A stretch of DNA of 64,000 nt from a virus (taxonomy: Duplodnaviria > Caudoviricetes): positions 256,001 through 320,000 of the IMG/VR virus record IMGVR_UViG_3300037501_000111; one strand, written 5' to 3'. Below, piece after piece: positions 1 to 64,000 of the stretch. The notes under the pieces are model-generated. The model was not told the origin of the DNA and did not search any database. It saw nothing but the letters and a program-made list of their open reading frames with translations. Within the stretch, counting starts at the first letter, position 1. The number at the start of each line of letters is the position of its first letter. The translations under genes and the position numbers were made by a program.

Positions 1-22
1 AGATGGTTTGTAGGGGTGTGTC

Positions 23-901
23 ATGAAAATTTTCAAGATAGTTGTAATTTCTTGTGTTTTATTTTTGACAATTGTGGGGATAGCGAGTGATGAATCGGCA
101 ATCTCTAAAAATAAGGAGAGCGCCGAAATTACACGCAAATACGAAATACCACAGATTTCGAAAGTAGAGGATCGCGCGTCACCCTCGTGTCCCAGTGATA
201 TGGTAGAGATTGAAGGTGATTATTGTCCTAATTTACAGACGGAGTGTTTATATAATATAGATTTAGATGGTACTAGACATTATCCTGGAGATATTAATAA
301 AGCTTGTGGAGAGTATAAAAATCCGAGTAAATGTTTATCTGATAGTTTAGTACACATGCATTTTTGTATTGATCGTTATGAATGGCCAAATAAACAAGGT
401 GTAGTGCCTCAAGACTGGATGACATATTATGATGCAGAAAAAGCTGTAGCCTCTGTGGGCAAACGACTTTGTACTCATAAAGAATGGACATTAGCAGCAG
501 AAGGCCCCAACTTACATCCACTACCGTACGGCGATGGATTCCATCGTCAAAGGCTTTGTAATTTTGATAATCATAATTCAGGTATTGATGTTTTTAAATC
601 TACTAGGCCGAATGACGAAACTTCAGCTAAGTTACGTGCTCTATTAGTGCCGTCTGGCTCTATGTCTGGTTGTGTATCAGATTTTGGTGTGCACGATATG
701 TCTGGAAATATTGATGAGTGGGTTGTCAATGATGCTAGTCAAGACATGTGTGTTACTAAAACTACTGGTAATTGTAGAACTGGATTAATGGGAGGTCATA
801 TCTGGCATGTGCGTAATGCAAGTCGTCCGATGACCACGGCTCATGGTGCAGGATTTGGATGGTATGAAACTGGAGCAAGAGCTTGCAAGGATGTCCAATG
901 A
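23..901 (+). CDS. Secreted formylglycine-generating-enzyme (FGE/SUMF1)-like domain protein
   Basis: N-terminal signal peptide; CPSDMVEIEG, FCIDRYEWPN, RLCTHKEW, HDMSGNIDEWV and terminal GARAC match the Cys-rich FGE-sulfatase type common in myxobacteria. Confidence 0.85.
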   Translation: MKIFKIVVISCVLFLTIVGIASDESAISKNKESAEITRKYEIPQISKVEDRASPSCPSDMVEIEGDYCPNLQTECLYNIDLDGTRHYPGDINKACGEYKNPSKCLSDSLVHMHFCIDRYEWPNKQGVVPQDWMTYYDAEKAVASVGKRLCTHKEWTLAAEGPNLHPLPYGDGFHRQRLCNFDNHNSGIDVFKSTRPNDETSAKLRALLVPSGSMSGCVSDFGVHDMSGNIDEWVVNDASQDMCVTKTTGNCRTGLMGGHIWHVRNASRPMTTAHGAGFGWYETGARACKDVQ

Positions 902-1569
902 ATTTACAAGAATTTATTGATGGGCGCACTCATTGTCCAATATGTAATACTGTGCTGGTTACTCAATTCATTTCTGGGCGCAAACAAAAGACCAGGATAG
1001 AGAATGATAGGTTTGTTGTCATATTTGTTATGAAACCGATGCAAGTAAATCAGCCTGACTATGAAGTTGGATACTCATTCAATCCTAAAGATAATAGTTT
1101 TCATATTGAATTTTATACTGAATGGGATCATAAAACCCACGTTCCGATGCATTTAATTGAGAAGTTTAGGGAGTTTCATACTAATCTTCTTAGGTCTACC
1201 AATGGATCATGCCGATTCATTAGAAAATGTACTTTTTGTAATAGGTACAGTAGGTCATCTACTCATTTCAATTTAGAATTGAAGGCCGGGAAAATAGATA
1301 CATTGTTTTGGGATGGTTTACAAATTGCTTACGAATCATTTGGCCTCTGTATTCCAATAGGTGAAGAATATAAAATTATGCATCTAAGCAATTTTCATGT
1401 TCCTGAACCACAATCTAGGATAGTTTGGTTTCGTTCATTTACACATGACTATGCTAGATTGGACGTTTCTCTTCCACTAAAATATTCAGAGAAGATATTG
1501 CCTATAATTCCATTTATGTCAACAGAAGAAACTACTAGGCGAGTTAGTAATCTATTAACTTTTGCTTAA
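898..1569 (+). CDS. Zn-ribbon / FS-tail family protein (member 1)
   Basis: ATGA overlap with the upstream stop; CPIC and CTFC; ends ILPIIPFMSTEETTRRVSNLLTFA. Confidence 0.75.
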   Translation: MNLQEFIDGRTHCPICNTVLVTQFISGRKQKTRIENDRFVVIFVMKPMQVNQPDYEVGYSFNPKDNSFHIEFYTEWDHKTHVPMHLIEKFREFHTNLLRSTNGSCRFIRKCTFCNRYSRSSTHFNLELKAGKIDTLFWDGLQIAYESFGLCIPIGEEYKIMHLSNFHVPEPQSRIVWFRSFTHDYARLDVSLPLKYSEKILPIIPFMSTEETTRRVSNLLTFA

Positions 1570-1855
1570 AGAAATGCAGACAGTTTTATTTAAGAATTTC
1601 TTCTTTTAGTTTGGAGGATTTGACGTTGGTTAGGTCAATCATTCCATGATTATTTAGTTTTGGAATCTTCGCTTTAATCTCAGCTTCTGCCGGAATCCAT
1701 TCCATACTTACTTATCGATATCGTAATCCTCGATAGCATCATCGTACTGGCTATCCACCAGTTTTTGAATTAAATCAAGATATTCTTGGTCAGTAAGTGA
1801 TTTAAAGCTCATATTCTTTAATATATCATAATGTTAATATTATTGTATTTATCAC

Positions 1856-2512
1856 ATGAACCCAAATAAGCTTTTAAGGTTTGCTAATATGTTCTATTCT
1901 TTAGCTGTGGGAGAGGATTTGCCCTCAGATTCTGAGGATTTAAAGACTATCCTAGCTAATCTAGAAAGATTGGAAACTTACAATGCTCGCAAAAAGTATG
2001 CGGAGCGCAATCTTAAACATTTATCCTCGGGTTCCTCGCGCATCGTTTACTTGACACCATCAAAAACAATCATTAAACTAGCTAAGAATGACAAGGGAAT
2101 TGCTCAAAATAAAGCAGAAGCTAACCCCAAGATGAAGTCCAAATACTTAAACCAAATCCTCAGTTGCGCCAAAAATTTTGCTTGGCTAGAAACACATTAT
2201 CTAGAAAAGATTACTGAAAAGGAGTTCGAGCAGATGACAGGTCTGAAATTCGAACAATTTGGTGATTCTTTAAGGTTTAGTTTGAAAGAGATTTCCGGCA
2301 ATAAAGATGCTAAGAAGCCAGAAGATTTTGACAAAGTATCTGAGTCAGACATATACAAAGAGTTGAAAGATATTGGTCAACGATTCAAGCTTCTTCCAGG
2401 CGATTTGGCCCGCATTTCTTCATGGGGCACTAAAGATGGTCGCCCTGTTTTGATTGATGCCGGATTGACACGAGATATCTTTGATGAATATTACGAAGAT
2501 TCTTCCTCATGA
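1856..2512 (+). CDS. Protein-kinase-like (APH/PKc fold) protein
   Basis: SSGSSRIVY Gly-loop, IIKLAK Lys, N-x-x-E, DLARISSWG, VLIDAG. Confidence 0.6.
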   Translation: MNPNKLLRFANMFYSLAVGEDLPSDSEDLKTILANLERLETYNARKKYAERNLKHLSSGSSRIVYLTPSKTIIKLAKNDKGIAQNKAEANPKMKSKYLNQILSCAKNFAWLETHYLEKITEKEFEQMTGLKFEQFGDSLRFSLKEISGNKDAKKPEDFDKVSESDIYKELKDIGQRFKLLPGDLARISSWGTKDGRPVLIDAGLTRDIFDEYYEDSSS

Positions 2513-3090
2513 AACAATTTTCCTGTCTCGATGAAGCCTTTCGCCATCAGAACACTTGTCCTTTTTGTCAGTTCATAATTACAAGAGGATATACCAGTAT
2601 TACTATGAATGGTGGAGAGACTCTAGTTGAATTTAGTATTGGCAAATCATCTTTAATATTGGACTATAATACTGGCGAACTAAAAGAATTAAAATCAGCT
2701 TCTTTTGAAGAAATACATACTCGTAGCTATCCAGTTTATTCATCTAACGGTTCTGCTTATTCAGCACAAAAATATGGAAAACAGATATTTGGAGTTTATT
2801 GTTCATGTGGAAAATGTGGACAGTACGGATACACTTTACAGGTTCATTTAGATTTGGATCTTGGAAAAATTATATGTATTTTTCTTAACTCAGAGACTTT
2901 ATCTTTCGAAAAAGGTTCGCTACTCCATGAAATTAGAAATATATACTCTACAGGAAAAACTGACTACCGAGTATTTGATAATGATAATGTTACAGAAACA
3001 AAAACTCTTACTTTGCCATTGATTCCAATGGATTTATCTGATCCAGATAAAACATTAGAACGTATAAAGACTCTTGCTCTATTTTCATAG
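2509..3090 (+). CDS. Zn-ribbon / FS-tail family protein
   Basis: CPFC and CGKC; ends LPLIPMDLSDPDKTLERIKTLALFS. Confidence 0.8.
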   Translation: MKQFSCLDEAFRHQNTCPFCQFIITRGYTSITMNGGETLVEFSIGKSSLILDYNTGELKELKSASFEEIHTRSYPVYSSNGSAYSAQKYGKQIFGVYCSCGKCGQYGYTLQVHLDLDLGKIICIFLNSETLSFEKGSLLHEIRNIYSTGKTDYRVFDNDNVTETKTLTLPLIPMDLSDPDKTLERIKTLALFS

Positions 3091-3101
3091 AAAGCATTAT
3101 A

Positions 3102-3719
3102 GTGAATAAGTTTGATACTATCGCTGGTTTTACAAAATGTCGTGAGACATGTGTATTTTGTAATACCACATTGCGCATTATATTAACTAATTATGTTGGA
3201 GTTAGTGGACAAGGCATTCCTATTATTAATGCTCCTCTTAAAAATGATAGGTTTGAATTCAAAATCAAACATACAACTCCATCATTTGAGGTTAAGTCAG
3301 ACGTATTCATCTCCACTACAAATAACGCTTTAATATTTGAGAATTTCACCAACGGTGAAATGCCGGCCATTGATGATAATTTAGCCAAACAAGTATTTGA
3401 AGATTATGGGCCACATTTTGAATTGTACTGCCCCAGTAAAAAATGTGGATTAGGGTATTACATAGCTAGCTGGCCAATCAAATTAAAGAAAGTTCATCCT
3501 GTCGTAGGAATGTGGTACATTGAGCCATTTGCCGTGTTTACTGAAAATGTTAAAGTTGGCAATTATGTAGTTGCTAACAATTGGGAATCTAAACTAAGCA
3601 ATATCTATTCTAGAAAGAATATCGACGCTAAGCCTATTGTGGTTCCAATGGTAGATTTTTCTACTATGAATAAAGAGAAACTAATAACTCGAATAAAAAC
3701 TTTGGTGACATTCTCATGA
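3102..3719 (+). CDS. Zn-ribbon / FS-tail family protein
   Basis: CVFC and CPSKKC; ends [25 protein letters not shown]. Confidence 0.8.
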
Positions 3720-4810
3720 ATACTATACACATACAGGTATTGCAATCCTGTCAGGTAAGTCTAAAATCTTTAGAAAAGATGACTTCCTTACCTCAAATGC
3801 GTTTAAGATTAGCTGAGATAGATGAGAAATCTAGTGATCCGTCTTTTTGGAATAATCCAAGATCCGCTGCTATCTTAATGAAAGAACGTAAAAAATTGGA
3901 TGACTTCATTACATTTTTCACACGATCAAAAGACGATTTAGAAATATATAATGAATTCGTCAAGGCTGGAGAGCTAAGTGATGCAGATTTTGCACAGCTT
4001 TTCACTCTAAATTCTAAACTACAGTCTACCGTGTTTGAGCAGATGATGAAAGATCCGGTAGATGATACTCCAGCTATCATTTCTATTAATGCTGGTGCGG
4101 GTGGACTGGAGGCAGCTAATTGGGTTACTATGTTACTTCGTATGTATACTCGATATGCAGATAGCCAAGGCTTCAAGGTCGAGATCCTAGATGAAAAGCC
4201 TTCTGAAGAGCATAGTGCTATTTGTACTGATTCTGTTTCTATTAGAGTAGATGGCCCATATGCATTTGGTTTCTTTAAATCAGAATCTGGAGTTCATCGT
4301 CTCATCCGCAACTCACCATTCAATGCCGCTGATGCTAGACAAACTTCATTTGCTGGTGTTCAGGTCACACCTGATATTGAAGATACTATTGATATTAAAA
4401 TAGAGGAAAAAGATATAGAGATTACTACTATGCGTAATTCTGGTCCAGGTGGACAAAATGTTAACAAAGTAGAATCTGCTGTCCGTCTCAAACATCTTCC
4501 AACTGGTATAGTTATTAATTCTCGTTCAGAGCGTAGTCAATTAGATAATCGTAGATTTGCCATGAAGATGTTGAAAGCAAAACTTTACGAATTAGAAATG
4601 AAAAAGAAGCAAGCCGAACAAGATAAACGTGTGGATGCTACGGCTGATGTATCCTTCGGTAATCAAATCAGAACTTATACTTTAATGCCCTATAAATTAG
4701 TTAAGGATGAACGTACCGGATTTCAAGTTAGAGACGCCGATGCCGTTCTTGATGGTGACATTCAAGGATTTATGATTGCTTATCTTCAGGAATATGATAA
4801 AATCGCATAA
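3716..4810 (+). CDS. prfB: Peptide chain release factor 2
   Basis: SPF stop-recognition tripeptide (RLIRNSPF), GGQ catalytic loop (SGPGGQNV), [22 protein letters not shown]; continuous reading frame. Confidence 0.95.
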
Positions 4811-4815
4811 TAAGT

Positions 4816-5397
4816 ATGAGGAAGTTTACCGTTAAGGACTTCATAGCATACAATAATCCATGTTTTAGCTGTGGTAATCCAATCAATTTTCGTATTGGTT
4901 ACACTCTGATTGGATCGGGTGAGGCAGGGTATTTGCGCCCGGCAATAATGCCTAACCATACTGAAGTTGATTTAATCATTAAATATTCTGATATGGAAGC
5001 GCTAAGACTATGTATTTATCATAAAACAAATAAAATACTAACCAATAGTATTCAAGGCTTGACAAACTACCTTAGCAGCCGTAAGTTGTATTTGACCTCT
5101 ACCTGCGATAAATGCTATACTAAAATAGAAAGCCAATTTCTAGAGTTCAATCTAGAACGCAGATATATCAATGCGGTAGGGCTTAGTAGTGAAAGGTTGA
5201 TGGTTCGTGATAGTGAGAATTTGTATCAGATTACATCTTCTTTTATAGATGAGACCTCATTACTAGTAGTTGATAAGATAGATAAAGTAAAGCCATTATC
5301 TCCATTTCAATTAAAATTACCTCTTTTACCTAAGTATCGATTAAAAGATAAAGACAATTTTATTCGTAAGATTAAAACCTATATGACATTTTCATGA
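4816..5397 (+). CDS. Zn-ribbon / FS-tail family protein
   Basis: CFSC and CDKC; ends LPLLPKYRLKDKDNFIRKIKTYMTFS. Confidence 0.8.
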   Translation: MRKFTVKDFIAYNNPCFSCGNPINFRIGYTLIGSGEAGYLRPAIMPNHTEVDLIIKYSDMEALRLCIYHKTNKILTNSIQGLTNYLSSRKLYLTSTCDKCYTKIESQFLEFNLERRYINAVGLSSERLMVRDSENLYQITSSFIDETSLLVVDKIDKVKPLSPFQLKLPLLPKYRLKDKDNFIRKIKTYMTFS

Positions 5398-5960
5398 ATT
5401 TACAAGATATTTTGAATTATAGAAGTGCTTGCATTCACTGTGGGCGCCCCTTAACTATGCGTGTAGCTCGTTATCCCAAATTGTTAATTGAACATAATAA
5501 TAGTGGATTGGTAATCAAATCACCAAATCAGGGTGGAGTCTTTTTGAACTTCAATTTTGATGGTGCTTATGAACGTAGTAAAAGAAACTACGAAATACAT
5601 AAAAATCCAGTGTATATCAAGAAGTATTGCAAGTATCATCCTTTGTTCAATAAATACAAAGGGGTTACGTTAGATGGCATTAAAGATACTACTTGTCACT
5701 ACGCTTTTAGTGTGCTAGGCAACAAGCTAAAATCATATGTAGCAAATATGGAATACGAAGGTATTGCTTGGTGTAATGATGATGAATTTTGGCATATGAA
5801 TTCATTCTATTCTAAGAATGAAAGTCATATTTATCATGGCCTTTATTCTCAAACGATAGGTCAAGTACTACACTTAAAACTTCCTATTATTAATCTTAGT
5901 GGGACAAAAACTGAAGAACAATATCTGAATAAGATGAAACTGTATGCCCTCTTCTCATAA
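5394..5960 (+). CDS. Zn-ribbon / FS-tail family protein
   Basis: CIHC; ends LPIINLSGTKTEEQYLNKMKLYALFS. Confidence 0.8.
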   Translation: MNLQDILNYRSACIHCGRPLTMRVARYPKLLIEHNNSGLVIKSPNQGGVFLNFNFDGAYERSKRNYEIHKNPVYIKKYCKYHPLFNKYKGVTLDGIKDTTCHYAFSVLGNKLKSYVANMEYEGIAWCNDDEFWHMNSFYSKNESHIYHGLYSQTIGQVLHLKLPIINLSGTKTEEQYLNKMKLYALFS

Positions 5961-6374
5961 GAATGCTTTGAGTTTATCTAGCCTTTTACAATGTAAGATA
6001 ATATCTACTATGTGTTGAATTTTAAGATTACCGAATGAGTTGAATTGAATCCAATCTTGGTTTCTAAACCTTGGATCTCTTTTAAGATCAATGCGCTTAG
6101 CCTTAGGATCAGTACTATCAAAAATAGTTATTTCAAAATCTTTGAAATCTTTAAGCCTACGTGAACCTTCCAAGTCATACGGTAGTTGAATTTTAATAGT
6201 GTACATACCAACTTTAATACTGTTTATATAAAGAATAACTTCATTCTCTTCGGTAGCTTCTAAACTGGCCAAATGGCAATTATCTAACGATTTTTTGATT
6301 TTGTTTCTAGAACTCTTACCATAACTAAAATCAAGTACGGTGCGTGGCTCTTCATGTGAACGAATGGCTGTCAT
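5955..6374 (-). CDS. Hypothetical protein
   Basis: 139-aa ORF filling the gap between two + strand array genes. Confidence 0.65.
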   Translation of the reverse strand: MTAIRSHEEPRTVLDFSYGKSSRNKIKKSLDNCHLASLEATEENEVILYINSIKVGMYTIKIQLPYDLEGSRRLKDFKDFEITIFDSTDPKAKRIDLKRDPRFRNQDWIQFNSFGNLKIQHIVDIILHCKRLDKLKAFL

Positions 6375-6421
6375 ATCTTCCTAATAGTATGCCACATAAC
6401 TACCATATTTATTGAGTCGAC

Positions 6422-6751
6422 ATGGAAAAATACAACTGCTTAGTATGCAATAAAGAGATGGAGATTCATAACAAGATAGCCTTTGTAGACTATATATGTA
6501 ACCGTAGTGATGACCATCATTTCTCTTGGCGTATTAAAAATCAATCTTTGATAAAGCTGCGCATTCGGTTTCAGGATGACAAACATCGGTTATGTCTCAA
6601 AGTTCACTATGATGAGCAATATTCTCAAGTTTGGTCTAAAGCAAAAACTCCTGATATAGATAGAATTCGTATCAATCAGATTATTGTCCCCAATTTTGAA
6701 GACATTGAAAAGCTAAAGAACAAGATTAGAACTCTGTTGGTGTTTGGATGA
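6422..6751 (+). CDS. Zn-ribbon / FS-tail family protein
   Basis: CLVC; ends PNFEDIEKLKNKIRTLLVFG. Confidence 0.8.
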   Translation: MEKYNCLVCNKEMEIHNKIAFVDYICNRSDDHHFSWRIKNQSLIKLRIRFQDDKHRLCLKVHYDEQYSQVWSKAKTPDIDRIRINQIIVPNFEDIEKLKNKIRTLLVFG

Positions 6752-7092
6752 AAGCACCAATTAATTGCCCTGTATGTGGTGACCCAATGCTTAATACTTT
6801 TCCCGCTGCTGAGGATATGCATGATAGTGGAAAAGTAACCAAAACATGTGCACTAAGGCTCAGCCATAAGATTACTATCATTGCAGAGGGCGAAGAAGTA
6901 TCTCAAATGAGCATTGATCTTGGTAATGGTTTAGAGGCTATATTTTTGTTCCTCCTGAATAAGGTTTGGGTTCAACCAACAAGGGCCAATAAAAATAAGA
7001 TAGATTATACTATTCTTCCATTTTTTGAACCAGATTTATCTGATTACAAAAAGCTAGTCAATAAAGTAAAAACCTATTTGGTATTCTCATGA
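6748..7092 (+). CDS. Zn-ribbon / FS-tail family protein
   Basis: CPVC; ends EPDLSDYKKLVNKVKTYLVFS. Confidence 0.8.
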   Translation: MKAPINCPVCGDPMLNTFPAAEDMHDSGKVTKTCALRLSHKITIIAEGEEVSQMSIDLGNGLEAIFLFLLNKVWVQPTRANKNKIDYTILPFFEPDLSDYKKLVNKVKTYLVFS

Positions 7093-7440
7093 CACACCAA
7101 TGTGGTTTTTTGCAATAAAGAAATGGAAGTAATTAATCATACAAATAGAGAATTATTTGATGTCTATGTGTGCGAAAAATGTACCGACTCATATATCTAT
7201 ACTCGGTACAGACACGTCTGTTACAATGGTAGTCATACAGTTTTAGCTACAACAATTCGTATTGATGAATATTATGTGATTCTTAATTATTGTTTTCATT
7301 TATCGTCTCAAAGAGATAACTACACTCAAATTCATATAGGTATTACTCAGATATTCGATCTTAATTATATTCTACGGTTGCCGCTGCACGACCCAGCTCA
7401 AGCTAAACGAAAGTTACAGATTTACACAACTTTCTCATAA
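7089..7440 (+). CDS. Zn-ribbon / FS-tail family protein (probable one-base error in a T-run)
   Basis: Removing one T from the run at 7106-7111 gives MTHQCGFCNKEM from the ATGA overlap at 7089; ends LPLHDPAQAKRKLQIYTTFS. Confidence 0.7.
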
Positions 7441-7449
7441 AGGAGCAAT

Positions 7450-7836
7450 ATGGGTATAGTTATATACTTTGATATGGACGACGTTCTTAATTGCCCCATT
7501 TGTGGCACCCGCATGCGTACCGTGCATCACACGAATAAACTATTGCATCCAATCGACCAAACAGCCGATTATGCTGAGCGTATTTGTTCAGGCCATAATC
7601 ACGTTATAGCTATCTGGACCAATAAAGCCACTAAAAAAGTTGACTTTATGAAATTATCACTCAACTCTAAGTATTCTCGCTTTTTGGAAATAGACTGGAT
7701 TAATCAAAAATGTAAGATTACTTGTGCTAGTGGCGGCGAGTACGAACATATAGACATACCAAAAATGATTGAGCCAGATTTCCCTGACCTAGTTAAATTG
7801 AAAGAAAGAGTAAATCTCTACATTGTGTTTTCATGA
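7450..7836 (+). CDS. Zn-ribbon / FS-tail family protein
   Basis: CPIC; ends EPDFPDLVKLKERVNLYIVFS. Confidence 0.8.
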   Translation: MGIVIYFDMDDVLNCPICGTRMRTVHHTNKLLHPIDQTADYAERICSGHNHVIAIWTNKATKKVDFMKLSLNSKYSRFLEIDWINQKCKITCASGGEYEHIDIPKMIEPDFPDLVKLKERVNLYIVFS

Positions 7837-8174
7837 AATGTTTATTTTGTAACCAAAAGATGTGGCAAGAAGAAGACGGACCGGATAGCTTATTCTTTGA
7901 ATACAAATGTTTTTCCATTAAGTGTATGGTCAATAACGATTTTCCAAGATATATTTGTGGCACCGATAAAGAAGGCGGTCTTTGTTGGCAAGAGTATGCT
8001 TCGGAAGGTTTTTACGTTAAGGTATCAAGTGAAGGCACTCGCATCTACCGGCTTATCTCCTGTATGTTGAATCAAGATGTGAAACTTCCCGAATCATTAT
8101 GGCTCAATCCTACAAATTTCAAAGAAACTCTTGACAAGGTGCGGGGGCTGCATTACATTTTGTGGAATGGATAA
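7833..8174 (+). CDS. Zn-ribbon family protein with divergent tail
   Basis: CLFC; tail NPTNFKETLDKVRG matches the family and then diverges. Confidence 0.65.
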   Translation: MKCLFCNQKMWQEEDGPDSLFFEYKCFSIKCMVNNDFPRYICGTDKEGGLCWQEYASEGFYVKVSSEGTRIYRLISCMLNQDVKLPESLWLNPTNFKETLDKVRGLHYILWNG

Positions 8175-8180
8175 CTCACT

Positions 8181-8582
8181 ATGGTGCGAGAACCGCCTAC
8201 CTGCCCTGTTTGTGGACTGATTTTAAGAGCGTCGGGCGTTAACCCAGACATGTACTATTGTATGAAGCGCAAGGTATGGGAACCAGACCTTGGTATCTAT
8301 CTTGACATTGTAGACTCGACTATTTATGTTGACCCAGAGGGGAAACAGATATTGCGAGTAATAGAAATACCACCATTTAGCTTTACTATTGTGGATGATG
8401 ATCAAAAGCAAGAGACTGTTATTCGTAAAGTGATAGCTCCTGAACGATCATTAAGAGATAGAAATAAAGCACGCACACTTGAGATAAAGATTATTTTTAA
8501 CTATTCCTGCTGTGGTCAAAATGCTCTGGAATGATAAAAAGCCGTTGCCGAGCGAGTAAAACTTTACCTACTATTTTCATAA
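8181..8582 (+). CDS. Zn-ribbon / FS-tail family protein (frameshifted)
   Basis: CPVC; alternative frames after T- and A-runs read LTIPAVVKMLWNDK then AVAERVKLYLLFS-TAA. Confidence 0.65.
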
Positions 8583-8598
8583 AGGTGACCCGAACAAA

Positions 8599-8919
8599 AT
8601 GCGATTCCAAAATCATGAGTGCCCACTGTGCCATAAGGTTATGCGTTTTAAATCCGTTGCTGGTGTTTCAACGTTCTACTGCCCCGATACAGAGGGTGGC
8701 AATAATACTTCTCACTACGAGGTGGAGTCAGATGGTAAACAAACCATCCAACACATCTATGCTTTCCCTTATGCTATAGATAATTTTTCTAATGCAACTC
8801 GTTCTAGAGTTTATCATTGGAAAGGTAATCGCTGGCATTTTATAGCGGAAATGCCATATATCAATCCACAATCCCTCGATATACTACGACAATATCTACA
8901 CCTAGTTGCCTCTCAATGA
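8599..8919 (+). CDS. Zn-ribbon family protein with divergent tail
   Basis: CPLC; ATGA overlap with the next gene. Confidence 0.7.
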   Translation: MRFQNHECPLCHKVMRFKSVAGVSTFYCPDTEGGNNTSHYEVESDGKQTIQHIYAFPYAIDNFSNATRSRVYHWKGNRWHFIAEMPYINPQSLDILRQYLHLVASQ

Positions 8920-9275
8920 CTTTAATCTGTAAATTCTGTCAGAAAGAAACAACCTACGTACCTTTAAGGGTGGCGGATAGGCGCACTTTCGAGGTGCACT
9001 ATTGTTTTAGTTGTAATGCAGAATATGTAGATTATGGCTCTGATGATGGAAAAGCTACCCATTTATATACTGAGATTGATAAGAAGATGTATAGATGGTC
9101 TGTCACAGAACATAAAGCAAAACTTTCGGGGTATGTATGGTATGTTGGCGAACCAGGGGTACCAGGCGTTGTGCCTAATAAAAGACTACGCCTACTCAAA
9201 TCGTTTGAAACTCCACCGACCATAGTCCCAAATAATGTAGAACAAAAGATACGATTTATATTATTATTCCTGTGA
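8916..9275 (+). CDS. Zn-ribbon / FS-tail family protein
   Basis: CKFC and CFSC; ends IVPNNVEQKIRFILLFL. Confidence 0.8.
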   Translation: MTLICKFCQKETTYVPLRVADRRTFEVHYCFSCNAEYVDYGSDDGKATHLYTEIDKKMYRWSVTEHKAKLSGYVWYVGEPGVPGVVPNKRLRLLKSFETPPTIVPNNVEQKIRFILLFL

Positions 9276-9796
9276 GACAGATCAATGTACTTGAGTATAG
9301 CTGCCCGTACTGTAATGCGGATTTGGTTGTTCACAGAGTTGATTTTTCTTATGAATCGGTAAATGGCGAATCCATCAAAACTACTTTTCAATGTGTAGGT
9401 TGCTTAGAATTTTACTACACATTAGAGAATACCCACGTTGCTAATCCAGATAATACGCCAGAGTATAAGTGCCCATACTGCCAAAACCAATGCTCTTATT
9501 TATCATTACAAGATGATTGGTCTGATTATTGGAAATGCGTACCATGTAAAACATCGTTTACGCAAACTTATAATCCAAATCATAGTGTAATTGAAATTGT
9601 CAATATGTATACTGTTATTAATAATAAAATATACGTTTTAAGACAGTTTCTTTACGAAAATCGTTCTCGTGTTGATTTGTTACCGGCCGATGAAGAAGAT
9701 ACTATTGTTATTGCACATGAATTTAACTTCTTATTTCCAAATGTGACGCCCACCAATATCCAGCAAAAACTACTTACCTATCTTGTATTCTCATGA
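9272..9796 (+). CDS. Multi-Zn-ribbon / FS-tail family protein
   Basis: Four CxxC pairs; ends NVTPTNIQQKLLTYLVFS. Confidence 0.8.
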   Translation: MRQINVLEYSCPYCNADLVVHRVDFSYESVNGESIKTTFQCVGCLEFYYTLENTHVANPDNTPEYKCPYCQNQCSYLSLQDDWSDYWKCVPCKTSFTQTYNPNHSVIEIVNMYTVINNKIYVLRQFLYENRSRVDLLPADEEDTIVIAHEFNFLFPNVTPTNIQQKLLTYLVFS

Positions 9797-10119
9797 GATG
9801 CCCATATTGCAAATATCCACTAAAATTCTCTCATCATGAAAATGACAAGGAAGTTGAAGTATATGATTGCCTTAACTGCCCTATGTTAATCTTTTTATCT
9901 TTCCTAGACAAAGATGCTGAACCTATTAAGACTACATTTATGGTTGAGCGCAATGGAAGAACTTACTTGTGGACTAATGATAAGATTAAAGGATATTCTT
10001 ATATTTCAGAATTGACATTAAATCCTGGCAACCATTTGTTGCTTAAGTTGCCTAAATTGGTGGAAGTAACACCGGAAACTGTAGCGCAAAAGCTGTCATT
10101 CTACATGGTTTTTATATGA
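9793..10119 (+). CDS. Zn-ribbon / FS-tail family protein
   Basis: CPYC and CLNC; ends EVTPETVAQKLSFYMVFI. Confidence 0.8.
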   Translation: MRCPYCKYPLKFSHHENDKEVEVYDCLNCPMLIFLSFLDKDAEPIKTTFMVERNGRTYLWTNDKIKGYSYISELTLNPGNHLLLKLPKLVEVTPETVAQKLSFYMVFI

Positions 10120-10286
10120 GGCCATTACACAACTAACCATACTGCGGATGTACTCTTAAATACAGTCAGTTCTACGTGGACTCGTTTGATAATCCAGAGT
10201 TACAGTACATTAACTTTAGTACGGCCGATTTTAATGTATACGTTTACTTTGAAAACGGTTACTATAAGGATGTATTTACTATCCTC

Positions 10287-10627
10287 ATGAAGTGCCCCAT
10301 CTGCCAAGAACATAAACTAGTTACACAATCCCTAGAAGATTGTTTTGGTCGGAAACCAGATATCTTTTGTCCTAAAGTTATTAGACTACCAGAAGGAAAG
10401 TTAGTCAATCATTATCGAGAATATTCGGTAGTAGGTGATAAAGTTAGAATTTTCGTCTGGCCCTATCGAATCATTACTTGGAAAGGCGAATCACAGGTAT
10501 CGGTGGATACCAAACGCTTAAAAAGTAATAAGCATTTCTTTAAGACCATCATGAAAGCCCCGCTCTCCATGTAGATACAGAAGATAAGTTAAGGTATAGA
10601 ATTAAGCTACTATTATTACTGTCATGA
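10287..10627 (+). CDS. Zn-ribbon / FS-tail family protein (frameshift in a C-run)
   Basis: MKCPIC; adding one C near 10560 gives APALHVDTEDKLRYRIKLLLLLS-TGA. The upstream 10116-10290 looks like a decayed member ending IRMYLLSS-TGA. Confidence 0.65.
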
Positions 10628-10998
10628 ATTGTAGATTTTGCCAGGCCCCAATGTTACCTATCCAGGATATCCCGCCGGATAGCGATGCCCGTGTCGATTA
10701 TGGGGTTTTATGGGAATGCCATAATTGCCCAGCTACCGTAAAACAATATGATAGAGATGAAGACTGGTTCTCCATCTTGACCCTGTATAATGGACATTGG
10801 TATGAAATCATGCAAATGTATACAGCCGCTGATTCTAAAGATCCTCCACTATTATCTATTTACAAAATTACTCTTTATGAGGACGAGTACGAGCAGCCCA
10901 ATATCAAATCTGTCCTAGCGTTGGAATTAAATATTAATGGTCAAATCACTCCACAAAATATTAATTCTAAATTATCTACTATACTAACTTTTTCATGA
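10624..10998 (+). CDS. Zn-ribbon / FS-tail family protein (last member)
   Basis: CRFC and CHNC; ends QITPQNINSKLSTILTFS. Confidence 0.8.
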   Translation: MNCRFCQAPMLPIQDIPPDSDARVDYGVLWECHNCPATVKQYDRDEDWFSILTLYNGHWYEIMQMYTAADSKDPPLLSIYKITLYEDEYEQPNIKSVLALELNINGQITPQNINSKLSTILTFS

Positions 10999-11208
10999 AC
11001 TGCGAAATAAAAAACTAAAAGGTATCTGCATCGGTGGTTGTATTGATCCCGACGATTCATTTGGCCATGAACATGCAACTCATGCTCATGTTAGTGCCAA
11101 ATATAAAGGCTGGATATGTTTTAAGTACAAATATTACCTTACGTCCTCGTTTTTGACATAGAACATAATAACTTCACTATCAGAAATGAGTCTAAATACG
11201 ATAATATC

Positions 11209-11883
11209 TTAATGACTTGCAATATTTCCACCATCCACATGAGCTGGCAAATCATCGGTGCAATAGTTTAATCCTTCCAACGGTATGTCAAAGAACTTGG
11301 CCACCTTAACCTGCGTGGCATAATCAATGCACTGGAATCTAGCCCTGGTATAATGCGGATACATCAATCGCTGTCCAACGTGTGGACTGCCCATCAAATG
11401 ACCAATCTCATGCATGGTAATTCCAAACACATCATCGTTACCAATGCGGTCGCGGACTAAATACATGTGATGTCCACCAAGCTGCTCGGTAAACCCAATG
11501 GTCCAATAACCTTTCTCATCCTGAGGCGGTATCATCTTGTTGGTGCTATCCACCTTCATAAATAACCATCCGCCTTTGTTGACCTGTTCCACTATCTTTG
11601 AAACTTCCATATCAAAGTGAGTATCCACTACCTTCAAGATAACATACCCATTCATAGCGAAGTTCCAAGCATCGATTGCTTTGTCAATCTCTACCTTGTC
11701 AGCTTCTCCAAAGTTCTTGTCAATCCAAATCGGTATCTCTCGAACTGGTGTTCCTGTATACCTAGCTTTATGACTGTAAGAATAGACTCCAAGCTTTGGC
11801 TCAGTTATTATCTTCCAACTGGATGCGCAACCAATTGCCAGCGCAGCTAAAGCTGCTAGCAATACTATAATCAACACCTTCAT
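11209..11883 (-). CDS. Matrixin/metzincin-like metalloprotease, probable lipoprotein
   Basis: MKVLIIVLLAALAALAIGC lipobox-like leader; HEIGHLMGSPH zinc motif followed by Met-turn LMYP. Confidence 0.85.
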   Translation of the reverse strand: MKVLIIVLLAALAALAIGCASSWKIITEPKLGVYSYSHKARYTGTPVREIPIWIDKNFGEADKVEIDKAIDAWNFAMNGYVILKVVDTHFDMEVSKIVEQVNKGGWLFMKVDSTNKMIPPQDEKGYWTIGFTEQLGGHHMYLVRDRIGNDDVFGITMHEIGHLMGSPHVGQRLMYPHYTRARFQCIDYATQVKVAKFFDIPLEGLNYCTDDLPAHVDGGNIASH

Positions 11884-11909
11884 AATGAACCCCGCCGGCA
11901 AGTATTCGT

Positions 11910-12836
11910 TTACTTGAAATGCTCTTCCGAGTTGTGCTTGTCCAAAAAACTTCTAATGGTGTCTAAATGAACGTGAATGCCAACCTCTGGTGCCCTAGCT
12001 AAACGAATGGTAATTCCTACTAGCTCTCCATAATCATTGAAACATCCACCACCAGAATTGCCATAGAAAATTGGTATCTGTACCTGCATGTATGGCCCCT
12101 TTGCATCATCACGACCAGCACTTAAACGCTTGTAATGATCTGCATCACGATAAGCAGCAACTTGTCCAGACATGTAAGTCCAGTACAAACCAGTCTGATG
12201 CCCAACTACATTAACATGCTCGCCTAATTCAGGCGTTTCCTTAGCTAGTCTAGCAATAGTATGAGGCGGCTGTAGTTGCCCCTGTACCTCAAGCAATGCT
12301 AAGTCATGAGGCTCATCCCAAGCTACTACCTTGCTCAAATGCCATCCACTTGGCTCAGCAGCTACTCCCATAACTTCTTTCTCAACAATATAATGAATCT
12401 TCAATCCCTTCTTCTCTACCTTGTCGGCTTCTTGTAATCCACCACCCCCAAATAATCTCTGTAACAATTCCTGTAGAGTCTTTGGCTTTTCCTTATCGCC
12501 TTCCTTGCGCTTGTCCAGTCTGTCTTGTTGCCATTCAAGCTCTCCATCAACACAATGATTAGCGGTCAAGATATGCTTGTCATCAACCCAAACTCCCGTG
12601 CAGTACGGACGGTATCCAGTCGTCACTGTGGTCTCTTTATCATCACGATATCCCATCAATGCTACCGTTGAACCACCTTCCATTGCAATCAGTTCAGAAT
12701 TACTTAGTTTGATGCGTAATTCCTGCTTTACTATGGGCGGAACTACCCCAAAACTCTTCGATAAGCATCCAGCACATCCTGCGCCAAGTAATGTTCCCAA
12801 AACAACCAATAGAAGAAGATTCAAATAACGTTTCAT
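11910..12836 (-). CDS. Trypsin-like (S1) serine protease, probable lipoprotein
   Basis: ILTANHC (His), HDLALL (Asp), GNSGGG (Ser); hydrophobic leader ending LGAGC. Confidence 0.9.
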   Translation of the reverse strand: MKRYLNLLLLVVLGTLLGAGCAGCLSKSFGVVPPIVKQELRIKLSNSELIAMEGGSTVALMGYRDDKETTVTTGYRPYCTGVWVDDKHILTANHCVDGELEWQQDRLDKRKEGDKEKPKTLQELLQRLFGGGGLQEADKVEKKGLKIHYIVEKEVMGVAAEPSGWHLSKVVAWDEPHDLALLEVQGQLQPPHTIARLAKETPELGEHVNVVGHQTGLYWTYMSGQVAAYRDADHYKRLSAGRDDAKGPYMQVQIPIFYGNSGGGCFNDYGELVGITIRLARAPEVGIHVHLDTIRSFLDKHNSEEHFK

Positions 12837-13039
12837 GCAGAAACCCCCGCAATTTAACTTGATTACTGACATAAGCTCCGACTCTTTCGGCCCTAGTGAA
12901 ACCAAGATTTAAGGATACGAAAATATACACCAATTCTACATAGGAATTTATCAATTGTATTAACGAATTGCGTCATATAGTAAATGGTATACTCAAATCA
13001 ATCCGCTTGTTTACCCCTTAATAGGATAGCTGTATGGTA

Positions 13040-13483
13040 CTACTTGGTCAATCCATTATCTGACCAGTCATGCCAGTGTGCTTCAAATTTGCTCCTAGAA
13101 AGACGTCCGTACCGCCCTGCTATGCTGCGGTCCATCAAGATGATATCGTCATTTATAATATTGACCAGCACCGCATAATGCCCATCTTCCCAAATACCCT
13201 CAAAGTCAGTATGCTCGTCATATTGCCCCCAGGCTTGTATATTTAGGATAGCCGTGTATCCTAACTGTAAATATTCCTTTAGGTCATTAATAGTTGGTTT
13301 ATTACGATATACTACCTCTAGACCAAATGATTGTGCCACATTGATAATATCTCAACCACTAGTGCCATCTTCATCGGTATTGAGTAAAGGATATAATTCT
13401 GGCTCTCGACGACAACTAGCTAGAGCAGCAGCTCCACAACTGTATTCGTAAGCTTGTCGTACAAGAGATACTAGTGTTGGCAT
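13040..13483 (-). pseudogene. C39-like cysteine peptidase, interrupted
   Basis: RQAYEYSCGAAAL, HYAVLV and MD catalytic motifs; in-frame TGA (GTSG-stop-DII) near 13352. Confidence 0.7.
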
Positions 13484-13783
13484 GGCACAACAGATGCCTT
13501 ATTAGCCCATGAATATTAGTAGTCTCAAATTATATAGTTTATAATGCGATAAGATGCTTTAAGTATTGGGTGAATTATATTAATTTGAATATGGGGTGCC
13601 TATATCCTGTATTGGGGCTAATGGGACGAGAATAGTTATGCAGATCATATCGTGGTCACTATAAATACACCGTCTGAGTGAAGTTTAGACCTTAAGATAA
13701 CGTATAGCCCCCCTTGGGGAGGCGACCTACCACCTCATGCGCACTCCGCCCACACTTTTCCAGCCAGCCTGAAATGAGGGTTT

Positions 13784-13894
13784 TGGCCTGGTTCTTGCAA
13801 TTCAGTTTTGGCATTCTGTTTGCATTTTGCTAATAGCTATACCAACTATATGTAGTATTATTGAATACTAATCATACATGGCATACGTTTTGCA
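13784..13894 (+). promoter_or_regulatory. Three sigma54-type -24/-12 sites
   Basis: TGGCCTGGTTCTTGCA 13784-13799, TGGCATTCTGTTTGCA 13809-13824 and TGGCATACGTTTTGCA 13879-13894; all have exact GG-N10-GC spacing. Confidence 0.65.
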
Positions 13895-13983
13895 AAAATC
13901 AATGAATATGCCAAGGGCGCAGCGCACTTACCCTGTTGGCTCCCATTCACGGGCTGCACTTACCCAGGATTGGAGGTTGAACG

Positions 13984-14448
13984 ATGAACAAGAGCCAGGT
14001 TTCCGCCATCCTTGCCCGAGATCCGTACGCCGTGACCAAGGCGATCGTGCTTCTCTTCTCCTACCAGACGGTGGGGGAGCGTCGCACATCGACCACGGTG
14101 GAGGACAACGGGGTCGGTTTCAACGCAGTGCACGCCAAGAACGCCTCTTACTGGGCGAGGTGGGTGCTCGGGGTCGGACTGAACACCCCAGCCCACATCG
14201 TGGACGACAAGGTGCGACACTACCTGACCGGCGACAACTGCCGACAGTACCGCACTCTCACCGGCTCCTACCTGGTGGAGGCACGTCGGGTGGCCGCCCA
14301 CTACTGGCGACAACTCGCCGCAGCGGCCAAGGCTAAGGCTAAGGCAAAGCTCGTGCCAATCGTCGAGCACCGCGGCACCGACATGTCGCACATGCTGCGA
14401 CAGTTCGACCGCTTCCAGGTCCACCCCGGCATCACGCAGCATGTCTGA
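13984..14448 (+). CDS. Phage hypothetical protein (first gene of the GC-rich block)
   Basis: GGAGG RBS, GC-rich codon usage, downstream of a motif copy. Confidence 0.75.
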   Translation: MNKSQVSAILARDPYAVTKAIVLLFSYQTVGERRTSTTVEDNGVGFNAVHAKNASYWARWVLGVGLNTPAHIVDDKVRHYLTGDNCRQYRTLTGSYLVEARRVAAHYWRQLAAAAKAKAKAKLVPIVEHRGTDMSHMLRQFDRFQVHPGITQHV

Positions 14449-14460
14449 CATGTAGGTTGA

Positions 14461-14495
14461 AAGGGGAGGGTGGCGCTAGCCACCCTCCCCTTCTT
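14461..14495 (+). terminator. Intrinsic terminator-like hairpin
   Basis: AAGGGGAGGGTGGC-GCTA-GCCACCCTCCCCTT (14 bp) followed by CTT. Confidence 0.7.
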
Positions 14496-14505
14496 ACGTT
14501 GTGGG

Positions 14506-14540
14506 CGGCATAGCCATTGCAGGGTGCAAAGCATGTGCCA
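14506..14540. promoter_or_regulatory. Face-to-face pair of sigma54-type sites
   Basis: + strand CGGCATAGCCATTGCA 14506-14521, then GGG, then - strand TGGCACATGCTTTGCA 14525-14540. Confidence 0.6.
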
Positions 14541-14633
14541 GGCAAGTTTGCCCCACGTAAACCGCCGCCTCCCATTCACTGCCAGTCCAGACCGAGAAGC
14601 GTCCACACCAACCCGAACGCAGGAGCCACCGCC

Positions 14634-15260
14634 ATGGGTCTCGCTGACATCATCGCGCTCGTTTCGTCTGCTCACGTCGACCCCACCATCGCGCCCGAGA
14701 TTGACGACTCGCCCGAGATCGTCGAGACGGTTATCGGCCGCAATCTCCCCAAGCCTGTGCGAGGCAAGAAGCAGGTCGCTTCCATTCACGACGGCCCCAA
14801 GGTGTTCGGCGTGACCCTGCCCGAACGCAACACGCTGGACGCCAAGAGCTTCCTTCTCGCTGTTCGCAACGCGGGCAAGCGGCCCAACGCCAAGGGAGCC
14901 ATGGTCTTCGACAAGGCCCACGAGCGCAACGATCTCATCTGTGCTATCCACGCTTACGTTGGGTACGATACCCGACGTGATTTCGGCCCGCAGGACACCG
15001 AGGCGCGGGCCAAGGCCCAGCGCGAGCTGAGGGACGGTGTCACCCCTGGTCCCACCAGGGAGGAGAAGCGGAGTGCAGAGCGTAGCCTGTCGGGCTACGT
15101 GGCTGGCATGCCGCGCCCGGCTCAGAAGCTCCTCGCCAATCTCAGGGCTAGGGAGCAAGCGGCAGCCGAGGCGATGATCGACGCCAAGACCCCGGAGGAG
15201 AAGGTAACATACAAGCACCTCCTCGACACCATTCGTAAGGCCATCGACGAGTTGGTCTGA
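14634..15260 (+). CDS. Hypothetical protein
   Basis: AGGAG RBS before the ATG at 14634; GC-rich codon bias. Confidence 0.75.
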   Translation: MGLADIIALVSSAHVDPTIAPEIDDSPEIVETVIGRNLPKPVRGKKQVASIHDGPKVFGVTLPERNTLDAKSFLLAVRNAGKRPNAKGAMVFDKAHERNDLICAIHAYVGYDTRRDFGPQDTEARAKAQRELRDGVTPGPTREEKRSAERSLSGYVAGMPRPAQKLLANLRAREQAAAEAMIDAKTPEEKVTYKHLLDTIRKAIDELV

Positions 15261-15280
15261 CCCACATAAGGCTCACATCC

Positions 15281-15330
15281 CGAAGGGCTCACACCTGGCG
15301 GGGTGTGGGCCTTTCGCTTTTTCTTTTTTC
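15281..15330 (+). terminator. Intrinsic terminator
   Basis: 15-bp stem CGAAGGGCTCACACC/GGTGTGGGCCTTTCG followed by a long T tract. Confidence 0.85.
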
Positions 15331-15350
15331 GCGATGTAGGGAAAAGTGGT

Positions 15351-15366
15351 TGGCATAGCCATTGCA
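15351..15366 (+). promoter_or_regulatory. Sigma54-type site
   Basis: TGGCATAGCCATTGCA followed by GGGTGCA; 22-nt identity with the copy at 14507. Confidence 0.6.
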
Positions 15367-15582
15367 GGGTGCATATGCGCGAGAAGAGGCGCCTTCCATT
15401 CACTGGCAATCGGAGTCGAAAGGTGCAGCAACGGACGGCAGCAAGGCAAGCAAGCCAGCGCACTAGGCGCAAGTCGTTCGCTACTGTATGCGACCACACA
15501 CGGCAGCAAGGTTCATACCAGGGGCTTGACCCCAAGTCGTGAATAGGCGCCTCCCATTCACCGCCAGACAGCGAGGTTGAGC

Positions 15583-15753
15583 ATGACAGCGAACGAAGCG
15601 TACGAACGAGGGAAAGCGGACGCCAGGCGTGAGAAGGCGCCCCTCTTCCGCTGCACTCGCCATGGGTACGAGCCCACGGTCGATGATGACATGGCGGATA
15701 ACTGGACGCAAGAAGATCGTTTCCACTACGTCCAGGGTTACGACCACGGCTAG
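15583..15753 (+). CDS. Small hypothetical protein (56 aa)
   Basis: GAGG RBS, follows the motif at 15551; MTANEAYERGKADARRE. Confidence 0.6.
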   Translation: MTANEAYERGKADARREKAPLFRCTRHGYEPTVDDDMADNWTQEDRFHYVQGYDHG

Positions 15754-15934
15754 CGCCGGTCCTACGAACAACGGTTGAGCCAAGCGGCTCCCATTCACGA
15801 CGAAATCGAGTGCGGAAGTTGCAATCGCCCCTCACGGCAGCAGGCACCAACGGTGCGGCACCATCGAGTGCAAGTCGAGAGGGGCGGTTGCCTCCCATTC
15901 ACAACGAACGTCACCACAACGAAGGAGCATCATC

Positions 15935-16120
15935 ATGAAAAACGTCGATCTCTCGGTCTCTGGCGACACCCTCGTCATCAAGGTCAGCCTCAAGGCGCCC
16001 CGCACGGCCAGCGCCTCTGGCAAGTCGGATGTCATCGCCTCCACGGAGGGGAACGTCAGCATCCCCGGCTTCCCCAACATCAAGCTCGGTCTCAATTGCT
16101 ACACCCCTAAGGGCAAGTAA
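15935..16120 (+). CDS. Small beta-rich protein (ASTEGN family), copy 1
   Basis: AAGGAG RBS; SGKSDVIASTEGNVSIP, KLGLNCY; paralog at 20837. Confidence 0.8.
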   Translation: MKNVDLSVSGDTLVIKVSLKAPRTASASGKSDVIASTEGNVSIPGFPNIKLGLNCYTPKGK

Positions 16121-16357
16121 CGCCCTTCGGCCAGCTAGTCGCCCCGTGCAATCCCGAGTCTTCTGTCAGGCTCAAAAGGGACACGGGGCGACTAGCCTAG
16201 TTTCTGTTTCTCCAGCGTCACCAAAAGCGCACGGGGCTACGTGCGGCCTTCCAAGGTTTGAGTGACATAAGGGTTCGACTCCCTATGAATCTGTAGCATC
16301 CCGGCCCGTAGCCTTCCATTCACGGAGGCACGGGCTTGAGGTGTTGGAGGTACAACG

Positions 16358-16618
16358 ATGCGCAAGCCTTTCGACATGGCCAACAAGTACGAGTACGGCT
16401 CATACCATGACGACGAACCCACCATCAAAACGCAGGTGCCTGCGTTTCTCCCCAAGGTCATCGTGGATGATGATGCGGAAGACGACGAGCCCACGCTGCC
16501 TAGCTTGCGCAATCCCTTCCACGAAGAGAAGCGCTATCCTGGGATCGGTCTGCTGATCGTCCTGTTCAGCGGAGCACTCTTTTGGGGTGCGGTCTTGTGG
16601 TTCTTCGTCTGGCACTGA
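16358..16618 (+). CDS. Small protein with C-terminal transmembrane helix
   Basis: GGAGG RBS; acidic N-terminal part, hydrophobic C-terminus. Confidence 0.7.
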   Translation: MRKPFDMANKYEYGSYHDDEPTIKTQVPAFLPKVIVDDDAEDDEPTLPSLRNPFHEEKRYPGIGLLIVLFSGALFWGAVLWFFVWH

Positions 16619-16807
16619 TGTGCCAAGGCGAGGTGTAGGTAAGAAGGCCACTGGTCAAGAGACCCTTGGCAAGATGCTCGTGTCCCGACATGGTGACATG
16701 TGCAAGCGCAGCGCTAATGCGCTGGAAAAGGTGAGTGCCGTCAAGAGCGCGACTCACAGGCTCCCATTCACTGATCATCGATAGCGAAAGACAACGGAGG
16801 TACGAAC

Positions 16808-17107
16808 ATGGCATATGGCATCTGGGACGTGAGCGGGAAGGTTCTGATTCCCGGCGCTCGTAAAAGCGCGAGCTTCGGTCCTGTCCGCATCGTGGACAAG
16901 GATCGGGCGACTGCCAGCCGGCATCTGGCCGCGCTGCTGAACGAGAAGTTCCGGCGGGACCTGAAAGGGGACCACCGCTTCTCGGCGGGGTACGCCCTGA
17001 TGAACCTGAAGTGGGAAGAGGTGTGCAAGAAGTCCGCCGCTCCCACGACCGCAACGGCGGTCCAGGTGTCGGAGCAGGTGCGTGCTCAGGAAGCAGCGGC
17101 CGAGTGA
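16808..17107 (+). CDS. Hypothetical protein
   Basis: GGAGG RBS, follows the motif at 16761. Confidence 0.7.
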   Translation: MAYGIWDVSGKVLIPGARKSASFGPVRIVDKDRATASRHLAALLNEKFRRDLKGDHRFSAGYALMNLKWEEVCKKSAAPTTATAVQVSEQVRAQEAAAE

Positions 17108-17150
17108 AGCTCCCTGTTTTCCCATTCATCGCAACACGGAGGACAATGGC

Positions 17151-17369
17151 ATGAGCAACGTAACCGCCGAGCAAGTGACCGCTGGGATTCGCATGGCCGC
17201 AGCAGTGGGGGAAGCCATCCGTGATCTGGGTTCCGTTCCCAGCGGGCATCTGTATGCCAGACTGATGGGACATATGAGCCCGGAGACCTACAACAAGGTC
17301 ATCTCCCTACTGGTCAAGGTGGGTGCGGTCAAAGAGGAGAACCATCTCCTGACATGGGTGGGGAAGTAA
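17151..17369 (+). CDS. Small hypothetical, possibly winged-helix-like protein
   Basis: GGAGGA RBS 7 nt upstream; three helices plus a terminal beta-hairpin pattern (VKEENHLLTWVG). Confidence 0.65.
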   Translation: MSNVTAEQVTAGIRMAAAVGEAIRDLGSVPSGHLYARLMGHMSPETYNKVISLLVKVGAVKEENHLLTWVGK

Positions 17370-17464
17370 CAGTCCCATGTTTCGCACGTACGATGATTGG
17401 AAACTTGCTACTCCCCCAGAATACGAGTTTCTTGAGCCGGAGCCTGGGGAGGAAGAAGAAACAC

Positions 17465-17698
17465 ATGAAAACACTGATCCTACTGATGGGTATCCTAACC
17501 CTGATGTGGATGTGCAACTACACGACCCAAAGCCATCCTGACGACTGCTCGGGGACTCAGTGTACCTGGGATTACGGTACCAGGGAGGGGAGTGTGTGCT
17601 GCCCCGAGTCGGCTCCATACTGCGGTAGGGAAGGTACCTCTTGCCCAAAAGGACAATGTTGTGCTAGTCCTGGGGTCAATCTGGACCCGTTGAGGTGA
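17465..17698 (+). CDS. Small secreted Cys-rich protein
   Basis: Hydrophobic leader MKTLILLMGILTLMW; several Cys including two CC pairs. Confidence 0.55.
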   Translation: MKTLILLMGILTLMWMCNYTTQSHPDDCSGTQCTWDYGTREGSVCCPESAPYCGREGTSCPKGQCCASPGVNLDPLR

Positions 17699-17703
17699 AA
17701 CAA

Positions 17704-17729
17704 GGTGGCCCTTCGGGGCCATCTCTGTT
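17704..17729 (+). terminator. UUCG-capped hairpin, probable terminator
   Basis: GGTGGCCC-TTCG-GGGCCATC directly after a stop codon. Confidence 0.55.
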
Positions 17730-18031
17730 GAGCAAGGTGGCATCGCTATTACAGGGTACAATGGGCGTGCCAGCGAGTTCAAATGGTCGAAAACTCACCG
17801 TCGCCACGTGCCCAAGTCGGAACCTCGGAAACGGGGAAGGCGTCAACGCGAGCACAGTGCTCGCTCCCATTCACGGGGCCGAGGAATTCAACCCCGATCT
17901 AATTGGTCTCCTATCTGGTGGAGCCCATGAATCCGGCTCATTTTTTACCCCGACCGCACTTACCGCAGCGCCAAAACACCGCAGCAGTAGGGCGTTTGCA
18001 TACATGTAGCATATATGTAGGGAAAGGTAGT

Positions 18032-18066
18032 TGGCATGGTTATGGCAGGGTGCAAACGGCGAGCCA
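18032..18066. promoter_or_regulatory. Second face-to-face sigma54-type pair
   Basis: + strand TGGCATGGTTATGGCA, then GGG, then - strand TGGCTCGCCGTTTGCA. Confidence 0.5.
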
Positions 18067-18278
18067 ACGATACGAACGCAAAAACCGGGCCAAGCGGCCT
18101 CCCATTCACGGCGCATCGCCAGCGAAGGTCGCCGCACCGCAAACGACGCAACGCAAGGTGCAGACATACAGACACGGACCATGTGAGTGGGTATGAGCAA
18201 GAGGGACGGGCTCCCATTCACGGCAAACCGGGCGCCGAAAGCGCCGCAACCCACACACTGACAAGAGGGAAGAAAACA

Positions 18279-18476
18279 ATGGGCAAGATTCTGGTCATCA
18301 TTCTGGCAACGTGTGCGTGTCTCTGGCTGGCCTTCATGCTGGTCGGAACGCGACTGACTAACACGGCCTTCAACGTGCCTGGTACCGAACACACACCCGC
18401 CTTCGGTGTCACCTGGACCATCATCCTGGGCGCGGGGGTGGGGTACGTCATCTATCGCATCGTCAAGGGCAAGTAA
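18279..18476 (+). CDS. Small two-TM membrane protein
   Basis: GAGGGA RBS; two hydrophobic segments. Confidence 0.7.
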   Translation: MGKILVIILATCACLWLAFMLVGTRLTNTAFNVPGTEHTPAFGVTWTIILGAGVGYVIYRIVKGK

Positions 18477-18490
18477 GAACTAACAAGTTT

Positions 18491-18950
18491 GGGAGCCGAA
18501 AGGTGGACCGTCCACTCTACCAGCTAACGAGAGGCGCAATGCTGATGGGCCATGAGGTATTGGCTTACTGCTGGCGGCTCCCATTCATTGCTACAAATTC
18601 CCAAGGTGGGGCGGTTGAGGAAAGCTGACTCCCCGCCCCAAACAATCCTATAAATTATACTGGGAAGTTCTCGTCAGCATACCTGTCAAAAGCCGAAGGT
18701 GTACTGCTAGCCAGGTGACATGACTCACCTGCGATCTTTTCGACCAAAGGGTAGGAACAATACAGGCTAGGTAGCTACTTCGGTAGTCCAACTGTATGCC
18801 CCAAGGTATAGGCTGATCTCTACCGATTGAGCGGGGTAGGAGACAGGGCAGGTATGCTGACGAGAGCTGGCTAGTCCAGCATAGCTGGAATCCTTTCAGG
18901 CTAGTCCAGCATAGCTGGAATCCTTTCAGGCTAGTCCAGCTGTACCACCA
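18491..18950 (+). ncRNA. Candidate large structured non-coding RNA
   Basis: No credible ORF; 22-bp long-range stem (18666-18687 with 18847-18868) enclosing several hairpins; further 8-bp closing stems at 18491/18582 and 18607/18640. Confidence 0.55.
18869..18940 (+). repeat. Tandem repeat, 30-nt unit, about 2.4 copies
   Basis: CTAGTCCAGCATAGCTGGAATCCTTTCAGG at 18871 and 18901, partial copy at 18931. Confidence 0.9.
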
Positions 18951-19446
18951 TCCTAGAGATACCTGCGAGGCCTCTATGGAATCCAGACCGAATTACTTAC
19001 AATTCCGAACTGGATCTCGACAACACGTAGGGGGATCTAATAGGGGGTATAGCAGATATACTCCGGAAGTTGGGGGATGTGGTAAGCCTGGGCTGGGATG
19101 ACGGCTATCACACGGTCACGGTCTCTCAGGTTCACAAGGACGGGACGGTGGATGTCTTCCGTCCCTACACGGCCACGGCTGACTTTTCATGTGCAGGGCG
19201 AGAGGAGGGATCTTCCTCAGTCATCTGCTACGTGGGAATCGAAGAGGTCAAGGGAACACCGGGTCATGAAGTGTAAGCAGAGGCTCCCATTCACGGCAAC
19301 CCGAACGCAACGAACGACCAACATAGAACTCGGATTCTGGTTTGGTTTCATTACACTTCGTACAAGTAATCATGCGCAAGATGCAATAGTATGCCCATCT
19401 TGCGCAGAGAAAAACTCCCATTCACGGCATACGGGAAGCGAAAACC

Positions 19447-20079
19447 ATGAGCGATTCCAAAAAGCCGCGAGCCATGACTCCAAAGGGCTTCCTTGCCAAA
19501 GCGACCAGCACCTCGGCTTCCAGCTCTGCCATGGGTTTCTTGAGGCAGTACCGTGAGTATCTCACCACGGGAGAGGTGGCTGAGAAGACCAGCCCCATCA
19601 TCGCCAAGTACGAAGCTGGCGAGCTTCCTGCTTCTCCGGCTCTCAAAGAGATCCAGTATGCCGTGATGACTCACATCATCAAGGCAGAAGAGGACAAGCT
19701 GAATGCTCCCGCTGCCACTGGTGGCGGAGGCGGGACTCGTAAGCCCTGGCGTTGCACGGTCTACGATGCGGCTGGCAATGTCATGAGCCGAACCAACGCC
19801 AAGGGTGAGGTGGAGGATCTCGTCAAGGGGTTCGATCTCTCTCAGAGGGCCAGCGAGTGGGGCGACCGACGACTCTTCGAGGGGACTCACGGCTGGTATG
19901 CCATCGTGGAGCACACCACCATTCCCAACATCTCCAGCCGAATTGAGCGAGGGGATGCGGTGGCACGCATTCTGAAGCAGCCCAAGGGTCCGGTGGTCCA
20001 GGTCAAGAGCAAGAGCACCAAGGCGATCGGCTTTGGAGTCAAAGTCAAGGAAAGCCGGTCCAGTTTCTCCCGAGGCTAA
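19447..20079 (+). CDS. Hypothetical basic protein
   Basis: 210-aa ORF starting 32 nt after the start of the motif copy at 19415. Confidence 0.75.
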   Translation: MSDSKKPRAMTPKGFLAKATSTSASSSAMGFLRQYREYLTTGEVAEKTSPIIAKYEAGELPASPALKEIQYAVMTHIIKAEEDKLNAPAATGGGGGTRKPWRCTVYDAAGNVMSRTNAKGEVEDLVKGFDLSQRASEWGDRRLFEGTHGWYAIVEHTTIPNISSRIERGDAVARILKQPKGPVVQVKSKSTKAIGFGVKVKESRSSFSRG

Positions 20080-20239
20080 CAAGTCAAGCCCAACCACACA
20101 TAGCAGGAGTGGATTGCAGCCTTAGCTGGTCTAACTATCTGAGACTTTAGTGTCGAGTGGTGGGCGAAAGTCTTGGGGCGAGACTATAAAGCGCCCCAAT
20201 TTCTTCGCTCCCATTCACGACTAGCTCGGCGGTAAAGCC

Positions 20240-20701
20240 ATGACGAAGCGAGCATACGACAAGGTTCCTGTCTATAGCCTGCAAGTTGTCAAGGAGCGTA
20301 CTCTCAAGTACCCTGCTGACAAGGTGCCTCACCACATGGCAGCCGCAGCGGTCTTTCAAGCCTACCTGGAAGACAAGGCTTGTGAGCACTTGGCAATCCT
20401 TCTGTTGGATGGGCAATCCAAGATGATTGGAATTGCCACCATCACCATCGGTGGGCTGGATCGCCTGTCTTGCTCAGTCCGAAGTGTCTTTGAGCACGTC
20501 ATTGGTGGGCGGGCTCATGGCTTCATCCTGGGACATAACCATCCCAGCGGTAATGTCCAACCTTCTCCTGAGGATCTGGTTTTCACTCAGAGGGTGATGG
20601 AGGCTAGCGAAATCATTGGGGTTCCCATGCTGGACCACATCATCATCTCGTCTAGCACCAATCGGGACTCTTTGTCTTTCTTGGACAAGGGTTTGTTGTA
20701 A
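20240..20701 (+). CDS. RadC-like JAB/MPN domain protein
   Basis: E-x-x-ILLLD, HNHPSG-x4-S-x2-D, LDHIII. Confidence 0.9.
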   Translation: MTKRAYDKVPVYSLQVVKERTLKYPADKVPHHMAAAAVFQAYLEDKACEHLAILLLDGQSKMIGIATITIGGLDRLSCSVRSVFEHVIGGRAHGFILGHNHPSGNVQPSPEDLVFTQRVMEASEIIGVPMLDHIIISSSTNRDSLSFLDKGLL

Positions 20702-20836
20702 GGCGGGACGCCTTCGGTAGTTCCCATTCACGGCACATCGCAAACGAAGCTCGGCCCGCTCCCGTCGTCAGATGGGGCGGGCTTGAGGCATTGAAAGAAA
20801 GGGAGCTGTTGCTCCCCATAACACAGGAGCAAAACA

Positions 20837-21013
20837 ATGGAAAACGTCAAGATGTTGGTCAACGGAACGAAGCTCACCATCGAGGTTGATCTCGCCCATC
20901 GTGGTGCGAAGTCTTCCACGGGCAAGACGATTCGAGTGGCGAGCACGGAGGGCAACGTGGAGTGTCCCGAGCACCCGGCCATCAAGGTCGGTCTGAATGT
21001 GTTTACGAAGTAA
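20837..21013 (+). CDS. Small beta-rich protein (ASTEGN family), copy 2
   Basis: AGGAG RBS; MENVKMLVNGTKLTIEVDL, TGKTIRVASTEGNV, KVGLNVFTK. Confidence 0.8.
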   Translation: MENVKMLVNGTKLTIEVDLAHRGAKSSTGKTIRVASTEGNVECPEHPAIKVGLNVFTK

Positions 21014-21089
21014 TTCGTAGAACACGCTATCAAGGTTAGTGGCCCCGTAACCTTGATAACAGATGATATATAGTTTCTTAGGAGACTAT

Positions 21090-21430
21090 ATGTCAGAGGA
21101 TTCAAACCGGGGCCAAAAGTTAGAAGCCCATAGAAAAGCAGCTAGAGAATGGGCAAAGCGAGACTACGAGAAAAACAGGAGATGCTAGAGTTGTCATGCG
21201 AAAGAAATGGCGACATGAGCACCCTGAATATGTCTTGCTAAGAAACGCCAAGAGGCGTGCAAAAGAAAAAGGGTTAGAGTTTACCCTAACGGCAGAAGAT
21301 ATCCACATACCTGAAGTTTGTCCTTTACTCGGCATTTTTATTCACCGTAATCTGAATGGCGATAAAGCAACGCCTAACAGTCCGACGTTGGATAGGATTG
21401 ATTCAAGTAAAGGTTATACGAAGGATGGAG
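21090..21430 (+). pseudogene. Truncated His-Me/HNH-type endonuclease
   Basis: LLRNAKRRAKEKGLEF, IPEVCPLLG, SPTLDRIDSSKGYTKD; stops before the usual terminal N-x-x-K helix; frameshift near 21180. Confidence 0.65.
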
Positions 21431-21438
21431 AGAGAACG

Positions 21439-21699
21439 ATGATCGCAATGCAGTCCGGTATGAAAGGTACGCTGACCGTCCAAGGAATCCCTTGGATGTA
21501 CCTCAGCTACAACTCCAAGGTGGGCTTTGGTTTTGGCCGACATGCCATCATCTTTGACCTTCTGGCCAATTGCTACGTCATCAAAGAAAACGGAGAGACC
21601 GTTTTCGGATCAGGTTCCGTCTCAGAATGTTTGGAGCAAGCGGCTCCGATCGTCTGGGACTACTACGCCAACCAATTCACACCGTCCTGGGAAAAATGA
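21439..21699 (+). CDS. Hypothetical protein
   Basis: GGAGAG RBS before the ATG at 21439; codon style differs from the preceding endonuclease part. Confidence 0.6.
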   Translation: MIAMQSGMKGTLTVQGIPWMYLSYNSKVGFGFGRHAIIFDLLANCYVIKENGETVFGSGSVSECLEQAAPIVWDYYANQFTPSWEK

Positions 21700-22040
21700 A
21701 ACAGAACATGATTTGCTACAACTGCAATATTGTGCTTGGTGAATGCAATGTTCGTTCCGAGAACTACACACGAGTTGGACTCCAAGTGGAGCGTTTCATT
21801 CGTGAGTATTCTCAATGCGAGATTCGCAGCGGCCAGAATGGTGGCCTCTTCAAGCGCTCGGCTGCGGGCGAAACGGAGACTCCCGAGGAAAAGAAAAAGC
21901 GGGAGTACAACGAGAACCCAAAGAACTTCGAGGCTATCAGGCCAGTATACTGTGAAGCCTGTGGGTGCACGTACAAGAATGGATGTAGCACACACCCATC
22001 CAATGTACAGATTCCACTGGTGAAACCGGCCAAGAAGTAA
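21696..22040 (+). CDS. Small Zn-binding hypothetical protein
   Basis: CYNC and CEACGC; ATGA overlap. Confidence 0.65.
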   Translation: MKQNMICYNCNIVLGECNVRSENYTRVGLQVERFIREYSQCEIRSGQNGGLFKRSAAGETETPEEKKKREYNENPKNFEAIRPVYCEACGCTYKNGCSTHPSNVQIPLVKPAKK

Positions 22041-22129
22041 CGAACGAACGGCGCTCCCATTCACGGGGCGGCGGTGACGAAAACCGGGCAATCGCCCCAA
22101 CAAGAAACAAAGCAACAGGAGAATCGAAC

Positions 22130-22576
22130 ATGGCATGGGACAAGACGCCCGCTCAAAAGGATGCGGTCAAGGCGTTTCTGGTGACGGTGGATGGCAAGGT
22201 GGACCTGGAGGCCAGCGTGGAGAAGTACCGCGCGGTGTGTCGCCAGTATCTCGCCGGGCAGACGGCAGAGCAGGATCTGATCGCTCTCTGCATGGCGGAG
22301 CTGTTCGACCAGGCTCGTGGTGGCACCCGCAACATCGACTACATCAAGAGCCAGACGGTTCAGCTCATGGCCAAGCGCCACCCGGAGCTGGCTGATCCGA
22401 CTCTCTTCGCCATGCTGAGCGGTCGAGTGGAGGACTACCTCCACGCCAACTGCGACCAGCCGGCGGTGGCGGCCAAGGGCAACAAGCCTGCTCGTGAGGC
22501 CATCACGGGTCGGACGTACGCCAAGAAGATGGGCCAGGGCGGTGGCTTCTATCGGAAGTCCGACTACAAGGGCTGA
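22130..22576 (+). CDS. Winged-helix-like family protein (KGxGGG family), copy 1
   Basis: AGGAGA RBS; DGKVDLEAS, FAMLSGRV, KMGQGGG; similar to 30559 and 58013. Confidence 0.75.
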   Translation: MAWDKTPAQKDAVKAFLVTVDGKVDLEASVEKYRAVCRQYLAGQTAEQDLIALCMAELFDQARGGTRNIDYIKSQTVQLMAKRHPELADPTLFAMLSGRVEDYLHANCDQPAVAAKGNKPAREAITGRTYAKKMGQGGGFYRKSDYKG

Positions 22577-22733
22577 GGATAAGTGACCCCAAGGTGGAGC
22601 TGATCCACTTTCTCAAGAAATGGCTCCATCACAAGGCAGCCGATATTCTGCCAGCCCATCGATGATCTGGTGGAACGCCTGAAGGCTTGCTGGACTCGTC
22701 AGTGGTGTAAGGAAAACACGCCCAAGCATTGAG

Positions 22734-22960
22734 GCGTGGAACGGAATCGGGTTTGGTGTAAGAGGCTGGCCAGTTGACAACGGATCAACGCAGCTAATCC
22801 CAAGTCAAAAACACCCTTTGTTTCCTGATTGGAATAGCGCCACTCTCCCTGACAAAGACAGAGGAACGGTTAGCCAAATGGTCATGGTGAGTACGTTCGG
22901 GAGCATCTAGTGGAACTGACCAACCACTAAGACTATGGGTTCGACTCCCATTCACGGACA
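22734..22960 (+). ncRNA. Candidate structured RNA ending in a tRNA T-arm-like hairpin
   Basis: No ORF; nested stems, a possible pseudoknot (TGGTCA/TGACCA with TAGTGG/CCACTA) and ATGGG-TTCGACT-CCCAT. Confidence 0.4.
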
Positions 22961-23011
22961 AGCGTTCGTGATGCTAGATGAGAGTGACGCTATTCTGCTC
23001 AGGAGATAGTC

Positions 23012-24038
23012 ATGTGCCCGCACAACACTGACAGCCATATCGAGTTATCCAAACTTCCCGCCCTCATCAAAGAGAAGGGATGGTCATGCTCAGAGATTCG
23101 TGGTTACTACGCCCACACTGAGCCTGGATGTTGGTTGCAGGGAGATTCTGGTTACGAGCGTAACGGTACTGCATTCCAAGTCATCGCACGAGAAGATGAC
23201 TTGAAAGTCAGAGTTGGATGGCCAGGACAATTTACCACCACCTATACTTGCTTCTCTGCAATGCAGGTGATGTGGTGGTTGGAGAGGATTCTGGCTTGTC
23301 GCACCTACAATGGTGAGCAGCGTAATGAATGCAAGCGCTGTGACCAAGAACCAGCTAATCAAGTGAGCTGAGATGAAAGAGCTATCTTCTATATTCTTTC
23401 TTTTAGTTGGGTGTTCAGCTAGCTCTGAGCCAATCGTTCACGATGGTCAGGATAGTGGATGTGATGATGCTTTCACAATGGAGGATGCTGAAACGTCCTC
23501 TTCTCGCGCGAACGAGTCAACTACCTCAGATGCATCATCAGGTGGTGGCAACAACACCAACCCTCCAACTCAAGGTTGTTGCAAGTGGTACAACAAAACT
23601 TGCGTACAACCATGTGTTAGATAAAGCACAACTGGTGGACCAGATCACTGGGGAGAACATGTGTTGTGCAGTGGAACAATGGGCTACCAGAGAGTCTGGC
23701 CTGATGAAGTTCCACATAAAGACAAGTTGACTCTTGCAGTGGTTACAAGACGCATTACAGAAGTAAAGGCCGTCATGAAGGAATCGTTTTACTTGGCTCT
23801 CGGTCTTTGGCTGCTGGTAGTTGGTTGCCTGAAACCACTTCCTTCTGAGACCACTCCAGTAATGATAGTTGAGATCAAACCTCTTCCTCCAACTAAGGTC
23901 TATGGTGAGATTGTTTCAGTAGAGATAATCGAATCGCCTATCAAGACCTGGCTATCTAAAGAAGAGATAGAAGAGAAACGCCTTCAACAAAAAAATCCTT
24001 GTGCGAAAGGCGACCCACTCTGCGATGTCATTCCCTAA
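23012..24038 (+). CDS. Block of small genes: 23012-23371; lipoprotein-like 23373-23624 and 23775-24038
   Basis: Adjacent ORFs; LVGC and VVGC lipobox-like leaders. Confidence 0.6.
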
Positions 24039-24201
24039 CCTCACACACGTAGCCATCAGACAGGGTGGAGTTGTATAATCCTTACCTTCTCCTAATAGAC
24101 ACCTCACTGGTACGAACACAACGGAGATATTTGCTCCTATTGTGAGGAACACAATTACCAGTGAGGGGCTCCCATTCACCGCACGAACGAGGAACGAAAC
24201 C

Positions 24202-24594
24202 ATGAGTGATATCATCGAATTGACGTACAAGAATGATGAGGCTGAGGAAATTACCCTGAAGGTTCCGTCCAAGATGGAAGTCTGCTATGACTGTGAAGGT
24301 CATGGCACGGTTCTCAACGAATCGATGCGGTATCATGCTTATACCTCGGAAGACGAGGAGATGCATGATCCGGAATTCCTTGAGGAATACTTCAAGCGGG
24401 GCGGAATCTATGATGTCCAGTGTCCGACTTGCAAGGGCAAGAATGTCCTTGCGGTTCCTGACGAAGAGGCCATCAACAAGAACGAAGCACTCAAGGCCGA
24501 ATACGAGAAGTACACGGAGTGGAAGGAAGATTCGGACCGTGCTGATGCAGAGTATGAGGCTCTGTGTCGGATGGAACGGATGATGGGCTGCTAA
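24202..24594 (+). CDS. DnaJ-type zinc-finger (CxxCxGxG) small protein
   Basis: CYDCEGHG and CPTCKGKN; GAGG RBS after the motif at 24169. Confidence 0.75.
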   Translation: MSDIIELTYKNDEAEEITLKVPSKMEVCYDCEGHGTVLNESMRYHAYTSEDEEMHDPEFLEEYFKRGGIYDVQCPTCKGKNVLAVPDEEAINKNEALKAEYEKYTEWKEDSDRADAEYEALCRMERMMGC

Positions 24595-25599
24595 ATGGAC
24601 ATCCATGAGCTGTCGCTAACGATGGGTCGTCCCGTGGCGGTAATGGGTTTGGATGGCGACAACGATAAGCACATTATGGTTGTTGTTTGTTTGAATCCGC
24701 CCGAAGCCTACGTCAACAAAGACAACAAGCATATTGGTCACATCATCGCAGCCAAAGTAGTCCCGGTCAAGGATGCTGCAATCCTTTCGGAACGAGAACA
24801 TACGGCAGTTATCAGGGCACACTTTGCCTTGAAGGTTGCTTTAGAGGGCGCATATGCTGTACCACCTCCTGATCAATACTGCTAATCTCATCTACCTCGC
24901 ATCCTATACTGCCAAAGACATCAAGTTTTTGCGATGGTTGACGATTGCTGGCATCATCCTTCTGATTCCCTACTACCTGTATACTATGGTCTTTAGGAAG
25001 CAACCGCCTCCAAAGAGTCACATACAGATGGTATCTTTTGGCAAGATCCATCTGGTCATCTAGTCCATATTTCTGGATGGTACAACCGAGTCCAAATCAG
25101 CAATCGCTATGACACTCTCTGGTCTTACGCTCAAAATTGAGATGTCCAAGAAGAAGAAGAAGAAACACGAGCCGCCTAAAAAGCATCGTAAGTACATTCT
25201 CATTGAGGGGTATGTACTCAATGAAAAAACTGGTGAGTTGGAACCATACTATAAAAAAGTATATCCTAAACACAAGGTATAGCGGCTCCCATTCACCGCA
25301 CGTCGGGAGCAACCGTCATGAGCGAACTACGAAGGAGCACTATCAGACGTCTCCGAGAAGAACGAAATGAGCTTCAAAAGAGAGTCTACGCTCTCAATGA
25401 CTCTATCAAAGAGTTGCAACTACTAGAAGACAAGGAACAACATCCTTGTACATGTGTAAAGCTCAATGGTGACATTGAGATTTATAACATGCAAGAACAA
25501 GAGCGACGTGGAAGGGTTCCTTTGGACTTAGGATTGGTCTCAGAGTGCCTAAGTGCTCGTAAAGACTGCCCTATCTGTAAGGGAACTGGCAAGCCATGA
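24595..25599 (+). CDS. Block of small hypothetical genes (24595-24885, 25318-25599 and fragments)
   Basis: Contiguous ORFs; 25318 follows the motif at 25286 and has a CxC...CxxC tail. Confidence 0.55.
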
Positions 25600-26183
25600 A
25601 TCATTGGTTTATCAGCGATACCCACTTTGGGCATGCGAACATCATCAAATATTCCAATCGTCCTTTCAAGGATGTGGATGAGATGAATGAGTTGATGATC
25701 CAAGAGTGGAACAAGTTGGTCAAGCCAAATGATGCGGTCTACCATAACGGTGACTTTGCATTCATGACTTTCGACAAGTTTCGCCTGATGCATCGGCGCC
25801 TCAATGGAGATATCTATCTCCAGCTTGGTAATCATGACAAGATGATTATCCAGCATAAGACGGATCTTCTCAAGCAAGGGAAGATTGTCAGCATCGAAAA
25901 CTACCGCGAGTTGAAGATAGGTGGTCACATGATCGTCCTCTTTCACTACGGTCAAAGAGTGTGGAACAAGTCGCATCACGGAAGTATCCATCTCTATGGA
26001 CATTCCCACGGTTCATTGCCACCATTTGGCAAGTCAGTAGATGCCGGTGTAGACTGCAAAGAGATCACTCACGAGTATCGGCCGATTCACTTGGACGAAG
26101 TACTCAAGTACATGTCTAAGCGAGAACAATCAGTAGTCGATCATCACGGTACTCGTGACGAAATGGGCAGCAAGGAAGACTGA
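25596..26183 (+). CDS. Calcineurin-like metallophosphoesterase
   Basis: SDTHFGH, GDF, GNHD, FHY, GHSH. Confidence 0.92.
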   Translation: MNHWFISDTHFGHANIIKYSNRPFKDVDEMNELMIQEWNKLVKPNDAVYHNGDFAFMTFDKFRLMHRRLNGDIYLQLGNHDKMIIQHKTDLLKQGKIVSIENYRELKIGGHMIVLFHYGQRVWNKSHHGSIHLYGHSHGSLPPFGKSVDAGVDCKEITHEYRPIHLDEVLKYMSKREQSVVDHHGTRDEMGSKED

Positions 26184-26184
26184 G

Positions 26185-26674
26185 ATGACTCATTCCGACT
26201 TCAAGATTGGCGAAACATTCTTCACATCCAATGGATGGCAATGGTTGTGTACCGACAAGGGAACACGAGTGATTGTTGCCGTCCATATAGAAGAAGGACG
26301 TGACCCATCTTGGTTGAGCGGGCCTCCTTACGCAGTAGCTGAGGTGGTATTCGATGAGCACGACTTCTCTTCCTGCACCCAAACGCCATAAAAACAAACC
26401 TAATCTCAACCTGTGCCGGTCATTCCATGAGTAACGTTCTCAAAATCGAAAACCATAAGTCAATTCTGAGTGCTTCTCGAATCGTTTGGTCAGAAGGCTG
26501 CGCCCCATGCGTGTGGTTCTTCGTGATAACGGTGGAGAATTCGTTACTCATCTGGAAGTTTTGGACTTGGAGGATGGTACTTTCAAGCACAGCGATTTTC
26601 TACATGGTCACTACTTCGGCAAAGATGGTAATAAGGCTATGGCCGATTACCAAGAGCGCCGGGCGAAGCTGTAG
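26185..26674 (+). CDS. Two small hypothetical genes (26185-26391, 26486-26674)
   Basis: ORF track and codon style. Confidence 0.55.
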
Positions 26675-26707
26675 GCTCCCATTCACGGTTCGCGGTTGGA
26701 GGGCGGC

Positions 26708-27535
26708 ATGAGCAAGTTTCTTCTGACTGACTGGGAAATCAATGGGTACGATGACTCTGACTTCATGGCATCGTACTATGATGATAAGACCAATACCATC
26801 GGATTCACCTGCTACGGCAGTACCCGATATCCATCTGCTACTGTTATCGGTCATAACACCGATGGTTCTACTTCGGTAGTGGTGGATGGTGAGAATCTTC
26901 TCATGCCCAACTCTGATACGGTTGAGAAGGCTCGTTTGGTTCTGGAAGAAAACATCTTTCAACGTCTCACTAAGACTGACAAGCGCTTGGTGGATGAACC
27001 TGATGTGGAGGATCTCTCTAAGGGCCTTCGTGTTCGGCTGACTGCCAATGCTCGTATGCAGGTTCGCGCTCTGGAGCCTTGCAATAAGTGCAATGGTTCT
27101 GGTAAATGGGTCAATCCTCGACGAGAGACTGACATTCGTGACTGTTTCTCTTGTGGTGGTTCTGGTCAGCACAAGGGCGCCAAGGTCAAAGGCGAGGATG
27201 GTAAGCAGGCTTACGAGACTCTGCCTGCCGGACTTACAGGTACCGTGGTGGATTGGAACAGCTTCGGCCAGTTCTACGCTTCGGGCTATAACAAGCCCAA
27301 TCGACACAACACTACAGTTCAGTTCCGTACAGACCATGGCAAGGTAGTCCGGGCTAGTCTGTCCAAGTTGCGGCTGGATCGCGACTATCAACCTGCTGAG
27401 TCCCTTCGTGAGAGAGCTAAGAAGCTCTCTTTCGATTATCAGTTCAGCGCTCTGTATCCTCGTTTTGCGTGGGATACTCGGAACTATGCGATGCAGGTAG
27501 CAAAAAAACATGAGAACCAGATTCATTCTGCCTAA
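26708..27535 (+). CDS. Hypothetical protein with a DnaJ-type zinc finger
   Basis: CNKCNGSG and CFSCGGSG; GGAGG RBS after the motif at 26676. Confidence 0.75.
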   Translation: MSKFLLTDWEINGYDDSDFMASYYDDKTNTIGFTCYGSTRYPSATVIGHNTDGSTSVVVDGENLLMPNSDTVEKARLVLEENIFQRLTKTDKRLVDEPDVEDLSKGLRVRLTANARMQVRALEPCNKCNGSGKWVNPRRETDIRDCFSCGGSGQHKGAKVKGEDGKQAYETLPAGLTGTVVDWNSFGQFYASGYNKPNRHNTTVQFRTDHGKVVRASLSKLRLDRDYQPAESLRERAKKLSFDYQFSALYPRFAWDTRNYAMQVAKKHENQIHSA

Positions 27536-29812
27536 TGGTAAGACAACAATTTCATCCAAAACGTATCTTACGGCTTGGAGAAAGTTGTATCGTCCTATCG
27601 AAAAGGCGACCGATTCCAAGTGCTTTGGGTTTGACCCTGGATTATCTTTCGTAACGGAAGATGGCAAGTACGTTTGGGGTCTAGGGAAATATGAAGCAAT
27701 TCGCCTTAGTGAAGCTCTTCAGCTAAGACGCGGCTAAATCTGTAGGGTTGTCATGAAGTTCGATCTTTCCAAGACGTTCGATGTTACCAAGATTACTCAC
27801 AAAAGCCGTATCCTGGTGGGTGCGGTTCAGGTCAACAAGCCCTTCATCTACCACGATGCCAGTTACGAATGTGCGGCGTGGTGGGAAGATCGTGAAGCTC
27901 AGACTGGAGTGTATCCGGTCTATCTTTCTCGAAGATATCACCACCCCAAGCATCTGACCATCACGGCTCACATCAAGGCTAAAGTGGTGGACGATTACTT
28001 TCCTGGCCTCTGGGGAGGTATACCCTACAAGCCCAAGCACATTGGGGAGGAGCGAATCATTCGCCAGGGTATCGAGGTGGTGGATGCCATCGAACGGACT
28101 GGCAACTCTCCGGGTAGTGACCTGGATTGGTTCATCCACCCTTCGTGGTGGAAGGTGTTCACGGATGAGGCTGAGGCCGAGCTTCGTGAGAACTACCGCA
28201 GACTGTCGGAATTCTGGAACGAGTGGAATAATCTCGACCCCCAGACCTTCAAGGCAAAGATGGATGGTCGCTGGGAATTTGATGATGAGTTTCGTTCCAA
28301 GATTGGAATGATTGCTCACTTCGGAGGTCACTTGGAAAAGTGGGCACGTCGAATCGAGAAGATTAACTGGTGCTCTCAGTATCACAAAGTGGGTGGAAAG
28401 TACGATACGGAGTATCAGCGCAACAACTTCGCTCAGAATACTGAGTGGACTAAGGCACTCGAAATCTAAGCATACACATGAAAGCATACATTTTCCTGAA
28501 GGATGGTCAGAAAGAGGAACAACTTCTCGCCAAAGTGGAGAATTTGGAAGTTGTTCCTTGTGGTATCTATGTTATTGATGGTGTAGAGTACCAGTACACC
28601 GGGCAACCCACCTTCATCATCGAGAAGACCCCTTATCTATATGGTGGTAAACATCAATTGACTAGGGTGGAATTCTCTGTGGAGAAGGTTGGAGAGGTCA
28701 AGCGACAAGGCGACATGTAAGGTGCGTGAATTCTTCATTGTATTCAGTGTATTGATGGCATTATTTACATGGTGGTGTGGCTGGACAGGCCAACCTCGTA
28801 AAACATGCGGCCTCAACATGCTGAATACTTTGCTCAGCTTGGAACTTATTAGAGTGTACGGAGAGAAAGAAAAAGACAATGGGTGATAAAGTCAAGGGCT
28901 GGCATAGTCGTAAACCTAAGAAGCACGGACAGTATTCCGAAAAGAAGAATCGTCCATTGCGCCCTGATCAAGACAAACGTAATCCCTCAAAGGATTCACG
29001 TGGAGATTACAGAAATGGCCGTTATGTTCAGTGGGATTCGGACGAGCGCGAGTACGATTTCGGAGACTAGCCATAATGAAAGACGCAATTTGGGTCTTCA
29101 AGTCTTTCGGTTTTAGGTCCGGAATACTCTTTGTCCTTGGTTCCATCGGTACGAAAATCAGGCGCCTTTTCGTCTGATGAAGAGGCTCGGCAAGTCGCCG
29201 CCCAGTTTGGCATTTTTCCTGGACAAACCAGGCATATACTGAACTATCAATTCAACGAAGAAAACGAAAACAGAACGTTACACTAGTCTCAACAAAGGAA
29301 ATAACATGCGATTCACAACGATCAGCGGTTCGATTTACGAGGTGGATCGAAAGAACAAGAAGATTCGACGCCTCAATGGCAATGCCGATCCTACCCCTCG
29401 TCAGGGCAAAGATGGTGAGTGGCGTGGTTATCTCAACGAGCTTCACATTGAAGTTGGTCAGCCTGTCGTTATTGCATGGGCCGATGCTCATCAACTAACA
29501 GAGGAAACCATGTCTCTTCTTGGAATCTCCGAGAAGGAAGCACCTCCTCCTATGCCTGGTAGAACTACTTTCACTTCCCGAGTGGTAGAGATCGACGACA
29601 AAGTTTACCACTAATCAGTATTGGGATATAATCCCATAAGGTTAGGAAAGTGTTTCGTGTATATGGTGCGCCAACAAGGAAAAATAATAGTCTCATTCAC
29701 TATGTTTGTGGATGCATGGCTCTATGTGTTCTTGGAACTAGAATCGTATGCACGGATTGTTGGGCCAGAGGGTATCTGGATAATCAATCCTGGTAAACAC
29801 TCGGTAAACTAA
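27510..29812 (+). CDS. Block of hypothetical genes (27510-27737, 27753-28469, 28478-28720, 28879-29070, 29306-29614, 29621-29812)
   Basis: Tightly packed co-directional ORFs. Confidence 0.6.
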
Positions 29813-29870
29813 AAGACTTAGCCGCTACATAATCTGCGGGTATTCGAAAATTCCGCTGACACTGTAACGG

Positions 29871-30545
29871 CTCCCATTCACGGCAACCGCTAGCCGATTG
29901 CCGTGAATCGCTTACGAAAACGGGGCACACGAGCCCCATTGAATGACGGAGCTAAATCTCCTCAGAGAGATGACGTAACGGCAGACGATGCCGGCTCCTA
30001 ACTACCTCGTCTCATGACGAGGCAATCTTTTCTTACAATGCGACGAGTAACGTAGATGTGATGAAATCCTTACCAATAATGGAGATCGTCTTCATACTCT
30101 AATACATCATTATATCTTTGTCCTTTGGGTTGGTTCACAACCCTTAGTTCAAGATTGATAAGTCTGTTATCAGACTTATCACCATTGATATGATGTATGT
30201 TTTCGGAGGGTAGAAGTTTTCTCCCTAAATGTTGCTCCATTACATAACGGTGTTCATAATACTGTTGTCCGTTTACATAAATACGTCTATATCCACTAGA
30301 CATTTTGTAGCCGGATCCTTTGGGGCCAATAGTTTTGGTTTCAATATTTATGACAGTTGTACCATCATCTAGCATTCTGTCATAATGTGATTGGCAATAA
30401 CCTTTAGCGTGGTGAGGTCTTTCACAATTTTCTACTTTACAAAGGCGCATTATCTTCTCCTGTTAGTAATATAACAGGGCCAATCGTTAGCTAGCGGGCA
30501 GAAGTTTCTTCTTCCGGGATAGTGTACGATATGTCTCGTCAAAAA
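29871..30545. ncRNA. Candidate structured RNA whose two halves flank an HNH ORF
   Basis: Five or more hairpins in 29876-30060; CCGCTAGC-CGATTG (29887-29900) is complementary to CAATCG-TTA-GCTAGCGG (30481-30497). Confidence 0.45.
30070..30450 (-). mobile_element. HNH homing endonuclease (HNH_3-type)
   Basis: CKVENC, HAKGYCQSHY, YEHRYVMEQHLGR, IHHINGDKSDNRLINL. Confidence 0.9.
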
Positions 30546-30558
30546 AGGAATACACAAC

Positions 30559-30978
30559 ATGAGCACTTCTCTCGATATCACGGTCACGCTCGTCCAGACG
30601 GACGGCCGAATCGACCTTGACCAGTCCACGGCGGCCTTCCGTTCGGCGGCTCTCAAGCGCCAGGCGGAGCTGGAGACCGAGAAGACCGAGATCGCTGCGG
30701 CGGTTTCGGCCATCTTCGACCAGCACTACGGCAAGTCCATCCCGATGCCGACCCTCGGCTCGATGGTGGCGCAGGCCCTCAACGCTCAGCCGGAGAACTT
30801 CGCTGTTCTCAGCGAGCGTGCCCTCAACTACGTTCGTGAGAACAGCCAGGGCGAGGTTAAGGATGGTGTCGAGGAGCGTCCCAATTCGCTCTTCGTCATC
30901 AGCAAGGGTAAGGGCGGCGGCTGCGGTCGTCGTGCGGACCTTCCGGTCAAGCCGGCCAAGGGCAGCAAGACGGTCTGA
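30559..30978 (+). CDS. Winged-helix-like family protein (KGxGGG family), copy 2
   Basis: DGRIDLDQS, KSIPMP, FAVLSER, LFVISKGKGGG. Confidence 0.8.
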   Translation: MSTSLDITVTLVQTDGRIDLDQSTAAFRSAALKRQAELETEKTEIAAAVSAIFDQHYGKSIPMPTLGSMVAQALNAQPENFAVLSERALNYVRENSQGEVKDGVEERPNSLFVISKGKGGGCGRRADLPVKPAKGSKTV

Positions 30979-30997
30979 GCGTCTCGGAACATGAGCG

Positions 30998-31025
30998 AGG
31001 GGCTAGCAATCCTAGCCCCTTTCTC
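30998..31025 (+). terminator. Intrinsic terminator-like hairpin
   Basis: AGGGGCTAG-CAATC-CTAGCCCCT followed by TTCT. Confidence 0.65.
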
Positions 31026-31112
31026 GTAAGCTGTTAGTGCGATAGCTATTCAATCTAACCGCTTCAAAGGTCGTCAAATTCTGAACGAAACAATCAAGAC
31101 CAAAGAGACAAC

Positions 31113-31727
31113 ATGAGCCAGCACAACAAGAAGCAGTTTCACAAGCAGGAGCGCAAGGTGACTCAGGAGTTCAAGAGAGAGCAGATCGAGCAGATCGAGC
31201 TGGGCGAGGAGGACAAGTGGCACCCGACTCCCGAGAAATTCGCTGCTTATCAGCTTCGTGATGTTGCTCAGTGTGAGAGTAACCTTCGGCTCATTCTGGC
31301 CGGCCGTTCTGGCCTGACACTCAAGGAGCTGAAGGATTCAACGCTCCACACGGCCCAGACGGTCGAGTCTCAGGTGAGTACTTGGCTGAAGTCTGGCTAC
31401 CTGGTGGAGAGCAAGGGGCGTCTCAGCTTCAACCCATCTTACCAGGGTCGCTGAATGTTTCCTTCTCCGAAGGAACTGGATGTCCAGTCCAAAATTCAAT
31501 TGGATGGCTGGGTTGATCTGGATTCGGAGAGATGGCGTGAGACTGATAATGATCCATCCTTGACCAAGAAGTGGTTGAGAATGCTGATGCAGGAGCCCGC
31601 CTATCTCTTTACGGATGCAGATGGCCGAGTATGGGGCAAGGGGGAAGACGGACATTACTATCCTTACCATTATGAATATGGTAAGAAGAAGTACGGAATT
31701 CGTCTTCCAAAGAAAGCGGCGAACTAA
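31113..31727 (+). CDS. Two hypothetical genes (31113-31454, 31455-31727)
   Basis: Adjacent ORFs. Confidence 0.65.
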
Positions 31728-31779
31728 CCGGCTTTCATTCACGGGACAACGAGAAACGCAACCGACTTCGAGAATCTAG

Positions 31780-32010
31780 TACTGACAGAGCTAAGCCGCG
31801 CTTGGCATTCTAATGTCGTCAAGTTCTCTTGGAAAGGCAGCGGTATCATTGCTCCTAACTTCCGTATTACGGATGCTGAGGGGTATTACGGACAGTGGAC
31901 AACTGCTACCCGTGAGATGAGCTTCTCTCGTTGTCTCGTGAAGGACCATCCTTGGAATGAAGTGCTGTAAGTTCTCAAGCATGAGATGGCTCACCAGTAC
32001 GAGTCAAAAC
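31780..32010 (+). pseudogene. SprT-like zincin remnant
   Basis: GQWTTATREMSFS, HPWNEVL-TAA-VLKHEMAHQY; also a frameshift near 31878. Confidence 0.6.
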
Positions 32011-32080
32011 GACAGCTAGGTTTCGTAAAGAAAAAGAAATTGCCAAGCTCATCGAGTCTTTGGATTTCCCGGAATAATAC

Positions 32081-32596
32081 ATGATCATCTACGGATTCTG
32101 GTTCTACGAAGAGTTGGCCGAAAAGGTTGGTGTGGGGCCGGGTAAGCATCGTGGTGATAAGGTTGATTCCTATATCGAACTTCAAGATGTTCGCGGTAAT
32201 ATCTTTGATGTCAAGGTATCGAGCCTACGCTTGGAGTTGTTCCGACAGAATCCAAAGTGTGTCAGTTGTCATCGTATCGGACATCTTTGGATTCTGGAAG
32301 CCCATCATCGAAAAGAGCCTCCCCACTTGAATCTTTACTACTCTGGTGAGGACGAGTGCGGGGATTGGAAGAATCTGTGCAAAGATGGTTTGGTCCTAAT
32401 GACTAAGGACCATATTATTCCTCGCTCCAAGGGAGGCCCCACTAACTTGGAAAATCTTCAAACTATGTGCTCCATCTGTAATGGAATGAAGGGAGATAAG
32501 CTTCATCATCAGATGGTCAAACATAAGAAAACATCAGACCCACTTATTGGGACTGGCTTGATGCAAAATCTTCAAGGGAAGATTCAATTCCTGTAA
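32081..32596 (+). CDS. HNH endonuclease
   Basis: CVSC, MTKDHIIPRSKGGPTNLENLQTMCSICNGMKG. Confidence 0.9.
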   Translation: MIIYGFWFYEELAEKVGVGPGKHRGDKVDSYIELQDVRGNIFDVKVSSLRLELFRQNPKCVSCHRIGHLWILEAHHRKEPPHLNLYYSGEDECGDWKNLCKDGLVLMTKDHIIPRSKGGPTNLENLQTMCSICNGMKGDKLHHQMVKHKKTSDPLIGTGLMQNLQGKIQFL

Positions 32597-32605
32597 GGTG
32601 ATGTT

Positions 32606-33073
32606 ATGGAAGTTTGGACTATCGAATGGTCATGCCCCAGTGATGGTGATGGTGACGTTACCATCTGGGCTACTGAGGAAGACGCTTTGAAGGCGGCTTG
32701 CCGAGAAATTGGCAACCATATTCAGAGCACGTTTGACTTCGACCTGGTAAGCGATGCTTCTTGTGCAGAAGACTTCAACGATCTGGTTCGAAATGGCCAG
32801 CTCCGAGATGCCATTCGACGGTACAATGATCATCAAGATGATTATAATCAAGACTATGCGAACTACTGGTTCGTGCAGAAGAAGCCTGTTTTGACTGGTG
32901 ACGGCAAGACTTCGGTTTCTTCGTCTGCTAACCTGAGTTTCTCCAGTAATGGAGCTACTTGCAGGGGGCCTTGCAAGCAGCACAACGAATATGCCAATGC
33001 CGATAAGGCAGATGGTACTTACGTGTGCCGTCAGTGCAAGACGTTCCAGCACATCTTCAGCGGTTCGCCATGA
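32606..33073 (+). CDS. Hypothetical protein with a C-terminal Zn module (DGT-x-x-C family)
   Basis: GATCRGPCKQHNEYANADKADGTYVCRQCK. Confidence 0.7.
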   Translation: MEVWTIEWSCPSDGDGDVTIWATEEDALKAACREIGNHIQSTFDFDLVSDASCAEDFNDLVRNGQLRDAIRRYNDHQDDYNQDYANYWFVQKKPVLTGDGKTSVSSSANLSFSSNGATCRGPCKQHNEYANADKADGTYVCRQCKTFQHIFSGSP

Positions 33074-35025
33074 AGACAGATGAAGAGTTGACTCAACTCA
33101 CCATCAAGATCATTGAGGCTGGTGGGCGCATTCTGCTTCGCAAAAAATCAGAAGGCGCAGATTGGATTCCTAAGTATTGGTATCTACATGCTTGGACCAA
33201 CATCCCTGCTGGACCCGATCATGCTGTATGGGGACAGAAACAAAACGCAATCGAATTCTTCAATCTCAAGTGGGCAATTACGATTGCTCCTCTGTATGGT
33301 TGCAGCGTAGTTGTTGCATATCCTGAGAAAGAAACAGAAGTATGAGTGAAGAATACAACACAGTCACATGCAACAATTGTGGAATTGAATTCAAATTCCA
33401 TAAGAAGATTGAAGACTTGTGGCGAGATACTGAGAAAACTTTCTACTGTCCTAATGGACACGGGTTGGTTTGGAAGAAGCCCAAAGAGTCTAGTGAGCAG
33501 AAAGAACTGAAAAAACTCAGGGCAGAAATTGATGAGCTGAAAAAATAAACTGGCTGCGGCTGAGAAAGAAGCCGCTGACCAAAAGAAAAAGGCTGAGGAT
33601 CTAGCTCTTGAGCTAAAAATCTGGCGACCAACAACTGACGAAAAGAAAGCTGGATAATATGGCTACCAAATTTGTGCTGGAAATCGAGATGGGCAATGAT
33701 GCCATGAAGCTTCCTGCTCATGTAGCAGAGGCGGTGGTGGCTGCTGCTAAGCAGATTCCCCATGTTATTGCTCTGAAGGGATCTTCAATCAAGATCAAGG
33801 ATGCCAATGGTAATACTGTTGGCACCTGGGGATACAAGTAATTCCGCTGATGCTGTAATTTCTCCCATTCACGGCATCCGAGCCGCCCTACCATGAAAAA
33901 AAACTCTCTGGCCCATTGAATGTAAAGTTTATCAATAAGACTTTCTTTCCAGAGTACAAAGATGTTTCAGTAATCAATCAGGGTGAATGCTTCCTATGGG
34001 CTTATCTGGCCTATCGCCTCTATAAGAATGTAGAACTTTGAGACATGGGTGCACATGCGTTCGTGCGTGACAAGGTAACTGGTAAATTCTACGATTCCGA
34101 GAGGCCCAATGGCGAGGAAGACTGGAAGGATTTGCCGGCTACTAACTGGGGTAAAGGTTGCGGCTGTTCCTGCTGTCTGGAACCTGCACGTAAGTTCAGT
34201 GTTGCTCGGAAGTTTCGATATGCCTGGAGGGGGATGGCTAAGCGCCACCATGTACGGTGGAAGAAACTCCACCTACAAATCAAACAGGTAATTGAGAAAA
34301 ATACATGAGAGCACCTTGGGAAACAATCTCTACTGGATTGGACCAACTATGGTTCACTCCATTTTCCGATTGCGAAACTCCACAAGATAGAGCAGATGCA
34401 ATCGAAAACTTCCTCAAGTTCAATGGTTGGAATTGGGATGAAGTTCTGAATGAAATAGCAAAGGAAACTATCAATGGACCAGAACCAGTTCGTCACTGAG
34501 CTTTCCAAGCTCCGTCCTTCTTCGACTTTTTTGACGGTGAAGGGATACCGTAACGAAGCCAGCGAGATCGCTGACTACAGCATCGTCTTCCACATGAGTT
34601 ACGAAAATGCTCTCAAGAAGAGCATCGAGACTCTTGCAGCACTCGACCTTCAAACTGACCTGGAGAAGCAGGCACGAGCAGAACTGATCGATAGCTTCAA
34701 TAAGTCTCTGGCTAAGGGAGCCAGTGACGCAGCTCTGGAAGAGCGTGACCCGGTCTACTCCTACTTTAAGGACGAGAGTGGAAACTATGTCAAGGGCGTC
34801 AAGTACCATGAGGCAACTGGCACTCTTCACCTGTACGGTTTGGTCGTTCACAAGCGTACGCTTCTACCTGGTATCTATGCCAGCAAAAACAAGAAGCCGC
34901 TGACTATTGCCAAGGACAAGCTGCGGCATCTGACTCCGGTTGGTAAGTTTCGCCAGTTCAAGATCACTCCCGAACAGGTTGACAGCATCACCGTCCAAAA
35001 CGTTTCTTTGCTTCCCCCGGAGTGA
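33070..35025 (+). CDS. Block of hypothetical genes (33070-33345, 33342-33657 with A-run frameshift, 33659-33841, 34045-34308, 34305-34499, 34474-35025)
   Basis: Overlapping start/stop junctions; co-directional. Confidence 0.6.
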
Positions 35026-35028
35026 TTC

Positions 35029-35376
35029 ATGCTGAATCTTTTGCGAATTGCGGCAGAGGTTGCCGATCCTACTGTTGATAATTGTAGGAAAGCTTTTGTT
35101 GGTGCAGTTTCCATTCGCAGAGATGGTACGTTGGTTTATAGCCGGAATGGTGGAAATCCTTATGCTCATGGTAGGACGCCATCCTCTCACGCAGAGGCTC
35201 GCGTTCTGAGAAAGAGTGGTTATGGTGCCACGCTATATGTTGCTCGGGTTCTCCGCAATAGAGAAATAGCATTGGCAAAACCCTGTGGTTATTGTCAGGC
35301 CAGACTGCGGGCTCATAGGGTGGAAATGGTTTACTACACCACCGGACCTGAGACCTGGGAAGGTTTTAGGCCATAA
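35029..35376 (+). CDS. Cytidine/dCMP-deaminase-fold protein
   Basis: HAE (SSHAEARV) and PCxxC (KPCGYC) zinc motifs. Confidence 0.85.
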   Translation: MLNLLRIAAEVADPTVDNCRKAFVGAVSIRRDGTLVYSRNGGNPYAHGRTPSSHAEARVLRKSGYGATLYVARVLRNREIALAKPCGYCQARLRAHRVEMVYYTTGPETWEGFRP

Positions 35377-35578
35377 AAAAGTATGGGTTCTCCAAGACTA
35401 CTTCAATCGTAAAGCTAGAGCAGAAACAGACTTGTATGAATTGGCTGCCAAAGCTATGAATACCTTTGTAGAAGGTAACATAGAAAGGTATAGAGGACGA
35501 TGAGTAAGCAAGTGAGATTGTACCATCAGAACACTGACCTAAAGTACCACATAAACGAGCTAGAAGGAAAATTGGCTG

Positions 35579-36164
35579 ATGCCCGACGATAAAAAGACGA
35601 ATGCCAAGGCAAACGATAAACTACGAGTGCCATACGAAATTATGGCGGTCGAGGTTGACAAGTTATACCCGCCGTATTACGTTCTCAAACCGGGTGAAAC
35701 CATCGAGCAACACTTGATGGATATTGAAACATTCATCGAATCATGTGGGTGGACGACAGAAGAATATCTGTCAGAATATATTCACAGGTTCGTTGAAGAG
35801 CTTTTTCCAAATCCAAAGAACATGAACTAACATGAGGTACACCATCGAACAAATCATGGACTTCGTACTCAAAGGTGCTGAGACTTCTCGTGAGGATGCT
35901 AGCTATGGTGAACGCTGGGATGATGGTGGGGCTTCTCGCTTGGAGGATCAGGTTAGATTCTATAAGATGGGTATGAAGAACGAAATTCCTAAGGATTGGG
36001 AAAAGTTCATACCCGCTCCAACTCCAGAACAGGTTCGTAGTGAAAATCACCCATTGCAATTTGAATATTGTGAATGTGGTTGTCATTGCCATTCTGGCAT
36101 CTCTAAAGGGATTGAATATTCCATCTACGACGATTTGAAATCGAAGCTCCCATTCACGGTTTGA
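35579..36164 (+). CDS. Two hypothetical genes (35579-35830, 35832-36164)
   Basis: Adjacent ORFs; the second ends over the motif at 36147. Confidence 0.6.
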
Positions 36165-36290
36165 ACGGCGTCCAAGTCGGACCCAAGTATGCAACCTTTT
36201 TGGAAGCACAAGTTGCTGCCCAAAATGACTGGGATAAAATCCCCTAACCCTGAATCGCAATCGAGCGAGTGCAAAGGAACAGGAAACAAC

Positions 36291-36758
36291 ATGGCTGACG
36301 AGAAGAAGAGCAAGAAGCAGAAGAATAACCCCGCACCCGAGCAGGAGCAGACGCCCGCTCCGGTTGCCAAGGCAGAGTCTCAGGAGTCTGCACGAGGTGA
36401 TCGTGGTGAGGTGGGTATGGCAACGGCTGGGCTGAAGATTCGTCAGCTCTGGCATTCGGCGCACTTCACTCGCAAGGACATCGGGGACAAGCACAATCCC
36501 CGCAAGAGCATCTACGTGCCCAACCCTGGTGGGGCTCCGTCCCTCAAGCGGTTCGCTCGTGAGTTGCTGAAGGCCGGTGATGCCGTTGCCAAGGAGTGGT
36601 TTGCCAACAAGCGTGGCGCCAAGAACCAGAAGCGTACGGAGAAGAACCAGGCACGTGTCAACCTGGAGAAGCAGTCCAGCAAGGCGGCTCGTCGTAAGTC
36701 CAGCCAGGGCAAGCAGGGTAAGGCTGCGTCTTCCGCTGCTGACACTGCAAAGAAGTAA
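36291..36758 (+). CDS. Lys/Arg-rich basic protein
   Basis: AGGA RBS, GC-rich codons; tail KQSSKAARRKSSQGKQGKAASSAADTAKK. Confidence 0.75.
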   Translation: MADEKKSKKQKNNPAPEQEQTPAPVAKAESQESARGDRGEVGMATAGLKIRQLWHSAHFTRKDIGDKHNPRKSIYVPNPGGAPSLKRFARELLKAGDAVAKEWFANKRGAKNQKRTEKNQARVNLEKQSSKAARRKSSQGKQGKAASSAADTAKK

Positions 36759-37115
36759 GCTGCAATGAAAATCATTGCTGGACTCATCCGGGAGTTTCCT
36801 TTTTGGAAGCTTCCTAATCATCACCGGGATTGTCGGTGGCATTGTTTCTGTTGCCAAGGCATATGTCAATCGCAATCGTCCCATCGTGGATTGTAATTGT
36901 GATTGTTGTGCCGATGAAGAGGATGATGAGGATGATGAAGACTAAGAGCGAAAGCTCGAAACAGATCTCATATGCCTGGCGGTATGAGGCCGGACATGAA
37001 CAGCCGGGTGCTACTTGGATCTTTTTCTCCACAATGTTATTTTGGTAATAATCGTGCTGATAAGTGTTTAACCAAATATAACACATTGTAAACGTGTTAT
37101 ACATGAAAGGCAACA

Positions 37116-39234
37116 ATGTCTAATCTCAACTATGGTCCGATTTTTATGCCGGGAGACGCCGTGTATTATGCTGGTGAAAAGCACAAGCAGGAACTTTCCA
37201 ACAAGGAAGGTAAGCCCTACAAGGGCTGGATCCATGCCGCCGTTAATGGTCAGCCTGGTACCTTTGTGGTCTGGTTTCCTGACACGAAGGAGCAGGACTC
37301 GTACGTCCTCCATGCTAGTCTTTTGACGAAGGCGCGGCCTCCCAAGACGGAGAGCAAGGAGTGTTCTGGCCCGGTGGTGGAGCACATGCCAATCCGCCGC
37401 AAGGCTTCCGAGGATTGAGATGATACGGTGGATGACTGCCTGGGTATGGTGGGCTACTTGGAGGCTGGCTGTTTCACTGGCTTGTCTTTTGACCATCCAA
37501 AACGTCATTCACCAAGAAGGTTACCGTGTAGAGTTTTCTACTCTTCTGGTAACTGGAGCATGCGCAATCCTGGGAATCAGAATTTGGATGCCTTCTTCTA
37601 AAGAGAAAAGTCCACAAAATGAAAATCGATGAACTCTTCAAGAGTGCATCCAAAGGATGTCAAGTCCCTGGATGCACTCACCAACATGGCGAAGTCGTTC
37701 TATCTTCCGCTTGTCATCCGGTCTTGGTCATCAACCACACGATAAGTAACTGAAACGCAGCACTGCTGCATAGCAAAGAGAAAAAGAATGTATAAGTGTG
37801 AAATCACGGGTAAGTTTAGTCGTCAGGGTCGTCCGGGTCCTCTGGATAAGGAGGGGTATCCTACCCAGATTCCTGGTGAGAAGCTCAACAAGATCGTGGT
37901 GGCGACTCGTGAGCGAATCTATACCAAGCGAGTCAAGAACGAGGAGACTGGCCTGTGGGAAGATGTCGAGATCGGTCGTGGCTGGGAAATTGTTCGTGAG
38001 GTCAATGCCAGTGATGAAGGCGTTGCTCTTTGGAACTCCTGGACTCCCGAGGAGCGCCAGGCGTTTGTCGAGAACTTGGACCGCTGAGCATGGCACTCAC
38101 TAAGCTGTACCAAGTAGTCGAGACTACCAAGGACAAGGTCTTCAAAACCAGGCGCACTCGTATGGCTCTCATGACTTTTCTTTTGGAAAAGAAGGAAGCT
38201 CCCATTCACGGGATGCCGGCACTTCCGCTAGCGGAGCCGGTCTCCGAGCCTATTATGGTAAGGTTCCGGCAGTTCCCGTAGACAGTACCTTTTGGGATAT
38301 ACAAGTGTTCCCTCTCAAGACTATGGACCCTCGCGAACAGCAGCTTCTAAGCGAAATCAAGGAAGCAAACACCGAGCTTCAAAACGCTAGGATGGCCTTT
38401 GCCGAAGCTAAACGTAGACTCATTGATGCAGAATCTAATGTCATCAATGCCAAACTTCATGTAGAAAAACTAACAGAAGAACTACGGGTCATTCGTGTTC
38501 GAGAAGTCATTCCTGACGAACGATATGACCTTTACGATGATGAGAGTTAGGATATGAAGAAATCGGATCATATTACAGCCCTCTTCATAGGTAGTATCTT
38601 TTATTACTACAAAGAAGATAAGCAACTGTCTCAGTTACTTATCAATACCGCATTGTACATTCTGGTAAATTGTCCAGCTAACTTCATAGGAGACGCATAA
38701 TATGCGTTTCTACTCTAAATGGATTGAATTTCATTCTGTTTCTTCATTAGTAAATAATGAATCAATTGATTGGACAAATTTTATCCATCGTTGCAAAATC
38801 ATAATAGAATAAGGTAATACTGTCATATCCTATTATGTTCGATGACCTAAAACATAAGTTCTTGTTTAAGTGTGATGACTGTGCAATGATCTTCTCTGTT
38901 GAGTTAGAAGAAGACGAATTAGAAAGAGTTAACGAGAACAAGTTTTTTCTCGAATGTGCTTGCGGTGGTAAGAGCCATGTATTAAGAGATTGAAATGATT
39001 AAGAAAGCATCTGAAGTTTTATTCTTCTTAGCAAAGCGTGAGAGGAATAAGAGGAATCAATACCATTTTATCAAGAGGTGGTACGGTTATAACCAAGGCT
39101 CCGCTCAAAGAAGGTACGTGTGTTACATATGTAATACTGTTATTGATACCGAAAGTTCAAAGTATCCAATGACTAAGCATGCAGAATGTTCGATAGAAGA
39201 ACATGGTATAGCTCACAAAATAGTGGATTATTAG
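37116..39234 (+). CDS. Block of small hypothetical genes (37116-37418, 37420-37632, 37788-38087, 38305-38550, 38995-39234)
   Basis: ORF track; consistent strand. Confidence 0.6.
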
Positions 39235-39382
39235 CTTTTATTTAAGATGCTACCAAGATTGCATCCGAAAAGGATGTGGATATTATTGGTAGCATGTATG
39301 AAGATTCGCGAAAGCTAGAATACGCAATGGAAAACGCTGTGTGGCGCACGTCATCCTGGCATTGTTAAAAGGAAGTAAGAAA

Positions 39383-39682
39383 ATGGAAACCAAAGCGAAG
39401 ACTGTAACTGAAGTCCTTAAGGCAGCTAAGTGGATACTGGAGAATGTTGGTTGGTGTCAGTATCGGTATTCAAAAGCCAATAAAAATGGAAAGCTTACCG
39501 CCTTCTGTGTAGCTGGAGCTATTGAAAGTGTCAACGCAGACTGGGACTTGATTATCAAAGCTGAAACTACCTTGGGCAAGGTAGTTGGTGAAGACTACAT
39601 TCCTAACTGGAATGATGTAAAGGGAAGAACTTTACCCCAAGTACTCAAGGCTTTCGATAAGGCAATCAAAGTGAAGCGATGA
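39383..39682 (+). CDS. Conserved phage hypothetical protein (DUF6197-like)
   Basis: GWCQ, FCVAGAI, WND-x-x-GRT-x-x-QVL-x-x-FDKAI. Confidence 0.55.
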   Translation: METKAKTVTEVLKAAKWILENVGWCQYRYSKANKNGKLTAFCVAGAIESVNADWDLIIKAETTLGKVVGEDYIPNWNDVKGRTLPQVLKAFDKAIKVKR

Positions 39683-39806
39683 ATCTGGAAGAAGAATTCC
39701 AAAAGGTACAAGCTAAGCAAGCGGCTGGTGAACTATCTGAGGAAGAGGCTGAAGATCTGATTAACATAATTGCTACCCGTAGGCAGTATAATAAGAGGAA
39801 CAGACC

Positions 39807-40733
39807 ATGATTCTGATTGGTTCACGAGCACTTGCCCTTCGACAACCATCAACACTGACACGTAAACCATTGGACTTTGACTGGGTTTGTACTCAGGAAG
39901 AGTTTGATCAGTGGATGGAAAAGAACCAGCACAAGGTCAATCCTATCAAGGTCTACAAAGAAGAGTGCCGGCAGGGCGTTCACAAGATGATTGTCGAGGG
40001 CAGTACCAACTGCGAATTCGAGATCATTGACTCGGAGAAAAGTTCTGGAATTCTTCAGAAGTTGGTAGAGAATAATCCCGAAAGTTTGGAAACGCCGTTT
40101 GGTTGGGTTCCTTCTTTCGATCTTCTCTTTACCATCAAGCAATCGCATCGTTACCTACGTAACAGCCCACACTTCTGGAAGACCTTGACTGACTGGCATA
40201 TCATGCGTCGACTAGGTGCTAAGGTTCGTCCAGAGTATCGAGACTTTCTCAATGTTCGAGAAGCCGAAACCTACTGGTACAAACACCCTAAGCTGAATGT
40301 TTCGAAGGATGACTTCTTTCAAGATAATGGTATCCAATATGAAGTAGAGCACGACGATATTCATGTATCAGTCAAGCTTTTCGATAAGCCTGCCTACTGC
40401 TACTATCTCAAAGATGGAGCACAAGTAGAATGTGATAAAGAAAAATTCTTTTCTGTATCACAGGACATTAGGTTGGCTGGAGTTGTAGAAGAGGCTGCTG
40501 TTCTTGCTATCGAACGTTCCCTTATTCCTCATCCTGGAGTATGGACTCCAGAGTACGCTTGGAAGTTTGCCTTAGCAAAAGTGTGCTCATCTATCACTTC
40601 TGGCTGGTTCAGGCAATTTGCATATGAAAATGCACCTGCGGTTCTCAAACTGTATCCTTCCGGGTATTGGGAAAAGTTTCAGCAGGATCGGGCTGAAGGT
40701 CGTGTGAGGCCTTTCTCTGGTAAAAGGTACTAG
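39807..40733 (+). CDS. Phage protein with a Pol-beta-type nucleotidyltransferase signature
   Basis: ILIGSRAL followed by DFD about 13 residues later. Confidence 0.5.
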
Positions 40734-40734
40734 G

Positions 40735-40920
40735 AAGTGGTGGATTGGTTTATCATACCAATCAAACTGTTTACTCGTCTTTCTACGATGACAGTTGGCA
40801 CAGCGCACTTCGCATTTATCTATTTCTTTTTGAATGGTAGATATTTCAAGATGCTGAAGGGCTGGAAATCTTCCGTCGTGCAAATGAAGGAGAATCTCGT
40901 AAAGAATTAGCAACAGAGTT
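40735..40920 (-). pseudogene. HNH endonuclease C-terminal remnant
   Basis: [20 protein letters not shown]. Confidence 0.65.
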
Positions 40921-41187
40921 TGGAGTCTCTGAAGATTATGTGAGTGATATCAAGAACATCCGTGCTAGGGTGGGTATTACTCTTAACTATCTTAATGGAG
41001 TAGAGAAGAAGGAGCCGGCCAAAGCAGTGGTAGCTTCTCAAAACAAGAACAAGAAACTCTCTCCTGGGTTGGCGAAGTTCATTCGTTCAGATCATAAGAT
41101 TCAGAACATGAATACCAAGCAACTTACTAAAAAGTATTGTGTTTCTGATTGAACTATTCAAAGGATTCTCAAGGGTGATAAGTAATC

Positions 41188-41706
41188 ATGTTCAAGTATA
41201 ACCAAAACCTGGGAGTTTACGGTCTTACCCTAGTTACTGATCGTATCGTTAGGAAAGAAGCATCATCCTTTAGGATTGAACGCTTCAATTTCATCCGGAA
41301 ATTGGTCAACCATCTGATTGCATATCCCGATCCTATGGTGGTTCCGGTTTACAAGTTCGAGATTCTGGGCTCTCCTAGCTCTAGGAATTCTCCTTGGAAT
41401 GCATTCTCATATGCATACGAGATGATGCGTTTGCCAATGCTTTCTCGCGATGAAAAATCTCTTATCAACAAGATGATTTCTCATAGGTATATCCTAGATC
41501 AGGATGACTTTCATCCTGATCTTAAGAAAGGTCAGAGAGAATTTCCTAAACTTTTTAAGTTCATGAAGCGTGTGATCGATGATGAGAACTACACCGATCT
41601 TCATGATGGGAATTTTCTGAAAGATGAGGACGGCAATTACCGTATCATCGACCTAGAGGGTTTTTACAAGTATCCTGGTGTAGGAAATAGAGACTACTGC
41701 GCATGA
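41188..41706 (+). CDS. Protein-kinase-like (APH/PKc fold) protein
   Basis: TDLHDGNFL catalytic loop and RIIDLEG. Confidence 0.7.
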   Translation: MFKYNQNLGVYGLTLVTDRIVRKEASSFRIERFNFIRKLVNHLIAYPDPMVVPVYKFEILGSPSSRNSPWNAFSYAYEMMRLPMLSRDEKSLINKMISHRYILDQDDFHPDLKKGQREFPKLFKFMKRVIDDENYTDLHDGNFLKDEDGNYRIIDLEGFYKYPGVGNRDYCA

Positions 41707-44323
41707 AGGCAACACCAGTTATTAAAGCCGGCTATGTTATGATGGCCCTCAACTTACTCATAGCTGGATACTTCTGGCTTTTCAGCAAAGAGGATGATGC
41801 CCGTGTTCATGTCGTTATGTTCATGGCCGGTGCCATGCTTTGGATTCTAGTAATCCTAGTTTGGTATAAGGTTAAAGAAACTGAGGATAGGTAAGCTGTG
41901 GAAGAATGGGCTGAGCTAGATGATGACAAATGTGCATGTCATGGTACAGGCTGGGTGAATATAAACGCTGATAAAACAGTTGAATGTCCTATCCATTTTG
42001 TGGGACAGCTTCATCCAGAGACTCAGGCACTACTGTATGATGAACCTAACAGGTTAGCCGAAGAAGAACGTAAAGCTAGACTTCGGTTTCTGATTCGTGA
42101 GACTCGGAATGAAGTAGTAGAACTACAGACAAAACTTAAAGCCAAACAAGAAAATCTAGTCAAGCTGGAGCTTGAACTTATCAATAGAACACCTACAGTT
42201 CGAGCTATCCAGGTCGTAGTTCCAGTTGAGCCTGAGACTATGGAAGAAGATGGGGGTTTCCTATGAGAATCTACGAAGCCATTGACGCAGCCGCTCAAGC
42301 TCTCAAATCTGGGGCTCATCCTAATATTGTTAGACTTGCTCTGTTGAGTGATGGTATTCCGGCAACGAAAGTTGATGTTATCATTGGCTGGGCATCTCAA
42401 ACAAAACCAGATGCAGAAGCATTGGAAGAGGCTGTCCTCGCAGGCTGTCCCGATTGTTCTGGCGCTATGCACCACGCAACCATGAGCGCGTGTATGTTTA
42501 TTGCTAAGAATGGTTGGAACAAATTCACTTCTGAAATGAAGAAACGCGGATAACAATGACTAAGAAAGACTACATTAAAGCTGCTGAACTTGTTCGGGGA
42601 GATCATAAAAAGAATGGAGACATCATGAAGAAAGTACCGCTCACATTTGTATTAGATGAAAGTGATCTCAAAGAAGCCATTACCGAATGGCTAAATGAAC
42701 ACCACAATGATGATGTTGACTGGAGTGAATACTCAATATCATTCAAGACAGAAACAAAGCGGTCACCTGGTAAGGGGTTGCCGGGCGGTATGAATGATGA
42801 CATTGTTACAACTGTCATTACTGCGGTAGCTGTTAAGGATTGAATAGCCTCCCATTCACGAGCGGGCTGTTGCGAAAGGGGCTCCCATGATTAGAATAAG
42901 AACTAAAGTAGGAGATGGACGGGTCTTTACTCTCTACTTTATAGGCAAATGGGTGACCCTAATAAATGATGGCAATAGAACATCATCCATGAATGCTGAG
43001 TCTTTGGCATTAGCCGGAGATAATCATCTTACAGCGTGTGTTAGAATTAAGGAGATTATGGATGACAGAAGAAGAAGACTTACTTCAAAATTACTTAACG
43101 GATCAGGACATCCCTGGGATAACAGCTCAGGAATTTCAGACAGCAGTACTGGGGCTGATCGAGAAGGGATTAATGGTGATGGTGGAAGTAAATGGTGTGA
43201 AGCTATACCGACCAACCCCTCTTCTCCGGAAAATCAAAACACATCTGAATTCGGATCCGGCAACACAGAACTAATCAACAACAATTTCGAGGACAAATGA
43301 GCAATAAGAATCTTCCCATGGACGAGCAACTTTTTATGGCCGAGCAGTATGCGCCAATGCCGGAGGCCATGCTTGCCTTGCAGGCCAAGGATGTTACCCT
43401 AAATAACAAGATGGGCGACTTTCCTGCTGGTTCCAAGTTTGCATTTGCCATTCTTCTTGGCGATGCATCGGCTGTCGTTCTGATTGATGAGAATCAGAAG
43501 GAGCATGCATTCCGACTGAATGTTAGTGTGGGCGAGGCGGTCGATGTGGATGAGTTGAAGGAGCCATATGGTGATGAGTGCGGTCATGATCATTGTGGTC
43601 ATGAGCACTGAAAGGATTTAGGCTACGACTCAGACATGTACACAGACGTGTGTGCATGAATGGGGCTAACGAGTTAACGGTTAGCTTTCGACCTAGTAAG
43701 CTTCTCAACAGTAAACTAGGAAGGGTCAAAGGGGTGCCAACAAACCCATAACCTGTTGGAGCGTAGGCGGTCAAGTCTTATACCTAGCCCCATTTCTTGG
43801 CATTATTGCTGGTGTCAATAATCGTCTCAGGTCTACTACCATATCAGACCGAACATAATCATATGGTCCGTGTTGCTAACTTCTGAAGTAATAGATAGTT
43901 AGGGCCACTCCTGGCCATACCCGTGAGCGTGAGTTTTCGCTTCCGTTTTGAGTACGAAACACATAGGCGTGTGCTTAGATACGAACTTGCAAGCGTATCG
44001 GTGCAGGCGCCTATAAAACGGAGGATCAATTTTACAATTGCAAATAAGATATTAGTTATGGCCGAAAATGAAGCGCAAAGATTGCGTCAAGCCCTCAACC
44101 AATTAGGTAATTAGATATGATTCGTATTCGATATTCTGACGATAGCATTAAAGAATACAAGAGTTTGGACGTTGCTAACTTCATGGTTCTCAATACTCTA
44201 TTCTCTTCTGGTGGTATGATTGCCCCTATTGAAGCCGTAGAGATCATGGGAGTAACTACCAGCGGAGCTACTGTCGAAAGAATGCTCAAGATTAAGCTTG
44301 GAGCAATCGAATCTGACTGGTAG
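41703..44323 (+). CDS. Block of small hypothetical genes (41703-41894, 41898-42266, 42263-42553, 42556-42843, 43297-43611, 43923-44114, 44117-44323)
   Basis: ORF track; ATGA-type junctions. Confidence 0.55.
43612..43920 (+). ncRNA. Candidate structured non-coding RNA
   Basis: About 310-nt intergenic gap; 10-bp stem AATGGGGCTA/TAGCCCCATT (43659/43794) enclosing three hairpins, with further hairpins on both sides. Confidence 0.45.
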
Positions 44324-44422
44324 ATGCTGAGGATTGATTTAATGGGTCGCACTTACCGCCAATATAGGGCCGCCAGTGGAGCCGGTCCGCCCAGGTACAC
44401 ATACACACAATAGGAATAATCT

Positions 44423-45231
44423 ATGATTCTTGGTGAATACAGTGATCACGCCCAAGTAAGTTCCATTCGATACGAGCAGCCTGAATTGTCTGCTGATGAT
44501 CCGATTTAGTTTTATCCCAAGGGACTATGGACTCCGATTATCGACCCTGATAACATTGCTTATCACTCGATGTTCAAGCCATTCAATCTCAATCAATATC
44601 TGTATCCAAGGCCACCGATTGACATGGGGCTCGTGCCTCCCATTCATGGCGCCCCGCCCAACGTGCTTAGGATGCCGCTCAAGTTTTCCAATACTTCCTA
44701 TGTGATTCCACGTCAACTAGAAGCGCTAGAGCCTGTGATTCGTCGAGTGGCCGAGTATGAGAAATATCTGTGCTCGGATAATAGCATCGATCATGATGAT
44801 ACTTTCTGTCATATCACCTATGATTCATCAACAGTAAATGCTGGAGAGTATCATCGTTTCCCTGGTTTCCATGGTGATGGTATTCAAGGGACGAAACTAA
44901 CACCCAAGGTATTCGTAGAGCATTCATACATTCTTACGAGTGCGCCTCTTACTGAGTTTTGTTTGCAGCCCTTCTTCCTGAAACACTTGGATGAAGCCAA
45001 GCACAACTATTTCTTGGAGTTTGATAGGCAAGCTAAGGAAACTAATGTTTACGGTTCGCTTCCAAACCATCTATACCTAATTGATCCGTACATCGTACCC
45101 CTAAGATCAAACAGGCTACAAACCGCGTGTTCTTGCGTATCGCATATGCATTTACAGAACTTCAGCATCCCAAGAACACAATCAATCCACTCTTCTTTGG
45201 TCAACAGTATGATAATTCGCAAGAAGGTTAA
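44423..45231 (+). CDS. Hypothetical protein (possible Fe/2OG-type HxD), interrupted by a TAG and a frameshift
   Basis: AGGAA RBS, in-frame TAG at 44507, FHGDG; the C-terminus TPKIKQATNRVFLRIAY lies in another frame. Confidence 0.5.
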
Positions 45232-45232
45232 T

Positions 45233-45946
45233 ATGAACGGTGCAATTTACGTTTCTGATTCTGGCAACACCAAAATCATGGGTTCCAAGAAAGTGGATGC
45301 AACTTACGCATCTATCAAGCATACCTGTCCTAGCTCCTGCCCCCTCAAAGATGAGGGTTGCTACGCTCAAACTTCGTTCGTGGGAATGATTAACCTGCGA
45401 ATGCAGCGGCGAGCCAAGGGAAAATCAGCAATAGATGTGGCTCGGTCAGAAGCCAAGGCCATTGATAACTCTTATAACGGCGGCCCCGTTCCACAAGGAC
45501 GAGCATTGCGCCTGCATGTGGCTGGTGATTCTCGTACTCTTTTGGGCACGAGGATTATCAACAAGGCTATCAAGCGATGGAAGAATCGTGGTGGTGGATC
45601 CGTATGGAGTTACACCCACGCATGGAAGCATATCCCTCGGGAAGAGTGGAGTAATGCTTCTGTTCTAGCTTCTATTCAGAACACTTCTGAAGTTGAAGCG
45701 GCTCGGGCGCAAGGATATGCACCTGCGATTGTCGTAGATTATCATAAAAGTGATAAGGCATATCAACTTGCAGGCAGTGATACAAAGTTTATTCCATGTC
45801 CAAACCAAACTCGTGGTGTCGGCTGTTCAGATTGTAAACTCTGTTTTAATGCAGATCGATTGTTTGCAACAAATATGGGTATTGCTTTTGCCGCTCATGG
45901 AGTAAAGAAAGAGCAAGTTAAGCGTCATCTGACCGTCCTAAAATAA
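45233..45946 (+). CDS. Cys-rich phage protein (gp88/DUF7227-like)
   Basis: TCPSSCPL, CYA, RLHVAGD, WSYTH, CPNQ, CSDCKLC. Confidence 0.6.
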   Translation: MNGAIYVSDSGNTKIMGSKKVDATYASIKHTCPSSCPLKDEGCYAQTSFVGMINLRMQRRAKGKSAIDVARSEAKAIDNSYNGGPVPQGRALRLHVAGDSRTLLGTRIINKAIKRWKNRGGGSVWSYTHAWKHIPREEWSNASVLASIQNTSEVEAARAQGYAPAIVVDYHKSDKAYQLAGSDTKFIPCPNQTRGVGCSDCKLCFNADRLFATNMGIAFAAHGVKKEQVKRHLTVLK

Positions 45947-45947
45947 T

Positions 45948-46033
45948 TGGATTGTCATATAACGCTAGAATTTGTTTAGCCCACTCAACTAAATCTTTGG
46001 CTCGTTGTCCACAAGGCTGTCCTTTAACCCATA
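45948..46033 (-). pseudogene. HNH endonuclease C-terminal remnant
   Basis: Minus strand reads WVKGQPCGQRAKDLVEWAKQILALY, like the tail of the 30070 HNH (QPKGQR). Confidence 0.5.
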
Positions 46034-46188
46034 GCTCAAGGAGTTAGTCCAGAGCTTGACGAGTTGATCGATCGTGCTCACTCTAAACATTTGCGGGAAA
46101 CTGGGCAACCCTGTACACGTGCCGAATATATTAGACGCATGCTGCTCTCATAATGTGATACAGAGTTAGCAGAAGATAAGGATTTATA

Positions 46189-46992
46189 ATGAGACGAAAA
46201 GACTCTAGCAAAAAAAATACAAGCAAATCGCTGCTTCGCTATCCAGGTGGTAAAACCAGAGCTATCAGTACTATCACCCACTATTTTCCAAAAGATATTA
46301 CAGAGTTGTGCTCTCCATTTTTTGGAGGAGGATCAATAGAATTATGGTTAGCTGCTAAAGGTGTTAAAGTATATGCTTATGATATTTTTCGGCCATTAGT
46401 TGATTTTTGGCAGACAGTAATTCTTCATCCAGAAGAGCTATCAAAAGAAGTACAGAAATACTATCCACTTGCCAAGGAAGCATTTTATAAACTTCAAGAA
46501 GAACAAAATAAATTCTCTACTAAATTAGAAAGGGCTGCGGCGTTCTATGTTCTAAATAGAAGCTCTTTTTCAGGATCAACCTTATCTGGTGGTATGTCCC
46601 CCAATCATCCTCGTTTCAATCAGACGTCTATTGATCGTGTTAGAGATTTTCATAATCCTAACTTTAGTGTAAATCGGTTGGATTTTAATGAATCCATTGT
46701 AAAACATGATAAGGTTTTCAAATATCTTGATCCTCCTTACATAATTGAGGGGGCACTTTATGGTAAAGATGGAAGCACCCATAAAGATTTTGACCATCAA
46801 GGACTATTTAATCTGTTAAACAAAACAGACAATTGGATCATGTCTTATAATAATTGTGAAGAGATTAGATCTCTTTATAAAGATTATCAAATGATTGAGC
46901 CTGTTTGGGCGTATGGTATGTCTAAAAATAAAAGATCTAATGAACTATTAATCTTCAGTAAAGATATCAAATCTAAACAAAATGGGATCTAA
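46189..46992 (+). CDS. DNA adenine methyltransferase, Dam/D12 class
   Basis: LRYPGGK, SPFFGGGS, YDI, YLDPPY, WIMSYN. Confidence 0.92.
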   Translation: MRRKDSSKKNTSKSLLRYPGGKTRAISTITHYFPKDITELCSPFFGGGSIELWLAAKGVKVYAYDIFRPLVDFWQTVILHPEELSKEVQKYYPLAKEAFYKLQEEQNKFSTKLERAAAFYVLNRSSFSGSTLSGGMSPNHPRFNQTSIDRVRDFHNPNFSVNRLDFNESIVKHDKVFKYLDPPYIIEGALYGKDGSTHKDFDHQGLFNLLNKTDNWIMSYNNCEEIRSLYKDYQMIEPVWAYGMSKNKRSNELLIFSKDIKSKQNGI

Positions 46993-47902
46993 TAAGCAAA
47001 CAAAAAATGGTAAAGCTTTTGAGTTTGCATTTGCTAATTCTCTTTACAATAATTGTTCTGAATTTTCAGAAACTGATTTAGTGTCAGATTATACATATAA
47101 TGTGGCACTAAATCATTACAATTCTACAGATATTGATGAACAGAAAAAGTTTAATGAAGCCGCTGACATTGCAGTAGAACATATTATTTCACTTGAGCCT
47201 CAATTAATTACTCCGAAGTCAAATTTAGATCTATTGAAAATAGAACTACTATCAGATACAGCAGGCAAATTAGGAGACGTTAGGGACGTAAAAGCATTTA
47301 GAAAAATGCAAGCATTTGAAATTGGGTTTTCTAATAAAAATAATCACAAAGCGCTCAAAAGTAATAGAATTTCTGATGTTAGTGATTTTGGGAAAGAATG
47401 GGTAAATATATCTTGTTCTTCTCAATTTATATCAGATATAAAACCTATTTTTTCCCGTCTAAGATCTCTTCATCAAACTCATAGTAAATGGTCATCTCTT
47501 ACCGACAAAGAAACTGGTATTTATAAACCAATTTTAGATGCTCTTAAGAAAGAGATTGAATCTCTCAACCAATCGCAAAATATAGCTGTTCCACTTTTCA
47601 AATACTTTTTGGGAAGAAAAGACTTTTACAAAGTTATTAAACAAGATAAATCATCTGAAGTCGAGATTGAGGGGTTTAATGTGAATGGTAATTTATCAAT
47701 TACTAAATTAGCTTTACCCTCTAAAATTGAAAGGTTGCAATTTAAAACAAACTCTAATAATAGGTTGCTTTTAATCTTTGACCAAGATTGGATTCTAGAA
47801 TTTAGAATACACTCCGCATCTTCAATAGTTGAGCCCTCTCTTAAATTTGATGTCCAATTGATTGGTAATCCACCAATTTATAGAAAGGTTCTATCTATCT
47901 AA
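46982..47902 (+). CDS. HaeIII-family-like restriction endonuclease
   Basis: NGKAFE, GDVRD, S-x-K-N-N-H, GRKDFYKVI, FRIHSASS-x-VEPSLKFDVQL. Confidence 0.75.
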   Translation: MGSNKQTKNGKAFEFAFANSLYNNCSEFSETDLVSDYTYNVALNHYNSTDIDEQKKFNEAADIAVEHIISLEPQLITPKSNLDLLKIELLSDTAGKLGDVRDVKAFRKMQAFEIGFSNKNNHKALKSNRISDVSDFGKEWVNISCSSQFISDIKPIFSRLRSLHQTHSKWSSLTDKETGIYKPILDALKKEIESLNQSQNIAVPLFKYFLGRKDFYKVIKQDKSSEVEIEGFNVNGNLSITKLALPSKIERLQFKTNSNNRLLLIFDQDWILEFRIHSASSIVEPSLKFDVQLIGNPPIYRKVLSI

Positions 47903-48195
47903 TCGTATTTATTATATGACTATAAATCGTTTGATAAAACAAGCAGAACAATTTTGTTTGTTGTCCGAACATTCATTAGAAAAAAAATAGCTGTTCAAAA
48001 ATTAAAATACACCATCTGGTGGCGTAATCCTGATAAACAAGATAAGTGGAATGTCTACCAATCTGGACTATCTAAGACCAAAGCGGAACGTCTATCAAAA
48101 GACATAACCTATTTTCTAAGTGTTAGATGGTTTGATCGTAATATTCCAACTCGTATTCTAACAGATGGTGCAATTATAGATTCATAAGGTAAGTC

Positions 48196-49371
48196 ATGTC
48201 AGATTGGTCCCCTCAAATTGTTCGCATTGAAAAGATAGAGAAACATCCATATGCAGACGCATTGGATATCGCTACCGTACTTGGTGACTATCCAGTCATC
48301 GTCAAGCGAGATGAATATAAAAAAGGAGACCTGGCGGGTTACATTCCTATTGACTCTATTGTTCCTGATACTGAAGAGTTTCACTTTCTCTGCCCCAAAA
48401 ATATAGAGAAGTATGAAGAAGTAGAGGGAAATGAGATTGTAACCAAGACTCGTGTGCTTGGTCCCAAATTTCCGGTTGGTTTGGTTCCAGAAAAGAATCG
48501 TATCATTAAGGCAAAAAAGATTCGCGGAATCTATAGCCAGGGAATGCTGGTCTCTACTGCTGGGTTAATTAAACCAGTTCTGCCATATGATGTGGAGCCT
48601 ATAGCAATCGTAGAGGATGGCACCAAATACAACTTGTTCACCTGGAATCCTGGCGATTCAATTGTTGAGGCTTTGTCACTCAAGAAGTGGAAAGAGGAAG
48701 AAGAAGATAATCTTCCCGGTCTCAAAAAGACGCGAACCAACGCAGAGAAAGCCCCACAAGGGTGGTCTATTCCTCACTATGATATCGATTCGGTACGTAA
48801 GGTAGTTAACCTTCTTCTTCCTGGTGAAGAGATTGTTCTAACCGAAAAGATTCATGGCTCTAATGCTGGCTTCTCACATGATGGTATCAGACTGTGGGTG
48901 AAGTCTCGCAACTTTTACAAGAAGATGGACGAAGAGGATATGTGGTGGGATATTGCAATCCGCTATGAGCTTGACAAGAAGCTCTCTCAATATCCGGGCC
49001 TTGTCTTCTTCGGTGAAGTATATGGTCATGTCAAGAAATTCTGTTACGATACCATTATCGAAGGTGGGCGCTTGCTTACACGCGTTCGCTTCTTCGATGT
49101 GTGGGACACCAAGAAAATGCGATACGTTGATTATGATGAACGAGTACACATTTGTACGGAGCTGGGATTGGATATGGTCCCTGAATTGTACCGAGGTCCA
49201 TGGCTTGGTAAGGAACAAATGTATCCTTATGCCGAGGGCTTGACAACGTTGGGAGGCAAGCATATCCGTGAAGGATGGGTTCTTAACACCGTCAAGGAGC
49301 GCTTCGAGCCCCATCTCAATTCTAGAATGCAATTTAAATTGGTAGGAGAGGGGTATAACCTTCAGAAGTAA
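48196..49371 (+). CDS. RNA ligase (DRB0094/Rnl2-related) with N-terminal OB-like domain
   Basis: IEKHPYADALDIA, TEKIHGSN (motif I), FGE, FDV, REGWV, QFK. Confidence 0.9.
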   Translation: MSDWSPQIVRIEKIEKHPYADALDIATVLGDYPVIVKRDEYKKGDLAGYIPIDSIVPDTEEFHFLCPKNIEKYEEVEGNEIVTKTRVLGPKFPVGLVPEKNRIIKAKKIRGIYSQGMLVSTAGLIKPVLPYDVEPIAIVEDGTKYNLFTWNPGDSIVEALSLKKWKEEEEDNLPGLKKTRTNAEKAPQGWSIPHYDIDSVRKVVNLLLPGEEIVLTEKIHGSNAGFSHDGIRLWVKSRNFYKKMDEEDMWWDIAIRYELDKKLSQYPGLVFFGEVYGHVKKFCYDTIIEGGRLLTRVRFFDVWDTKKMRYVDYDERVHICTELGLDMVPELYRGPWLGKEQMYPYAEGLTTLGGKHIREGWVLNTVKERFEPHLNSRMQFKLVGEGYNLQK

Positions 49372-50230
49372 TGTTGCCAAATAAAAAAGACGAAGAGGTT
49401 CTGAAAGAACTCTTTCCTAATCCAGAAGATAAATGTCCAGAATATGGTCATGAAGAGAAATTTCATTCCATCGATGATGGTTGGATATCTTGTAGTGCTG
49501 ACAACTGGTCCTGTAATTGTGGTAATAACATAGGCAGAAAATATGATGCACATTGCTGACCATCCAACCGATCCTTGGCTGGACGAAAATCTTCGAAAGA
49601 CATGGTCTAGAGCCATTCAAGTTTGGAGAATTCAAAGGTACAGCAAAATCTAAAGTAGAGGCTGTTGTGATCAACTTACCAGCCCATACTGCCAAGCACA
49701 GAGTCTGGTCATAGTCAGGCACTTCTAGATCATTTAGCAAGTAAGGTAAATGGATGAACTACAAATCGCAAATCGAAGAACTATCTTCTCAGATTAAAGA
49801 CTTAGAAGATCGTGCCGCCAATCTTCAGGTGGAATCCTTTGATTTGCGACAGAAACGTGAAGAGTTAATTGCTCGTATGATTGTGGAAGAGAAGCTCATG
49901 GTTGATACCGAATGGGAATTAACCATGGATCATAATTCTACTGCATCCTTATCATTTAAAAAAGATAATAAAGGTAGCATAAATTATATTGTAGAGTTAG
50001 CTAAAGCTGATTATCATTCATGGTTTGAAATTATGGATGGTGTTAGTTTACGATTTGATGATAATGAAATCTCTATTTCATTCAAAGACTCTAAGCTAGT
50101 AATTCCATTTGCTAAAAAGAATGGGCTCAAAATCTCCGGCAATAATCTGACGAACAAACTTGCTCAACTTAAGCGAGATGTTGCAGCATTAGAAATAATC
50201 TGCCATCAATTTTCTTTAGATAAAAAGTAA
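49371..50230 (+). CDS. Hypothetical genes (49371-49559, 49754-50230)
   Basis: ORF track. Confidence 0.55.
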
Positions 50231-50231
50231 C

Positions 50232-50546
50232 ATGGAATTTAAGGTTTATATGGACGATGCCCGTGAGACTCCGCAAGGGTGGCATCGCACTTATACGGTA
50301 GCTGAGACGATTGAGATTTTGCGTACACGCACGGTCACGCACTTGTCTTTGGACAATGACTTGGTTGAGAATCAACCTGAGGGATACAAAGTGATTGATT
50401 GGCTGGAAGAGACAGTCTATTATGACAACACCTTCCCTATGCCAGAGGTTACTGTTCACAGCTCTAACCTTTCTCGCGTATCCTATATGCACAACGCTCT
50501 CAAAAACATTGAGAGGATTCGACAACAACAACTAGGTGGCAGCTAA
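50232..50546 (+). CDS. Receiver-like (cyclic-phosphate-processing) domain protein
   Basis: VYMDDAR-x-P, LSLDNDL, GYKVIDWLEE, VHSSN. Confidence 0.75.
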   Translation: MEFKVYMDDARETPQGWHRTYTVAETIEILRTRTVTHLSLDNDLVENQPEGYKVIDWLEETVYYDNTFPMPEVTVHSSNLSRVSYMHNALKNIERIRQQQLGGS

Positions 50547-50868
50547 TATGGAAGTGTTTATCCAATATTCTGAGCCTCAGCTAGAAGCTGCCGCCAAGTT
50601 CATTTCAGAAAACAACCAGTCTTTTCTAGGACAACTTAAACACATACGTGAGCATATACGCAAATCAATCTGGGAAATGGCTGAGAAATTCCCGCACCTC
50701 CATGTAATTTCTACTATGGGTTATACCATACTAGGGTCAGCAGATGAGGTGGAGGGCATTGATGATGATGTTAATATTTTACATGTGCAAATCATGGTTG
50801 ATCCTAGCTTAGCTCAAGAGCCTGAATACACCGAAATTACTTACATCATTCCTAAAAAAGCAGAATGA
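50536..50868 (+). CDS. Hypothetical protein
   Basis: ORF directly before tRNA-Lys. Confidence 0.6.
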   Translation: MAANMEVFIQYSEPQLEAAAKFISENNQSFLGQLKHIREHIRKSIWEMAEKFPHLHVISTMGYTILGSADEVEGIDDDVNILHVQIMVDPSLAQEPEYTEITYIIPKKAE

Positions 50869-50875
50869 TTCATTA

Positions 50876-50948
50876 GGGTCTGAAGCTCAAGTGGTCGAGC
50901 AGGGGCCTTTTAAGCCCAAGGAAGCGGGTTCGATCCCCGCCGGACCCA
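50876..50948 (+). tRNA. trnK: tRNA-Lys(UUU)
   Basis: Acceptor GGGTCTG/CGGACCC, anticodon loop CTTTTAA, T-arm GCGGG-TTCGATC-CCCGC. Confidence 0.92.
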
Positions 50949-51541
50949 CTCATGAAAACATATAACTTTTCTTTTATTGATGGATGTCCTGGCGATCTAG
51001 ACATTCTCTATGAACAATTGACAATGGTTTACAAAAAGCAGGAGCAACGAACCGTTAAGGAAGCTGGCGAATTCTTCAAGAAGGTCCAGCAGGATGCCGA
51101 GAAGTACAAGTCCATTCCTGACAAGGATCTGGGCGGCAAGATCAAGAAGGCGCTGGCGAAGTAGTAAAGCACATTCAAGAGAAGACTGGCGGCAATGGAT
51201 AGTCCCAAAGAATTTATCCAATATATGGAGTCTTTTGGATGATGAGCAGTATGATGCTCTTGCTCAGGAGCGTATCCAGCGCTTGAATCCAGAGCAACAA
51301 GTCATTGCTTAAGATCGTGAAGTTAAGCGTCATGAACGAGCTAAACTCTATATTAAACTACTGTATCAGTATCCTGATGTTCAAGAGATTGTCTTTGATG
51401 CACTTAGGGACATGGACGGGTATGAGTGTAAGCACGGACGTAACTACGTCAAACATTGCATTGCCTGTGGTGAGATAGACCATCTGATGTTCCCCGAACT
51501 ATTCGATGCGGATGGTTTCCGTAAAGATGAATCGGAATAGA

Positions 51542-52198
51542 TTACTGAACTTCAGTTTCTTTCCATGGAATATCGGATAGCCCTGCATTGTTGGTTGTCT
51601 TCTGACTGTTAGTACAATCTACCTGACAACCAAATTCATTGCAGAATGCCTGTAATTCGGGACAGCATATGTATGGAGAGCTTTCTCCAACACTAGGATG
51701 CATCACTGATTCATATGGCCCCTCGTAATGAGAGATGCCATTAAAATTCAGATTGAAGGCATGACCTAGTTCGTGTAGCATAACTCTACGAAATAACTCT
51801 CCATCAATAGATGGGCGTATAAATGTGTATGCAGAATGATCTTGGGCAGACCAAGTAGTCCAACCTAGATAACAGGGTCCCGGATCTCTTACATAAATCT
51901 TTATAGTATGAGAATCTAAGCTTGGTGGGTCCTGAGACATATCCACAAAAGATAATTTATAGGATAAAGTTTGGTTTGTTTTGTCTGCCCATTCATTCAA
52001 GGCTGTTAGAATAGCTACTTTGTGTCCCTCTTGTAAATGCTCATCTGCTAGAACTGTGTAATAAGATTGAGTATTTACGGCAGGAGTAACTGGAGAACAG
52101 GGACAATCTGTCTCATTCTCATCATAACTTCCTCCACAAGCCGGCAGTAAACAAATAATAAAAGACAATAAAACCAATACAAACATAGGAGATTTCAT
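51542..52198 (-). CDS. Matrixin-like metalloprotease, probable lipoprotein
   Basis: Leader ending LPAC; HELGHAFNL, H, SVMHP Met-turn. Confidence 0.85.
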   Translation of the reverse strand: MKSPMFVLVLLSFIICLLPACGGSYDENETDCPCSPVTPAVNTQSYYTVLADEHLQEGHKVAILTALNEWADKTNQTLSYKLSFVDMSQDPPSLDSHTIKIYVRDPGPCYLGWTTWSAQDHSAYTFIRPSIDGELFRRVMLHELGHAFNLNFNGISHYEGPYESVMHPSVGESSPYICCPELQAFCNEFGCQVDCTNSQKTTNNAGLSDIPWKETEVQ

Positions 52199-52253
52199 TG
52201 GGTACCTATTGAATATAGGAAATGATGCCTAGTGTATTGGTATAGTTAAGCGT

Positions 52254-52973
52254 ATGTCAGCGACATCAGCAATCCTAAATAAAATCAAGTTACTTCTCAA
52301 TCTTGCTAAATCTCCTAATCCGAATGAGGCCGAGAATGCACGAGCAATGGCTGATAAGCTTATTGCTAAGCATGGTATTACCGAAGAGGATTTAACCTCC
52401 TTAGAGCCAAAAGAATTCTATGGAGAAAAAGATAAACTATTCTCTACTACTGGTGTGGTAAGTTGGAAGCAGCAGTTAGCAGTTGCAATTGCTCACTACT
52501 TTGACTGTCAGATTGTGCAAGAAGAATTAATTCCAGCAGAGGGGTCACATCAATATGTTCACTTTGTTTACGGCGATGATGACCAAGTAAAAGATACACA
52601 ATTTGTCTACCACGCTTTCTGTAAAAAAATAGATAATTTAGTAGATATCAAATGTGTAGGTCGAGGCTCCATATATGTTGAATCATATTGTGAGGGAGTG
52701 GTCGAGAGTATTAAATGGAATATTCAAATGTATGGTATTGAAGTTCCTGAGGTAAGGAAAGCAATTAAAGAGGAAGAAAAAGCTTCTCCACCAACCTCTC
52801 AATCAATAACTAAATCTGATAATGAAAAAGAACGGCCTACCGAAAACAGAATAAATATCAGTGGGCAAACCTTTATTAAAGATGTTATGGCCTATTTCAA
52901 AGGAGTAGATGATGGAAAGAATCTATCTCTACAAGACATACTTGAGCTAGAAAGCAAGAATCAAAACAAATAG
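52254..52973 (+). CDS. DUF2786-like domain protein
   Basis: KIKLLLNLAKSPNPNEAENARAMADKLIAKHGI, W-x-x-QLA-x-x-IA-x-x-F-x-C. Confidence 0.75.
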   Translation: MSATSAILNKIKLLLNLAKSPNPNEAENARAMADKLIAKHGITEEDLTSLEPKEFYGEKDKLFSTTGVVSWKQQLAVAIAHYFDCQIVQEELIPAEGSHQYVHFVYGDDDQVKDTQFVYHAFCKKIDNLVDIKCVGRGSIYVESYCEGVVESIKWNIQMYGIEVPEVRKAIKEEEKASPPTSQSITKSDNEKERPTENRINISGQTFIKDVMAYFKGVDDGKNLSLQDILELESKNQNK

Positions 52974-53008
52974 AATGAGGGCTCCCATTCACGGGCACGC
53001 GAACACAC

Positions 53009-53242
53009 ATGGAATATAGATTATTTAATACGGGCGATCAAATCTGGACAAATAAAGGTCGTACTGTTAAATTTATTACACATGATGGTATGGCTTGGGA
53101 AGAGGGACAGGACAAAGTTTCCCGAGTTAATAGAATGTATTAGATGCATTCAGATGGCGGCCAAACTTGGTATGGTCAGCGTTACGGCCTATGGCAAGTA
53201 ATTAAAGTAATCTCTGCTGATGGTAGAGTTTGGTCGGAATAA
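53009..53242 (+). CDS. Small hypothetical protein with an internal TAG
   Basis: Follows the motif at 52982; in-frame TAG at 53141 between protein-like halves. Confidence 0.4.
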
Positions 53243-53502
53243 AATTCAGTTGTTACAGAGCTAGATGGCGCTGAGAAAGGTATCCACCAAATTACAACAT
53301 TCTGCACCAAACTAATCTTAAAAATTCTCAAATGACTAGGAGCCTATCATTGGAGCGAAAGCTCTAATGATGGTGGAGGCGCCTGGGTACGTGTCCAGGT
53401 TGCCCTTGGTTTACCAGTTTATATCCATAAAAACTGGTTTAATTTTTTGTCTTGCAACAGTCATATTTGAGGTTACAATATATGGTGGAGGAGTACACCA
53501 CC

Positions 53503-54373
53503 ATGAAATTATCATCAATAATCGGCGCTACAATTCTTTTCATTTCTGCTGTAGCGCTAGCACACGATCTAACATATTTAGGTCCAATCAAAGCAAACGA
53601 AACTAAAAATGTGAAGGTTGAATTACCGGCTGGCAAGCTAGCTATTGAGGTATTTTCTTCTTCCCCAGAAACTAAATTCAATTGCCAATTCCAATCAGGA
53701 TATGGTGGAGTTGTATTCGAACAAACGAACACACCCAGGTGTGTGGGTAAGGTTGTGATACAATCTGATAATAGCATGATTGTATCTGTAAAGAATCTCG
53801 GTAAAGATTCTGATTATAAAATATGGGTACATGATCAATGATGACTGATGAAGAATGGGCTGTTCTCAAAATCAAAATTGAGAAGGATTTCATCCTTCGT
53901 TTGCAACTAGCTGAGCTAGCCGGTCGCCCCAAAATCAACATTAAAAACTACAAAGCTTTAGAAGCTTTTGATGATTCAATTCCTGAACTATTTTTAGAGG
54001 TTTGTCTTAATAAACCAGAAAATGTTCAGGTAGCATTGGAATTAGTAAAACAAGTGAGGTAACAATGGGTGCCAGTCTTTTCTTTACATCTGCTTCCGGT
54101 TCTTCGGCAAAAGAGGCTTTTAGAGATGCAGTTAGAAATGCTGCATATGAGAGTGGGCATGGTGGATATACCGGGACCATTGCCGAAAAGAATGAGTTTG
54201 TGTTGTGTAGCCTCACAGTTTATTCCTCTTTTGATGAGGCTTATGATTTCGCCAGTCAACTCATTGACAATGATGATAAGAGAGTAAGCGATAAGTGGGG
54301 GCCGGCAGGCTGTGTAAAGTTTATGGATAATGATAAAGAGTTATACTTGTTCTTTGGATGGGCGAGCGACTAA
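53503..54373 (+). CDS. Secreted beta-rich protein (53503-53841) and two hypotheticals (53838-54062, 54065-54373)
   Basis: Signal peptide MKLSSIIGATILFISAVALA; packed ORFs. Confidence 0.6.
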
Positions 54374-54375
54374 CC

Positions 54376-54987
54376 ATGATTACATTCGGACTGACTGGTG
54401 GTATTGCGTGCGGTAAAAGTACCGTTACTAAAACATTTAGAGCTGCGGGTATCCCAATGGTAGATGCCGATCTTGTCGCTCGCCAGGTTGTAGAGCCGGG
54501 TACCGCTGGTTTGAATTCTGTTATCAATGCATTTGGTACAGATTTTCTTAAGTCTGATGGTACTCTGAATCGTATTGCTTTGGGGGCGCTTATCTTCGCT
54601 AATGAGGAGGCGCGTCATCTAATTAATAAAATTATGTATCCTCTGATCAGCGAGGAATCGGCCGCGCAAATTAAAAAATTGCACGATGCTGGTGAGGTAC
54701 TGGTAGGGTATGATGCTGCCTTGATCTGTGAGATGGGTAATGATAAAAAATACCGCCCGCTAATTGTTGTGCATTGTCCGCGAGTTACACAAGTCGCTCG
54801 CCTTATGTCGCGAAATTCGTTGACACGCGATGAGGCGATGGCTAGAATTGAAGCTCAGATGCCGGTTGAAGAAAAAATGGCCTTGGCTGATTACCTGATT
54901 GATACTTCGGGTACGATTGAGAATTCAGTTAATCAGACTCAGAAGATTATTGAGAGCCTACAAGATTTAATTCCCAAATCTTTTTAG
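54376..54987 (+). CDS. coaE: Dephospho-CoA kinase
   Basis: FGLTGGIACGKSTV P-loop, VDADLVARQVVEPG, LNRIALG, RLMSRN, RIEAQMP, IDTSGT. Confidence 0.93.
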   Translation: MITFGLTGGIACGKSTVTKTFRAAGIPMVDADLVARQVVEPGTAGLNSVINAFGTDFLKSDGTLNRIALGALIFANEEARHLINKIMYPLISEESAAQIKKLHDAGEVLVGYDAALICEMGNDKKYRPLIVVHCPRVTQVARLMSRNSLTRDEAMARIEAQMPVEEKMALADYLIDTSGTIENSVNQTQKIIESLQDLIPKSF

Positions 54988-55716
54988 ATACTGCTTTGTA
55001 AGATTTCCCAATAGCATTTGCTACTACTTGGAGCGGTTCTCCATAATGATCCTTGAGATATTTTATTTGTTCTTCTGTCCACCATCGAGATGATGGCGTG
55101 TAAAAATCAGAATAAAAAATATCTTTCTTTCGTTTAAGGGCAGAGCCGCCCGAAGCATACATCAAATCACGAATGGCAATAGCTGAATTAGCTTCAGCAT
55201 CTAAAACGTAAGTGATAAACTTACCTTTATTCTTAATTCTAGTTCTACCATGACCAATGATAGTTTTAACATCATCCAAAAAATTAATCGAGCCAGAACA
55301 AATTCCAAACTCGATTGTATTTCTGCGACAAGTAATCCAACCATCTCCATCAAATAGTCCCCTCAAATAATCTCCTAAAAATTGTTGAGGGATATCAAAA
55401 TCTAATCTGATAGTAAAAGTTTTATTTGGAATTACATTGTATTTTTGTAATGATTGAATTAGTTTAACAGAATTAATTCTTAGTCTACAATATTTTCGAT
55501 CCTTCTTTTTAGTAATTTTGATTGGTGCAGTTGGCACAATTTGTTGTTGAATAAATTCTAAACTTCTTTATCTCGCATTTGAAGCTCGATTGACAGAGAA
55601 GTTTGTTGTTTATTAACGCCTCCATCTGCCGAAATAAAACCAAGTATGTAAGCCATTTCATGGCTCCAAGTTTCAAAATAATCCTCTTTTACATCATAAA
55701 TTCTTTTTCTACCCAT
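54947..55716 (-). mobile_element. Free-standing LAGLIDADG homing endonuclease (one-base T-run error near 55560)
   Basis: AYILGFISADG and YLRGLFDGDG; adding one T joins the two track ORFs. Confidence 0.85.
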
Positions 55717-56293
55717 GACCGACTCTAAAATTGAAAAACTTAAAGTTTTGCAAGACCAAGTATCTATTTGTACAAAATGTGATCTCTGTAAAACTCGTAT
55801 ACAAACGGTGTTTGCGAGGGGTAATCCCAATTCATATATAATACTGGTTGGCGAAGCTGCGGGTGAGGAAGAAGATAAATTAGGACTTCCTTTTGTGGGT
55901 AGGTCTGGTAAACTTCTGGATGAAACTATTACTCAGCTTGGGCTTGACCCAACTAAAGATATCTATGTCTGCAATATCATCAAATGCCGACCACCAGGTA
56001 ATAGGCGTCCCGAGGATACAGAAGTAAATTCCTGTATCAGTTATCTGGAAGAACAGATTCAGATTGTATCTCCTAAAGTTATTATAGCTTTAGGAAGTAC
56101 TGCGGTTGATTCTTTGTTACCTGCCAATACATTTGGCATCACGAAGATCCGTGGGAAATTCTTTAAGTACAACAAAGTTCCACTGATTCCTACCTATCAT
56201 CCTAGCTATGTGCTACGCAATGGAAGTAAGGGACCAGTCTATGACGATTTCAAAAGGGATTTGGAATCGGCAATCAACAAATCGAGGGAATAG
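55715..56293 (+). CDS. Family-4 (Fe-S) uracil-DNA glycosylase
   Basis: CTKCDLC, GEAAG-x-x-E, VGRSG, NIIKCRPP-x-NR, TYHPSYV. Confidence 0.92.
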   Translation: MTDSKIEKLKVLQDQVSICTKCDLCKTRIQTVFARGNPNSYIILVGEAAGEEEDKLGLPFVGRSGKLLDETITQLGLDPTKDIYVCNIIKCRPPGNRRPEDTEVNSCISYLEEQIQIVSPKVIIALGSTAVDSLLPANTFGITKIRGKFFKYNKVPLIPTYHPSYVLRNGSKGPVYDDFKRDLESAINKSRE

Positions 56294-56295
56294 AT

Positions 56296-57498
56296 ATGAG
56301 ACTAAAGCAATGGAAAATTGGGGACCGTGTTCAAAAGTTTGAACGAAAAGATGGTAAGGAAGTTATTCATGTAGGCGTAATCAGTGATGTTGTTACTGAA
56401 ACACGCGAGAGGAATAACTATGACCTATATGGTGGTTATGGCTATGATTCCCAGAAGAAAACGACTGAAACTTATGTTAAATCTATCTCTGTTAAATGGG
56501 ATGATGGTACTGAAGAAGTTGGCTTGAACACCTGGGACGTTCAGTCAGAAGACTCTCCGTTGGAGCGCGAGTTTCGTATTAAGGCTGCGGAAGTCATTAG
56601 TATGATTGATGATAAATTATCTATTGCTGCAAAGGCAATTGATGAAGCCGAGGCAATTGCTGAAGAACATGGCATCTCATTCTTTGCTAGCGTGTCTCCG
56701 ATTGGTCAAAGTTATATAGCCGAATCAGCTGATGAAAAATGGCCAGGTATTTCTAAAGAATTTAGAAATGAAGTCACTCATTCATATGGTGAGTACAGTG
56801 GATGGCAACACAGTGACGTATGTTACTAGCATGAAAGTTAGTGAACTAAAGAAATTACTTGCTGATGTTCCTGATGATATGGAAGTAGTTGTGAGTGGTG
56901 GTGATCATTCTTACAATTGTGTGGGTCGTGGTACTGGCATAATTGAAGTTGAATACTTTCCCAAGCATCTGATGACGGCAGATACTAATGAAGTTCAAAA
57001 TTACAGTTGAACATGTCATCAGAGAAGAATATGAGATGGTCTTCGAAGATGAAAACATAATGCGGGCTTTTGATAAAGCCCGCGAGCTAGTGGCCGCCCG
57101 AAACAAAACAGTACGGGCGGGAAAATTTTTTGTTACCAAAATATCAGAAGTAAAGGAAGAATAATATGACTTATCGAGTTCAATATCTCAAGGATCAGAA
57201 TGGTCACTATGTTGGTTGTATTGCTATCAAGGAGAATCTCGCTCACAAAGGAGCTAAGACTATGGTGGTAGAGTATCGAGTCTCTACTGTTAATCCGTCT
57301 GATTCCTTTGATAAGGACGTGGCTCGACAGTTGGCTATTGGTCGGCTCGTGGAAGCTCCTTATACCGTGCGAGTAAAGGCGGGAGCTAATTTGTACGAGA
57401 TTAGCAATGTTATCATGGCAGATATCACTGCTGATTCAACTGCTCCGTCTCGTACTCGTCGAGCAGCTAAGAACTGGCTCCGTAGCAATTCGAAGTAA
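56296..57498 (+). CDS. Hypothetical genes (56296-56829, 57166-57498 and fragments)
   Basis: ORF track. Confidence 0.55.
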
Positions 57499-57580
57499 AC
57501 CTCCCATTCACAGGCCCCGGCAGCCTATAGATACCGGTTCACAAGTAATATAAGACTCATACTCTCTAGGAGAATATACA

Positions 57581-57934
57581 ATGGATAAGCGACAGGCAAT
57601 TCAGCAGCATATCGAAAAGGCTCTCAATGAAATTCGTGTTCAAATCTTTGATAAGGCTGCTGTTCGCATCCTTGCTCTCAAGGATGACGAGAAGGTTCCG
57701 GCAACGAAGTTGGCTGAGGATCTGGGCCGCGAAATCATCCAGGATGATGGTAAGCCTATGACGGGTCCACAGGTGTATCCTACTCTCAAGTTTTTCTTGA
57801 AGGGACTCCCTTGTTTTGAAATTACGCGTGGCGCACATGGTGGTATCAAACCGCTCAAGCAAAACGCAGCTCCCCTTGCACAGCCCGATGCTGATGCGAA
57901 TGATGGGGATTCAAAGACGATCATCCCACAATAA
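57581..57934 (+). CDS. Winged-helix-like protein, distant KGxGGG-family relative
   Basis: AGGAGA RBS; helices followed by FEITRGAHGGIK hairpin. Confidence 0.65.
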   Translation: MDKRQAIQQHIEKALNEIRVQIFDKAAVRILALKDDEKVPATKLAEDLGREIIQDDGKPMTGPQVYPTLKFFLKGLPCFEITRGAHGGIKPLKQNAAPLAQPDADANDGDSKTIIPQ

Positions 57935-58012
57935 TGTGGGATATCCTTGATAGGCTATATAGTATAGCCCTATCATGTTCGTGTGTAACCAAATCCATAT
58001 AGGAGAATTACA

Positions 58013-58363
58013 ATGGATAAGTTTACGAAGCGTGGTACGGATGGTTCGGTTGACGTGACGGCGAGTGCGGCGGCTTATGCTGAAGCACTTACTGAGTGGT
58101 GTGCGGAGAATGAGATTCCCGCTGAGCAAATTGAGGCGGCGGTCAATGCCGTTCTCGATGCGCATGCGGGCAAGCGCATACCTATGCCTGCTTTCTTGAG
58201 CCTTGCGGTTCAGGAATTGGGCGGAACCCCTAAGACCTTTGCGGTCCTCAGTGATCGGGTTCATGCCTATGTCACTGGCCAAGCGAAGGCTGAACAGCTC
58301 TTCGTGGTTAAGGGCAAGGGTGGTGGTGTCACTCGCGAACGTCCGGTGAAGAAGGGCGCGTGA
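58013..58363 (+). CDS. Winged-helix-like family protein (KGxGGG family), copy 3
   Basis: DGSVDVTAS, KRIPMP, FAVLSDRV, LFVVKGKGGG. Confidence 0.8.
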   Translation: MDKFTKRGTDGSVDVTASAAAYAEALTEWCAENEIPAEQIEAAVNAVLDAHAGKRIPMPAFLSLAVQELGGTPKTFAVLSDRVHAYVTGQAKAEQLFVVKGKGGGVTRERPVKKGA

Positions 58364-58468
58364 GCGTTCAATTTGCAGCAAATGCAACCGTGAGTTTGCA
58401 AGTTTAGTAACGGGACCTTCAAGGTTGAAAAAACTTGCACCATACTTATCTTTATTGGAGTAATAGAG

Positions 58469-58810
58469 ATGAATCTCTTGAATGCGCAATTAGGTGATGT
58501 TTTTAGAGTATTTCTTGATGGAGAGGGTAATATTACCTCATCATCTGGTATGAAAACTATGTTGGCTACTGTAATATCCAGTTGGATGCTATGATAGAGG
58601 TGGTGCTGGTAGCATAGAAAATGACTATATTCCCAATCACCATGAGTATAGATGGGGCAAAAGTTACTAGACTGTTACCAGTTGCTGTACAAATTTTTAA
58701 CGGACTAGATGGCTTTCCTTGTAAGAAATGTACAAACTTTTTTCCCACTCTCTGAACCAAATCAAAAAGACGGAACGCTTGTCTGCTGGTCATGCCGGAA
58801 CGGGCGATAA
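58469..58810 (+). CDS. Protein with a C-terminal Zn module (frameshifted)
   Basis: Ends GFPCKKCTNFFPLSEPNQKDGTLVCWSCRNGR. Confidence 0.55.
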
Positions 58811-58834
58811 CAAAACAAGGCATAGGAAAACAAC

Positions 58835-59047
58835 ATGAACATTGAAGACCTAGAAGAGGCCCTGGACGAACTGTTTCCGGAGCGTAACTTCTCAATTGAG
58901 ACTGATAACCACGGACAGATCGTTATCTATACTGGCCTTAAGCAAGAGGACGATGGAGAACTGGTTACTTTTGATGTAGAAGAAGATGAAGACTTCGATC
59001 CTGACACTGAGCCTTTGGAGGACGAAGACCTTGATGACGATGACTAA
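58835..59047 (+). CDS. Small acidic protein
   Basis: AGGA RBS; D/E-rich tail. Confidence 0.7.
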   Translation: MNIEDLEEALDELFPERNFSIETDNHGQIVIYTGLKQEDDGELVTFDVEEDEDFDPDTEPLEDEDLDDDD

Positions 59048-59104
59048 ACTCGTAATCAATCATAATTATTAAGCGATATAGGTCTCTATAAACAGGAGAC
59101 CTAT

Positions 59105-59449
59105 ATGACTAACTCAAATAATTCTGGAAATAATTGTTCATCTCAAGGCCAGAATGGCCAAACATTTACCGTTAACGGAAACTGGGTAACTATTCCAATT
59201 AATACTACTGGCACCGGAAACTGTGCTGGTACTTGGGTAGTGCCTGGCCAAACGTATACAATCACTGTAGGTGGCGGTGGTGGCTATCAAATCTCTTTTG
59301 ATGATATTGATTTAGCAGTGCCAGTCGAAGAAAAGAAAGAAAATTCTGAAGGCTGCACTTGCAAAAAATGTAAAGAATTCTACCAGTACGCCGAACCTAA
59401 CCAAGAAGATGGAACTCTAATCTGCTATGGATGCAGAATGGTGTGGTAA
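59105..59449 (+). CDS. Protein with a C-terminal Zn module
   Basis: Ends GCTCKKCKEFYQYAEPNQEDGTLICYGCRMVW. Confidence 0.75.
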   Translation: MTNSNNSGNNCSSQGQNGQTFTVNGNWVTIPINTTGTGNCAGTWVVPGQTYTITVGGGGGYQISFDDIDLAVPVEEKKENSEGCTCKKCKEFYQYAEPNQEDGTLICYGCRMVW

Positions 59450-59605
59450 ATGAATGCTTTAGAAAGTTTAGAAAAAGAAGTCGCTGATCAGAACGCAGAT
59501 ACGAAAATGATTATTATTACGGGGATGGATCAGATTCTGAACGTAGGGTTAAGGGTATAATCCTTTCATTGACTGAGAAAATTAAGGAAGCAAGTAGAAA
59601 TTATT

Positions 59606-60350
59606 ATGTCGCAAAACACCGATACAACGAGCCAGACCAGCACCAGCGAGGGTGTACTTGCCGAGGTTGCAACTGCATTGCGGGGCTCAGTGGCGGAAGT
59701 TCGGGGACGTCTAGTCAAATCACTGACAGAGCGTGAGCTTGTCAAGCGAGTTGAACTTTTGGAGAAGGGGCTCGCTAAGCGGACCCAGCTCCAAAGTGAA
59801 TTGAACGCAATCAAACCTCCGGTCAAGAAGACCTTTGCTCTGGTTGATGGAAAGATGGTTGAAGTCCAGTCTTTCTATACTCAGGAAGAGGTCAAGAAGC
59901 ATGAGAGTGAAACCAAACAGTACAATAAGAAGCTGAAGGAGGCAACTGAAAAACTTGCCAAATTCGAGAAACTCTTTGATGCCGCCCTTAGTGGTGACCC
60001 CGAGAGGCTAACTGAATCCTTTGCCAAACTGGCTAAGGTTGTTGGCGGCGGTGCTGTGGATGAGGAAGAGAAGAAAGAAGAAGAGTGAGGCAATATACCA
60101 TAGCTAGTCTGTGGTAATCTGCAGCCTAGCTATGGAGTAACTAAGGATACTTACAATGGATATGGATTTCAAAAATCGCATTACAAGAAGCGATTTACAT
60201 GCAGTATCTAATCTAGCAGAAGATACTTGTGCGGAACCTGGTTGTGAAATGACTATTCTAGTCGATAAGGATCTCAAAGAGCAGGATCGTAAATCACGAT
60301 GCATTGCTTGTATGATGCGTAATAAAATTGCATCAGGAAAAATTCTATGA
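59606..60350 (+). CDS. Coiled-coil protein (59606-60088) and small Zn-binding protein (60156-60350)
   Basis: ORF track; heptad-like helices; CAEPGC and CIAC. Confidence 0.6.
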
Positions 60351-60483
60351 GTATCTTACTCTGGTACATCGTACTATCATACCTGGCAGTGGTCGCTTTA
60401 TTTGCGATTGAAACATATCATGCACTGAAGAACGAAGAGTATCATTTGCTCGGATTCGGTATTGTCCTGCTTTTGCTGTCCCC

Positions 60484-60511
60484 TTGACAGCCTGGCATGG
60501 TGTGTTACATT
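60484..60511 (+). promoter_or_regulatory. Sigma70-type promoter upstream of the HNH/tRNA cluster
   Basis: TTGACA-N16-TACATT with an extended -10 TG. Confidence 0.55.
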
Positions 60512-60571
60512 ATCTAGCGCTTAATCTGGCAGAAGCGCTGAAACTTCTCGGCTGTTGATATATTTAGCTGT

Positions 60572-61063
60572 ATGGCAGCTAAGCGTTCGAGTAAAATATG
60601 GGAAATAAATAAGGAGGATTTGATAAATTTAGTAATAAAATCCTCCTCTTATAAAGAAGTTTTAAACCATTTTGGTTTAGAAAATAAAGGGAACAATTTT
60701 AAAACTCTACGTCATAGAATGATTGAGGAGCAAATAGATTTCAGTCATTTCAAATCTCGTAGAGATTTCTTGAAACCTTTTCAAGAGGCCCTTCCATTAG
60801 AAATTATCCTAATAGAAAATTCTTCGTTCAATAGAACCCATCTTAAAAATAGACTATTGAAAAACGGTTTTCTTAAAAATGAATGTTATATCTGTGGCCA
60901 GCTTCCTGTATGGAATAATAAACCACTATCATTACAGCTTGACCATATCAATGGTATAAGTAATGATAATAGAATTGAGAACCTAAGAATTTTGTGCCCA
61001 CATTGTCATTCACAAACAGAAAACTTTGCAGGTAAAAACAAACATAGGCAAACTAAGATATAA
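60572..61063 (+). mobile_element. HNH homing endonuclease
   Basis: CYICG, LQLDHINGISNDNRIENLRILCPHCHSQT; sits directly before the tRNAs. Confidence 0.9.
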
Positions 61064-61073
61064 TAATAGTAAT

Positions 61074-61149
61074 TGGGGATTAATTCAATTGGCAGAAATT
61101 TGGACTTTGAATCCAAAAGTTATACGTTCGAATCGTATATCCCCAGCCA
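61074..61149 (+). tRNA. trnQ: tRNA-Gln(UUG)
   Basis: Acceptor TGGGGAT/ATCCCCA, anticodon loop CTTTGAA, T-arm ATACG-TTCGAAT-CGTAT, encoded CCA. Confidence 0.9.
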
Positions 61150-61241
61150 GATAGAGTGGTGGAATAATACACAGCCTCATTATAGCGAGGCTGCCTTTGC
61201 TAGCAAAAGGCATGCAGATGCGAATCCCGTCTCTATTACCA
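61150..61241 (+). tRNA. Aberrant type-II tRNA-like gene (8-nt anticodon loop); identity uncertain
   Basis: Acceptor GATAGAG/CTCTATT plus ACCA, long variable arm, loop ATTATAGC, T-stem with two A-C mismatches. Confidence 0.55.
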
Positions 61242-61243
61242 AT

Positions 61244-61329
61244 GGCCGTATGGCGGAATGGCATACGCAGTTGACTTAAAATCAACGGCCCTTAAGGGCG
61301 TGGGGGTTCGAGTCCCTCTACGGCTACCA
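61244..61329 (+). tRNA. trnL: tRNA-Leu(UAA)
   Basis: Acceptor GGCCGTA/TACGGCT, anticodon loop CTTAAAA, long variable arm, encoded CCA. Confidence 0.93.
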
Positions 61330-61614
61330 TGAATAATCATGAAAACTAATCAACAAAAAGATAGAAGTAAAGAATGTAAATGCCCTTGCCATACTGGAGG
61401 CGCAGTGCATTTTATGGCTTGTAGTTGTTATTCTGGTAATCCTGTCTTAGACGAAAACGACGATGAAAACGAAGAAAACGAAGCAGAAAACTCCCCGTAA
61501 TGGTTTTGCTATTGTTGCGAAAAAGCGTAAAGCGGGCGAGATACGTTCTAAAAAAGATAAGAGACAGAACAGTAAAAACAAACAACAAGAATACCTCAAA
61601 GAAGCTGAAGTGTC

Positions 61615-62169
61615 ATGAAGATTCTATCACGTGAAGAGCTAATAAAACTTCCGACCAAAAGCCTATTAGCCTATAAAAAGAGGCTACTTAAAGTAGATGG
61701 TGCTGAGAGATGTAGCTGCGGTTCTGTTAGCGGATGCGATTTCCGTAGTAAAGAGCTATTAGCAGAAGGGGCTTTTATTAAAAGCTCACCTCAATGGCAA
61801 GAACTTTACGCTCTTGTAAAAGAAATTCTTAATACACGCGAACATATTCCGAGAAAAAATGGGAACTAAATTCGCAGATTTCATGCAAGAGATTAAGGAA
61901 GAGGCCCGGTCTGGAGGACCCGAGGCAGAGATTTCCTTGCTGGTGGTATGGATAAACCAGCTTGCTTTTCGGAGAACAAAATGAGTGCAACGTATGCATT
62001 TGTGTTTAATGGTACTGGCGATTGGAAGAAGTCCATCGCTGATGATTGGGATCTTGACGTTATCGAATTAGAAGGTAACGAGAAAACATTAGGCCATCGT
62101 CAAATTGACGGCTCTATTTGTAAGATTGTCCAAACCTCCGATGGTAAATTGGTTGCTATAAGCAAGTAA
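61615..62169 (+). CDS. Two small hypothetical genes (61615-61869, 61948-62169)
   Basis: ORF track. Confidence 0.55.
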
Positions 62170-62291
62170 TAATATGAACTCCTTACCCACCGAAGACTCT
62201 GCGCTAGTAAGCGCTATGTGGTGGTGTATGATTTTATTAGTAACAACAGGATTAGTTTTCGGATTTATCTCACAGGGATAAGTGTATTCAA

Positions 62292-62702
62292 ATGTCACTA
62301 CCGTATTTAATTGTTCTTGCCATTTTGGGATGGGGAATCGGCTCTCTTTTCTATAAGATGGCTAACGATTCTTTACATCCATTTATGGTGTCTGCAATTG
62401 CTACGATAGTGTACTTGATTGAAGTGCCACTTGTTTTTACCTTTGCTAAGTTTAATAAAACAGTCACGCCTAGTGGTATAGCCTTCGCTATCTTAGGTAG
62501 TTCCTGTATGGCAGTTGGCTCAATTGGATATTTCTTTGCTTTGAAGAAAGGTTCAGCGGGAGAAATTACCGCAGTCAGTGCCGTCTACCCGGCCATTACA
62601 CTATTATTATCTATGTTCTTTCTGGGAGAAGAGATGTCCTGGCGTAAAGCTATAGGTATGTTACTAGCATTAGCTAGCGTTTTTATTTTGGGATTCAAAT
62701 GA
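62292..62702 (+). CDS. EamA/DMT-family small membrane transporter
   Basis: Multiple TM helices; YFFALKKGSAG, SAVYP, FLGEEMSWRKAIG. Confidence 0.85.
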   Translation: MSLPYLIVLAILGWGIGSLFYKMANDSLHPFMVSAIATIVYLIEVPLVFTFAKFNKTVTPSGIAFAILGSSCMAVGSIGYFFALKKGSAGEITAVSAVYPAITLLLSMFFLGEEMSWRKAIGMLLALASVFILGFK

Positions 62703-63100
62703 TTAGAGAAATTTGCGATTGGTTAGCGAAACGTTTGCCATCATTTACAATTCCAACGCCCGATGGATCTCCATATCTCACCAGGTATTATTTATTTGGC
62801 GCCGATCGTAAGTGTGGAAATATTTCCTTCATCACTTCCATTCCTCTGATAAGGATATTGCTCCCAGTGGTACTTACTACCTACATAACCATCCTTGGCC
62901 ATGGTCTTTCTCAATCATTTTGGCGGGAGGATATGTTGAAGAAAGACGCCGCACTGATGATACCATTGAAGAAAAAACTTATCTTCCGGGGTCAATTAAT
63001 ACACTAACTGATAAAGATTTTCATCGTGTGGAATTAATTGGTAACGATGGCTGGAGTCTCTTTTTTTACAGGCTGGCGTTCAGATAAACGTAGCTGGGGA
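62699..63100 (+). CDS. Cupin-like hypothetical protein (frameshifted)
   Basis: YLTRYY; in the next frame FLHHF, HNHPW-x-x-x-FSIILAGGY-x-EE, DFHRVEL. Confidence 0.5.
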
Positions 63101-63162
63101 TTCTGGGACCGGGTAACTAAAGAGTACTTGGACTTTAAAAATTTCGCAAAAGCGATTGAATG

Positions 63163-64000
63163 ATGGAAGGAAAGACCATGTCTAAAGAAAAAAAAAATCA
63201 AGCGCCGGCCTATGGGCCTTGTTTGCTAAGCTTGGTGGTAAACTAATTAGTGTCGGGACTAAACTTCTAAAGGGACTTAAGTTTACTAAAGTTGGTTTGG
63301 CAGCCGCCTCTCTTGCAGGATATGCGGCTGTATATAATTGGAAGTTTGGATTGCTTCTGATGATTGCAATTGGCTTTCATGAAAGTGGTCACGTATGGGC
63401 CATGAAGAAGATGGGAATTAAAACAAAAGGATTCTACTTCTTGCCCTTTATCGGCGGTGCTGCTATTGCCGAAGAAGAGTATAAAACATACGGAGAAAAT
63501 GCGTTTATTGCTATTATGGGTCCTGTATGGGGCGCCTTGTTAGCTGGTATCTGTGCAGTGGTTTACTATGTCACCGGAGTACCAATGCTAGCGGCGGCTG
63601 CGGCCTGGATGGCAACTCTTAATATTTTCAATCTTTTGCCTATCACTCCATTGGATGGTGGACAATTGATGCGATCGATTGCCTTTTCCATCAATAAAAC
63701 ACTTGGCGTGGTGTTCTTGGTATTATCAATGGCACTAGGTATCTTCATTATGTTAAAGTTGAAGGTAGGATTATTTGCACTAATTCTTGCGGTTGGTGGA
63801 TTGGAATTATTCCTAGAATTACGTAGGCGTTTTCAATTGATGAAGGTTAAAAATGGAACCCTTCCAATCTGGAAACTTTCTCCATCAATGTTGGATGAAT
63901 CTCAGCCTGATGGTTTGAAGAGATATCCTGATGCAATGAATGGAACAAAATTGGCCCTGACAGCTCTTTCCTATGTTGGTACTATTGCTGTACTATTAGT
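63163..64000 (+). CDS. Site-2 protease (M50) family metalloprotease, runs off the window
   Basis: FHESGHVWAM, IAIMGPVWG, FNLLPITPLDGG; frameshift in the 10-A run at 63188-63197. Confidence 0.88.

Follow-up and report, generated by a model that had tools for sequence, protein, structure and literature searches.

A new zinc-ribbon protein family in a freshwater phage array and a C-terminal motif that may serve as a docking tag

Why should a run of diverged small phage proteins end in nearly the same residues? The stretch of DNA analysed here (the window, 64,000 nt) comes from a freshwater phage with a genome of roughly 0.45–0.5 Mb, and carries between 898 and 10998 an array of zinc-ribbon genes with a shared C-terminal end. 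A sequence-only reading of the window had taken these proteins for variable heads joined to an invariant docking tail. The alternatives are that the ending is a portable docking tag or that it is a structural part of one fold.

Based on the ORF listing and translations, the array is real and contains 18 zinc-ribbon loci (14 intact and four disrupted), where about 17 had been counted. The array genes share one orientation, neighbours mostly overlap by 4 nt, and an N-terminal CxxC is present in every member. Three non-members lie within the span (Table 1) and nothing else interrupts it. The RF2 gene among them is syntenic in relatives and thus has a conserved place within the array. The strict regular expression for the tail matches 12 window ORFs, and two array members (at 7833 and 8599) have variant tails. 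Outside those 12 ORFs, the sole tag-like gene end is that of the minus-strand gene at 5955. The disrupted sequence at 8181 also occurs in two contigs (depths 14 and 29), which may be the source of this DNA and hence not independent of it.

Table 1 Genes and disrupted loci of the array span, with C-terminal ends and supporting evidence
Position	Strand	Feature	C-terminal end	Evidence and remarks
898..1569	+	long-form member, 223 aa	...NLLTFA	CxxC at residues 13 and 111; weak BLAST link to 2509; orthologues in L001–L004
1856..2512	+	non-member, conserved 218-aa protein, phrog_4301		PHROG match 2e-13; 61–90% identity across 10 related loci; neither CxxC nor tag in translation
2509..3090	+	long-form member, 193 aa	RIKTLALFS	
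3102..3719	+	long-form member, 205 aa	RIKTLVTFS	
3716..4810	+	non-member, peptide chain release factor 2 (RF2)		PCRF and RF-1 domains; TIGR00020 prfB 401 bits (cut-off 370)
4816..5397	+	long-form member, 193 aa	KIKTYMTFS	142 orthologues; AF2 model
5394..5960	+	long-form member, 188 aa	KMKLYALFS	
5955..6374	-	non-family body, 139 aa, without CxxC	...KRLDKLKAFL (general tag)	
6422..6751	+	short member, 109 aa	KIRTLLVFG	family HMM 4.6e-28
6748..7092	+	short member, 114 aa	KVKTYLVFS	family HMM 5.3e-20; AF2 model
7089..7440	+	short member, disrupted near start		intact orthologue in L001; extra T in T-run between both Cys codons; remaining ORF from GTG 7102 without first Cys
7450..7836	+	short member, 128 aa	RVNLYIVFS	family HMM
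7833..8174	+	short member	...GLHYILWNG (variant, kept in orthologues)	family HMM
8181..8582	+	disrupted member	RVKLYLLFS (downstream of stops)	DNA alignment with L001; +1 and -1 indels 50 nt apart, stops in between
8599..8919	+	short member	...YLHLVASQ (degenerate)	family HMM
8916..9275	+	short member, 119 aa	KIRFILLFL	family HMM
9272..9796	+	member with extra N-terminal zinc ribbon, 174 aa	KLLTYLVFS	four CxxC; family HMM match covers residues 64–174
9793..10119	+	short member, 108 aa	KLSFYMVFI	family HMM
10116..10286	+	disrupted member, fragment		alignment with L001 and L002; first Cys codon replaced by TAA, then a deletion
10287..10627	+	disrupted member, 1-nt deletion upstream of tail	...RIKLLLLLS (out of frame)	alignment with G001 orthologue
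10624..10998	+	short member, 124 aa, last gene of array	KLSTILTFS	family HMM

A single new protein family covers the whole array, which represents the expansion, within this lineage, of one new small domain (~110 aa). The family profile retrieves 212 cluster representatives from public metagenome collections at E ≤ 1e-3, nearly all of them full-length and 100–135 aa long. Related records hold 10–23 profile matches each; none of the other four has fewer than 13. Long and short forms are related to each other (hhalign probability 95.6%, E 1.2e-8), and this homology reaches into the last three strands, beyond the tail alone. The middle regions, previously called dissimilar, are thus diverged but homologous. 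Purifying selection acts on the orthologues, which have dN values of 0.05–0.46 with dS saturated.

Among 235 members, the zinc ligands C9, C12 and C34 are 100% conserved and the fourth ligand is either C37 (52%) or H41 (46%), the pattern of a generic two-knuckle zinc ribbon. The body otherwise shows a conserved hydrophobic pattern only. Within the tail, position -9 is K in 87% and R in 9%, F(-2) is conserved in 93% and S(-1) in 79%. The two tail subtypes distinguished earlier hold up as two types of helix N-cap that track the fourth ligand, TPxN occurring with Cys (80:2) and DxxK with His (58:4). The tail is basic (median pI 8.6), and the body pI ranges from 4.3 to 9.3, several members being strongly acidic. 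In the window lineage, the last eight residues of the tail are mostly hydrophobic, which we count against a docking tag. No array member matches Pfam, PHROGs or NCBIfam above a curated cut-off (Pfam none at E ≤ 0.1; best PHROG E 1e-4 to 5e-4), in agreement with the earlier statement that no named family has this design. In contrast, the embedded RF2 and phrog_4301 genes clearly match their own families in the same searches. Weak profile matches of the family are to Elf1, L37Ae and TFIIS ribbons.

The domain is predicted to carry a zinc ribbon (CxxC...C plus C or H) at its N-terminus, followed by a beta sheet of six to seven strands and, at the C-terminus, a helix. The AF2 model of the short protein at 6748 (pLDDT 91.5, pTM 0.83) has a zinc ribbon, 6–7 strands and a helix at residues 100–113; that of the long protein at 4816 (pLDDT 91.0, pTM 0.84) places the helix at 179–192. 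In the latter, the knuckles C16xxC19 and C97xxC100 are kept apart by an inserted beta+helix unit, and long forms are predicted to carry this extra unit between the two zinc knuckles. Structure prediction had been suggested as a check of the docking idea; in both models the tail forms an ordered helix that belongs to a compact domain predicted with high confidence, pLDDT being above 90 (93–97 for the tail of the short protein), and this also counts against a docking tag. Searches of the PDB, AFDB clusters and ESM Atlas gave best Foldseek E values of 0.02–0.09 and VIA-align Z scores of 5.3–5.5, and the match in BFVD (E 1.8e-10) is solely to uncharacterised proteins of an uncultured Caudovirales phage. 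VIA-align superposes strands and helix together on compact alpha/beta units (Elf1, Z 5.1, rmsd 2.4 Å, 53 residues). Given the compact models and this superposition, the tail helix may simply be core.

The distribution of the ending in related phages points the other way. The core of the tag is [K/R](-9)-h(-8)-x-x-h(-5)-x-x-F(-2)-x-COOH, where h is hydrophobic and x any residue. Two complete relatives were examined whole, and the tag is present on 38 of 665 genes in the 480-kb genome and on 123 of 710 (17%) in the 448-kb genome (G003). The tagged share therefore varies from about 6% to 17% between genomes, and it reaches 27% of genes ≤140 aa in one genome. The register is identical in all tagged proteins of both relatives. 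Using an HMM of the zinc body built without the tail columns, 98 of the 123 tagged G003 genes show no detectable zinc-ribbon body, and by sequence comparison these proteins are apparently unrelated to the zinc family. They include proteins of 309–367 aa, and their tag logo is the same as that of the zinc-ribbon proteins. After tail removal the 123 genes form 89 BLAST clusters; one cluster of 12 members, likewise among the proteins without a detectable zinc-ribbon body, has repeats that on visual inspection resemble MORN repeats. The tagged genes are mostly non-core: a reciprocal best hit in relative G001 exists for only 11 of the 123.

The enrichment is specific to the chain end. F occupies position -2 in 146 of the 710 G003 genes (33 expected), the pattern L[KSTQIW]AF.$ is observed 39 times (0.05 expected), and C-terminal over internal enrichment is 46- to 842-fold, depending on the version of the motif. 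Controls show no enrichment, with F at -2 in 2 of 73 phage G genes and in 6 of 101 genes of the window beyond 11.1 kb. Within the zinc-ribbon family, 211 of 235 members follow the strict pattern, with the stop exactly one residue past the Phe, and most of the others still end in [F/Y]-x. Synonymous codons vary within the tag, indicating selection at the protein level, and the tag is retained in eight orthologue pairs of G001 and G003 with only 25–48% protein identity.

The window itself holds one example of the ending on a different body, the protein encoded at 5955, which has no detectable relation to the zinc family (hhalign probability 0.5%). F-x is also the ending of its orthologues and of a paralogue, and its tag is kept between G001 and G003. 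In G001, ...LKAF[WLT] closes around 20 proteins whose bodies are unalike by BLAST; the zinc-family tail of that genome differs from this KAF type at -6, -4, -3 and -1. A tail-HMM search had been proposed as a further check. Trained on the window-lineage type of tail, such an HMM finds that type in G001 solely on family bodies, which is counted against the tag.

Found on dozens of proteins that seem unrelated, the ending has the look of an address tag used across the proteome, and the same-register motif on non-zinc bodies, the protein-level conservation and the exact C-terminus together favour a shared trans-acting reader. We think it somewhat probable that this ending works as a portable docking tag at the C-terminus, recognised by a single partner that all tagged proteins have in common. 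They would dock on this partner through the chain end and the Lys/Leu/Phe stripe of the last helix, and the specific work would fall to the variable bodies. The earlier idea of variable heads on a docking tail thus survives with respect to the shared reader, and gives way on the heads, which in the array are one homologous fold.

Several known systems resemble parts of this arrangement. T4-type internal proteins are unrelated, fast-evolving small proteins from a plastic locus that reach the procapsid by a common short terminal peptide, the capsid-targeting sequence, which is N-terminal and removed by the prohead protease. The mostly non-core tagged genes recall that hyperplastic locus; unlike the T4 signal, the tag is C-terminal and has no known cleavage site, and tagged proteins would be packaged only putatively. 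Encapsulin cargo-loading and microcompartment encapsulation peptides are short terminal peptides or amphipathic helices that dock unrelated cargo on a shell protein, and the encapsulin shell shares its fold with the HK97 phage capsid. The likeness lies in a short terminal element on unrelated proteins, whereas encapsulin peptides are Gly-rich and extended and differ in consensus from the phage tag. Poxvirus ankyrin/PRANC (F-box-like) adaptors, the analogy drawn in the earlier reading, likewise come from many related genes and combine variable heads with a conserved element at the C-terminus; they were considered and rejected, with no ankyrin or PRANC match for any member in the searches above. 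The conserved element here is a ~15-aa helix rather than a 40–50-aa domain, and we know of no SCF system in bacteria.

A close parallel to the array itself is Bacillus phage G, in which a lineage-specific zinc-ribbon expansion of about 35 copies has been described; its products were proposed to be specific transcription factors or else proteins that bind DNA in a structural role (Iyer et al. 2021, PMC7824862). The two sets share protein size (~100–120 aa), genome size (~0.5 Mb), an N-terminal CPxC zinc ribbon, a beta-rich middle and a C-terminal helix conserved throughout the family. Similarity is weak, at 92% hhalign probability over 52 columns for gp166 and 77% (E 2e-5, 88 columns) for a six-member phage G alignment, and tBLASTN gives no match at E ≤ 1. 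The phage G end motif, YWKENDRYL..., is absent from the window family, which ends in K-h-K-T-Y-h-h-F-S, and the 46 kb of phage G that were examined show no tag spread across the proteome.

A purely structural explanation, the main rival although we regard it as unlikely, makes the tail a buried keel helix contacting the whole sheet and attributes similar ends elsewhere either to very remote ancestry or to convergence, in an AT-rich genome, of generic terminal helices rich in Lys, Leu and Phe. It fits the high-confidence compact models with their predicted ordered terminal helix, the long/short homology across the last three strands, and the phage G expansion with its own conserved helix motif. 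The co-segregation of tail subtype and zinc-ligand subtype is likewise as expected for whole-domain descent. What it leaves unexplained is the same register with invariant K(-9) and F(-2) on the 98 G003 proteins lacking a detectable zinc-ribbon body, the strong C-terminal enrichment, and the near-absolute stop one residue past the Phe, given that three of six phage G members run beyond their own motif. If the zinc-ribbon bodies are instead a set of DNA- or RNA-binding regulators, a reading to which we give a low probability, the proposal made for phage G, the remote profile link to its gp35 and gp166 (77–92% probability) and the basic tail would fit; the acidic bodies of several members and the lack of a match to any DNA-binding family in profile searches argue against it, and the tag on non-zinc proteins is not addressed.

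C-terminal degrons such as ssrA are read via the free carboxylate, and the tag shares with ssrA and SspB-type tails for ClpX the need for an exact chain end. It could pass these small proteins, which probably serve host take-over, to a Clp machine made up of the phage ClpP1/ClpP2 and a host unfoldase, for timed removal. Two tandem ClpP genes in all three complete relatives (~150 bits each) and the mostly non-polar final residues are compatible with this, although the models make the tail an ordered helix and not a loose peptide, the ends are F-S, F-L, F-I or F-W rather than LAA-like, and a search of the phage genomes for a ClpX-type unfoldase and a ClpX zinc domain found neither. We consider a degron improbable, a little below the structural explanation. 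Least likely, in our estimate, is a membrane-targeting amphipathic helix that would hold the proteins at the inner membrane, like the C-terminal helices of MinD and FtsA. The tag is C-terminal, rich in Lys, Leu and Phe, and presumably resembles MinD-type sequences, but a helical wheel puts the invariant Lys(-9) on the Leu(-5)/Phe(-2) stripe and not beside a clean hydrophobic face, and membrane helices rarely require an exact end or an invariant Phe.

For the docking tag, the destination that we would place first is the procapsid, where tagged proteins may be loaded, much as the T4 internal proteins are, so as to be co-injected; timed turnover via the phage's own ClpP pair would come second. 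With nearly even but lesser confidence, we suggest that in these freshwater megaphages the C-terminal tag acts as a sorting code across the proteome, by which one reader routes fast-evolving small proteins to a single destination. This could be a Clp protease, a compartment built by the phage, or the procapsid with a view to co-injection. The variant of the tag would then co-evolve with the reader, lineage by lineage.

The zinc-ribbon family is a large, confidently modelled domain without clear structural match or annotation, represented by at least 212 sequence clusters in public metagenomes. Huge phages carry hundreds of small genes without known function, and a tag on up to a sixth of the genes would, if true, provide a handle on them. 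One peptide could then fish out the reader and define the proteins that travel together, and could possibly serve to put foreign cargo into very large capsids or to set the time at which proteins are removed.

The genes at 898-10998 are co-oriented, mostly joined by 4-nt ATGA overlaps, and each encodes a protein with CxxC near its N-terminus and the shared tail, as judged from the ORF listing and translation. This array is as the sequence-only reading described it, although the count of about 17 genes needs correction: there are 18 loci, of which 14 are intact and four disrupted. A strict regular expression for the tail matched 12 ORFs of the window, all within the array, as well as many syntenic orthologues in related loci. 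Three genes within the span are not members (the phrog_4301 protein, release factor 2 (RF2) and a minus-strand gene), and structural genes precede the array on the same strand. Orthologues of the four broken members are intact in one or both of two related loci (L001 and L002). Given the four broken loci and the vestigial start of a further member, we conclude that the array gains and loses members.

Features of the array and its surroundings (window coordinates)
Position	Feature	Detail
23-901 and 11209-12905 (minus strand)	Exported-looking proteins flanking the array	FGE-sulfatase-like with signal peptide; matrixin-like metallopeptidase; trypsin-like peptidase with lipoprotein-type signal
1856-2512	Conserved phrog_4301 protein, 218 aa	Kinase-like motifs by eye: Gly-rich loop then Lys, D-x-x-x-x-S/N, I-D-A-G
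3716-4810	Full-length RF2 (prfB, 401 bits) inside array	Single ORF without internal frameshift site
7089/7102 (site 7089-7110)	Disrupted member	Extra T in T-run between the two first Cys codons
8181-8582	Disrupted member	+1 and -1 indels 50 nt apart, stops between
10116-10286	Fragment of member	TAA at Cys codon, then deletion
10287-10627	Disrupted member	1-nt deletion ahead of tail
After 10998 (10995-11015)	Vestigial start of a further member	M-N-C-E-I-stop
~13900-20000	G+C jump from ~35-40% to ~55-65% just past array	ORFs short, overlapping on both strands; same jump conserved in the 480-kb relative G001 (420-430 kb)
46189-47902	D12-class adenine methyltransferase gene	Adjoins HaeIII-type restriction endonuclease gene (260 bits)

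The window DNA is a portion of an uncultivated freshwater phage, with neither a DNA nor a protein match among GenBank phages. Ten related IMG/VR loci were found via the conserved gene 1856-2512, on contigs that reach 447-481 kb, and further orthologues lie elsewhere on contigs of up to 511 kb. The kinase-like appearance of this gene found no supporting family or PDB sequence match. Two freshwater metagenome runs contain the stretch, in contigs that are identical over 8100-11100 and possibly come from the window's own source. The only match in the bacterial genome search is a syntenic 7.3-kb contig (L042, 30% G+C) binned to a Paceibacterota MAG, which carries the same array: long forms, release factor, the tagged gene on the minus strand, and short forms. 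This contig probably derives from a phage and was binned with bacterial DNA; as evidence it does not suffice to name a host. The position of RF2 inside the array is kept in the related loci and in this distant contig.

The array proteins are one new domain family. Their middles had been read as dissimilar, but the bodies are homologous: pairwise BLAST joins several members across their full length, and a profile built from 12 window members retrieved 212 cluster representatives from a set of 1.8 billion proteins; almost all are 100-135 aa long and match profile positions 1-109. None of these representatives is named or has a Pfam domain. Five related phage records have 10-23 matches each, mostly one array plus a few scattered genes. 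Across 235 members, three zinc-binding Cys are invariant, a Cys (52%) or His (46%) supplies the fourth ligand, and the body retains only an alternating hydrophobic pattern. The best-conserved stretch is the tail, with K(-9) in 87% and R in another 9%, F(-2) in 93% and S(-1) in 79%. Its two proposed subtypes are real: they are helix N-caps, of which T-P-x-N goes with Cys as the fourth ligand (80:2) and D-x-x-K with His (58:4). Between the window and L001, orthologues show dN of 0.05-0.46 with saturated dS, which marks them as genuine genes kept by purifying selection. Their divergence outpaces that of RF2 and of the phrog_4301 gene. The view that no named family has this design still holds, as we found no matching family, fold or paper, and a literature search returned no paper on either the zinc-ribbon family or its C-terminal tag.

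Comparison of predicted proteins across related genomes indicates that the zinc-ribbon family is not alone in having the tail. A search for it in other proteins, as suggested by the sequence-only reading, gave a divided answer in G001 (480 kb, 665 genes), one of three complete relatives. An HMM trained on window-lineage tails matched family bodies only, whereas a survey of penultimate Phe found about 20 further proteins of 76-348 aa that end in ...[N/K]-L-K-A-F-[W/L/T] and are unalike by BLAST after tail removal. Within the array, the minus-strand gene 5955-6374 is one of this kind: a profile comparison with the zinc family shows no similarity (probability 0.5%), yet its product, orthologues and a paralogue all end in ...L-K-A-F-L.

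Genes with tag-like endings in two complete relatives (expected number in brackets)
Ending	G003	G001
F at -2	146 (33)	69 (28)
A-F-x	70 (1.5)	18 (1.7)
L-[KSTQIW]-A-F-x	39 (0.05; 842-fold)	13 (0.05)
Looser seven-position pattern	78 (1.1)	42 (0.9)

Based on a moderate pattern, 123 genes are tagged in G003 (448 kb; 17% of its 710 genes), including 108 of the 401 genes of up to 140 aa. With tails removed, the 123 proteins form 89 BLAST clusters, the two largest being a zinc-ribbon group of 14 and a group of 12 whose repeats by eye resemble MORN repeats, and 98 of the 123 are not matched by a zinc-body HMM from which the tail columns were excluded. For one tagged protein whose repeats look MORN-like by eye, the homologues recovered were close orthologues only, all tagged. 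Pfam returned nothing for ten larger non-zinc tagged proteins other than one weak DUF2310 zinc-ribbon match below cut-off. The G003 logos are identical for zinc and non-zinc proteins: K(-9), hydrophobic (-8), K(-6), L(-5), K(-4), A(-3), F(-2), then L/I/W. In G001 and the window lineage the zinc family bears a derived, more hydrophobic variant, K-h-K-T-Y-h-h-F-S, which has the core [K/R](-9), h(-8), h(-5), F(-2) in common with the general tag. The register is strict. Of 235 family members, 211 fit a pattern in which the Phe is followed by a single last residue, and most others also end in [F/Y]-x. G001 and G003 share roughly 290 core proteins. Eight G001-G003 orthologue pairs that are only 25-48% identical retain the tag; most tagged genes have no orthologue between these two genomes. 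Controls are unenriched, with F at -2 in 2 of 73 phage G genes and in 6 of 101 window genes beyond 11.1 kb.

A cause at the DNA level accounts for part of this pattern at most. The last Ser is mostly TCA before TGA, so that stop and following start overlap as TCATGA, which biases the last residue. Genes 5394-5960 and 5955-6374 converge, overlapping at 5952-5963: the TCA that encodes Ser in one reads as the TGA stop in the other, and the TAA that ends 5394-5960 encodes the final Leu (TTA) in 5955-6374. The last residue of the latter protein is therefore fixed as Leu or Ser. Nevertheless, some final Ser residues use a different codon or precede a different stop, and synonymous codons vary freely in endings of the KAF type (...LKAFx). 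Thus, we conclude that selection acts on the peptide, not on a DNA site. Conservation of the peptide is at the protein level; its position is fixed at the chain end, and it is common to many proteins without detectable kinship.

Two members were modelled with AlphaFold2. The short form 6748-7092 (141-sequence alignment; pLDDT 91.5, pTM 0.83) is predicted to have a zinc ribbon, six to seven strands and a helix at residues 100-113. In the long form 4816-5397 (119-sequence alignment; pLDDT 91, pTM 0.84) the common helix lies at 179-192, and an inserted beta-plus-helix unit lies between C16xxC19 and C97xxC100, the invariant Cys pairs. The two forms are homologous across the last three strands and the helix (hhalign 95.6%, E 1.2e-8); an internal duplication in the long form is not supported, as hhalign found no homology between the inserted and C-terminal units. 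Neither model had a clear structural match in the PDB, AFDB clusters or ESM Atlas, where the neighbours of 6748-7092 had low scores only, and BFVD matches were limited to uncharacterised proteins of an uncultured Caudovirales phage. A look-up of 5955-6374 in the ESM Atlas gave no model. In VIA-align the strands and helix superpose on compact alpha/beta units, Elf1 among them (Z 5.1, rmsd 2.4 A, 53 residues), which fits a predicted helix resting on the sheet. A homodimer co-fold of 6748-7092 scored 0.01. Mean-field coupling analysis of the 235 sequences was dominated by invariant columns and did not inform helix-sheet contacts.

These models place the tail helix as an ordered element of a compact domain, which argues for a purely structural role. 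The same role is favoured by window-lineage tails that are hydrophobic on more than one face, by the descent of tail subtype with body subtype, and by the zinc-ribbon expansion of Bacillus phage G, which likewise has its own conserved C-terminal helix. That expansion is noted in the accessible text of Iyer et al. (PMC7824862), where we found no mention of the C-terminal helix motif Y-W-K-E-N-D-R-Y-L of gp32, 34, 35, 37, 46 and 166 (loci L041 and L040); a remote profile link of 77-92% connects the expansion to the window family. We nonetheless consider it unlikely that the helix is purely structural, and one helix could possibly serve as both core and tag. On a helix, K(-9), L/Y(-5) and F(-2) would form one stripe (i, i+4, i+7), resembling groove-bound helical peptides, and this stripe and the free chain end may be read by one partner. 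Lineage-specific tag variants across unrelated families are consistent with co-evolution with such a reader. The docking idea of the sequence-only reading is strengthened but unproven.

Among possible destinations, Clp-dependent turnover would rank second and a membrane-binding helix third. Turnover is favoured by two tandem ClpP genes (~150 bits each) in all three complete relatives (G001 182337-183532; G002; G003), but no ClpX-type unfoldase, Lon (Lon_C) or ClpX zinc finger was found in these genomes, nor a convincing PDZ protein (PDZ_2 above cut-off). A DksA/TraR-type zinc-finger gene precedes the ClpP pair. An AAA gene beside a scattered family member in G001 was rejected as ClpX, having only an AAA_2 match below cut-off and a DUF2201 (VWA-like) neighbour; the two are read as a putative MoxR-like pair. 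In G002 and G003 the AAA gene has no family member next to it. The G001 stretch (124308-131133) holds a tyrosyl-tRNA synthetase (Pfam match), preceded by a gene that by eye resembles another class I synthetase of W/Y type. Next are the scattered zinc-ribbon member, the weak AAA_2-like ATPase, the DUF2201 (VWA-like/metallopeptidase) protein and, with a tag-like end, a protein of 164 aa.

Our first choice of destination would be procapsid loading for co-injection. The T4 internal-protein locus encodes unrelated, fast-evolving proteins with a common terminal capsid-targeting peptide, and by analogy may be the closest biological precedent. Terminal targeting peptides are known as a kind, from the T4 capsid-targeting sequence to encapsulin and microcompartment peptides and degrons. 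What is new here, and what we did not find described, is the tag motif, its lock to the C-terminus and the fraction of a phage proteome that carries it.

Follow-up and report, generated by a model that had tools for sequence, protein, structure and literature searches.

The early region of an uncultured freshwater giant phage (megaphage) carries a dense and conserved cluster of sigma-54-type sites, to which we give an even chance of being recognition elements for host sigma-54 (RpoN) that act as immediate-early promoters. The window, meaning the whole stretch of 64,000 nucleotides that was analyzed, has these sites at the head of a rightward early block and between its first cassettes. An earlier note had tied the sites to Myxococcus; given the source of the window, there is no basis for that link. 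The genes between the sites in the early block are small orphans. Gene 1, which served as the anchor for finding relatives, has no functional assignment beyond PHROG 21015. The features are as follows.

13706..13765, unstranded: block of about 55 bp, nearly invariant in an alignment of five lineages, immediately 5' of the first sigma-54-type site
13784..13799, plus: site 1, a lone element, TGGCCT-N5-TTGCA; site 2 follows at a spacing of 25 bp, which relatives L007 and L010 share
13809..13843, plus: site 2, perfect plus half TGGCAT-N5-TTGCA; mirror half degenerate, with a 1 nt shift
13879..13913, plus: site 3, perfect plus half TGGCAT-N5-TTGCA; mirror half weak, lacking the GC
13940..18221, plus: range of the second motif class, GCYTCCCATTCACGG, with copies at 13940, 14569, 14779, 15393, 15551, 15788, 15892, 16313, 16761, 17119, 17864, 18099 and 18211
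13984..14448, plus: gene 1, 154 aa, PHROG 21015, opening the rightward GC-rich early block
14343..14358, minus: antisense sigma-54-type site within gene 1; perfect match at the equivalent place in L007 (10442) and L008 (5488)
14461..14492, plus: hairpin with a perfect 14-bp stem, 3' of gene 1 and just 5' of pair A, probably a terminator
14506..14540, unstranded: mirror pair A, between genes 1 and 2; plus half at 14506 CGGCAT-N5-TTGCA, minus half at 14525-14540 TGGCAC-N5-TTGCA
15281..15316, plus: terminator-like hairpin with a T run, 3' of gene 2
15334..15373, plus: cassette B, conserved flank ATGTAGGGAAAAGTGGT followed by the perfect plus half TGGCAT-N5-TTGCA at 15351-15366; its mirror half keeps the inner palindrome only
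17706-17721: hairpin preceding mirror pair C
17738..17772, unstranded: mirror pair C, with -12 elements TTACA and TTGTA, absent from the list in the earlier note
18015..18066, unstranded: cassette D, conserved flank ATGTAGGGAAAGGTAGT followed by a mirror pair at 18032-18066; plus half at 18032 TGGCAT-N5-TGGCA, minus half at 18051-18066 TGGCTC-N5-TTGCA

The eight sites listed in the earlier note were all found where it had placed them, and there are five more, at 17738 on the plus strand and at 17757, 13898, 14343 and 15505 on the minus strand. Allowing up to one mismatch, TGGCAY-N5-TTGCW has 13 matches in 13700-18100, against an expectation of 0.32 +/- 0.54 and a maximum of 3 in 500 dinucleotide shuffles of that interval. 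Exact matches number 4 where 0.01 are expected. The remainder of the window holds 2 matches with up to one mismatch, so that the density is 2.95 per kb in 13700-18100 versus 0.034 per kb elsewhere (88x). The full consensus is therefore more frequent than chance by comparison with the shuffled control. The bare GG-N10-GC spacing by which the sites had originally been recognized does not serve as a criterion, being present 68 times versus 65.6 expected. Since the bare spacing is not enriched, the signal resides in the full consensus. Sites of the form TGGCAC-N5-TTGCW, in which exactly 10 nt separate GG from GC, number 13 at up to one mismatch, 4 of them exact.

The second motif class has 31 copies in the window, every one on the plus strand and extending out to 57501, and it is found in relatives L019 and L031 as well. 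CTCCCATTCAC is a separate promoter-like class particular to this phage lineage. Recurring after each site and onward for 44 kb, it would probably serve later transcription. Site 3 stands 45 nt 5' of the first CTCCCATTCAC (13940), and 5' of gene 1. Measured from the site end to the next CTCCCATTCAC, the distances for the sites at 13879, 14506, 15351 and 18032 are 45, 47, 26 and 51 nt, in keeping with the 27-52 nt previously given.

The earlier note treated the sites as single elements. Their sigma-54 type stands, but what is conserved is a mirror pair of 35 bp, TGGCA-N6-TTGCA-N3-TGCAA-N6-TGCCA, and most of the sites are built in this way. The sigma-54 consensus is mrNrYTGGCACG-4bp-TTGCWNNw (Barrios et al. 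1999, as quoted in PMC2725144), and each half fits it at 11/11 core positions with exact spacing. The half-sites also follow the extended consensus, in which TGGCAC is followed by G and a purine, and TTGC is preceded by a pyrimidine. Among 66 half-sites from 30 viral contigs, position 7 is G in 38, A in 25, C in 2 and T in 1; position 8 is a purine in 52/66 and position 11 is C or T in 49/66. Positions 7, 8 and 11 were left free in the pair search and nevertheless agree with the consensus. The two halves of a pair are not equally well kept. Over four lineages, the gene-facing half carries 19.9 bits versus 16.3 bits for the mirror half, and GG plus GC are intact in 24/25 gene-facing halves versus 20/25 mirror halves. 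Counted from the mismatch lists, the gene-facing half matches better than its mirror in 15 sites and less well in 3. Weakened -12 elements occur at two sites, 17738 (TTACA) and the mirror half of 13879. All of the plus sites are intergenic, 3' of terminator hairpins and co-oriented with the downstream genes, and a site begins 14-35 nt after each of the hairpins at 14461-14492, 15281-15316 and 17706-17721.

At least four diverged lineages have the pair at matching junctions (before gene A, between A and B, between B and C, and before J); their gene 1 protein is ~73-78% identical to that of the window. A fifth relative, L019, with gene 1 ~58% identical, also has sites before gene 1. Across lineages, the core bases are retained while the N5 spacers vary freely. 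A 210-kb relative has 7 pairs inside 6.6 kb and a complete 481-kb relative has 7 inside 25 kb, confined in the latter to the early region; a reversed-pattern control gave 0 in both. The sigma-54 type of the sites is supported; they are non-random, stand at gene heads, recur in diverged relatives and are restricted to the early region.

Beyond these relatives, the exact pair is present in 30 viral contigs, mostly unrelated and of 33-59% GC, and has 0 occurrences across the 596 Gb of bacterial genomes searched. The mirror pair is a virus feature. No gene family is common to all 30 pair-bearing contigs. Because the pair spans 30 contigs of 33-59% GC with no universal family, a conserved protein of the host is the simplest candidate for the binder. 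Each of five complete 40-45-kb phages has all of its perfect sites in one non-coding divergent junction. The small phages have tandem arrays with 2-5 pairs inside 100-600 bp, and lone sites at the array edges point to the adjacent operon at promoter distance; the one at 5017 (minus) in L047 is ~45 nt 5' of a ribosome-binding site and ATG. The control regions of the small phages also contain several additional repeat families.

We looked for phage-encoded partners and for other ways of reading the region. The sigma-54 activator domain PF00158 was not found in the complete 481-kb relative nor in the five complete pair-bearing small phages; it is lacking in 29 other dyad-bearing records, and there is a single marginal match in G016. 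The RpoN DNA-binding domain PF04552 was likewise not found in the 481-kb relative or the five small phages. An RpoN or bEBP homolog, which the earlier note had considered for the phage itself, is thus not seen in the complete relative. Neither RNA polymerase beta/beta-prime domains nor a T7-type polymerase was found in the 481-kb relative, whose only gene of this kind is one small sigma-70-family gene within an AT-rich module. The early region, including the gap 5' of gene 1, yielded no match to a sigma-70-type promoter on the plus strand. No repeated upstream enhancer was found at the internal cassettes; the conserved 55-bp block occurs only before site 1. That block (13706..13765) may act in control or as an enhancer, or else be a genome-end element; L004, a metagenome contig of the same phage, begins within it at 13721. 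One early protein family, of 61 aa and all-beta (window 15935-16120), is common to the megaphage lineage and three pair-bearing small phages. It is missing from G002 and G011 and matched no known fold.

Among bacterial sigma factors, sigma-54 alone is known to need an ATPase for opening DNA. In the reading that we favor, host RNA polymerase with sigma-54 would dock on the sites, and the gene-facing halves would act as immediate-early promoters with starts ~12 nt past the GC. Plus-strand starts are predicted near 13905, 14532, 15377, 17764 and 18058, and for pair A the predicted starts are 14532 (plus) and 14514 (minus). ATP-dependent opening would be supplied by a host activator or by a phage factor not recognized as such, and the mirror half would either produce a short transcript running leftward or offer a second docking mode. 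Promoter action is the most likely role, given the better preservation of the gene-facing halves. This reading has its difficulties. No candidate for the obligatory activator was found in the complete relative or the five small phages, the internal cassettes lack a repeated enhancer, and two -12 elements are weakened. Neither the mirror halves nor the antisense 14343 site fits a simple promoter. A pair can be occupied by one polymerase at a time, and a promoter has no need of the exact mirror geometry, with its center of 2-3 bp, which is left unexplained. The second promoter-like motif found after every site might suffice by itself.

Bacterial -24/-12 promoters, of which glnAp2 and pspA are examples, resemble the phage sites in the exact GG/GC spacing, the extended consensus, the intergenic location and the co-orientation with genes. 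The small phages add a further likeness, since palindromes lie between their divergent sites, at distances like those of enhancers. Unlike the bacterial promoters, the phage sites overlap as mirror pairs, come with no encoded RpoN or activator and have no enhancer at the internal cassettes. For the phage sites, sigma-54 binding and firing are predictions from sequence. Phage T7 has tandem early promoters for the host polymerase, A1, A2 and A3, at its leading genome end; these use sigma-70 and need no activator. The window similarly has three close host-type elements before the first early gene at a sharp genome boundary, although that boundary may not be a physical end and the elements here are of sigma-54 type. 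Bidirectional sigma-70 promoters, reportedly described by Warman, Grainger and colleagues, have a symmetric, shared -10 element and divergent transcripts. There too, symmetry lets one short element be read on both strands. Here, however, the -12 elements are adjacent and the -24 elements lie outside, so that the predicted starts cross, with ~19 nt of 5' overlap.

The earlier note had proposed either an early promoter or a decoy. Both remain leading readings. As a trap, which we consider possible and a good deal less probable than promoter action, the pairs would lock host sigma-54, alone or as holoenzyme, in a closed complex that stays silent, and replication would multiply the sites. The effect would be to shut host sigma-54-dependent stress or repair responses or to free core polymerase, with the early genes transcribed via CTCCCATTCAC. 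In favor of a trap, no encoded activator was found, and overlapping mirror halves would double the docking modes without need of transcription. The dense tandem arrays of the small phages (2-5 pairs inside 100-600 bp), the confinement of the pair to viruses (30 viral contigs versus 0 bacterial) and the other promoter-like motif following each site all accord with it. However, trapping requires neither orientation nor position, and yet the gene-facing half is consistently the better preserved of the two, four lineages keep the sites in fixed places behind terminators at the heads of operons, and lone small-phage sites face the adjacent operon at promoter distance. There are also just ~7 pairs per 480-kb genome. 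At a similarly low level of confidence, the mirror pair might be a phage-specific device with its own mechanism, reached independently by unrelated phages of many hosts. It would either enable the host sigma-54 polymerase to fire with no classical AAA+ activator, helped for example by a small early protein of the phage or by the symmetry of the DNA, or else trap sigma-54 and so disable it during takeover.

Somewhat less probable again is an operator for a symmetric protein other than sigma-54. A dimer or tetramer would read the four T(G/T)GCA boxes, two direct repeats mirrored, and switch the early cassettes on or off through their CTCCCATTCAC promoters; the likeness to sigma-54 would be coincidental or would have evolved for competition with sigma-54. 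Two-fold symmetry with a nearly fixed center is typical of operators, and the arrays in divergent control regions are like phage genetic switches. The operator arrays OR and OL of lambda, where the phage repressor binds, likewise have several dyad-symmetric sites in a divergent control region. They differ in that here the 16-bp half-site is a full sigma-54 promoter and the unit is common to unrelated phages. The 61-aa all-beta family could be a partner, but it is absent from G002 and G011, no protein family is in all of the pair-bearing phages, and no cognate repressor gene was found for the pair. Moreover, an operator would not account for halves that match sigma-54 at the 11 core positions with exact spacing, and at free flanking positions that differ between boxes. 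Conserved half-sites also occur singly, as at 13784 and its counterparts, and the distance to the downstream motif ranges from 42 to 126 nt.

The layout also recalls the PeSL (promoter-early stem-loop) cassettes of T4-type phages, which carry strong sigma-70-type early promoters (Arbiol et al. 2010, PMC2839356). In both, a terminator hairpin and an early promoter, here a putative one, are repeated among small, variable and mostly orphan early genes within a plastic part of the genome. The cassette of stem-loop plus putative promoter is present here, but its element is sigma-54-type and mirrored rather than a sigma-70-type promoter. Gene content between pairs differs among the four lineages by gain or loss of families N, O, P, U, Q, V and R, although such gains and losses occur elsewhere than at the pairs too and are not strictly at the units as in PeSL. 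That the pairs are chiefly recombination or replication elements, with cassette ends driving PeSL-like module shuffling or acting as origin iterons and protein binding secondary, would suit this variable content, the terminator-plus-site layout and the further repeats of the small phages, but we regard it as very improbable, since gene gains and losses are not limited to pair positions, the same motif occurs in unrelated phages with different replication genes, and the sigma-54 consensus fit is left unexplained.

To our knowledge, all well-studied phages begin infection via sigma-70-type host promoters or their own polymerases, and we found no published precedent in the literature for phages using sigma-54 or for such site clusters. 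If the promoter reading is true, it would describe a new route of host takeover that keeps the phage transcribed while sigma-70 is shut off, or alternatively a way of sensing the state of the host through a host activator; the other leading reading would make the cluster a new anti-host decoy. The mirror pair, found in viruses and not in bacteria, is a simple and directly testable signature that could locate early regions in uncultured phage genomes. Its sequence and distribution suggest that this phage and many unrelated ones may tie their first genes to host sigma-54, or may capture sigma-54.

Sigma-54-type sites are concentrated between positions 13700 and 18100 of the window. All eight sites listed in the earlier note were found where it placed them, and five further sites bring the total to 13, counted as matches to TGGCAY-N5-TTGCW with at most one mismatch. 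The note's expectation that they are commoner than chance holds: 500 dinucleotide shuffles gave 0.32 ± 0.54 matches in the region, with a maximum of 3, and these statistics rule out a chance origin of the cluster. Exact matches number 4 versus 0.01 expected, and the remaining 59.6 kb of the window hold two matches with at most one mismatch. The GG-N10-GC spacing by which the note had recognized its sites is not enriched when taken alone (68 observed versus 65.6 expected); the signal resides in the full consensus. The principal features are as follows.

13784, plus strand: site 1, a lone site 25 bp ahead of the next site
13809, plus strand: site 2
13879, plus strand: site 3
13984–14448, plus strand: gene 1
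14343–14358, minus strand: antisense sigma-54-type site in gene 1, within its low-complexity 3′ part
14506–14540, both strands: pair A
15334–15373: cassette B, in which the mirror half of the plus-strand site at 15351 is reduced to its inner palindrome
17738–17772, both strands: pair C
18015–18066: cassette D, with its pair at 18032–18066

Most of the sites are organized as mirror pairs. At 14506–14540, 17738–17772 and 18032–18066, a plus and a minus site face each other across three bases, forming a 35-bp element, TGGCA-N6-TTGCA-N3-TGCAA-N6-TGCCA; the same facing arrangement is weakly present at 13809 and 13879. The two sites of a pair are not independent of each other. Their predicted starts cross, with an overlap of ~19 nt, and one pair accommodates one polymerase at a time. 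A stable DNA or RNA hairpin was rejected because the N6 spacers lack both complementarity and conservation. Each of the four internal units (A–D) is preceded by a terminator-type hairpin, directly for A, B and C and ~85 nt upstream for D, and is followed 42–126 nt downstream by a copy of a second, promoter-like motif, CTCCCATTCAC. The spacing of 27–52 nt from site to next CTCCCATTCAC copy in the earlier note is correct. A 17-nt upstream flank, ATGTAGGGAAArGTrGT, is common to two of the four units. ATGTAG(G) repeatedly adjoins sigma-54-type sites (13849, 14450, 15335 and 18004–18020 in the window, and likewise in the related loci L007 and L010); between sites 2 and 3, five lineages carry it unchanged, and two copies precede pair D. 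In T4-type phages, PeSL cassettes, set among small and variable genes, pair a terminator with an early promoter (PMC2839356). The megaphage units likewise combine a terminator with a site among variable small genes, but the PeSL promoter is of the sigma-70 kind, whereas the megaphage element is sigma-54-type.

The window derives from a freshwater megaphage that is uncultured, and a megablast search of deposited phages with the flagged region returned no match. Several lake metagenomes contain the identical phage, and the six loci concerned (L001–L006) were left out of the comparison since, at 100% identity to the window, they carry no comparative signal. The window was compared with syntenic loci of three further lineages, one of them on a 490-kb contig, and a fourth relative, L019 (gene 1 ~58% identical), was found through the viral-contig scan. 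Gene 1 homologs are 36–91% identical. Mirror pairs are present in the three syntenic lineages and in L019. Across the four syntenic lineages, the pairs occupy the same junctions, with two or three units before gene A, further units at A|B and B|C, and a doubled one ahead of gene J; the gene content between pairs varies. Over 25 sites, the four pentamers of the pair are nearly invariant and the N5/N6 spacers hold only 0.2–0.7 bits per position; three lineages have GGG as the central triplet, and another has TAT or ATA. The gene-facing half is better conserved than the mirror half, at 19.9 versus 16.3 bits, and retains both GG and GC in 24/25 versus 20/25. When mismatches are counted, it outdoes the mirror half in 15 sites and falls behind it in 3, a tally short of a formal test since the sites are partly orthologous. 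At the equivalent position of gene 1 in two other lineages, the antisense site is a perfect match, even though the encoded protein sequence has diverged.

At genome scale, we used two related IMG/VR records, one of 210 kb (G001) and one complete at 481 kb (G006). All seven pairs of the former (7/7) fall inside 6.6 kb at the early region; the latter has 7 pairs inside 25 kb, five of these inside 4.5 kb. The reversed-pattern control gave zero matches in both. In the window, ~13.5 kb marks a switch from leftward AT-rich genes (35% GC) to a rightward GC-rich block (61%) of small orphan genes. Coinciding with this switch in composition and strand is a ~55-bp block (13706–13765), just 5′ of site 1, that is almost invariant in an alignment of five lineages. 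Contigs of this phage or its relatives in metagenomes tend to start no more than 1.5 kb away (L004 at 13721, L006 at 13058, L005 at 12246, and also L011 and L012), and the block may mark a genome end or a break in the assembly. An Rfam scan found three tRNAs only, all far from the flagged region. Among the proteins encoded by the phage (window loci 3716–4810, 46189–47902, 48196–49371 and 20240–20701) are a full-length release-factor homolog with PCRF and RF-1 domains, a Dam-type methyltransferase whose gene adjoins that of a HaeIII-type restriction endonuclease, an RNA ligase and a RadC-like protein.

Searching IMG/VR with a degenerate mirror-pair pattern, we found the exact pair in 30 contigs; the extended 23-nt motif of cassette B, taken exactly, has no match there. 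In 596 Gb of bacterial and archaeal genomes, the exact pair occurs 0 times against ~0.14 expected by chance, so there is no bacterial enrichment and a very large viral one, and the reading of the pair as a host operator was rejected on these counts. Most of the 30 contigs (GC 33–59%) are unrelated to this phage, with neither a gene 1 homolog nor the TCCCATTCA motif. In five complete phages of 40–45 kb, all perfect sites are gathered in a single divergent junction that is non-coding, where two to five pairs stand in tandem. Flanking these arrays, lone sites point to the adjacent operon, one of them ~45 nt upstream of a ribosome-binding site and ATG. Between divergent sites, the small phages also have 17-bp palindromes, GGAAC-N5/6-GTTCC, and CCACA...TGTGG repeats (L047 5200–5355, L048 5300–5445, L049 9738–9862) at enhancer-like distances of 50–200 bp.

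The phage half-sites agree at all core positions and in spacing with the sigma-54 consensus from 186 promoters, mrNrYTGGCACG-4bp-TTGCWNNw, as quoted in PMC2725144. Positions that the search left free follow the consensus quoted there as well: among 66 halves, position 7 is G/A in 63, position 8 a purine in 52, and the base before TTGC a pyrimidine in 49. No gene family common to all pair-carrying phages was found. Since the element is common to unrelated phages without a universal gene family, the simplest reader common to them would be a conserved protein of the host with just this specificity, sigma-54. The complete relative has no RNA polymerase beta (PF00562) or beta-prime (PF00623) domain, and no T7-type polymerase was found in it, a weak result as the T7-type control matched nowhere. 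It has one small sigma-70-family gene, located in an AT-rich module. A promoter scan found no plus-strand sigma-70-type promoter ahead of gene 1. With neither a phage polymerase nor such a promoter found, the expected reader of the first genes is host polymerase carrying a sigma factor of the host. The searches proposed in the earlier note, for an RpoN domain (PF04552) and an activator ATPase (PF00158), came back empty in the complete relative, and in the other dyad-bearing records gave one marginal match; no enhancer is evident at the internal cassettes. A Myxococcus host was dropped, as nothing supports it.

A well-supported reading is that the sites are sigma-54 recognition elements under selection. 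That their gene-facing halves would be immediate-early promoters, dependent on a host or unrecognised activator, is moderately likely. The note's other proposal, a trap that would titrate the sigma-54 holoenzyme, is unlikely. Somewhat more doubtful is an operator of another symmetric protein. The mirror arrangement would suit one, but the flanks of a half-site's two boxes differ, like −24/−12, which argues against four equivalent boxes recognized by a simple repeat-binding protein. A role in recombination or as an origin is very improbable.

The second motif class lies downstream of every sigma-54-type site, and its 31 plus-strand CTCCCATTCAC copies extend to 57.5 kb. Features of this class and of a protein family shared with the small phages are these.

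13940–57511, plus strand: 31 copies of GCYTCCCATTCACGG, without a conserved upstream part
15935–16120 and 20837–21013 in the window, and 7822–8004 in L046: 58–64-aa all-beta family
3325–3513 in L047 and 2974–3168 in L048, minus strand: the same family

CTCCCATTCAC/GCYTCCCATTCACGG usually stands 18–55 nt ahead of a start codon, and relatives L031 and L019 keep 13–18 copies of GCYTCCCATTCACGG. At 22935, GCYTCCCATTCACGG extends a tRNA T-arm-like GGTTCGA. CTCCCATTCAC resembles a compact promoter that forms a separate class; GCYTCCCATTCACGG would be either a promoter of compact form or a site of RNA processing. Short non-coding units run between successive CTCCCATTCAC copies or up to a hairpin (15393–15551, 15788–15892, 17864–17946, 18099–18211). 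One ends in a hairpin with a T run (17917–17946), and several contain ACGGCAGCARG repeats. These CTCCCATTCAC-headed units may be early-region small RNAs.

Ten early proteins gave nothing useful from Pfam or PHROGs. The 58–64-aa family is common to the megaphage lineage and three of the five small mirror-pair phages, where its genes lie within ~2 kb of the arrays, and it may be a partner of the mirror-pair sites. The shared 61-aa protein has no Pfam, PHROG, PDB sequence or fold match despite a confident model (pLDDT 89.8), and in the Atlas it falls in viral hypothetical clusters only.

In Salmonella, rpoN affects phages only indirectly, by way of glutamine and RpoS (PMC8744999). The literature searched yielded no phage in which early promoters are of the sigma-54 type or sigma-54 sites are mirror-paired. 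The present analysis adds a megaphage lineage carrying such pairs, their positional conservation over four lineages, their confinement to the early region in a complete genome, and the asymmetry between their halves.

What the first reader, a model, noticed from the sequence alone, without database searches (positions are those of the whole stretch)
13940..57513. 31 co-oriented copies of CTCCCATTCACGG marking gene boundaries, with a density gradient
Seen: 22 copies lie in 13.9-26.7 kb and 9 in 29.8-57.5 kb; by eye none occurs before 13.9 kb or on the minus strand. Many sit within about 15 nt of the upstream stop (17107, 19276, 22040, 26674, 31727, 42843, 52973, 57498) and typically 25-70 nt before an RBS and ATG. 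There is no shared -35-like element, and flanking pairing differs (3' strand of a stem at 18578, 5' strand at 29871), so the signal is the primary sequence. Some copies come in tandem with no gene between. Established analogy: promoter cassettes that mediate modular shuffling in T4-type phages. Inference: a single-block promoter for a phage RNA polymerase or sigma factor, an RNA processing or antitermination site, or a polar DNA-translocation or recombination signal that makes each early gene a cassette.
Basis: partly seen in the sequence, partly recalled or inferred. Interest (0 to 1): 0.87.

Follow-up and report, generated by a model that had tools for sequence, protein, structure and literature searches.

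The report
One-way promoter-like word in megaphage
A 13-15 letter DNA word sits in front of dozens of small genes, always pointing the same way, in an uncultured giant freshwater phage and its relatives; it is most likely a phage-specific 'start transcription here' signal, and the relatives show how such a signal changes between lineages and is purged wherever it would misfire.

Summary
CTCCCATTCACGG occurs 14 times exactly and 31 times at up to 2 mismatches, all on the + strand (chance about 1.2). All copies lie after a GC step from about 40% to 62% at 13.9 kb.

Two syntenic relatives (210 and 481 kb contigs) show the same layout, with strand counts of 54:1 and 59:0. It is the window lineage's form of a clade-wide polar signal with a CCCAT core, found in roughly 430-480 kb uncultured megaphages. 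Other lineages carry CCCATC-N3-nAACGG or bare CCCATC (360:7, 237:2, 290:3). The bare form is purged from the opposite strand and from both strands of the late-gene zone.

Copies sit just upstream of genes. The modal layout is CCCAT, 25 nt, ATG, in three lineages (24 nt in a fourth). Copies without a nearby start codon are conserved equally well.

No phage RNA polymerase was found. A 209-aa sigma-70-family gene marks the clade, but it lies outside this window.

Best reading (0.45): a single-block promoter for host RNA polymerase redirected by a phage factor, possibly that sigma. No RNA data exist to map 5' ends.

RNA-level and DNA-tracking rivals remain open. The scan had noted this same stretch in two overlapping windows, but not on other DNA.

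The parts
13480..13939 (.). AT-rich divergent control region just before the first motif copy and the GC step. It includes an invariant 23-nt block (13538-13560) with a TATAAT-like core.
   Evidence: Alignment with G001 and G002; GC profile.
13809..13824 (+). Sigma-54-type box, TGGCAT-N5-TTGCA.
   Evidence: a separate signal class, not part of the motif.
13879..13894 (+). Sigma-54-type box exactly 61 nt upstream of the first motif copy. The same 61-nt spacing occurs in G001 and G002.
13940..13952 (+). Motif copy 1 (exact), at the onset of the array. Gene start at ATG 13984.
   Evidence: orthologous first copies at G001:145110 and G002:419979.
14569..14581 (+). Motif copy (1 mismatch). Gene 14634-15260.
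14779..14791 (+). Motif copy (2 mismatches) inside ORF 14634-15260, with an in-frame GTG 21 nt downstream. Conserved in G002 (420771).
15351..15366 (+). Sigma-54-type box 42 nt upstream of the motif copy at 15393.
15393..15405 (+). Motif copy (2 mismatches), in tandem with 15551, no ORF between.
15551..15563 (+). Motif copy (1 mismatch). ATG 15583, 21-nt class.
15788..15800 (+). Motif copy (1 mismatch), in tandem with 15892.
15892..15904 (+). Motif copy (2 mismatches). ATG 15935, 32 nt after the core.
16313..16325 (+). Motif copy (1 mismatch). ATG 16358.
16761..16773 (+). Motif copy (1 mismatch). ATG 16808, 36 nt after the core.
17119..17131 (+). Extra degenerate copy (TTCCCATTCATCG, 3 mismatches). 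ATG 17151, 21-nt class.
17864..17876 (+). Motif copy (exact). Next start at 17927.
18099..18111 (+). Motif copy (exact), in tandem with 18211.
18211..18223 (+). Motif copy (exact). ATG 18279.
18578..18590 (+). Motif copy (2 mismatches) ahead of an ORF-free stretch of about 400 nt.
19284..19296 (+). Motif copy (exact), 8 nt after the stop at 19276, in tandem with 19415.
19415..19427 (+). Motif copy (exact). ATG 19447, 21-nt class.
20208..20220 (+). Motif copy (1 mismatch). ATG 20240, 21-nt class; the gene encodes a RadC-like JAB protein.
20721..20733 (+). Motif copy (1 mismatch).
22054..22066 (+). Motif copy (exact), 14 nt after the stop at 22040. ATG 22130.
22945..22957 (+). Motif copy (exact), overlapping a T-arm-like hairpin. 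ATG 23012.
24169..24181 (+). Motif copy (1 mismatch). ATG 24202. Homology with G001 starts at 24168.
25286..25298 (+). Motif copy (1 mismatch). ATG 25318, 21-nt class.
26676..26688 (+). Motif copy (exact), 2 nt after the stop at 26674. ATG 26708, 21-nt class.
29871..29883 (+). Motif copy (exact) whose 3' half is the 5' arm of an 11-bp hairpin. No ORF follows. Conserved in G001 (178733) and G002 (446101).
31732..31744 (+). Motif copy (2 mismatches), 5 nt after the stop at 31727.
33862..33874 (+). Motif copy (exact).
36147..36159 (+). Motif copy (exact). ATG 36189.
38199..38211 (+). Motif copy (exact).
42849..42861 (+). Motif copy (1 mismatch), 6 nt after the stop at 42843. ATG 42887. Homology with G001 starts at 42847.
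44637..44649 (+). Motif copy (1 mismatch). ATG 44672.
52982..52994 (+). Motif copy (exact), 9 nt after the stop at 52973.
57501..57513 (+). Motif copy (1 mismatch), 3 nt after the stop at 57498. ATG 57581.

Best explanation
The motif is this lineage's version of a clade-wide, strictly one-way transcription-start signal (a single-block promoter) built around CCCAT.

Proposed mechanism:
- Each copy launches rightward transcription of the small gene or non-coding stretch that follows it.
- In the commonest layout this gives a minimal leader of about 16-21 nt that holds only the ribosome-binding site.
- The enzyme is inferred to be the host RNA polymerase, redirected by a phage-specified factor. 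The best candidate is the clade's own 209-aa sigma-70-family protein, made from its own host-type promoter.
- In that reading CCCAT is a -10-like element, with its A at about -11.
- Because the word is short and works on its own, it has been purged from the opposite strand and from the late-gene zone in relatives.
- Because every gene carries the same word at its 5' edge, it also marks the edges of gene-content differences between relatives.

Shown here: the anatomy, polarity, placement, purge, clade distribution and absence of a recognisable phage RNA polymerase.

Inferred: that RNA starts at the motif, which enzyme reads it, and the timing of expression.
For: Polarity and statistics:
- 31:0 in the window; 54:1 and 59:0 in G001 and G002.
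- It is the top over-represented 9-mer in both relatives, at 37-83 times expectation, and no second motif is comparable.

Placement:
- 65% of copies across the window, G001 and G002 have an SD-preceded start within 80 nt, against 25-34% of random positions.
- The distance distribution has a sharp lower edge at 21 nt and a long tail, as expected for a minimal leader.
- The leader is unstructured (z +0.09, against -0.8 for control segments).
- Position +12 is a purine in 133 of 138 copies.

Independence from the start codon:
- The share of exact copies is 34%, 43% and 32% for leaders of up to 40 nt, 41-120 nt, and over 120 nt or none.
- Exact copies precede ORF-free stretches and occur in tandem.

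Autonomous, orientation-sensitive action in relatives:
- In G006, CCCATC is 360:7 and is the most over-represented hexamer (6.5 times).
- Its complement ranks 43rd lowest of 4,096 hexamers; the twelve lowest listed all contain GGCC.
- The late zone holds 0 and 0 copies, against 11.5 and 27.3 expected.
- The enrichment is not codon-driven: 215 copies against a median of 8 for same-composition words, with the clearly coding copies spread over all three frames.

Lineage-specific forms sharing one geometry:
- G005 has T-CCCATC-N3-TAACGG, G011 has CCCATC-GCC-MAACGG, and G007 has CCCATC-N3-AAACR.
- CCCAT to ATG is 25 nt in the window lineage, G005 and G011, and 24 nt in G006.

Enzyme:
- No T7-like, multisubunit or YonO/crAss-type RNA polymerase signature was found.
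- One sigma with regions 2, 3.0 and 4 is present in all 34 clade loci.
- The sigma gene has its own conserved sigma-70-like upstream element and lies outside the motif zone.
- The window lineage differs from all others at three residues of the -10-reading helix (A/N/G against W/K/D), which align with sigma-70 T429, W433 and R436.

Precedent: phiEco32 gp36 promoters are a single conserved block with the start 6-8 bp downstream (PMC8948821).
Against: - No RNA 5' ends could be examined.
- The sigma gene is not in this window. Its presence in the window's own genome is inferred from syntenic relatives.
- Sigma region 4 is highly conserved, yet the motif has no -35 partner.
- G009 and G010 have the same -10-reading helix as the CCCATC lineages but carry CCTACA instead (66:21 and 45:13). 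So the sigma-motif covariation rests on one split and has one counter-example.
- A C-rich -10 element is unusual.
- In G006 the density reaches 135 copies per 20 kb, more than one per gene, which is high for promoters.
- If these are truly the earliest genes, a phage-made sigma would arrive too late unless it is packaged in the virion or host-type promoters in the control region fire first.
- The constant CCCAT-to-ATG distance would also suit an RNA-level signal.
Confidence: 0.45

Rival explanations
1. RNA-level 5'-leader element. The word is transcribed from upstream promoters (host-type or sigma-54-type sites in the control region). In the mRNA it then acts as a cleavage or processing site, a stability mark, or a ribosome-recruiting signal, possibly linked to the phage's own ribosomal protein bS21.
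For: - Sense-strand only, just upstream of start codons, with a constant CCCAT-to-ATG spacing of 24-25 nt across lineages that differ in Shine-Dalgarno use.
- Canonical terminators are not enriched between genes, so read-through polycistronic RNA is plausible.
- All three complete clade genomes tested encode a bS21 homologue of 110-123 aa.
- Sigma-54-type boxes lie at preferred distances of 43-47 or 61-67 nt upstream of some copies.
Against: - Motif quality is the same whether or not a start codon is nearby.
- The reverse complement is purged genome-wide in G006 even where only the + strand is coding (1 copy in 0-240 kb), which an mRNA-only signal does not explain.
- The most highly expressed late genes lack the motif entirely.
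- bS21 is encoded far from the early zone and would not be present when the first genes are translated.
- The distance distribution has a hard minimum and a long tail, not a symmetric optimum.
Confidence: 0.2
2. Promoter for an unrecognised phage-encoded, possibly virion-delivered, RNA polymerase hidden among the giant family-less proteins (1,300-2,400 aa) of these phages.
For: - The compact 13-15 nt block with a conserved purine at its 3' edge resembles promoters of phage single-subunit polymerases.
- The array starts abruptly at what looks like the first-expressed region.
- At least nine large proteins have no PHROG or Pfam family.
Against: - No PF00940 or PF00562 match.
- No DxDGD-type loop in ORFs or stop-to-stop frames of G001, G002 and G006.
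- No Pol-I/T7 motif B in any ORF of 450 aa or more.
- PHROGs, which I expect (from memory) to include N4-type and phiKZ-type polymerase families, gave nothing.
- The giant ORFans lie beside tail-sheath and baseplate genes, so they are probably structural.
Confidence: 0.1
3. DNA-level polar signal unrelated to transcription start. Options: a loading or orientation word for a DNA translocase (genome entry, packaging), a Chi-like recombination word, strand-specific nicking, or single-orientation sites that evade a type III-like restriction enzyme.
For: - Extreme single-strand polarity and near-total purge of the inverse orientation (360:7, 237:2, 290:3) resemble KOPS, Chi, or T7's single-orientation EcoP15I sites; that comparison is from my own knowledge.
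- Abrupt onset with a density gradient.
- Lineage-specific 6-mers are typical of restriction specificities.
Against: - In the window lineage essentially every copy lies at a gene's 5' edge with a defined distance to the ATG, which none of these signals requires.
- Forward copies are also purged from the late zone (0 against 11.5 expected), which would be harmless for restriction evasion.
- 22- to 27-fold local enrichment is not explained by avoidance.
Confidence: 0.12
4. Primarily a recombination cassette boundary, like T4-type PeSLs. The repeated word exists because it mediates shuffling of small genes, with expression secondary.
For: - 9 of 74 homology-block starts against G001 and G002 fall within -12 to +3 nt of a motif start, seven of them within 2 nt, against 1.2% expected.
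- The region is rich in ORFan genes.
Against: - 13 nt is short for homologous exchange.
- There is no partner stem-loop or sigma-70 promoter as in PeSLs (PMC2839356).
- Block ends do not coincide with the next motif (4 of 74).
- The breakpoint pattern is expected anyway if an invariant word sits at each gene's 5' edge.
- It does not explain the strand and late-zone purge in relatives.
Confidence: 0.05

Closest known systems
Single-block promoters of phage-encoded sigma factors (phiEco32 gp36: tAATGTAtA; T4 late promoters TATAAATA with gp55)
   Same: One short conserved block with no -35 partner, placed just upstream of genes, used by host RNA polymerase carrying a phage sigma. In phiEco32 the start lies 6-8 bp downstream (PMC8948821). 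The T4 gp55 details are from my own knowledge.
   Different: - The word here is C-rich (CCCAT core) and longer (13-15 nt, or bipartite CCCATC-N3-nAACGG in relatives).
- There are dozens to hundreds of copies, concentrated in a GC-rich, ORFan-rich zone and not at late genes.
- The candidate sigma keeps region 4, unlike gp36.
- The sigma-motif link is unproven.
T7-type single-subunit RNA polymerase promoters
   Same: A compact, highly conserved, strictly oriented block directly before genes, lineage-specific in sequence, with a conserved purine at the 3' edge that could be +1.
   Different: No single-subunit polymerase gene or motif was found in the relatives examined. The block is shorter than the roughly 20-bp T7-group promoters (my own knowledge).
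PeSL promoter-terminator cassettes of T4-type phages (Arbiol et al. 2010, PMC2839356; Comeau et al. 2014, PMC4122927)
   Same: Repeated regulatory words in hyperplastic regions full of small ORFan genes. The words coincide with gene-content breakpoints between relatives.
   Different: PeSLs are sigma-70-like promoters plus terminator stem-loops. Here there are no -35/-10 hexamers and no partner hairpin.
Early promoters of jumbo phages with their own multisubunit polymerases (phiKZ, AR9; PMC5312081 listed)
   Same: A giant phage with many co-oriented short promoters in front of early genes.
   Different: No beta/beta'-like genes and no DxDGD loop here. The word is GC-rich.
Single-orientation type III restriction sites in T7, and polar chromosomal words (Chi, KOPS)
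   Same: A short asymmetric word present on one strand only.
   Different: Those words are not tied to gene starts, not enriched 20-fold locally, and not purged in the permitted orientation from part of the genome. The comparison is from my own knowledge.

Membership tests
Phage-sigma single-block (-10-only) promoter | Conserved single block with no -35 element | tested here: met
   No information upstream of -2 in 138 copies.
Phage-sigma single-block (-10-only) promoter | Phage encodes a sigma-70-family factor | tested here: inconclusive
   Present in G001, G002 and 32 other clade loci, but not in this window. The rest of the window's own genome could not be searched.
Phage-sigma single-block (-10-only) promoter | Transcripts start a few bp downstream of the block | not testable with these tools
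   No RNA run is listed for this DNA. The only indirect hints are a purine at +12 in 133 of 138 copies and the minimal-leader geometry.
Phage-sigma single-block (-10-only) promoter | Sigma specificity matches the block (covariation or biochemistry) | tested here: inconclusive
   One supporting split: A/N/G against W/K/D in region 2.3-2.4 tracks CCCATTCAC against CCCATC. One counter-example: G009 and G010 have the W/K/D sigma but CCTACA.
T7-type single-subunit RNAP promoter | Genome encodes a T7-like RNA polymerase | tested here: not met
   No PF00940 match, although the control was uninformative. No Rx3Kx6-8YG motif in any ORF of 450 aa or more in G001, G002 or G006.
T7-type single-subunit RNAP promoter | Conserved block of about 19-23 bp spanning +1 | tested here: inconclusive
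   The block is 13-15 nt; a conserved purine lies at its 3' edge.
Jumbo-phage multisubunit RNAP promoter (phiKZ/AR9 type) | Phage beta/beta'-like subunits with a DxDGD catalytic loop | tested here: not met
   No PF00562 match. No conserved DxDGD-type loop. PHROGs and Pfam are silent on the large proteins.
PeSL cassette (T4-type) | Strong sigma-70-like -35/-10 promoter | tested here: not met
   No hexamer pair in the logo. Sigma-70-like sites are not enriched (24 against 16.5 +/- 4.5).
PeSL cassette (T4-type) | Adjacent terminator stem-loop | tested here: not met
   Upstream 58 nt has mean z -0.67, against -0.81 for control segments. Terminator-like sites number 21 against 18.2 +/- 4.5.
PeSL cassette (T4-type) | Lies at gene gain/loss breakpoints between relatives | tested here: met
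   12% of homology-block starts fall at the motif's 5' edge, against 1.2% expected.
Polar DNA-tracking word (Chi/KOPS/SRS) or type III site evasion | Strong orientation bias | tested here: met
   31:0, 54:1, 59:0, 360:7, 237:2 and 290:3.
Polar DNA-tracking word (Chi/KOPS/SRS) or type III site evasion | Placement independent of gene starts; no purge of the allowed orientation | tested here: not met
   Copies sit at gene 5' edges. The forward word is absent from the G006 late zone (0 against 11.5 expected).
ops/RfaH-type elongation signal | Cognate NusG-family factor encoded | tested here: not met
   No PF02357 match in G001, G002, G005 or G006; the control rang in 10 genomes. A host factor is not excluded.
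Sigma-54 promoter | GG-N10-GC (-24/-12) in the motif itself | tested here: not met
   The motif has no such pattern. Separate TGGCAY-N5-TTGCW boxes exist upstream of a few copies. No phage sigma-54 or activator was found.

The most novel reading that the evidence does not exclude
A whole clade of roughly 450-kb uncultured freshwater megaphages runs its early or accessory programme from a very short, autonomous, strictly one-way promoter word (CCCAT core; bare hexamer in some lineages).

- The word is read by host RNA polymerase reprogrammed by the phages' own sigma-like factor.
- It is potent enough that selection has erased it from the opposite strand and from the late-gene third of the genome.
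- It drifts between lineages: CCCATC-N3-AACGG, then CCCATTCACGG, then CCTACA.
- The dense inward-pointing array at a sharp GC step may also help pull or commit the giant genome during entry, as transcription does for T7.
Probability: 0.25. Interest if true: 0.75.

Novelty: new variant of a known kind. Interest (0 to 1): 0.6.

Why it matters
If the promoter reading is right, three things follow.

- Transcription map: it gives one for a clade of giant uncultured phages that has no cultured relative, namely which genes form the motif-driven programme and where that programme starts.
- Natural experiment: the lineages show how a promoter word and its reader change, from bipartite to contracted to bare hexamer to a different hexamer. 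The genome-wide purge shows how strongly a short autonomous promoter constrains coding sequence.
- Practical use: the word is a cheap marker for finding and orienting members of this clade in metagenomes, and for spotting CheckV 'provirus' calls that may be caused by the GC step.

It also raises a testable question: why is the first-expressed zone 15-25 GC points richer than the rest of the genome in every lineage?

Tried and rejected
- RNA evidence: no RNA holder was listed in either run search, so no reads were laid.
- Close DNA relatives among deposited phages: none. The sigma has no homologue there. The replicase is about 30% identical to DnaE-like polymerases.
- Literature search for the word and its complement: only unrelated primer matches.
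- Whole genome of the window: not held.
- Phage RNA polymerase hunt, all negative: PF00940, PF00562, PHROGs and Pfam on 15 large proteins, DxDGD and relaxed D-x-D-x-D scans, and T7 motif B.
- Sigma-54 machinery in the phages: none.
- NusG/RfaH-like factor: none.
- A second, late-promoter motif upstream of genes in the motif-free zone: nothing convincing with a crude k-mer test.
- The sigma gene's upstream element as a general promoter class: it is unique to that gene.
- Terminator or hairpin partner for the motif: not enriched.
- Rfam: only the three tRNAs.
- Codon usage as the cause of the strand bias in G006: rejected.
- G007's CCCATC-ATG as leaderless starts: rejected, because the ORFs are 1-60 aa and the ATG is the spacer of the bipartite word.
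- The motif as the 3' end of a tRNA (T-stem plus acceptor): considered because 22945 overlaps a T-arm-like hairpin. ARAGORN and Rfam find no tRNA there and other copies lack the arm.
- Complementarity of CUCCCAU to 16S rRNA helix 44: recalled from memory only. Judged unlikely because that segment is paired in the ribosome. Not tested.

Full report
**1. The observation**

CTCCCATTCACGG occurs 14 times exactly and 31 times with up to 2 mismatches. Every copy is on the + strand and none lies before 13,940. Dinucleotide-preserving shuffles give 0 and 1.19.

Aligning the copies gives a block of about 15 nt, (G)(G/C)CTCCCATTCAC(G)(G/A)(c). Nothing is conserved from -45 to -3, and the downstream stretch is T-poor. 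At least one further degenerate copy exists at 17119-17131.

The array begins exactly where GC jumps from about 40% to 62%. GC then declines to about 40% by 40 kb, in parallel with motif density.

**2. What the window is**

It is part of a large uncultured myovirus from freshwater metagenomes. It carries an RF2-like release factor, an RNA ligase, a methylase/HaeIII-like nuclease pair, tRNAs and many ORFans. No near-identical DNA match was found among deposited phages; protein-level matches were only distant (about 40% identity). Offsets in earlier notes show the contig continues on both sides.

**3. Relatives**

A scan of viral contigs for the 14-mer found two large contigs with many same-strand copies. 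Whole-record scans gave 54:1 in G001 (210 kb) and 59:0 in G002 (481 kb). Both show an abrupt onset, a dense first 15 kb or so, then a thinning tail.

Both are syntenic with the window at 65-80% nucleotide identity. Both have the same GC step at the onset and a conserved control region just before the first copy. The word is the most over-represented 9-mer in both genomes by a wide margin.

**4. Placement**

Across the three genomes, 65% of copies have an SD-preceded start within 80 nt, against 25-34% of random positions. The distances have a sharp mode at exactly 21 nt from the 11-mer core to the ATG: 5, 11 and 13 copies. Few are shorter and there is a long tail.

The leader is less structured than control segments, and there is no consistent upstream hairpin. 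Neither sigma-70-like sites nor canonical terminators are enriched. Position +12 is a purine in 133 of 138 copies.

Copies with long leaders or no downstream start are as well conserved as the 21-nt class. Some precede ORF-free stretches, and the copy at 29871 is conserved in both relatives.

**5. The clade and its variants**

Both relatives encode a 209-aa sigma-70-family protein with regions 2, 3.0 and 4. Its homologues (64-100% identity) mark 34 viral contigs, several of 430-480 kb, of which four are rated 97-100% complete and one has terminal repeats.

The exact window word is absent from the more distant members. An unbiased k-mer scan of the complete G006 showed the same architecture with a different word, CCCATC:

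- 360 forward against 7 reverse copies.
- 65, 135 and 31 copies in the three 20-kb bins of the GC-rich zone.
- A tail over the next 240 kb, and none on either strand across 160 kb of late genes.
- It is the most over-represented hexamer (6.5 times). Its complement ranks 43rd lowest of 4,096; the twelve lowest listed all contain GGCC. The late-zone absence compares with 11.5 and 27.3 expected.
- The enrichment is not a codon effect.

Other lineages:

- G003 and G004 behave alike: 237:2 and 3:290, the second contig being inverted.
- G005 carries T-CCCATC-N3-TAACGG (83:1 in 38 kb), mostly without a clear Shine-Dalgarno.
- G011 carries CCCATC-GCC-(A/C)AACGG.
- G007 carries CCCATC-N3-AAAC(A/G).
- G009 and G010 instead carry CCTACA, with weaker polarity.

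The modal distance from CCCAT to the ATG is 25 nt in the window lineage, G005 and G011, and 24 nt in G006. The window's contiguous word therefore looks like a contracted derivative of a bipartite CCCATC-N3-nAACGG signal.

**6. Who could read it**

No T7-like, multisubunit, YonO-type or crAss-type polymerase signature was found in G001, G002 or G006. There is also no sigma-54, no sigma-54 activator and no NusG-family gene. Host RNA polymerase is thus the likely enzyme.

The sigma gene lies outside the motif zone and has its own conserved sigma-70-like upstream element, which is unique in the genome. That would allow sigma to be made first.

In the sigma alignment, the window lineage has FFAWAHNYIG where all others have FFWWAHKYID. 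By the alignment to SigA, the three switched residues correspond to sigma-70 T429, W433 and R436, in the helix that reads the upstream edge of the -10 element. This fits sigma reading the word, but it is a single split. G009 and G010 keep the W/K/D helix while carrying CCTACA. The sigma assignment is therefore a candidate, not a result.

**7. Why a promoter is the best reading**

- A short word that works alone and only in one direction explains the purge from the opposite strand, where it would drive antisense RNA.
- It also explains the purge from the late zone, where it would cause premature expression.
- It explains the gene-edge placement, the tandem and ORF-less copies, and the independence of motif quality from leader length.
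- The hard lower limit of the spacing, followed by a tail, is what compaction against a minimal leader would give.
- Single-block promoters read by a phage sigma are documented for phiEco32.

**8. Rivals**

- RNA-level leader element. It is favoured by the constant distance to the ATG and by the bS21 homologue in all complete genomes tested. It does not explain the reverse-strand purge or the equal conservation of copies far from any start.
- DNA-tracking or restriction-evasion word. It explains the polarity, but not the gene-edge placement, the local 20-fold enrichment, or the loss of forward copies from the late zone.
- PeSL-like recombination cassette. Breakpoints do coincide with the word's 5' edge. 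The anatomy differs from PeSLs, and the coincidence follows from any invariant word at gene starts.

**9. Limits**

- No RNA data exist for this DNA in the runs served.
- The sigma and bS21 genes are not in the window, and the window's whole genome is not held.
- Gene starts were called with a simple SD-plus-ORF heuristic.
- 'Early' is inferred from gene content and position only.

**10. Verdict**

This is a real, highly non-random, clade-conserved regulatory word. It is most likely a phage-specific single-block promoter (0.45 for host polymerase plus a phage factor, and a further 0.10 for a cryptic phage polymerase). It is a new variant of a known kind, with unusually clear evolutionary and genome-wide selection signatures.

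Noticed in passing
window 13,000-40,000; G001 about 140 kb; G002 about 420 kb; G006 about 411 kb; G005 about 434 kb: There is a sharp GC step exactly at the motif onset: about 40% to 62% in the window (35% further upstream), 36% to 56% in G001, 42% to 57% in G002, 33% to 58% in G006 and 30% to 43% in G005. GC then declines slowly over tens of kb. It is conserved in every lineage, whatever the absolute GC. It may explain why IMG/VR labels several of these contigs 'provirus'.
   Followed up: partly
window 13809, 13879, 15351 (+), 14540 (-); G001 144955-145732; G002 419811-424418; G006 400-452 kb: Sigma-54-type boxes (TGGCAY-N5-TTGCW) cluster in the first few kb of the zone in all genomes. One box lies exactly 61 nt before the first motif copy in three genomes, and others lie at 43-47 or 61-67 nt before a copy. 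Some are halves of palindromes. The phages encode no sigma-54 or activator.
   Followed up: partly
window 13538-13560: An invariant 23-nt block (GTTTATAATGCGATAAGATGCTT-like) lies in the control region, together with a conserved CCCC..GGGAGG hairpin at about 13,708-13,726. These are candidate host-type promoter or operator sites for the whole zone.
   Followed up: no
window 14779-14814; G002:420771: An internal motif copy lies inside the 208-aa ORF, with an in-frame GTG exactly 21 nt downstream. It is conserved in G002 and may give a shorter protein isoform from an internal start.
   Followed up: no
window 29871-29910: The motif's 3' half forms the 5' arm of an 11-bp hairpin (z -3.8), ahead of an ORF-free stretch and an antisense HNH gene (30070-30450). 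The copy is conserved in G001 and G002. It is a candidate non-coding RNA start.
   Followed up: partly
window 22934-22950: A T-arm-like hairpin (5-bp stem, 7-nt TTCGACT loop) overlaps the 5' half of the motif copy at 22945. Neither ARAGORN nor Rfam calls a tRNA there.
   Followed up: partly
window 3716-4810: A phage-encoded class-I release factor (RF2-like; about 40% identical to bacterial prfB). It sits within an array of small co-oriented genes in the low-GC part of the window.
   Followed up: no
window 46189-47902; G006 whole genome: A D12-class adenine methylase lies next to a HaeIII-like nuclease in the window. The distant relative G006 has almost no GGCC (21 sites in 452 kb, with many GGCC-containing hexamers at zero), while the window lineage does not avoid GGCC (166 in 64 kb).
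   Followed up: partly
G002:192482-192640; G005:231239-231397; G006:227514-227672: Ribosomal protein bS21 homologues (open frames of 110-123 aa, about twice the length of the 55-position Pfam domain) occur in all three complete clade genomes tested.
   Followed up: partly
G001 7-60 kb; G002 265-391 kb: At least nine proteins of 1,000-2,400 aa have no PHROG or Pfam family. Three carry an E1-FCCH-like domain. They lie beside tail-sheath and baseplate genes.
   Followed up: partly
L154-L187, 55-60 nt upstream of the sigma start codon: A conserved TATCAATAAT-N2-4-(A)GTATA element precedes the sigma gene in all clade members and occurs nowhere else in the genomes.
   Followed up: partly
G009:161-204 kb; G010:185-203 kb: This sub-lineage has CCTACA (66:21 and 45:13) instead of CCCATC, starting at its GC step. 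Several copies form the 5' arm of hairpins (CCTACACCCTGCC...GGGCAGGAGTAGG) that are followed by a sigma-54-type box, a layout closer to a terminator-promoter cassette.
   Followed up: partly

Follow-up and report, generated by a model that had tools for sequence, protein, structure and literature searches.

A previously undescribed structured RNA of ~200 nt, with a core of ~150 nt, is very probably carried by a few uncultured giant phages, where it forms a real and conserved family. It was found in the window, i.e., the whole 64,000-nt stretch of phage DNA that was analyzed (positions 256,001 to 320,000 of IMG/VR record IMGVR_UViG_3300037501_000111). Six members were collected, comprising three long forms (~205 to 230 nt; the window and contigs L005 and L082) and three short forms (~150 to 170 nt; L074, L075, and L076). 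A preliminary description of the window had presented 460 nt (18491 to 18950) as one large multi-domain RNA, and all of the stems that it named were located there. The flagged segment is a composite, not one multi-domain RNA, and consists, in order, of a hairpin found only in the window, a copy of a dispersed motif, a 5' hairpin module, the conserved element, and a tandem repeat (Table 1). Thus, the description of a new phage noncoding RNA (ncRNA) holds for the part called Domain 3, which is conserved, covarying, noncoding, on the + strand, and without an Rfam match. It does not hold for the 460-nt unit, since Domain 1 is phage specific, Domain 2 is a lineage-specific add-on, and the 3' tail is a tandem repeat. 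The 460 nt were predicted to fold better than shuffled sequences, at -188.3 kcal/mol (z = -4.9 on the + strand versus z = -3.7 on the - strand); Domain 3 folded alone gave z = -5.5. The segment, described earlier as lacking an open reading frame (ORF), was without a conserved one: a stop in L005, the closest relative, interrupts its longest frame, which lies on the - strand, and no reading frame is open in both the window and L005.

Table 1. Features of the composite segment and of the conserved RNA, in window coordinates
Feature	Position	Strand	Description and support
Domain 1 (window-only hairpin)	18477-18575	+	Spacer rich in hairpins that follows the stop codon of the gene for a 65-aa membrane protein (18279-18476); outside the conserved RNA
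Domain 1 stem GGGAGCCG/CGGCTCCC	18491-18498/18574-18581	+	
Motif copy GGCTCCCATTCATTGC, "CATTCAT" variant	18576-18591	+	Putative start signal of the RNA unit
5' hairpin module	18598-18666	+	Helix UUCCCA/UGGGAA (18598-18603/18661-18666) around the Domain 2 hairpin (18607-18640)
Domain 2 stem TGGGGCGG/CCGCCCCA	18607-18614/18633-18640	+	
Conserved structured RNA (Domain 3), long form	18666-18868	+	R1 homologs, alignment A4, covariation
Terminal (long) helix of Domain 3, 5' arm	18666-18687	+	21-22 bp; 11/21 consensus pairs change on both sides; 97.6% of cells paired
Terminal (long) helix of Domain 3, 3' arm	18847-18868	+	Same covariation support as the 5' arm
Inner 4-bp helix P2	AGCC 18691-18694 with GGCU 18811-18814	+	Closes the multi-branch core; 2/4 pairs change on both sides, 100% paired
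Small hairpin GGYR-UAC-UGCY	18698-18708	+	One-sided changes only, all compatible with pairing
Hairpin CAGGUGA-CAUGAC-UCACCUG (CAGGTGA/TCACCTG)	18712-18731	+	Invariant loop region GACAUGACUC; compensatory changes A-U to G-C and U-A to G-C
Long-form extension	18741-18808	+	ATACAG/CTGTAT stem with UUCG-capped hairpin; window, L005, and L082 only
ATACAG/CTGTAT	18760-18765/18792-18797	+	Surrounds CTAC-TTCG-GTAG (18775-18786)
Hairpin P3, TCTCTACC/GGTAGGAGA	18817-18843	+	Near-invariant CCGAUUGRGCGGGGUAGG; 2/8 pairs change on both sides, one position with four pair types
Perfect 30-bp tandem repeat (x2.4)	18869-18940	+	CCAGC-AUA-GCUGG hairpin per unit; window specific, absent in L005
ACCACCA	18944-18950	+	

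No match to 18300 to 19200 was obtained in the INPHARED phage collection (blastn, word size 11), and an exact-word scan of IMG/VR gave one true relative, L005 (a 209,766-bp contig), which was recognizable as such from the 21 copies of the dispersed motif in 9 kb of its sequence. All other loci in IMG/VR with exact 16- to 20-mers of the long form were chance matches. L005:2071-2362 is 88% identical to window positions 18576 to 18867, and the neighboring genes are 71 to 95% identical. L005 lacks Domain 1, the tandem repeat, and everything up to position 19000, and its next motif copy directly abuts the long helix. The L005 unit therefore consists of motif, 5' hairpin module, long-stem domain, and next motif, with no ORF. 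A covariance model built from the window and L005 (R1) found no second copy in the window and none in the genome records of two relatives (G001 and G002). R1 matched three contigs that had been reached via the downstream protein family (40 relatives in public assemblies), namely, L075:283-453 (E = 2.5e-22), L074:3430-3576 (E = 3e-18), and L076:3619-3788 (E = 2.8e-11); these divergent copies are shorter and hold Domain 3 only. The remaining long form, L082, was found in a metagenome collection by a family signature pattern. A first metagenome scan with a 20-mer gave no matches and also missed sequences known in JGI samples, the collections being incomplete. Pairwise identity among the six members ranges from 65% to 88%. 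A second model from all six (R2) gave E = 1e-31 on the window and E values of 1e-23 to 1e-33 for every member searched, with no extra copy in the window, the G001 or G002 record, or nine other related contigs; no carrier, whether the window, the 210-kb G002 record, or any other contig, has more than one copy of the RNA. Among contigs reached via the upstream membrane-protein family, one carried a copy identical to that of the window, and the RNA was absent from L019, L020, and L021. It was also absent from L080, L081, and L083 to L085, which were reached via the downstream 65- to 86-aa family.

The preliminary description had recognized no RNA class in this segment, and a covariance-model search of Rfam 15 (4,227 models) bore this out: positions 18200 to 19300 had no match at E ≤ 10, and the element had none at E ≤ 5 in the four loci with the short forms and L082. 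At gathering scores, the only Rfam matches in the whole window were 3 tRNAs, located elsewhere. Searches of the literature on ncRNAs of huge phages returned nothing relevant. With no relative detected in Rfam 15 or in the literature searched, the element appears, from these sequence comparisons, to be a new RNA family, with a present scope of six sequences from one phage clade.

The fold is supported by alignment A4, in which the six members share a consensus of 50 pairs and 97% of the cells in these pairs are standard pairs. Changes on both sides were seen in 18 of the 50 pairs, compared with 8.5 ± 1.8 in column shuffles, none of 500 of which reached 18. When partners were slid by 1 to 3 columns as a control, 0 to 2 pairs showed changes on both sides. 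The consensus pairs include 33 G-U cells versus 2 A-C cells, and this excess indicated that the fold belongs to the + strand, as had been proposed earlier from the G-U pairs of the long stem. Moreover, with the substitutions found in L005 the predicted energy was -115.4 kcal/mol, versus -98.0 ± 6.1 kcal/mol when they were placed randomly (P ~0.01). The collection of homologs, a check proposed with the preliminary description, thus brought out compensatory changes, in Domain 3 only. Among 148 shared columns, 81 are invariant, i.e., 33 of 48 unpaired and 48 of 100 paired columns; unpaired positions more conserved than paired ones are usual for an RNA with tertiary or partner contacts. Insertions are confined to two peripheral hairpins.

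This pattern also bears on whether the element acts as DNA, for instance, as a miniature inverted-repeat transposable element (MITE), a recombination site, or a replication origin. Such an element would account for a 19- to 27-bp inverted repeat around ~160 bp and for the two different gene neighborhoods among the relatives. Yet the arms covary rather than keep a protein-binding sequence, and the G-U and A-C counts fit a single + strand fold; in addition, neither the window nor the G002 record nor any further carrier contig has a second copy, and an origin would not be missing from a complete relative. A MITE, in particular, was rejected, as it needs multiple dispersed copies with sequence-conserved terminal inverted repeats. 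We consider a DNA-level function scarcely credible.

The RNA is predicted to be a compact multi-branch core closed by an end-to-end terminal helix of 21 to 22 bp. The length of this helix is kept at ~21 to 22 bp while its sequence changes (22 contiguous pairs in the window), and its central CAG/CUG and outer UC/GA pairs are invariant. At the CAGGUGA/UCACCUG site, a further hairpin is inserted in L076 and L082. The long-form extension (65 nt) stands in for a simple CCCC/GGGG hairpin of the short forms, and its inner hairpin covaries (CUAC/GUAG, CAGC/GUUG, and CAC/GUG). A GCUAGCC/GGCUAGG pairing in the extension was rejected by the six-sequence alignment and by L082, which favor the UUCG hairpin; the energies of two extension models, GCCGAAG/CUUCGGU and the UUCG hairpin, lie within 2 to 3 kcal/mol. 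A candidate pseudoknot joins CUGCY, by the UAC loop, with RGCGG in the P3 loop. At its Y/R position, half of the six members have U-A and the other half C-G, with a difference within both pairs of close relatives; this degree of covariation was equaled in 27 of 500 shuffles and is suggestive only. The internal junction pairings and the pseudoknot are uncertain because there are only six sequences, three of which are 82 to 88% identical to one another.

A compact, probably pseudoknotted core with invariant junction nucleotides and variable peripheral stems would also be expected of a catalytic RNA, such as a new class of self-cleaving ribozyme that would process early transcripts at the unit boundary. 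The element is intergenic in a phage, a location that it shares with many small self-cleaving ribozymes. Nevertheless, no ribozyme family of Rfam 15 was matched even at E ≤ 5 to 10, ~150 nt is large for such a role, and nothing in the element points to a cleavage site; a ribozyme is therefore regarded as improbable.

Intrinsic terminators consist of a G+C-rich hairpin followed directly by a U-tract, and this identity was rejected because no U-run lies past the terminal helix in any of the six members. A terminator scan gave one match, at the frequency expected by chance (1 found, 0.7 expected). It fell on an internal hairpin, CAGGUGA/UCACCUG followed by GCGAUCUUUUC (window positions 18712 to 18741), whose U-run is kept in four members; L005 and L082 form a 3-bp mini-hairpin instead.

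Four kinds of known RNA invite comparison. RNase III stalks include the helices flanking 16S and 23S rRNAs in rRNA operons and the sites between phage T7 early genes. Like these, the terminal helix is a long helix formed from the two flanks of an RNA or located at a unit boundary, spans about two helical turns, and lies in phage early transcripts; unlike them, it is without a T7-type internal loop and encloses a conserved core of 110 to 165 nt, and its cleavage is a prediction. GOLLD and ROOL are large structured RNAs associated with phages or prophages, and both are in Rfam. The element resembles them in being phage borne and elaborate, with variable expansions and loops more conserved than stems, and there are tRNA genes elsewhere in the window and a tRNA-like module ahead of the L082 member. 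In contrast to GOLLD and ROOL, it has no covariance-model match, is several-fold smaller (150 to 230 nt), is closed by one long terminal helix, and has so far been seen in one giant-phage clade. The pRNA of phi29, also in Rfam, is an early promoter-proximal phage RNA of 120 to 170 nt, and it shares with the element its size, an early promoter-proximal placement, a terminal helix formed from both ends, and a branched central domain. The element differs in that it does not match an Rfam model and no mutually complementary pair of loops was identified in it. Since it is absent from the complete relative G001, it is not an essential motor part as phi29 pRNA is. Finally, bacterial Y RNAs of the YrlA type, which are probably in Rfam, have a long stem of their 5' and 3' ends that closes a structured module. 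The end-to-end stem is similar, and a tRNA-like T-arm element adjoins the RNA in L082; however, there is no model match, and the tRNA-like piece, seen in L082, is external to the stem and is not a conserved feature of the family.

The dispersed motif CTCCCATTCAYKGC occurs in 24 copies in the window at one mismatch, versus 0.14 expected. All copies are on the + strand, as is every gene. Most copies are intergenic, 20 to 70 nt ahead of start codons, and often just past a stop codon or hairpin. The position and strand of the copies suggest that CTCCCATTCA may be a promoter. A rarer variant, CATTCAT, precedes the RNA in all three members that have their own copy (the window, L005, and L082). In the form CTCCCATTCAC(G/C)G, the motif spans window positions 13940 to 52995 and is also present in L005, L011, L074, L075, and L082. 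In the giant-phage clade, its density is ~20 copies per 8 to 9 kb of early region, always on the coding strand (21 copies in 9 kb of L005 and 23 copies in 8 kb of G001). It is not used by the more distant relatives L080, L081, and L083 to L087 (L086 and L087 checked by nhmmer only). A literature search with the motif string returned nothing relevant. A sigma-70-family ORF, in an open frame of 214 codons, is present in both the G001 and the G002 record, and its product could read the motif. A search for a T7-type RNA polymerase found none in the relatives and was uninformative, because the control genomes were equally silent.

The 5' module of L082 (L082:1745-1890, - strand) contains a perfect T-arm, AGGG-TTCGACT-CCCT, and an acceptor-like GACATG/CATGTC stem, and the T-arm sequence recurs in the window at 16270 to 16284. 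The 3' strand of this T-arm and the next bases (CTCCCTTCCATGTC) match the motif CTCCCATTCACGGC at 10 of 14 positions; given this likeness, the motif may be related to tRNA 3' halves.

The surroundings of the element vary among members. The 5' module of the window is shared only with L005; L082 has a different 150-nt piece with the tRNA-like T-arm, and in L075 there is a short hairpin instead. A dedicated motif copy lies ahead of the element in the window, L005, and L082. The short forms have none, and there the element starts 3 to 20 nt past a stop codon. At the other end, the element stops 0 to 13 nt before the next motif copy or variant in five of the six members; the exception is the window, with the tandem repeat in place of the following motif copy. 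The element is the last part of an early transcription unit. The L005 and L082 units contain nothing but the RNA and its 5' module between two motif copies, with no ORF.

A small two-helix membrane-protein gene precedes the element in the window, L005, L075, and L082, and a gene for a 45-aa Arg-rich protein precedes it in L074 and L076. Copies of the 45-aa protein, with an Arg-rich C-terminal half (KVMRDRRNRRPKDARRKRE), are located at L074:3289-3426, L076:3467-3604, L011:2202-2345, and L005:668-736, and the protein looks like an arginine-rich RNA-binding peptide. As a partner of the RNA it was rejected, because it is also present in L011, of genome G001, which lacks the RNA. Indeed, no neighbor protein strictly co-occurs with the RNA, since both the 45-aa Arg-rich and the 65- to 86-aa families are found in L011. 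Pfam gave nothing above threshold for the small neighbor proteins. The gene at 19079 to 19276 in the window encodes 65 aa and matches its 83- to 86-aa relatives over the first 59 residues only, so it may be altered at its C terminus. No motif copy belongs to this gene (the one that follows is at 19284), and its transcription would start from the motif of the RNA, with the RNA as a 490-nt leader.

The outer parts of the flagged segment are separate from the RNA. Domain 1 is missing in L005, where the motif begins 6 nt past the gene stop, and the closing 3' arm of its stem overlaps the dispersed motif copy, counted at 18578 to 18591 in the one-mismatch search. Domain 1 lies upstream of the promoter-like motif and is specific to this phage; the 10- to 11-mers that it shares with pieces of the RNA were estimated to be at chance level. 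Domain 2 had been likened to a C/D-box K-loop, a suggestion that failed on comparison: the hairpin is confined to two of the six members, which differ in its loop (UGAGGA...CUGA in the window and UGAGGG...CUGA in L005). A box C/D motif combines a C box, RUGAUGA, with a D box, CUGA, in tandem sheared G-A pairs beside a 3-nt bulge. Neither loop has the sequence RUGAUGA, and 2 nt (CU) lie between the GA of CUGA and the closing stem, so that a box C/D K-turn or K-loop was rejected.

At the 3' end, the sequence ACCACCA had been described as the end of the segment. It is present, as described, but the 30-bp tandem repeat around it had been overlooked: ACCACCA sits in a degenerate third copy of the repeat, is not conserved, and is absent in L005. 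A tRNA-like or CCA-ended RNA was accordingly rejected, ARAGORN finding no tRNA or tmRNA here. The repeat unit contains CAGCATAGCTG, which nearly matches the 5' arm of the long helix and is therefore complementary to the 3' arm at 10 of 11 positions. Mimicry of tandem-repeat RNA antitoxins or of CRISPR repeats is one idea for this repeat. An exact 18-mer of the unit had 5 single, chance-level matches among 185,579 species genomes, none of them in an array (exact matches only). For a CRISPR-repeat mimic, no supporting array was found by this exact search in those genomes.

For the RNA itself, we tentatively favor a discrete early ncRNA that would be processed at its stalk and whose core would act in trans, a mechanism that as a whole we hold to be plausible rather than probable. 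Its transcription, cleavage at the stalk, and action in trans are, we infer, as follows. The element would be transcribed early, either from its own motif copy (window, L005, and L082) or together with the small gene ahead of it, as the end of that transcript (L074, L075, and L076). The terminal helix would serve as a processing and stability stalk that unites the ends of the RNA, and the same core would be released, most plausibly via host RNase III, or shielded from exonucleases, irrespective of the upstream sequence. The conserved nucleotides that are unpaired in the core would then bind a partner in trans, which might be a host or phage protein or RNA, and this action would serve host takeover or counterdefense. 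Such a stalk would explain how the same core can work behind three unrelated 5' contexts (motif and hairpin module, motif and tRNA-like module, and directly past a stop codon) and why the length of the helix is kept despite sequence drift. The helix has the length of an RNase III substrate (~20 bp or more, nearly uninterrupted). A search of the G001 and G002 records gave no RNase III domain, and the enzyme would therefore be that of the host. The earlier suggestion that the long stem may be an RNase III site is thus compatible with the stalk model.

What counts against this mechanism is that no neighbor protein strictly co-occurs with the RNA and, as regards position, that in three members the element directly follows a gene without a motif of its own, like a cis-acting 3' element, and that plain hairpins occupy the same pre-motif position in some other units of the window. 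Both positional observations would suit a cis-acting 3'-end element of the upstream unit, i.e., a large terminator, insulator, or RNase III site. It would stop or cut transcripts ahead of the promoter that follows, and the upstream mRNA would keep a protective hairpin at its 3' end. RNase III sites between the early genes of phage T7 act in such a way, and the helix is long enough for RNase III. Also in keeping with this alternative, the element is close to the stop codon in the three short forms (3 to 20 nt) and, in five of the six members, close to the motif copy or variant that follows it (0 to 13 nt). A plain hairpin would suffice for such a function, yet ~60 nt of loops and junctions are invariant, and these are more conserved than the stems. 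Furthermore, a motif copy separates the upstream gene from the element in three members, and the units of L005 and L082 are ORF-less; their own start signal argues against a pure 3' untranslated region or terminator, which needs none. With no U-tract past the helix in any member and most units without such an element, we judge a cis-acting 3'-end element unlikely, though it is to be taken seriously.

The proximity to the motif could instead indicate a nascent-RNA regulator acting in cis on RNA polymerase, similar to the put antitermination RNAs known from phage HK022, which would allow read-through of the hairpins between early cassettes. The RNA does lie shortly past the promoter-like motif in three members, in a region with several cassettes separated by hairpins. 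However, a fresh motif copy follows almost at once downstream, so that read-through seems unnecessary; the element is absent from the complete relative, G001, which has the same cassette layout; and it has no similarity to the two-hairpin RNAs of the put type. A put-like function is accordingly considered very improbable.

The trans-acting ncRNA that we favor would be a dispensable one. The RNA is absent from the CheckV-complete 480-kb relative G001, in which the same motif is used (as determined by BLAST, R1, R2, and mismatch-tolerant signature patterns), and L019 is without it at the same site. The RNA is therefore accessory, a cassette of patchy distribution. In L011 (positions 3767 to 3875; genome G001), a different noncoding element, with a 16-bp long-range stem including G-U pairs (z = -2.2), follows the membrane-protein gene, which suggests that interchangeable "stalked" RNA cassettes fill the slot after this gene. 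A second ORF-less unit of ~250 nt, with a long closing stem (z = -2.9), lies between two motif copies right after the RNA in L005 (positions 2377 to 2628). The first ~57 nt of this unit, which contain GATC and G-run direct repeats, are 91% conserved at window positions 19001 to 19057, upstream of the gene at 19079. A bolder reading, which we find rather doubtful, is that the core belongs to a new functional class of RNA with an activity of its own, deployed in the first minutes of infection. It might be a new ribozyme or might act on a host factor (for instance, RNA polymerase, a ribonuclease, or a defense sensor) as a high-affinity decoy or hijacker. On this reading, it would be one of several interchangeable stalked cassettes in the early regions, with the other long-stem noncoding units of L011 and L005 filling the same or adjacent slots.

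The element adds a well-supported RNA gene to the mostly unannotated early regions of giant phages, which are known almost only from metagenomes. The alignments (A4 and A5), the consensus structure, and covariance model R2 can be used to find more members. The natural long and short versions mark the dispensable parts, and a size of ~150 nt suits probing, cleavage assays, and structure determination. The early regions of these phages are built from cassettes, some of which are RNA rather than protein. If the stalk model is true, the terminal helix would give phages a general means of inserting RNA genes into any transcript.

Follow-up and report, generated by a model that had tools for sequence, protein, structure and literature searches.

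Which RNA is interrupted by the small HNH gene described here, to which gene does this RNA belong, and how did the HNH gene come to lie inside it? The DNA that was analysed, called the window below, is a stretch of 64,000 nucleotides from a virus of the Caudoviricetes. One of its non-coding stretches (29813-30558) contains an HNH open reading frame in antisense orientation, with folded sequence on either side. A first-pass annotation flagged the part from 29871 to 30545 as a structured RNA split by the HNH gene, with pairing across the insertion, and proposed an intron-like or new endonuclease-associated RNA element. Our comparison with related loci bears out the first half of this proposal, a structured RNA interrupted by an antisense HNH gene, and not the second, its intron-like or endonuclease-associated nature. 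The flagged stretch is probably a two-part folded 5' leader RNA of a conserved giant-phage gene, with the HNH gene copied antisense between the two modules.

The left limit of the non-coding region is set by the end of a small conserved ORF of 49 codons (MVRQQGKIIVSF...; plus strand, 29663-29812, in frame within the ORF 29621-29812). This ORF lies directly 5' of the leader and is conserved in at least four relatives, its codons being kept in loci L001, L003, L018 and L023. It is followed on the same strand by an imperfect hairpin with a conserved upstream element, GGTATTCGAAAATTCCGCTG...CTGTAACGG (29821-29872), seen in the minimum free energy (MFE) fold and kept in relatives. The same element accompanies a second copy of the motif described next, at 33862; it could serve either to terminate the preceding gene or as an element upstream of the promoter.

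The leader itself begins with the motif CTCCCATTCAC (29871-29881, plus strand). Thirty copies of this motif are present in the window, all of them on the plus strand, compared with 1.2 expected by chance; GG usually comes next and a gene start follows 20-70 nt further on. In its copy number, strand bias and spacing to GG and gene start the motif thus behaves like a phage-specific promoter, and it is located at the equivalent place in the relatives. It is a putative promoter of this kind, at which the leader transcript most likely starts. The regions upstream of two of the copies (29839-29870 and 33840-33861) have a common element, AATTCCGCTGA..CTGTAA, which is retained before the leader in most relatives and may bind a regulator or form an upstream part of the promoter. 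In the more distant relatives L068 (1170-1500, upstream of the gene start at 1501), L009, L010 and L007 the motif reads CCCATC and is directly followed by a small hairpin with a NAAC loop (for example CCCATCGCCCAACGGTGG), sometimes two per leader.

The 5' module (29876-30035) and the 3' module (P5) are both read on the plus strand. The former opens with hairpin P1 (29876-29908), in which the last six bases of the motif already take part. The 11-bp pairing of ATTCACGGCAA with TTGCCGTGAAT (29876-29886 with 29898-29908), noticed in the first-pass annotation, is confirmed, and an inverted-repeat search extends it to 14-nt arms that are 93% complementary. P2 (GGGGC/GCCCC, 29922-29937) follows and, directly 3' of it, the invariant single-stranded AUUGAAUGAC (29938-29947). 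Next comes a three-way junction (29948-29998) closed by P3, GGAGC(U)/(G)GCUCC, in which GGAGC at 29948-29952 pairs with GCTCC at 29994-29998; it encloses two hairpins, the variable arm P3a (29956-29971) and P3b (CGGCA/UGCCG, 29979-29993). The module is closed by P4, a terminator-like hairpin CCUCGUC/GACGAGG followed by the pyrimidine tail CAAUCUUUUCUUA (30005-30035 with the tail; arms CCTCGTC/GACGAGG at 30005-30022). The junction pairing and the P4 arms had likewise been recognised before and are present.

Immediately after the tail lies the inserted HNH cassette (30037-30482, with boundaries placed by alignments to within a few nucleotides), which contains an intact HNH_3 gene of 126 amino acids on the minus strand (30070-30450). 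Beyond it the plus-strand structure resumes with P5 (30483-30530), a long hairpin made of the helices AUCGU/ACGAU, GCUA/UAGU, GCGG/(U)CCG and AGAAG/CUUCU. The nearly invariant AUGUCUCGUC, replaced by ACGUCUCGUC in one sequence only (L023), and an A-rich Shine-Dalgarno region with AAGGAA at 30545-30550 complete the leader (30531-30550), and the downstream gene, coding for a protein of 139 amino acids with a winged-helix-like fold, occupies 30559-30978 on the plus strand.

Whether these flanking structures form one RNA can be read from genomes that lack the HNH gene. Searches with both flanking proteins and with an 18-mer taken from the junction core led to the first relatives, two large viral contigs of 210 kb and 481 kb; 82 more loci were then collected with a profile built for the family of the 139-aa protein, which has 106 homologues. 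Eleven distinct relatives, which are uncultured giant-phage loci, lack the HNH gene: L001/L006 (210 kb), L003/L005 (481 kb), L017-L020, L022-L025 and the 5'-truncated L021. All 11 lack the whole cassette and keep both flanking structures, joined: the leader RNA runs in one contiguous piece between the promoter-like motif and the conserved gene, in the order motif, P1, P2, AUUGAAUGAC, three-way junction, P4 with pyrimidine tail, short linker, P5, AUGUCUCGUC, A-rich Shine-Dalgarno region and ATG. In the ten loci that are not truncated, 233-310 nt separate the motif from the start codon. From these alleles the window departs solely by an insertion of about 446 nt (30037-30482), which falls into the linker joining the P4 tail to P5. 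As HNH-less relatives keep the flanking structure, a genuine RNA is present here, and the HNH gene does divide it.

P5 is strongly covarying. RNAalifold and single-sequence folds gave the same four-helix hairpin in the window and its relatives, and a covariance model of it (R1) finds P5 in 31 loci, always directly upstream of the start codon and on the strand of the gene, reaching relatives with only about 35-45% protein identity; the window copy scores 81 bits (E 1e-15). P5 goes with the 139-aa gene and not with the HNH gene: none was found near other HNH_3 relatives in 80 IMG/VR loci, and R1 gave no match in 235 kb around unrelated HNH_3 loci. In the 31-row alignment 96.5% of cells are paired, versus 22-48% when the partner strand is slid, and changes on both sides occur in 16 of the 17 pairs (129 cells); these counts come from a model-fitted alignment, which favours the structure, and the margin is nonetheless very large. 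Helix a, for instance, reads AUCGU/ACGAU in the window and GCUAU/GUAGC in relatives, which amounts to four consecutive double changes. U.G and G.U pairs are frequent and can be tolerated on the plus strand only, so the structure belongs to a plus-strand RNA, sense for the 139-aa gene and not for the HNH gene. The window P5 has lost a GA/GA internal loop that close relatives keep. It may thus be functionally impaired, and regulation in the phage of the window may be altered. In L026, a locus without the 5' module, P5 is followed (about 1440-1470) by a strong terminator-like hairpin, CTCAAGGAACTTCCTTGAG with TTTTT, and then by the ribosome-binding site, which suggests that certain lineages may release P5 as a short RNA.

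The 5' module presents a different picture, being limited to a close clade and almost invariant in sequence. Its covariance model (R2) recovers it in 12 loci at 76-141 bits, with no further copy elsewhere in the window or in other loci. The junction-core 18-mer also has two matches in prokaryote genomes; neither matched R1 and one of them, L089, scored marginally with R2 (8.6 bits, E 0.18), and both were rejected as chance matches. The three-way junction is predicted independently in 12 of 12 sequences. P1 is present as a hairpin in the relatives with an unrelated sequence in each, the P2 stem shows no variation while its loop is variable, and the helix at P3a changes from lineage to lineage, its length ranging from the 5 bp of the window to more than 25 bp, with branched arms of about 70 nt at the upper end. 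P2, P3 and P3b offer no covariation, since their sequences never vary. P4 contains two pairs with compensatory changes (7 cells in total), and the hairpin with its T-rich run was flagged by a terminator scan. Relatives retain a tail motif, CUUCUCUUA, CUUUUCUUA or ACUUACUUA; the tail is pyrimidine-rich, yet its U-tract is weak in several of them. In sequence P4 and its tail resemble an intrinsic terminator. Judged by its distribution, the module seems to have been added in one clade, upstream of P5, which is the older element.

No catalogued RNA accounts for either module. At gathering scores Rfam finds only three tRNAs in the whole window, all outside 29800-30560, where ARAGORN and the Rfam tRNA/tmRNA models detect none. 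Searches of the region at E ≤ 10 gave merely chance microRNA and snoRNA matches, those of 10 relatives at E ≤ 1 nothing relevant, and a search of cultured-phage DNA at distant sensitivity a single irrelevant match of 65 nt. The RNA modules match no Rfam 15 family and are previously uncatalogued.

The protein behind the leader has 106 homologues and belongs to no Pfam or PHROG family. It has no tblastn match in 50,697 phage records and, within this set, is a family without cultured representative. Its AlphaFold2 model (pLDDT 86) consists of a long helix, a winged-helix-like domain and a basic tail; winged-helix proteins match residues 40-126 with middling VIA Z scores of 7-8, Foldseek gave no match against the PDB at E ≤ 0.001, and an ESM Atlas feature search returned nothing usable. 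The gene looks like one for a nucleic-acid-binding regulator. The G+C content of the gene is 0.61-0.67, that of the adjacent HNH cassette 0.35-0.40 and that of the neighbourhood about 0.45; the relatives' copies of the gene look G+C-rich too.

How might such a leader work? The 3' arm of P4 and the first bases of the tail (UGACGAGGCA) can pair with AUGUCUCGUC, just 5' of the Shine-Dalgarno region, forming an alternative helix of 9-11 bp in 12 of 12 sequences. The P4 arm varies solely by transitions that retain this pairing via G.U, and L023 shows a double change from A-U to G-C in the alternative helix; support for the helix thus consists mostly of wobble-compatible transitions plus this one double change. 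Full-length MFE folds of L006, L020 and L025 pick the alternative helix, which then encloses P5. Together with the conserved junction fold and the conserved P4 hairpin with its T-rich tail, this suggests the following scheme. The leader would be read on the plus strand from the promoter-like motif at 29871 and would control the downstream gene in cis. P4 would end transcription, or its 3' arm would re-pair with AUGUCUCGUC beside the ribosome-binding site, and P5 would be the likely operator at which a trans-acting factor docks; this factor might be the product of the gene itself. A cis-regulatory leader of exactly this design, with a terminator/anti-terminator-like switch in the 5' module and P5 as operator, is a tentative proposal that we nonetheless take seriously. 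In the window the insert moves the partners of the alternative helix from about 95 nt to about 535 nt apart, and the predicted leader transcript would be antisense to the HNH message.

The main rival to the cis-leader model would make the 5' module an independent gene for a trans-acting small RNA of about 155 nt (29871 to about 30035), with P5 and the 139-aa gene as a separate unit and the HNH gene landed between two genes. The module does come with a promoter-like motif of its own and with a terminator-like hairpin whose tail is T-rich, it is found in one clade only while P5 is widespread, and its conservation of 97-98% relative to L006 would suit an RNA acting in trans; the terminator-like hairpin behind P5 in L026 adds that short RNAs are seemingly made at the locus in some lineages. 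However, in none of the 12 loci does a second promoter motif stand 3' of the module and ahead of the gene, which makes co-transcription the simplest reading. Moreover, the position of the module relative to the gene is always identical, R2 finds no further copy in the window or in the other loci, and the 3' arm of P4 is complementary to a nearly invariant sequence beside the ribosome-binding site. We judge the independent small RNA rather unlikely, and keep to the cis leader below.

It might also be argued that the hairpins act only at the DNA level or are incidental (terminator clusters, recombination hotspots or protein-binding palindromes), without function as RNA. The plus-strand fold of 29800-30075 is unusually stable (z -5.75; none of 200 shuffles as good), but the minus strand folds better still (z -6.5), and P2, P3 and P3b lack covariation, as such a reading would allow. 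It is nevertheless very improbable: P5 and P4 keep their pairing through compensatory changes, with U.G pairs whose counterparts in the opposite strand would be A.C, P3a stays a helix with unrelated sequences, and position relative to the ribosome-binding site is fixed in 31 loci.

With the leader so understood, the HNH gene appears as a later arrival. Its product carries a homing-type nuclease domain (PF13392, HNH_3, E 8e-10; phrog_20891, E 1.6e-19) and the ORF is stand-alone. In 5.8 billion sequences its closest relatives are P0108 (62% identical) and P0109 (56%), both matching at full length. P0109 is encoded in L087, in antisense orientation, 120 nt upstream of a 132-aa homologue of the 139-aa gene, with P5 between the two and the promoter-like motif beyond the HNH gene; the contig of P0108 has the matching gene order with a gap of 129 nt. 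More distant HNH relatives, including P0110 and P0115, lie in unrelated contexts.

Comparison with the closest relative, L006, reveals a mosaic. Identity is 93% over the promoter and P1, 98% over P2-P3, 97% over P3b, 90% over the UTR and 89% over the first 120 nt of the gene, but falls to 61% for P4 plus tail and to 56% for P5, the lowest values of all relatives in both cases. The P5 of the window is nearest to that of the HNH-bearing L087 (78%), with which it has an apical AGAAGUUUCUUC hairpin and CCGGGAUAGUG in common. The elements beside the insert, P4 and P5, are thus foreign-looking relative to L006. Free-standing homing endonuclease genes in intergenic regions, and co-conversion of their flanks, are established for the seg and mob genes of phage T4 (PMC2988022; PMC2790892; PMC2330249). 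The mosaic pattern fits such co-conversion during intronless homing, although it could be partly due to the divergence of L006 itself, whose P5 scores only 80 bits. We propose that the HNH_3 gene was copied antisense into the linker by intronless homing and would have brought foreign adjacent hairpins with it, the incoming P5 retaining its helices through compensatory changes.

Several further observations concern HNH genes in this neighbourhood. The HNH coding sequence of the window includes a near-perfect inverted repeat with 18-nt arms (30149-30188), whose 5' arm is not conserved in the L087 HNH gene; internal terminators have been reported within mobE and segF of T4 (PMC2988022). In L087 (1750-3372) HNH_3 genes stand on both sides of the 132-aa homologue, one of 243 aa abutting its 3' end and one of 123 aa in the leader, and a third is found 2 kb away. 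A second, unrelated HNH gene (PF01844/HNH_5, 171 aa, plus strand, 32081-32596) lies 1.5 kb downstream in the window.

A bolder version of the leader model brings the leader and the HNH gene together. The 5' module would represent a new class of giant-phage sensing RNA, responding to a ligand or protein and toggling between the P4 terminator and the long-range helix beside the ribosome-binding site; the HNH protein would target the leader DNA; and the P5 linked to the HNH gene would be an immunity allele. If so, this allele would change the recognition sequence while compensatory changes preserve the RNA fold. As a whole we consider this version unlikely.

The pairing across the insertion, as proposed in the first-pass annotation, is a separate matter. 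The complementarity exists: the P1 loop and 3' shoulder, CCGCTAGC-CGATTG (29887-29900), match CAATCG-TTA-GCTAGCGG (30481-30497) over 8+6 bp with a 3-nt bulge. A duplex of the P1 region with the right-hand piece has -31.2 kcal/mol, a value reached by 0-2% of shuffles, and it beats 98.8% of 2308 other segments of the window (1.2% reach it). The pairing is not conserved: it is absent in 10 relatives, including the HNH-bearing L087 (z -1.5 to +1.6). The near arm is different in every relative, and the far arm belongs to P5, a covarying local hairpin, as its 5' strand. With one arm variable and the other occupied by a covarying helix, we read the match as specific to the window and not as a functional element. 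Assignment of the far arm to the HNH cassette, as a two-sequence alignment had it, was rejected after a multi-sequence alignment and folds placed it in P5. A second pairing noted across the insertion, GACGAG (30042-30047) with CTCGTC (30535-30540), is present as well; a 6-mer match is trivial alone, and the former lies within the insert, without counterpart in the relatives, while the latter is part of AUGUCUCGUC.

That the HNH gene sits within a group I-like intron or a new endonuclease-associated RNA, whose halves pair across the insertion and might splice or circularise, is hardly credible in spite of this unusual complementarity and of structured RNA on both sides of the gene, for cmscan finds no group I, group II or HEARO match at E ≤ 10 on either strand of 29400-30800, exons are absent, the ORF leaves only about 65 nt of the insert (some 33 + 32 nt) uncovered, and the flanking RNA occurs without the HNH gene in 11 relatives and follows the 139-aa gene instead.

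The two-part leader with an HNH insertion contributes two RNAs to what little is known of non-coding RNA in giant phages: a strongly covarying, uncatalogued cis-RNA (P5) and a clade-specific, nearly invariant junction RNA. Both go with a conserved gene that resembles one for a nucleic-acid-binding regulator. Here a homing endonuclease gene has entered a structured leader and respected a module boundary, which makes the locus a clear natural case of such an event. The locus raises the questions of what the leader senses and whether homing endonucleases select immunity alleles that preserve RNA structure.

Related layouts are found in terminator-based riboswitches and attenuators and in autoregulatory leaders of phage or ribosomal-protein genes, such as the T4 gene 32 leader. 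The present leader shares with them the succession of promoter, conserved junction-rich fold, terminator-like hairpin, ribosome-binding site and gene, an alternative pairing for the terminator 3' arm and, right before the ribosome-binding site, a conserved hairpin. Unlike them, it matches no Rfam family, and its termination and switching are predicted from sequence.

HEARO, the omega-RNA of IscB (RF02033), is likewise a structured RNA beside an HNH-domain gene. An IscB-type protein combines RuvC and HNH domains in about 400-500 aa, whereas the protein of the window has 126 aa with HNH_3 only and no RuvC; besides the missing model match, the RNA here is encoded opposite to the HNH gene and goes with a different gene. 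Group I introns (RF00028) with HNH ORFs (for example I-HmuI and I-TevIII; PMC3984707) resemble our locus in having folded RNA on both sides of the ORF. They differ from it in that no ribozyme core (P3-P8, with the guanosine-binding site in P7) was detected here, exons are lacking, the insert is almost wholly ORF and genomes without the HNH gene have the flanking RNA whole and in one piece.

The nearest parallels come from T4. SegB, in a tRNA gene cluster, is a homing gene between structured-RNA segments that promotes inheritance of its region (PMC2330249); it is, however, a GIY-YIG enzyme gene between separate tRNA genes, while here an HNH_3 gene divides two modules of one protein-gene leader. 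The free-standing endonuclease genes of T4 (mobE between nrdA and nrdB; segA-G; PMC2988022, PMC2790892) share most with our locus: a small nuclease gene without intron or intein, an intergenic position between conserved genes, presence or absence among close relatives, and mosaic flanks as expected from co-conversion. In contrast to them, the HNH gene described here runs antisense and separates two RNA modules by occupying the linker of a structured 5' leader, the flank presumed to be co-converted is itself an RNA hairpin with compensated helices, and cleavage by the HNH protein is a prediction. That such genes lodge in intergenic regulatory regions is known; what is new here is the target, a bipartite structured leader whose hairpin is still folded after the presumed co-conversion.
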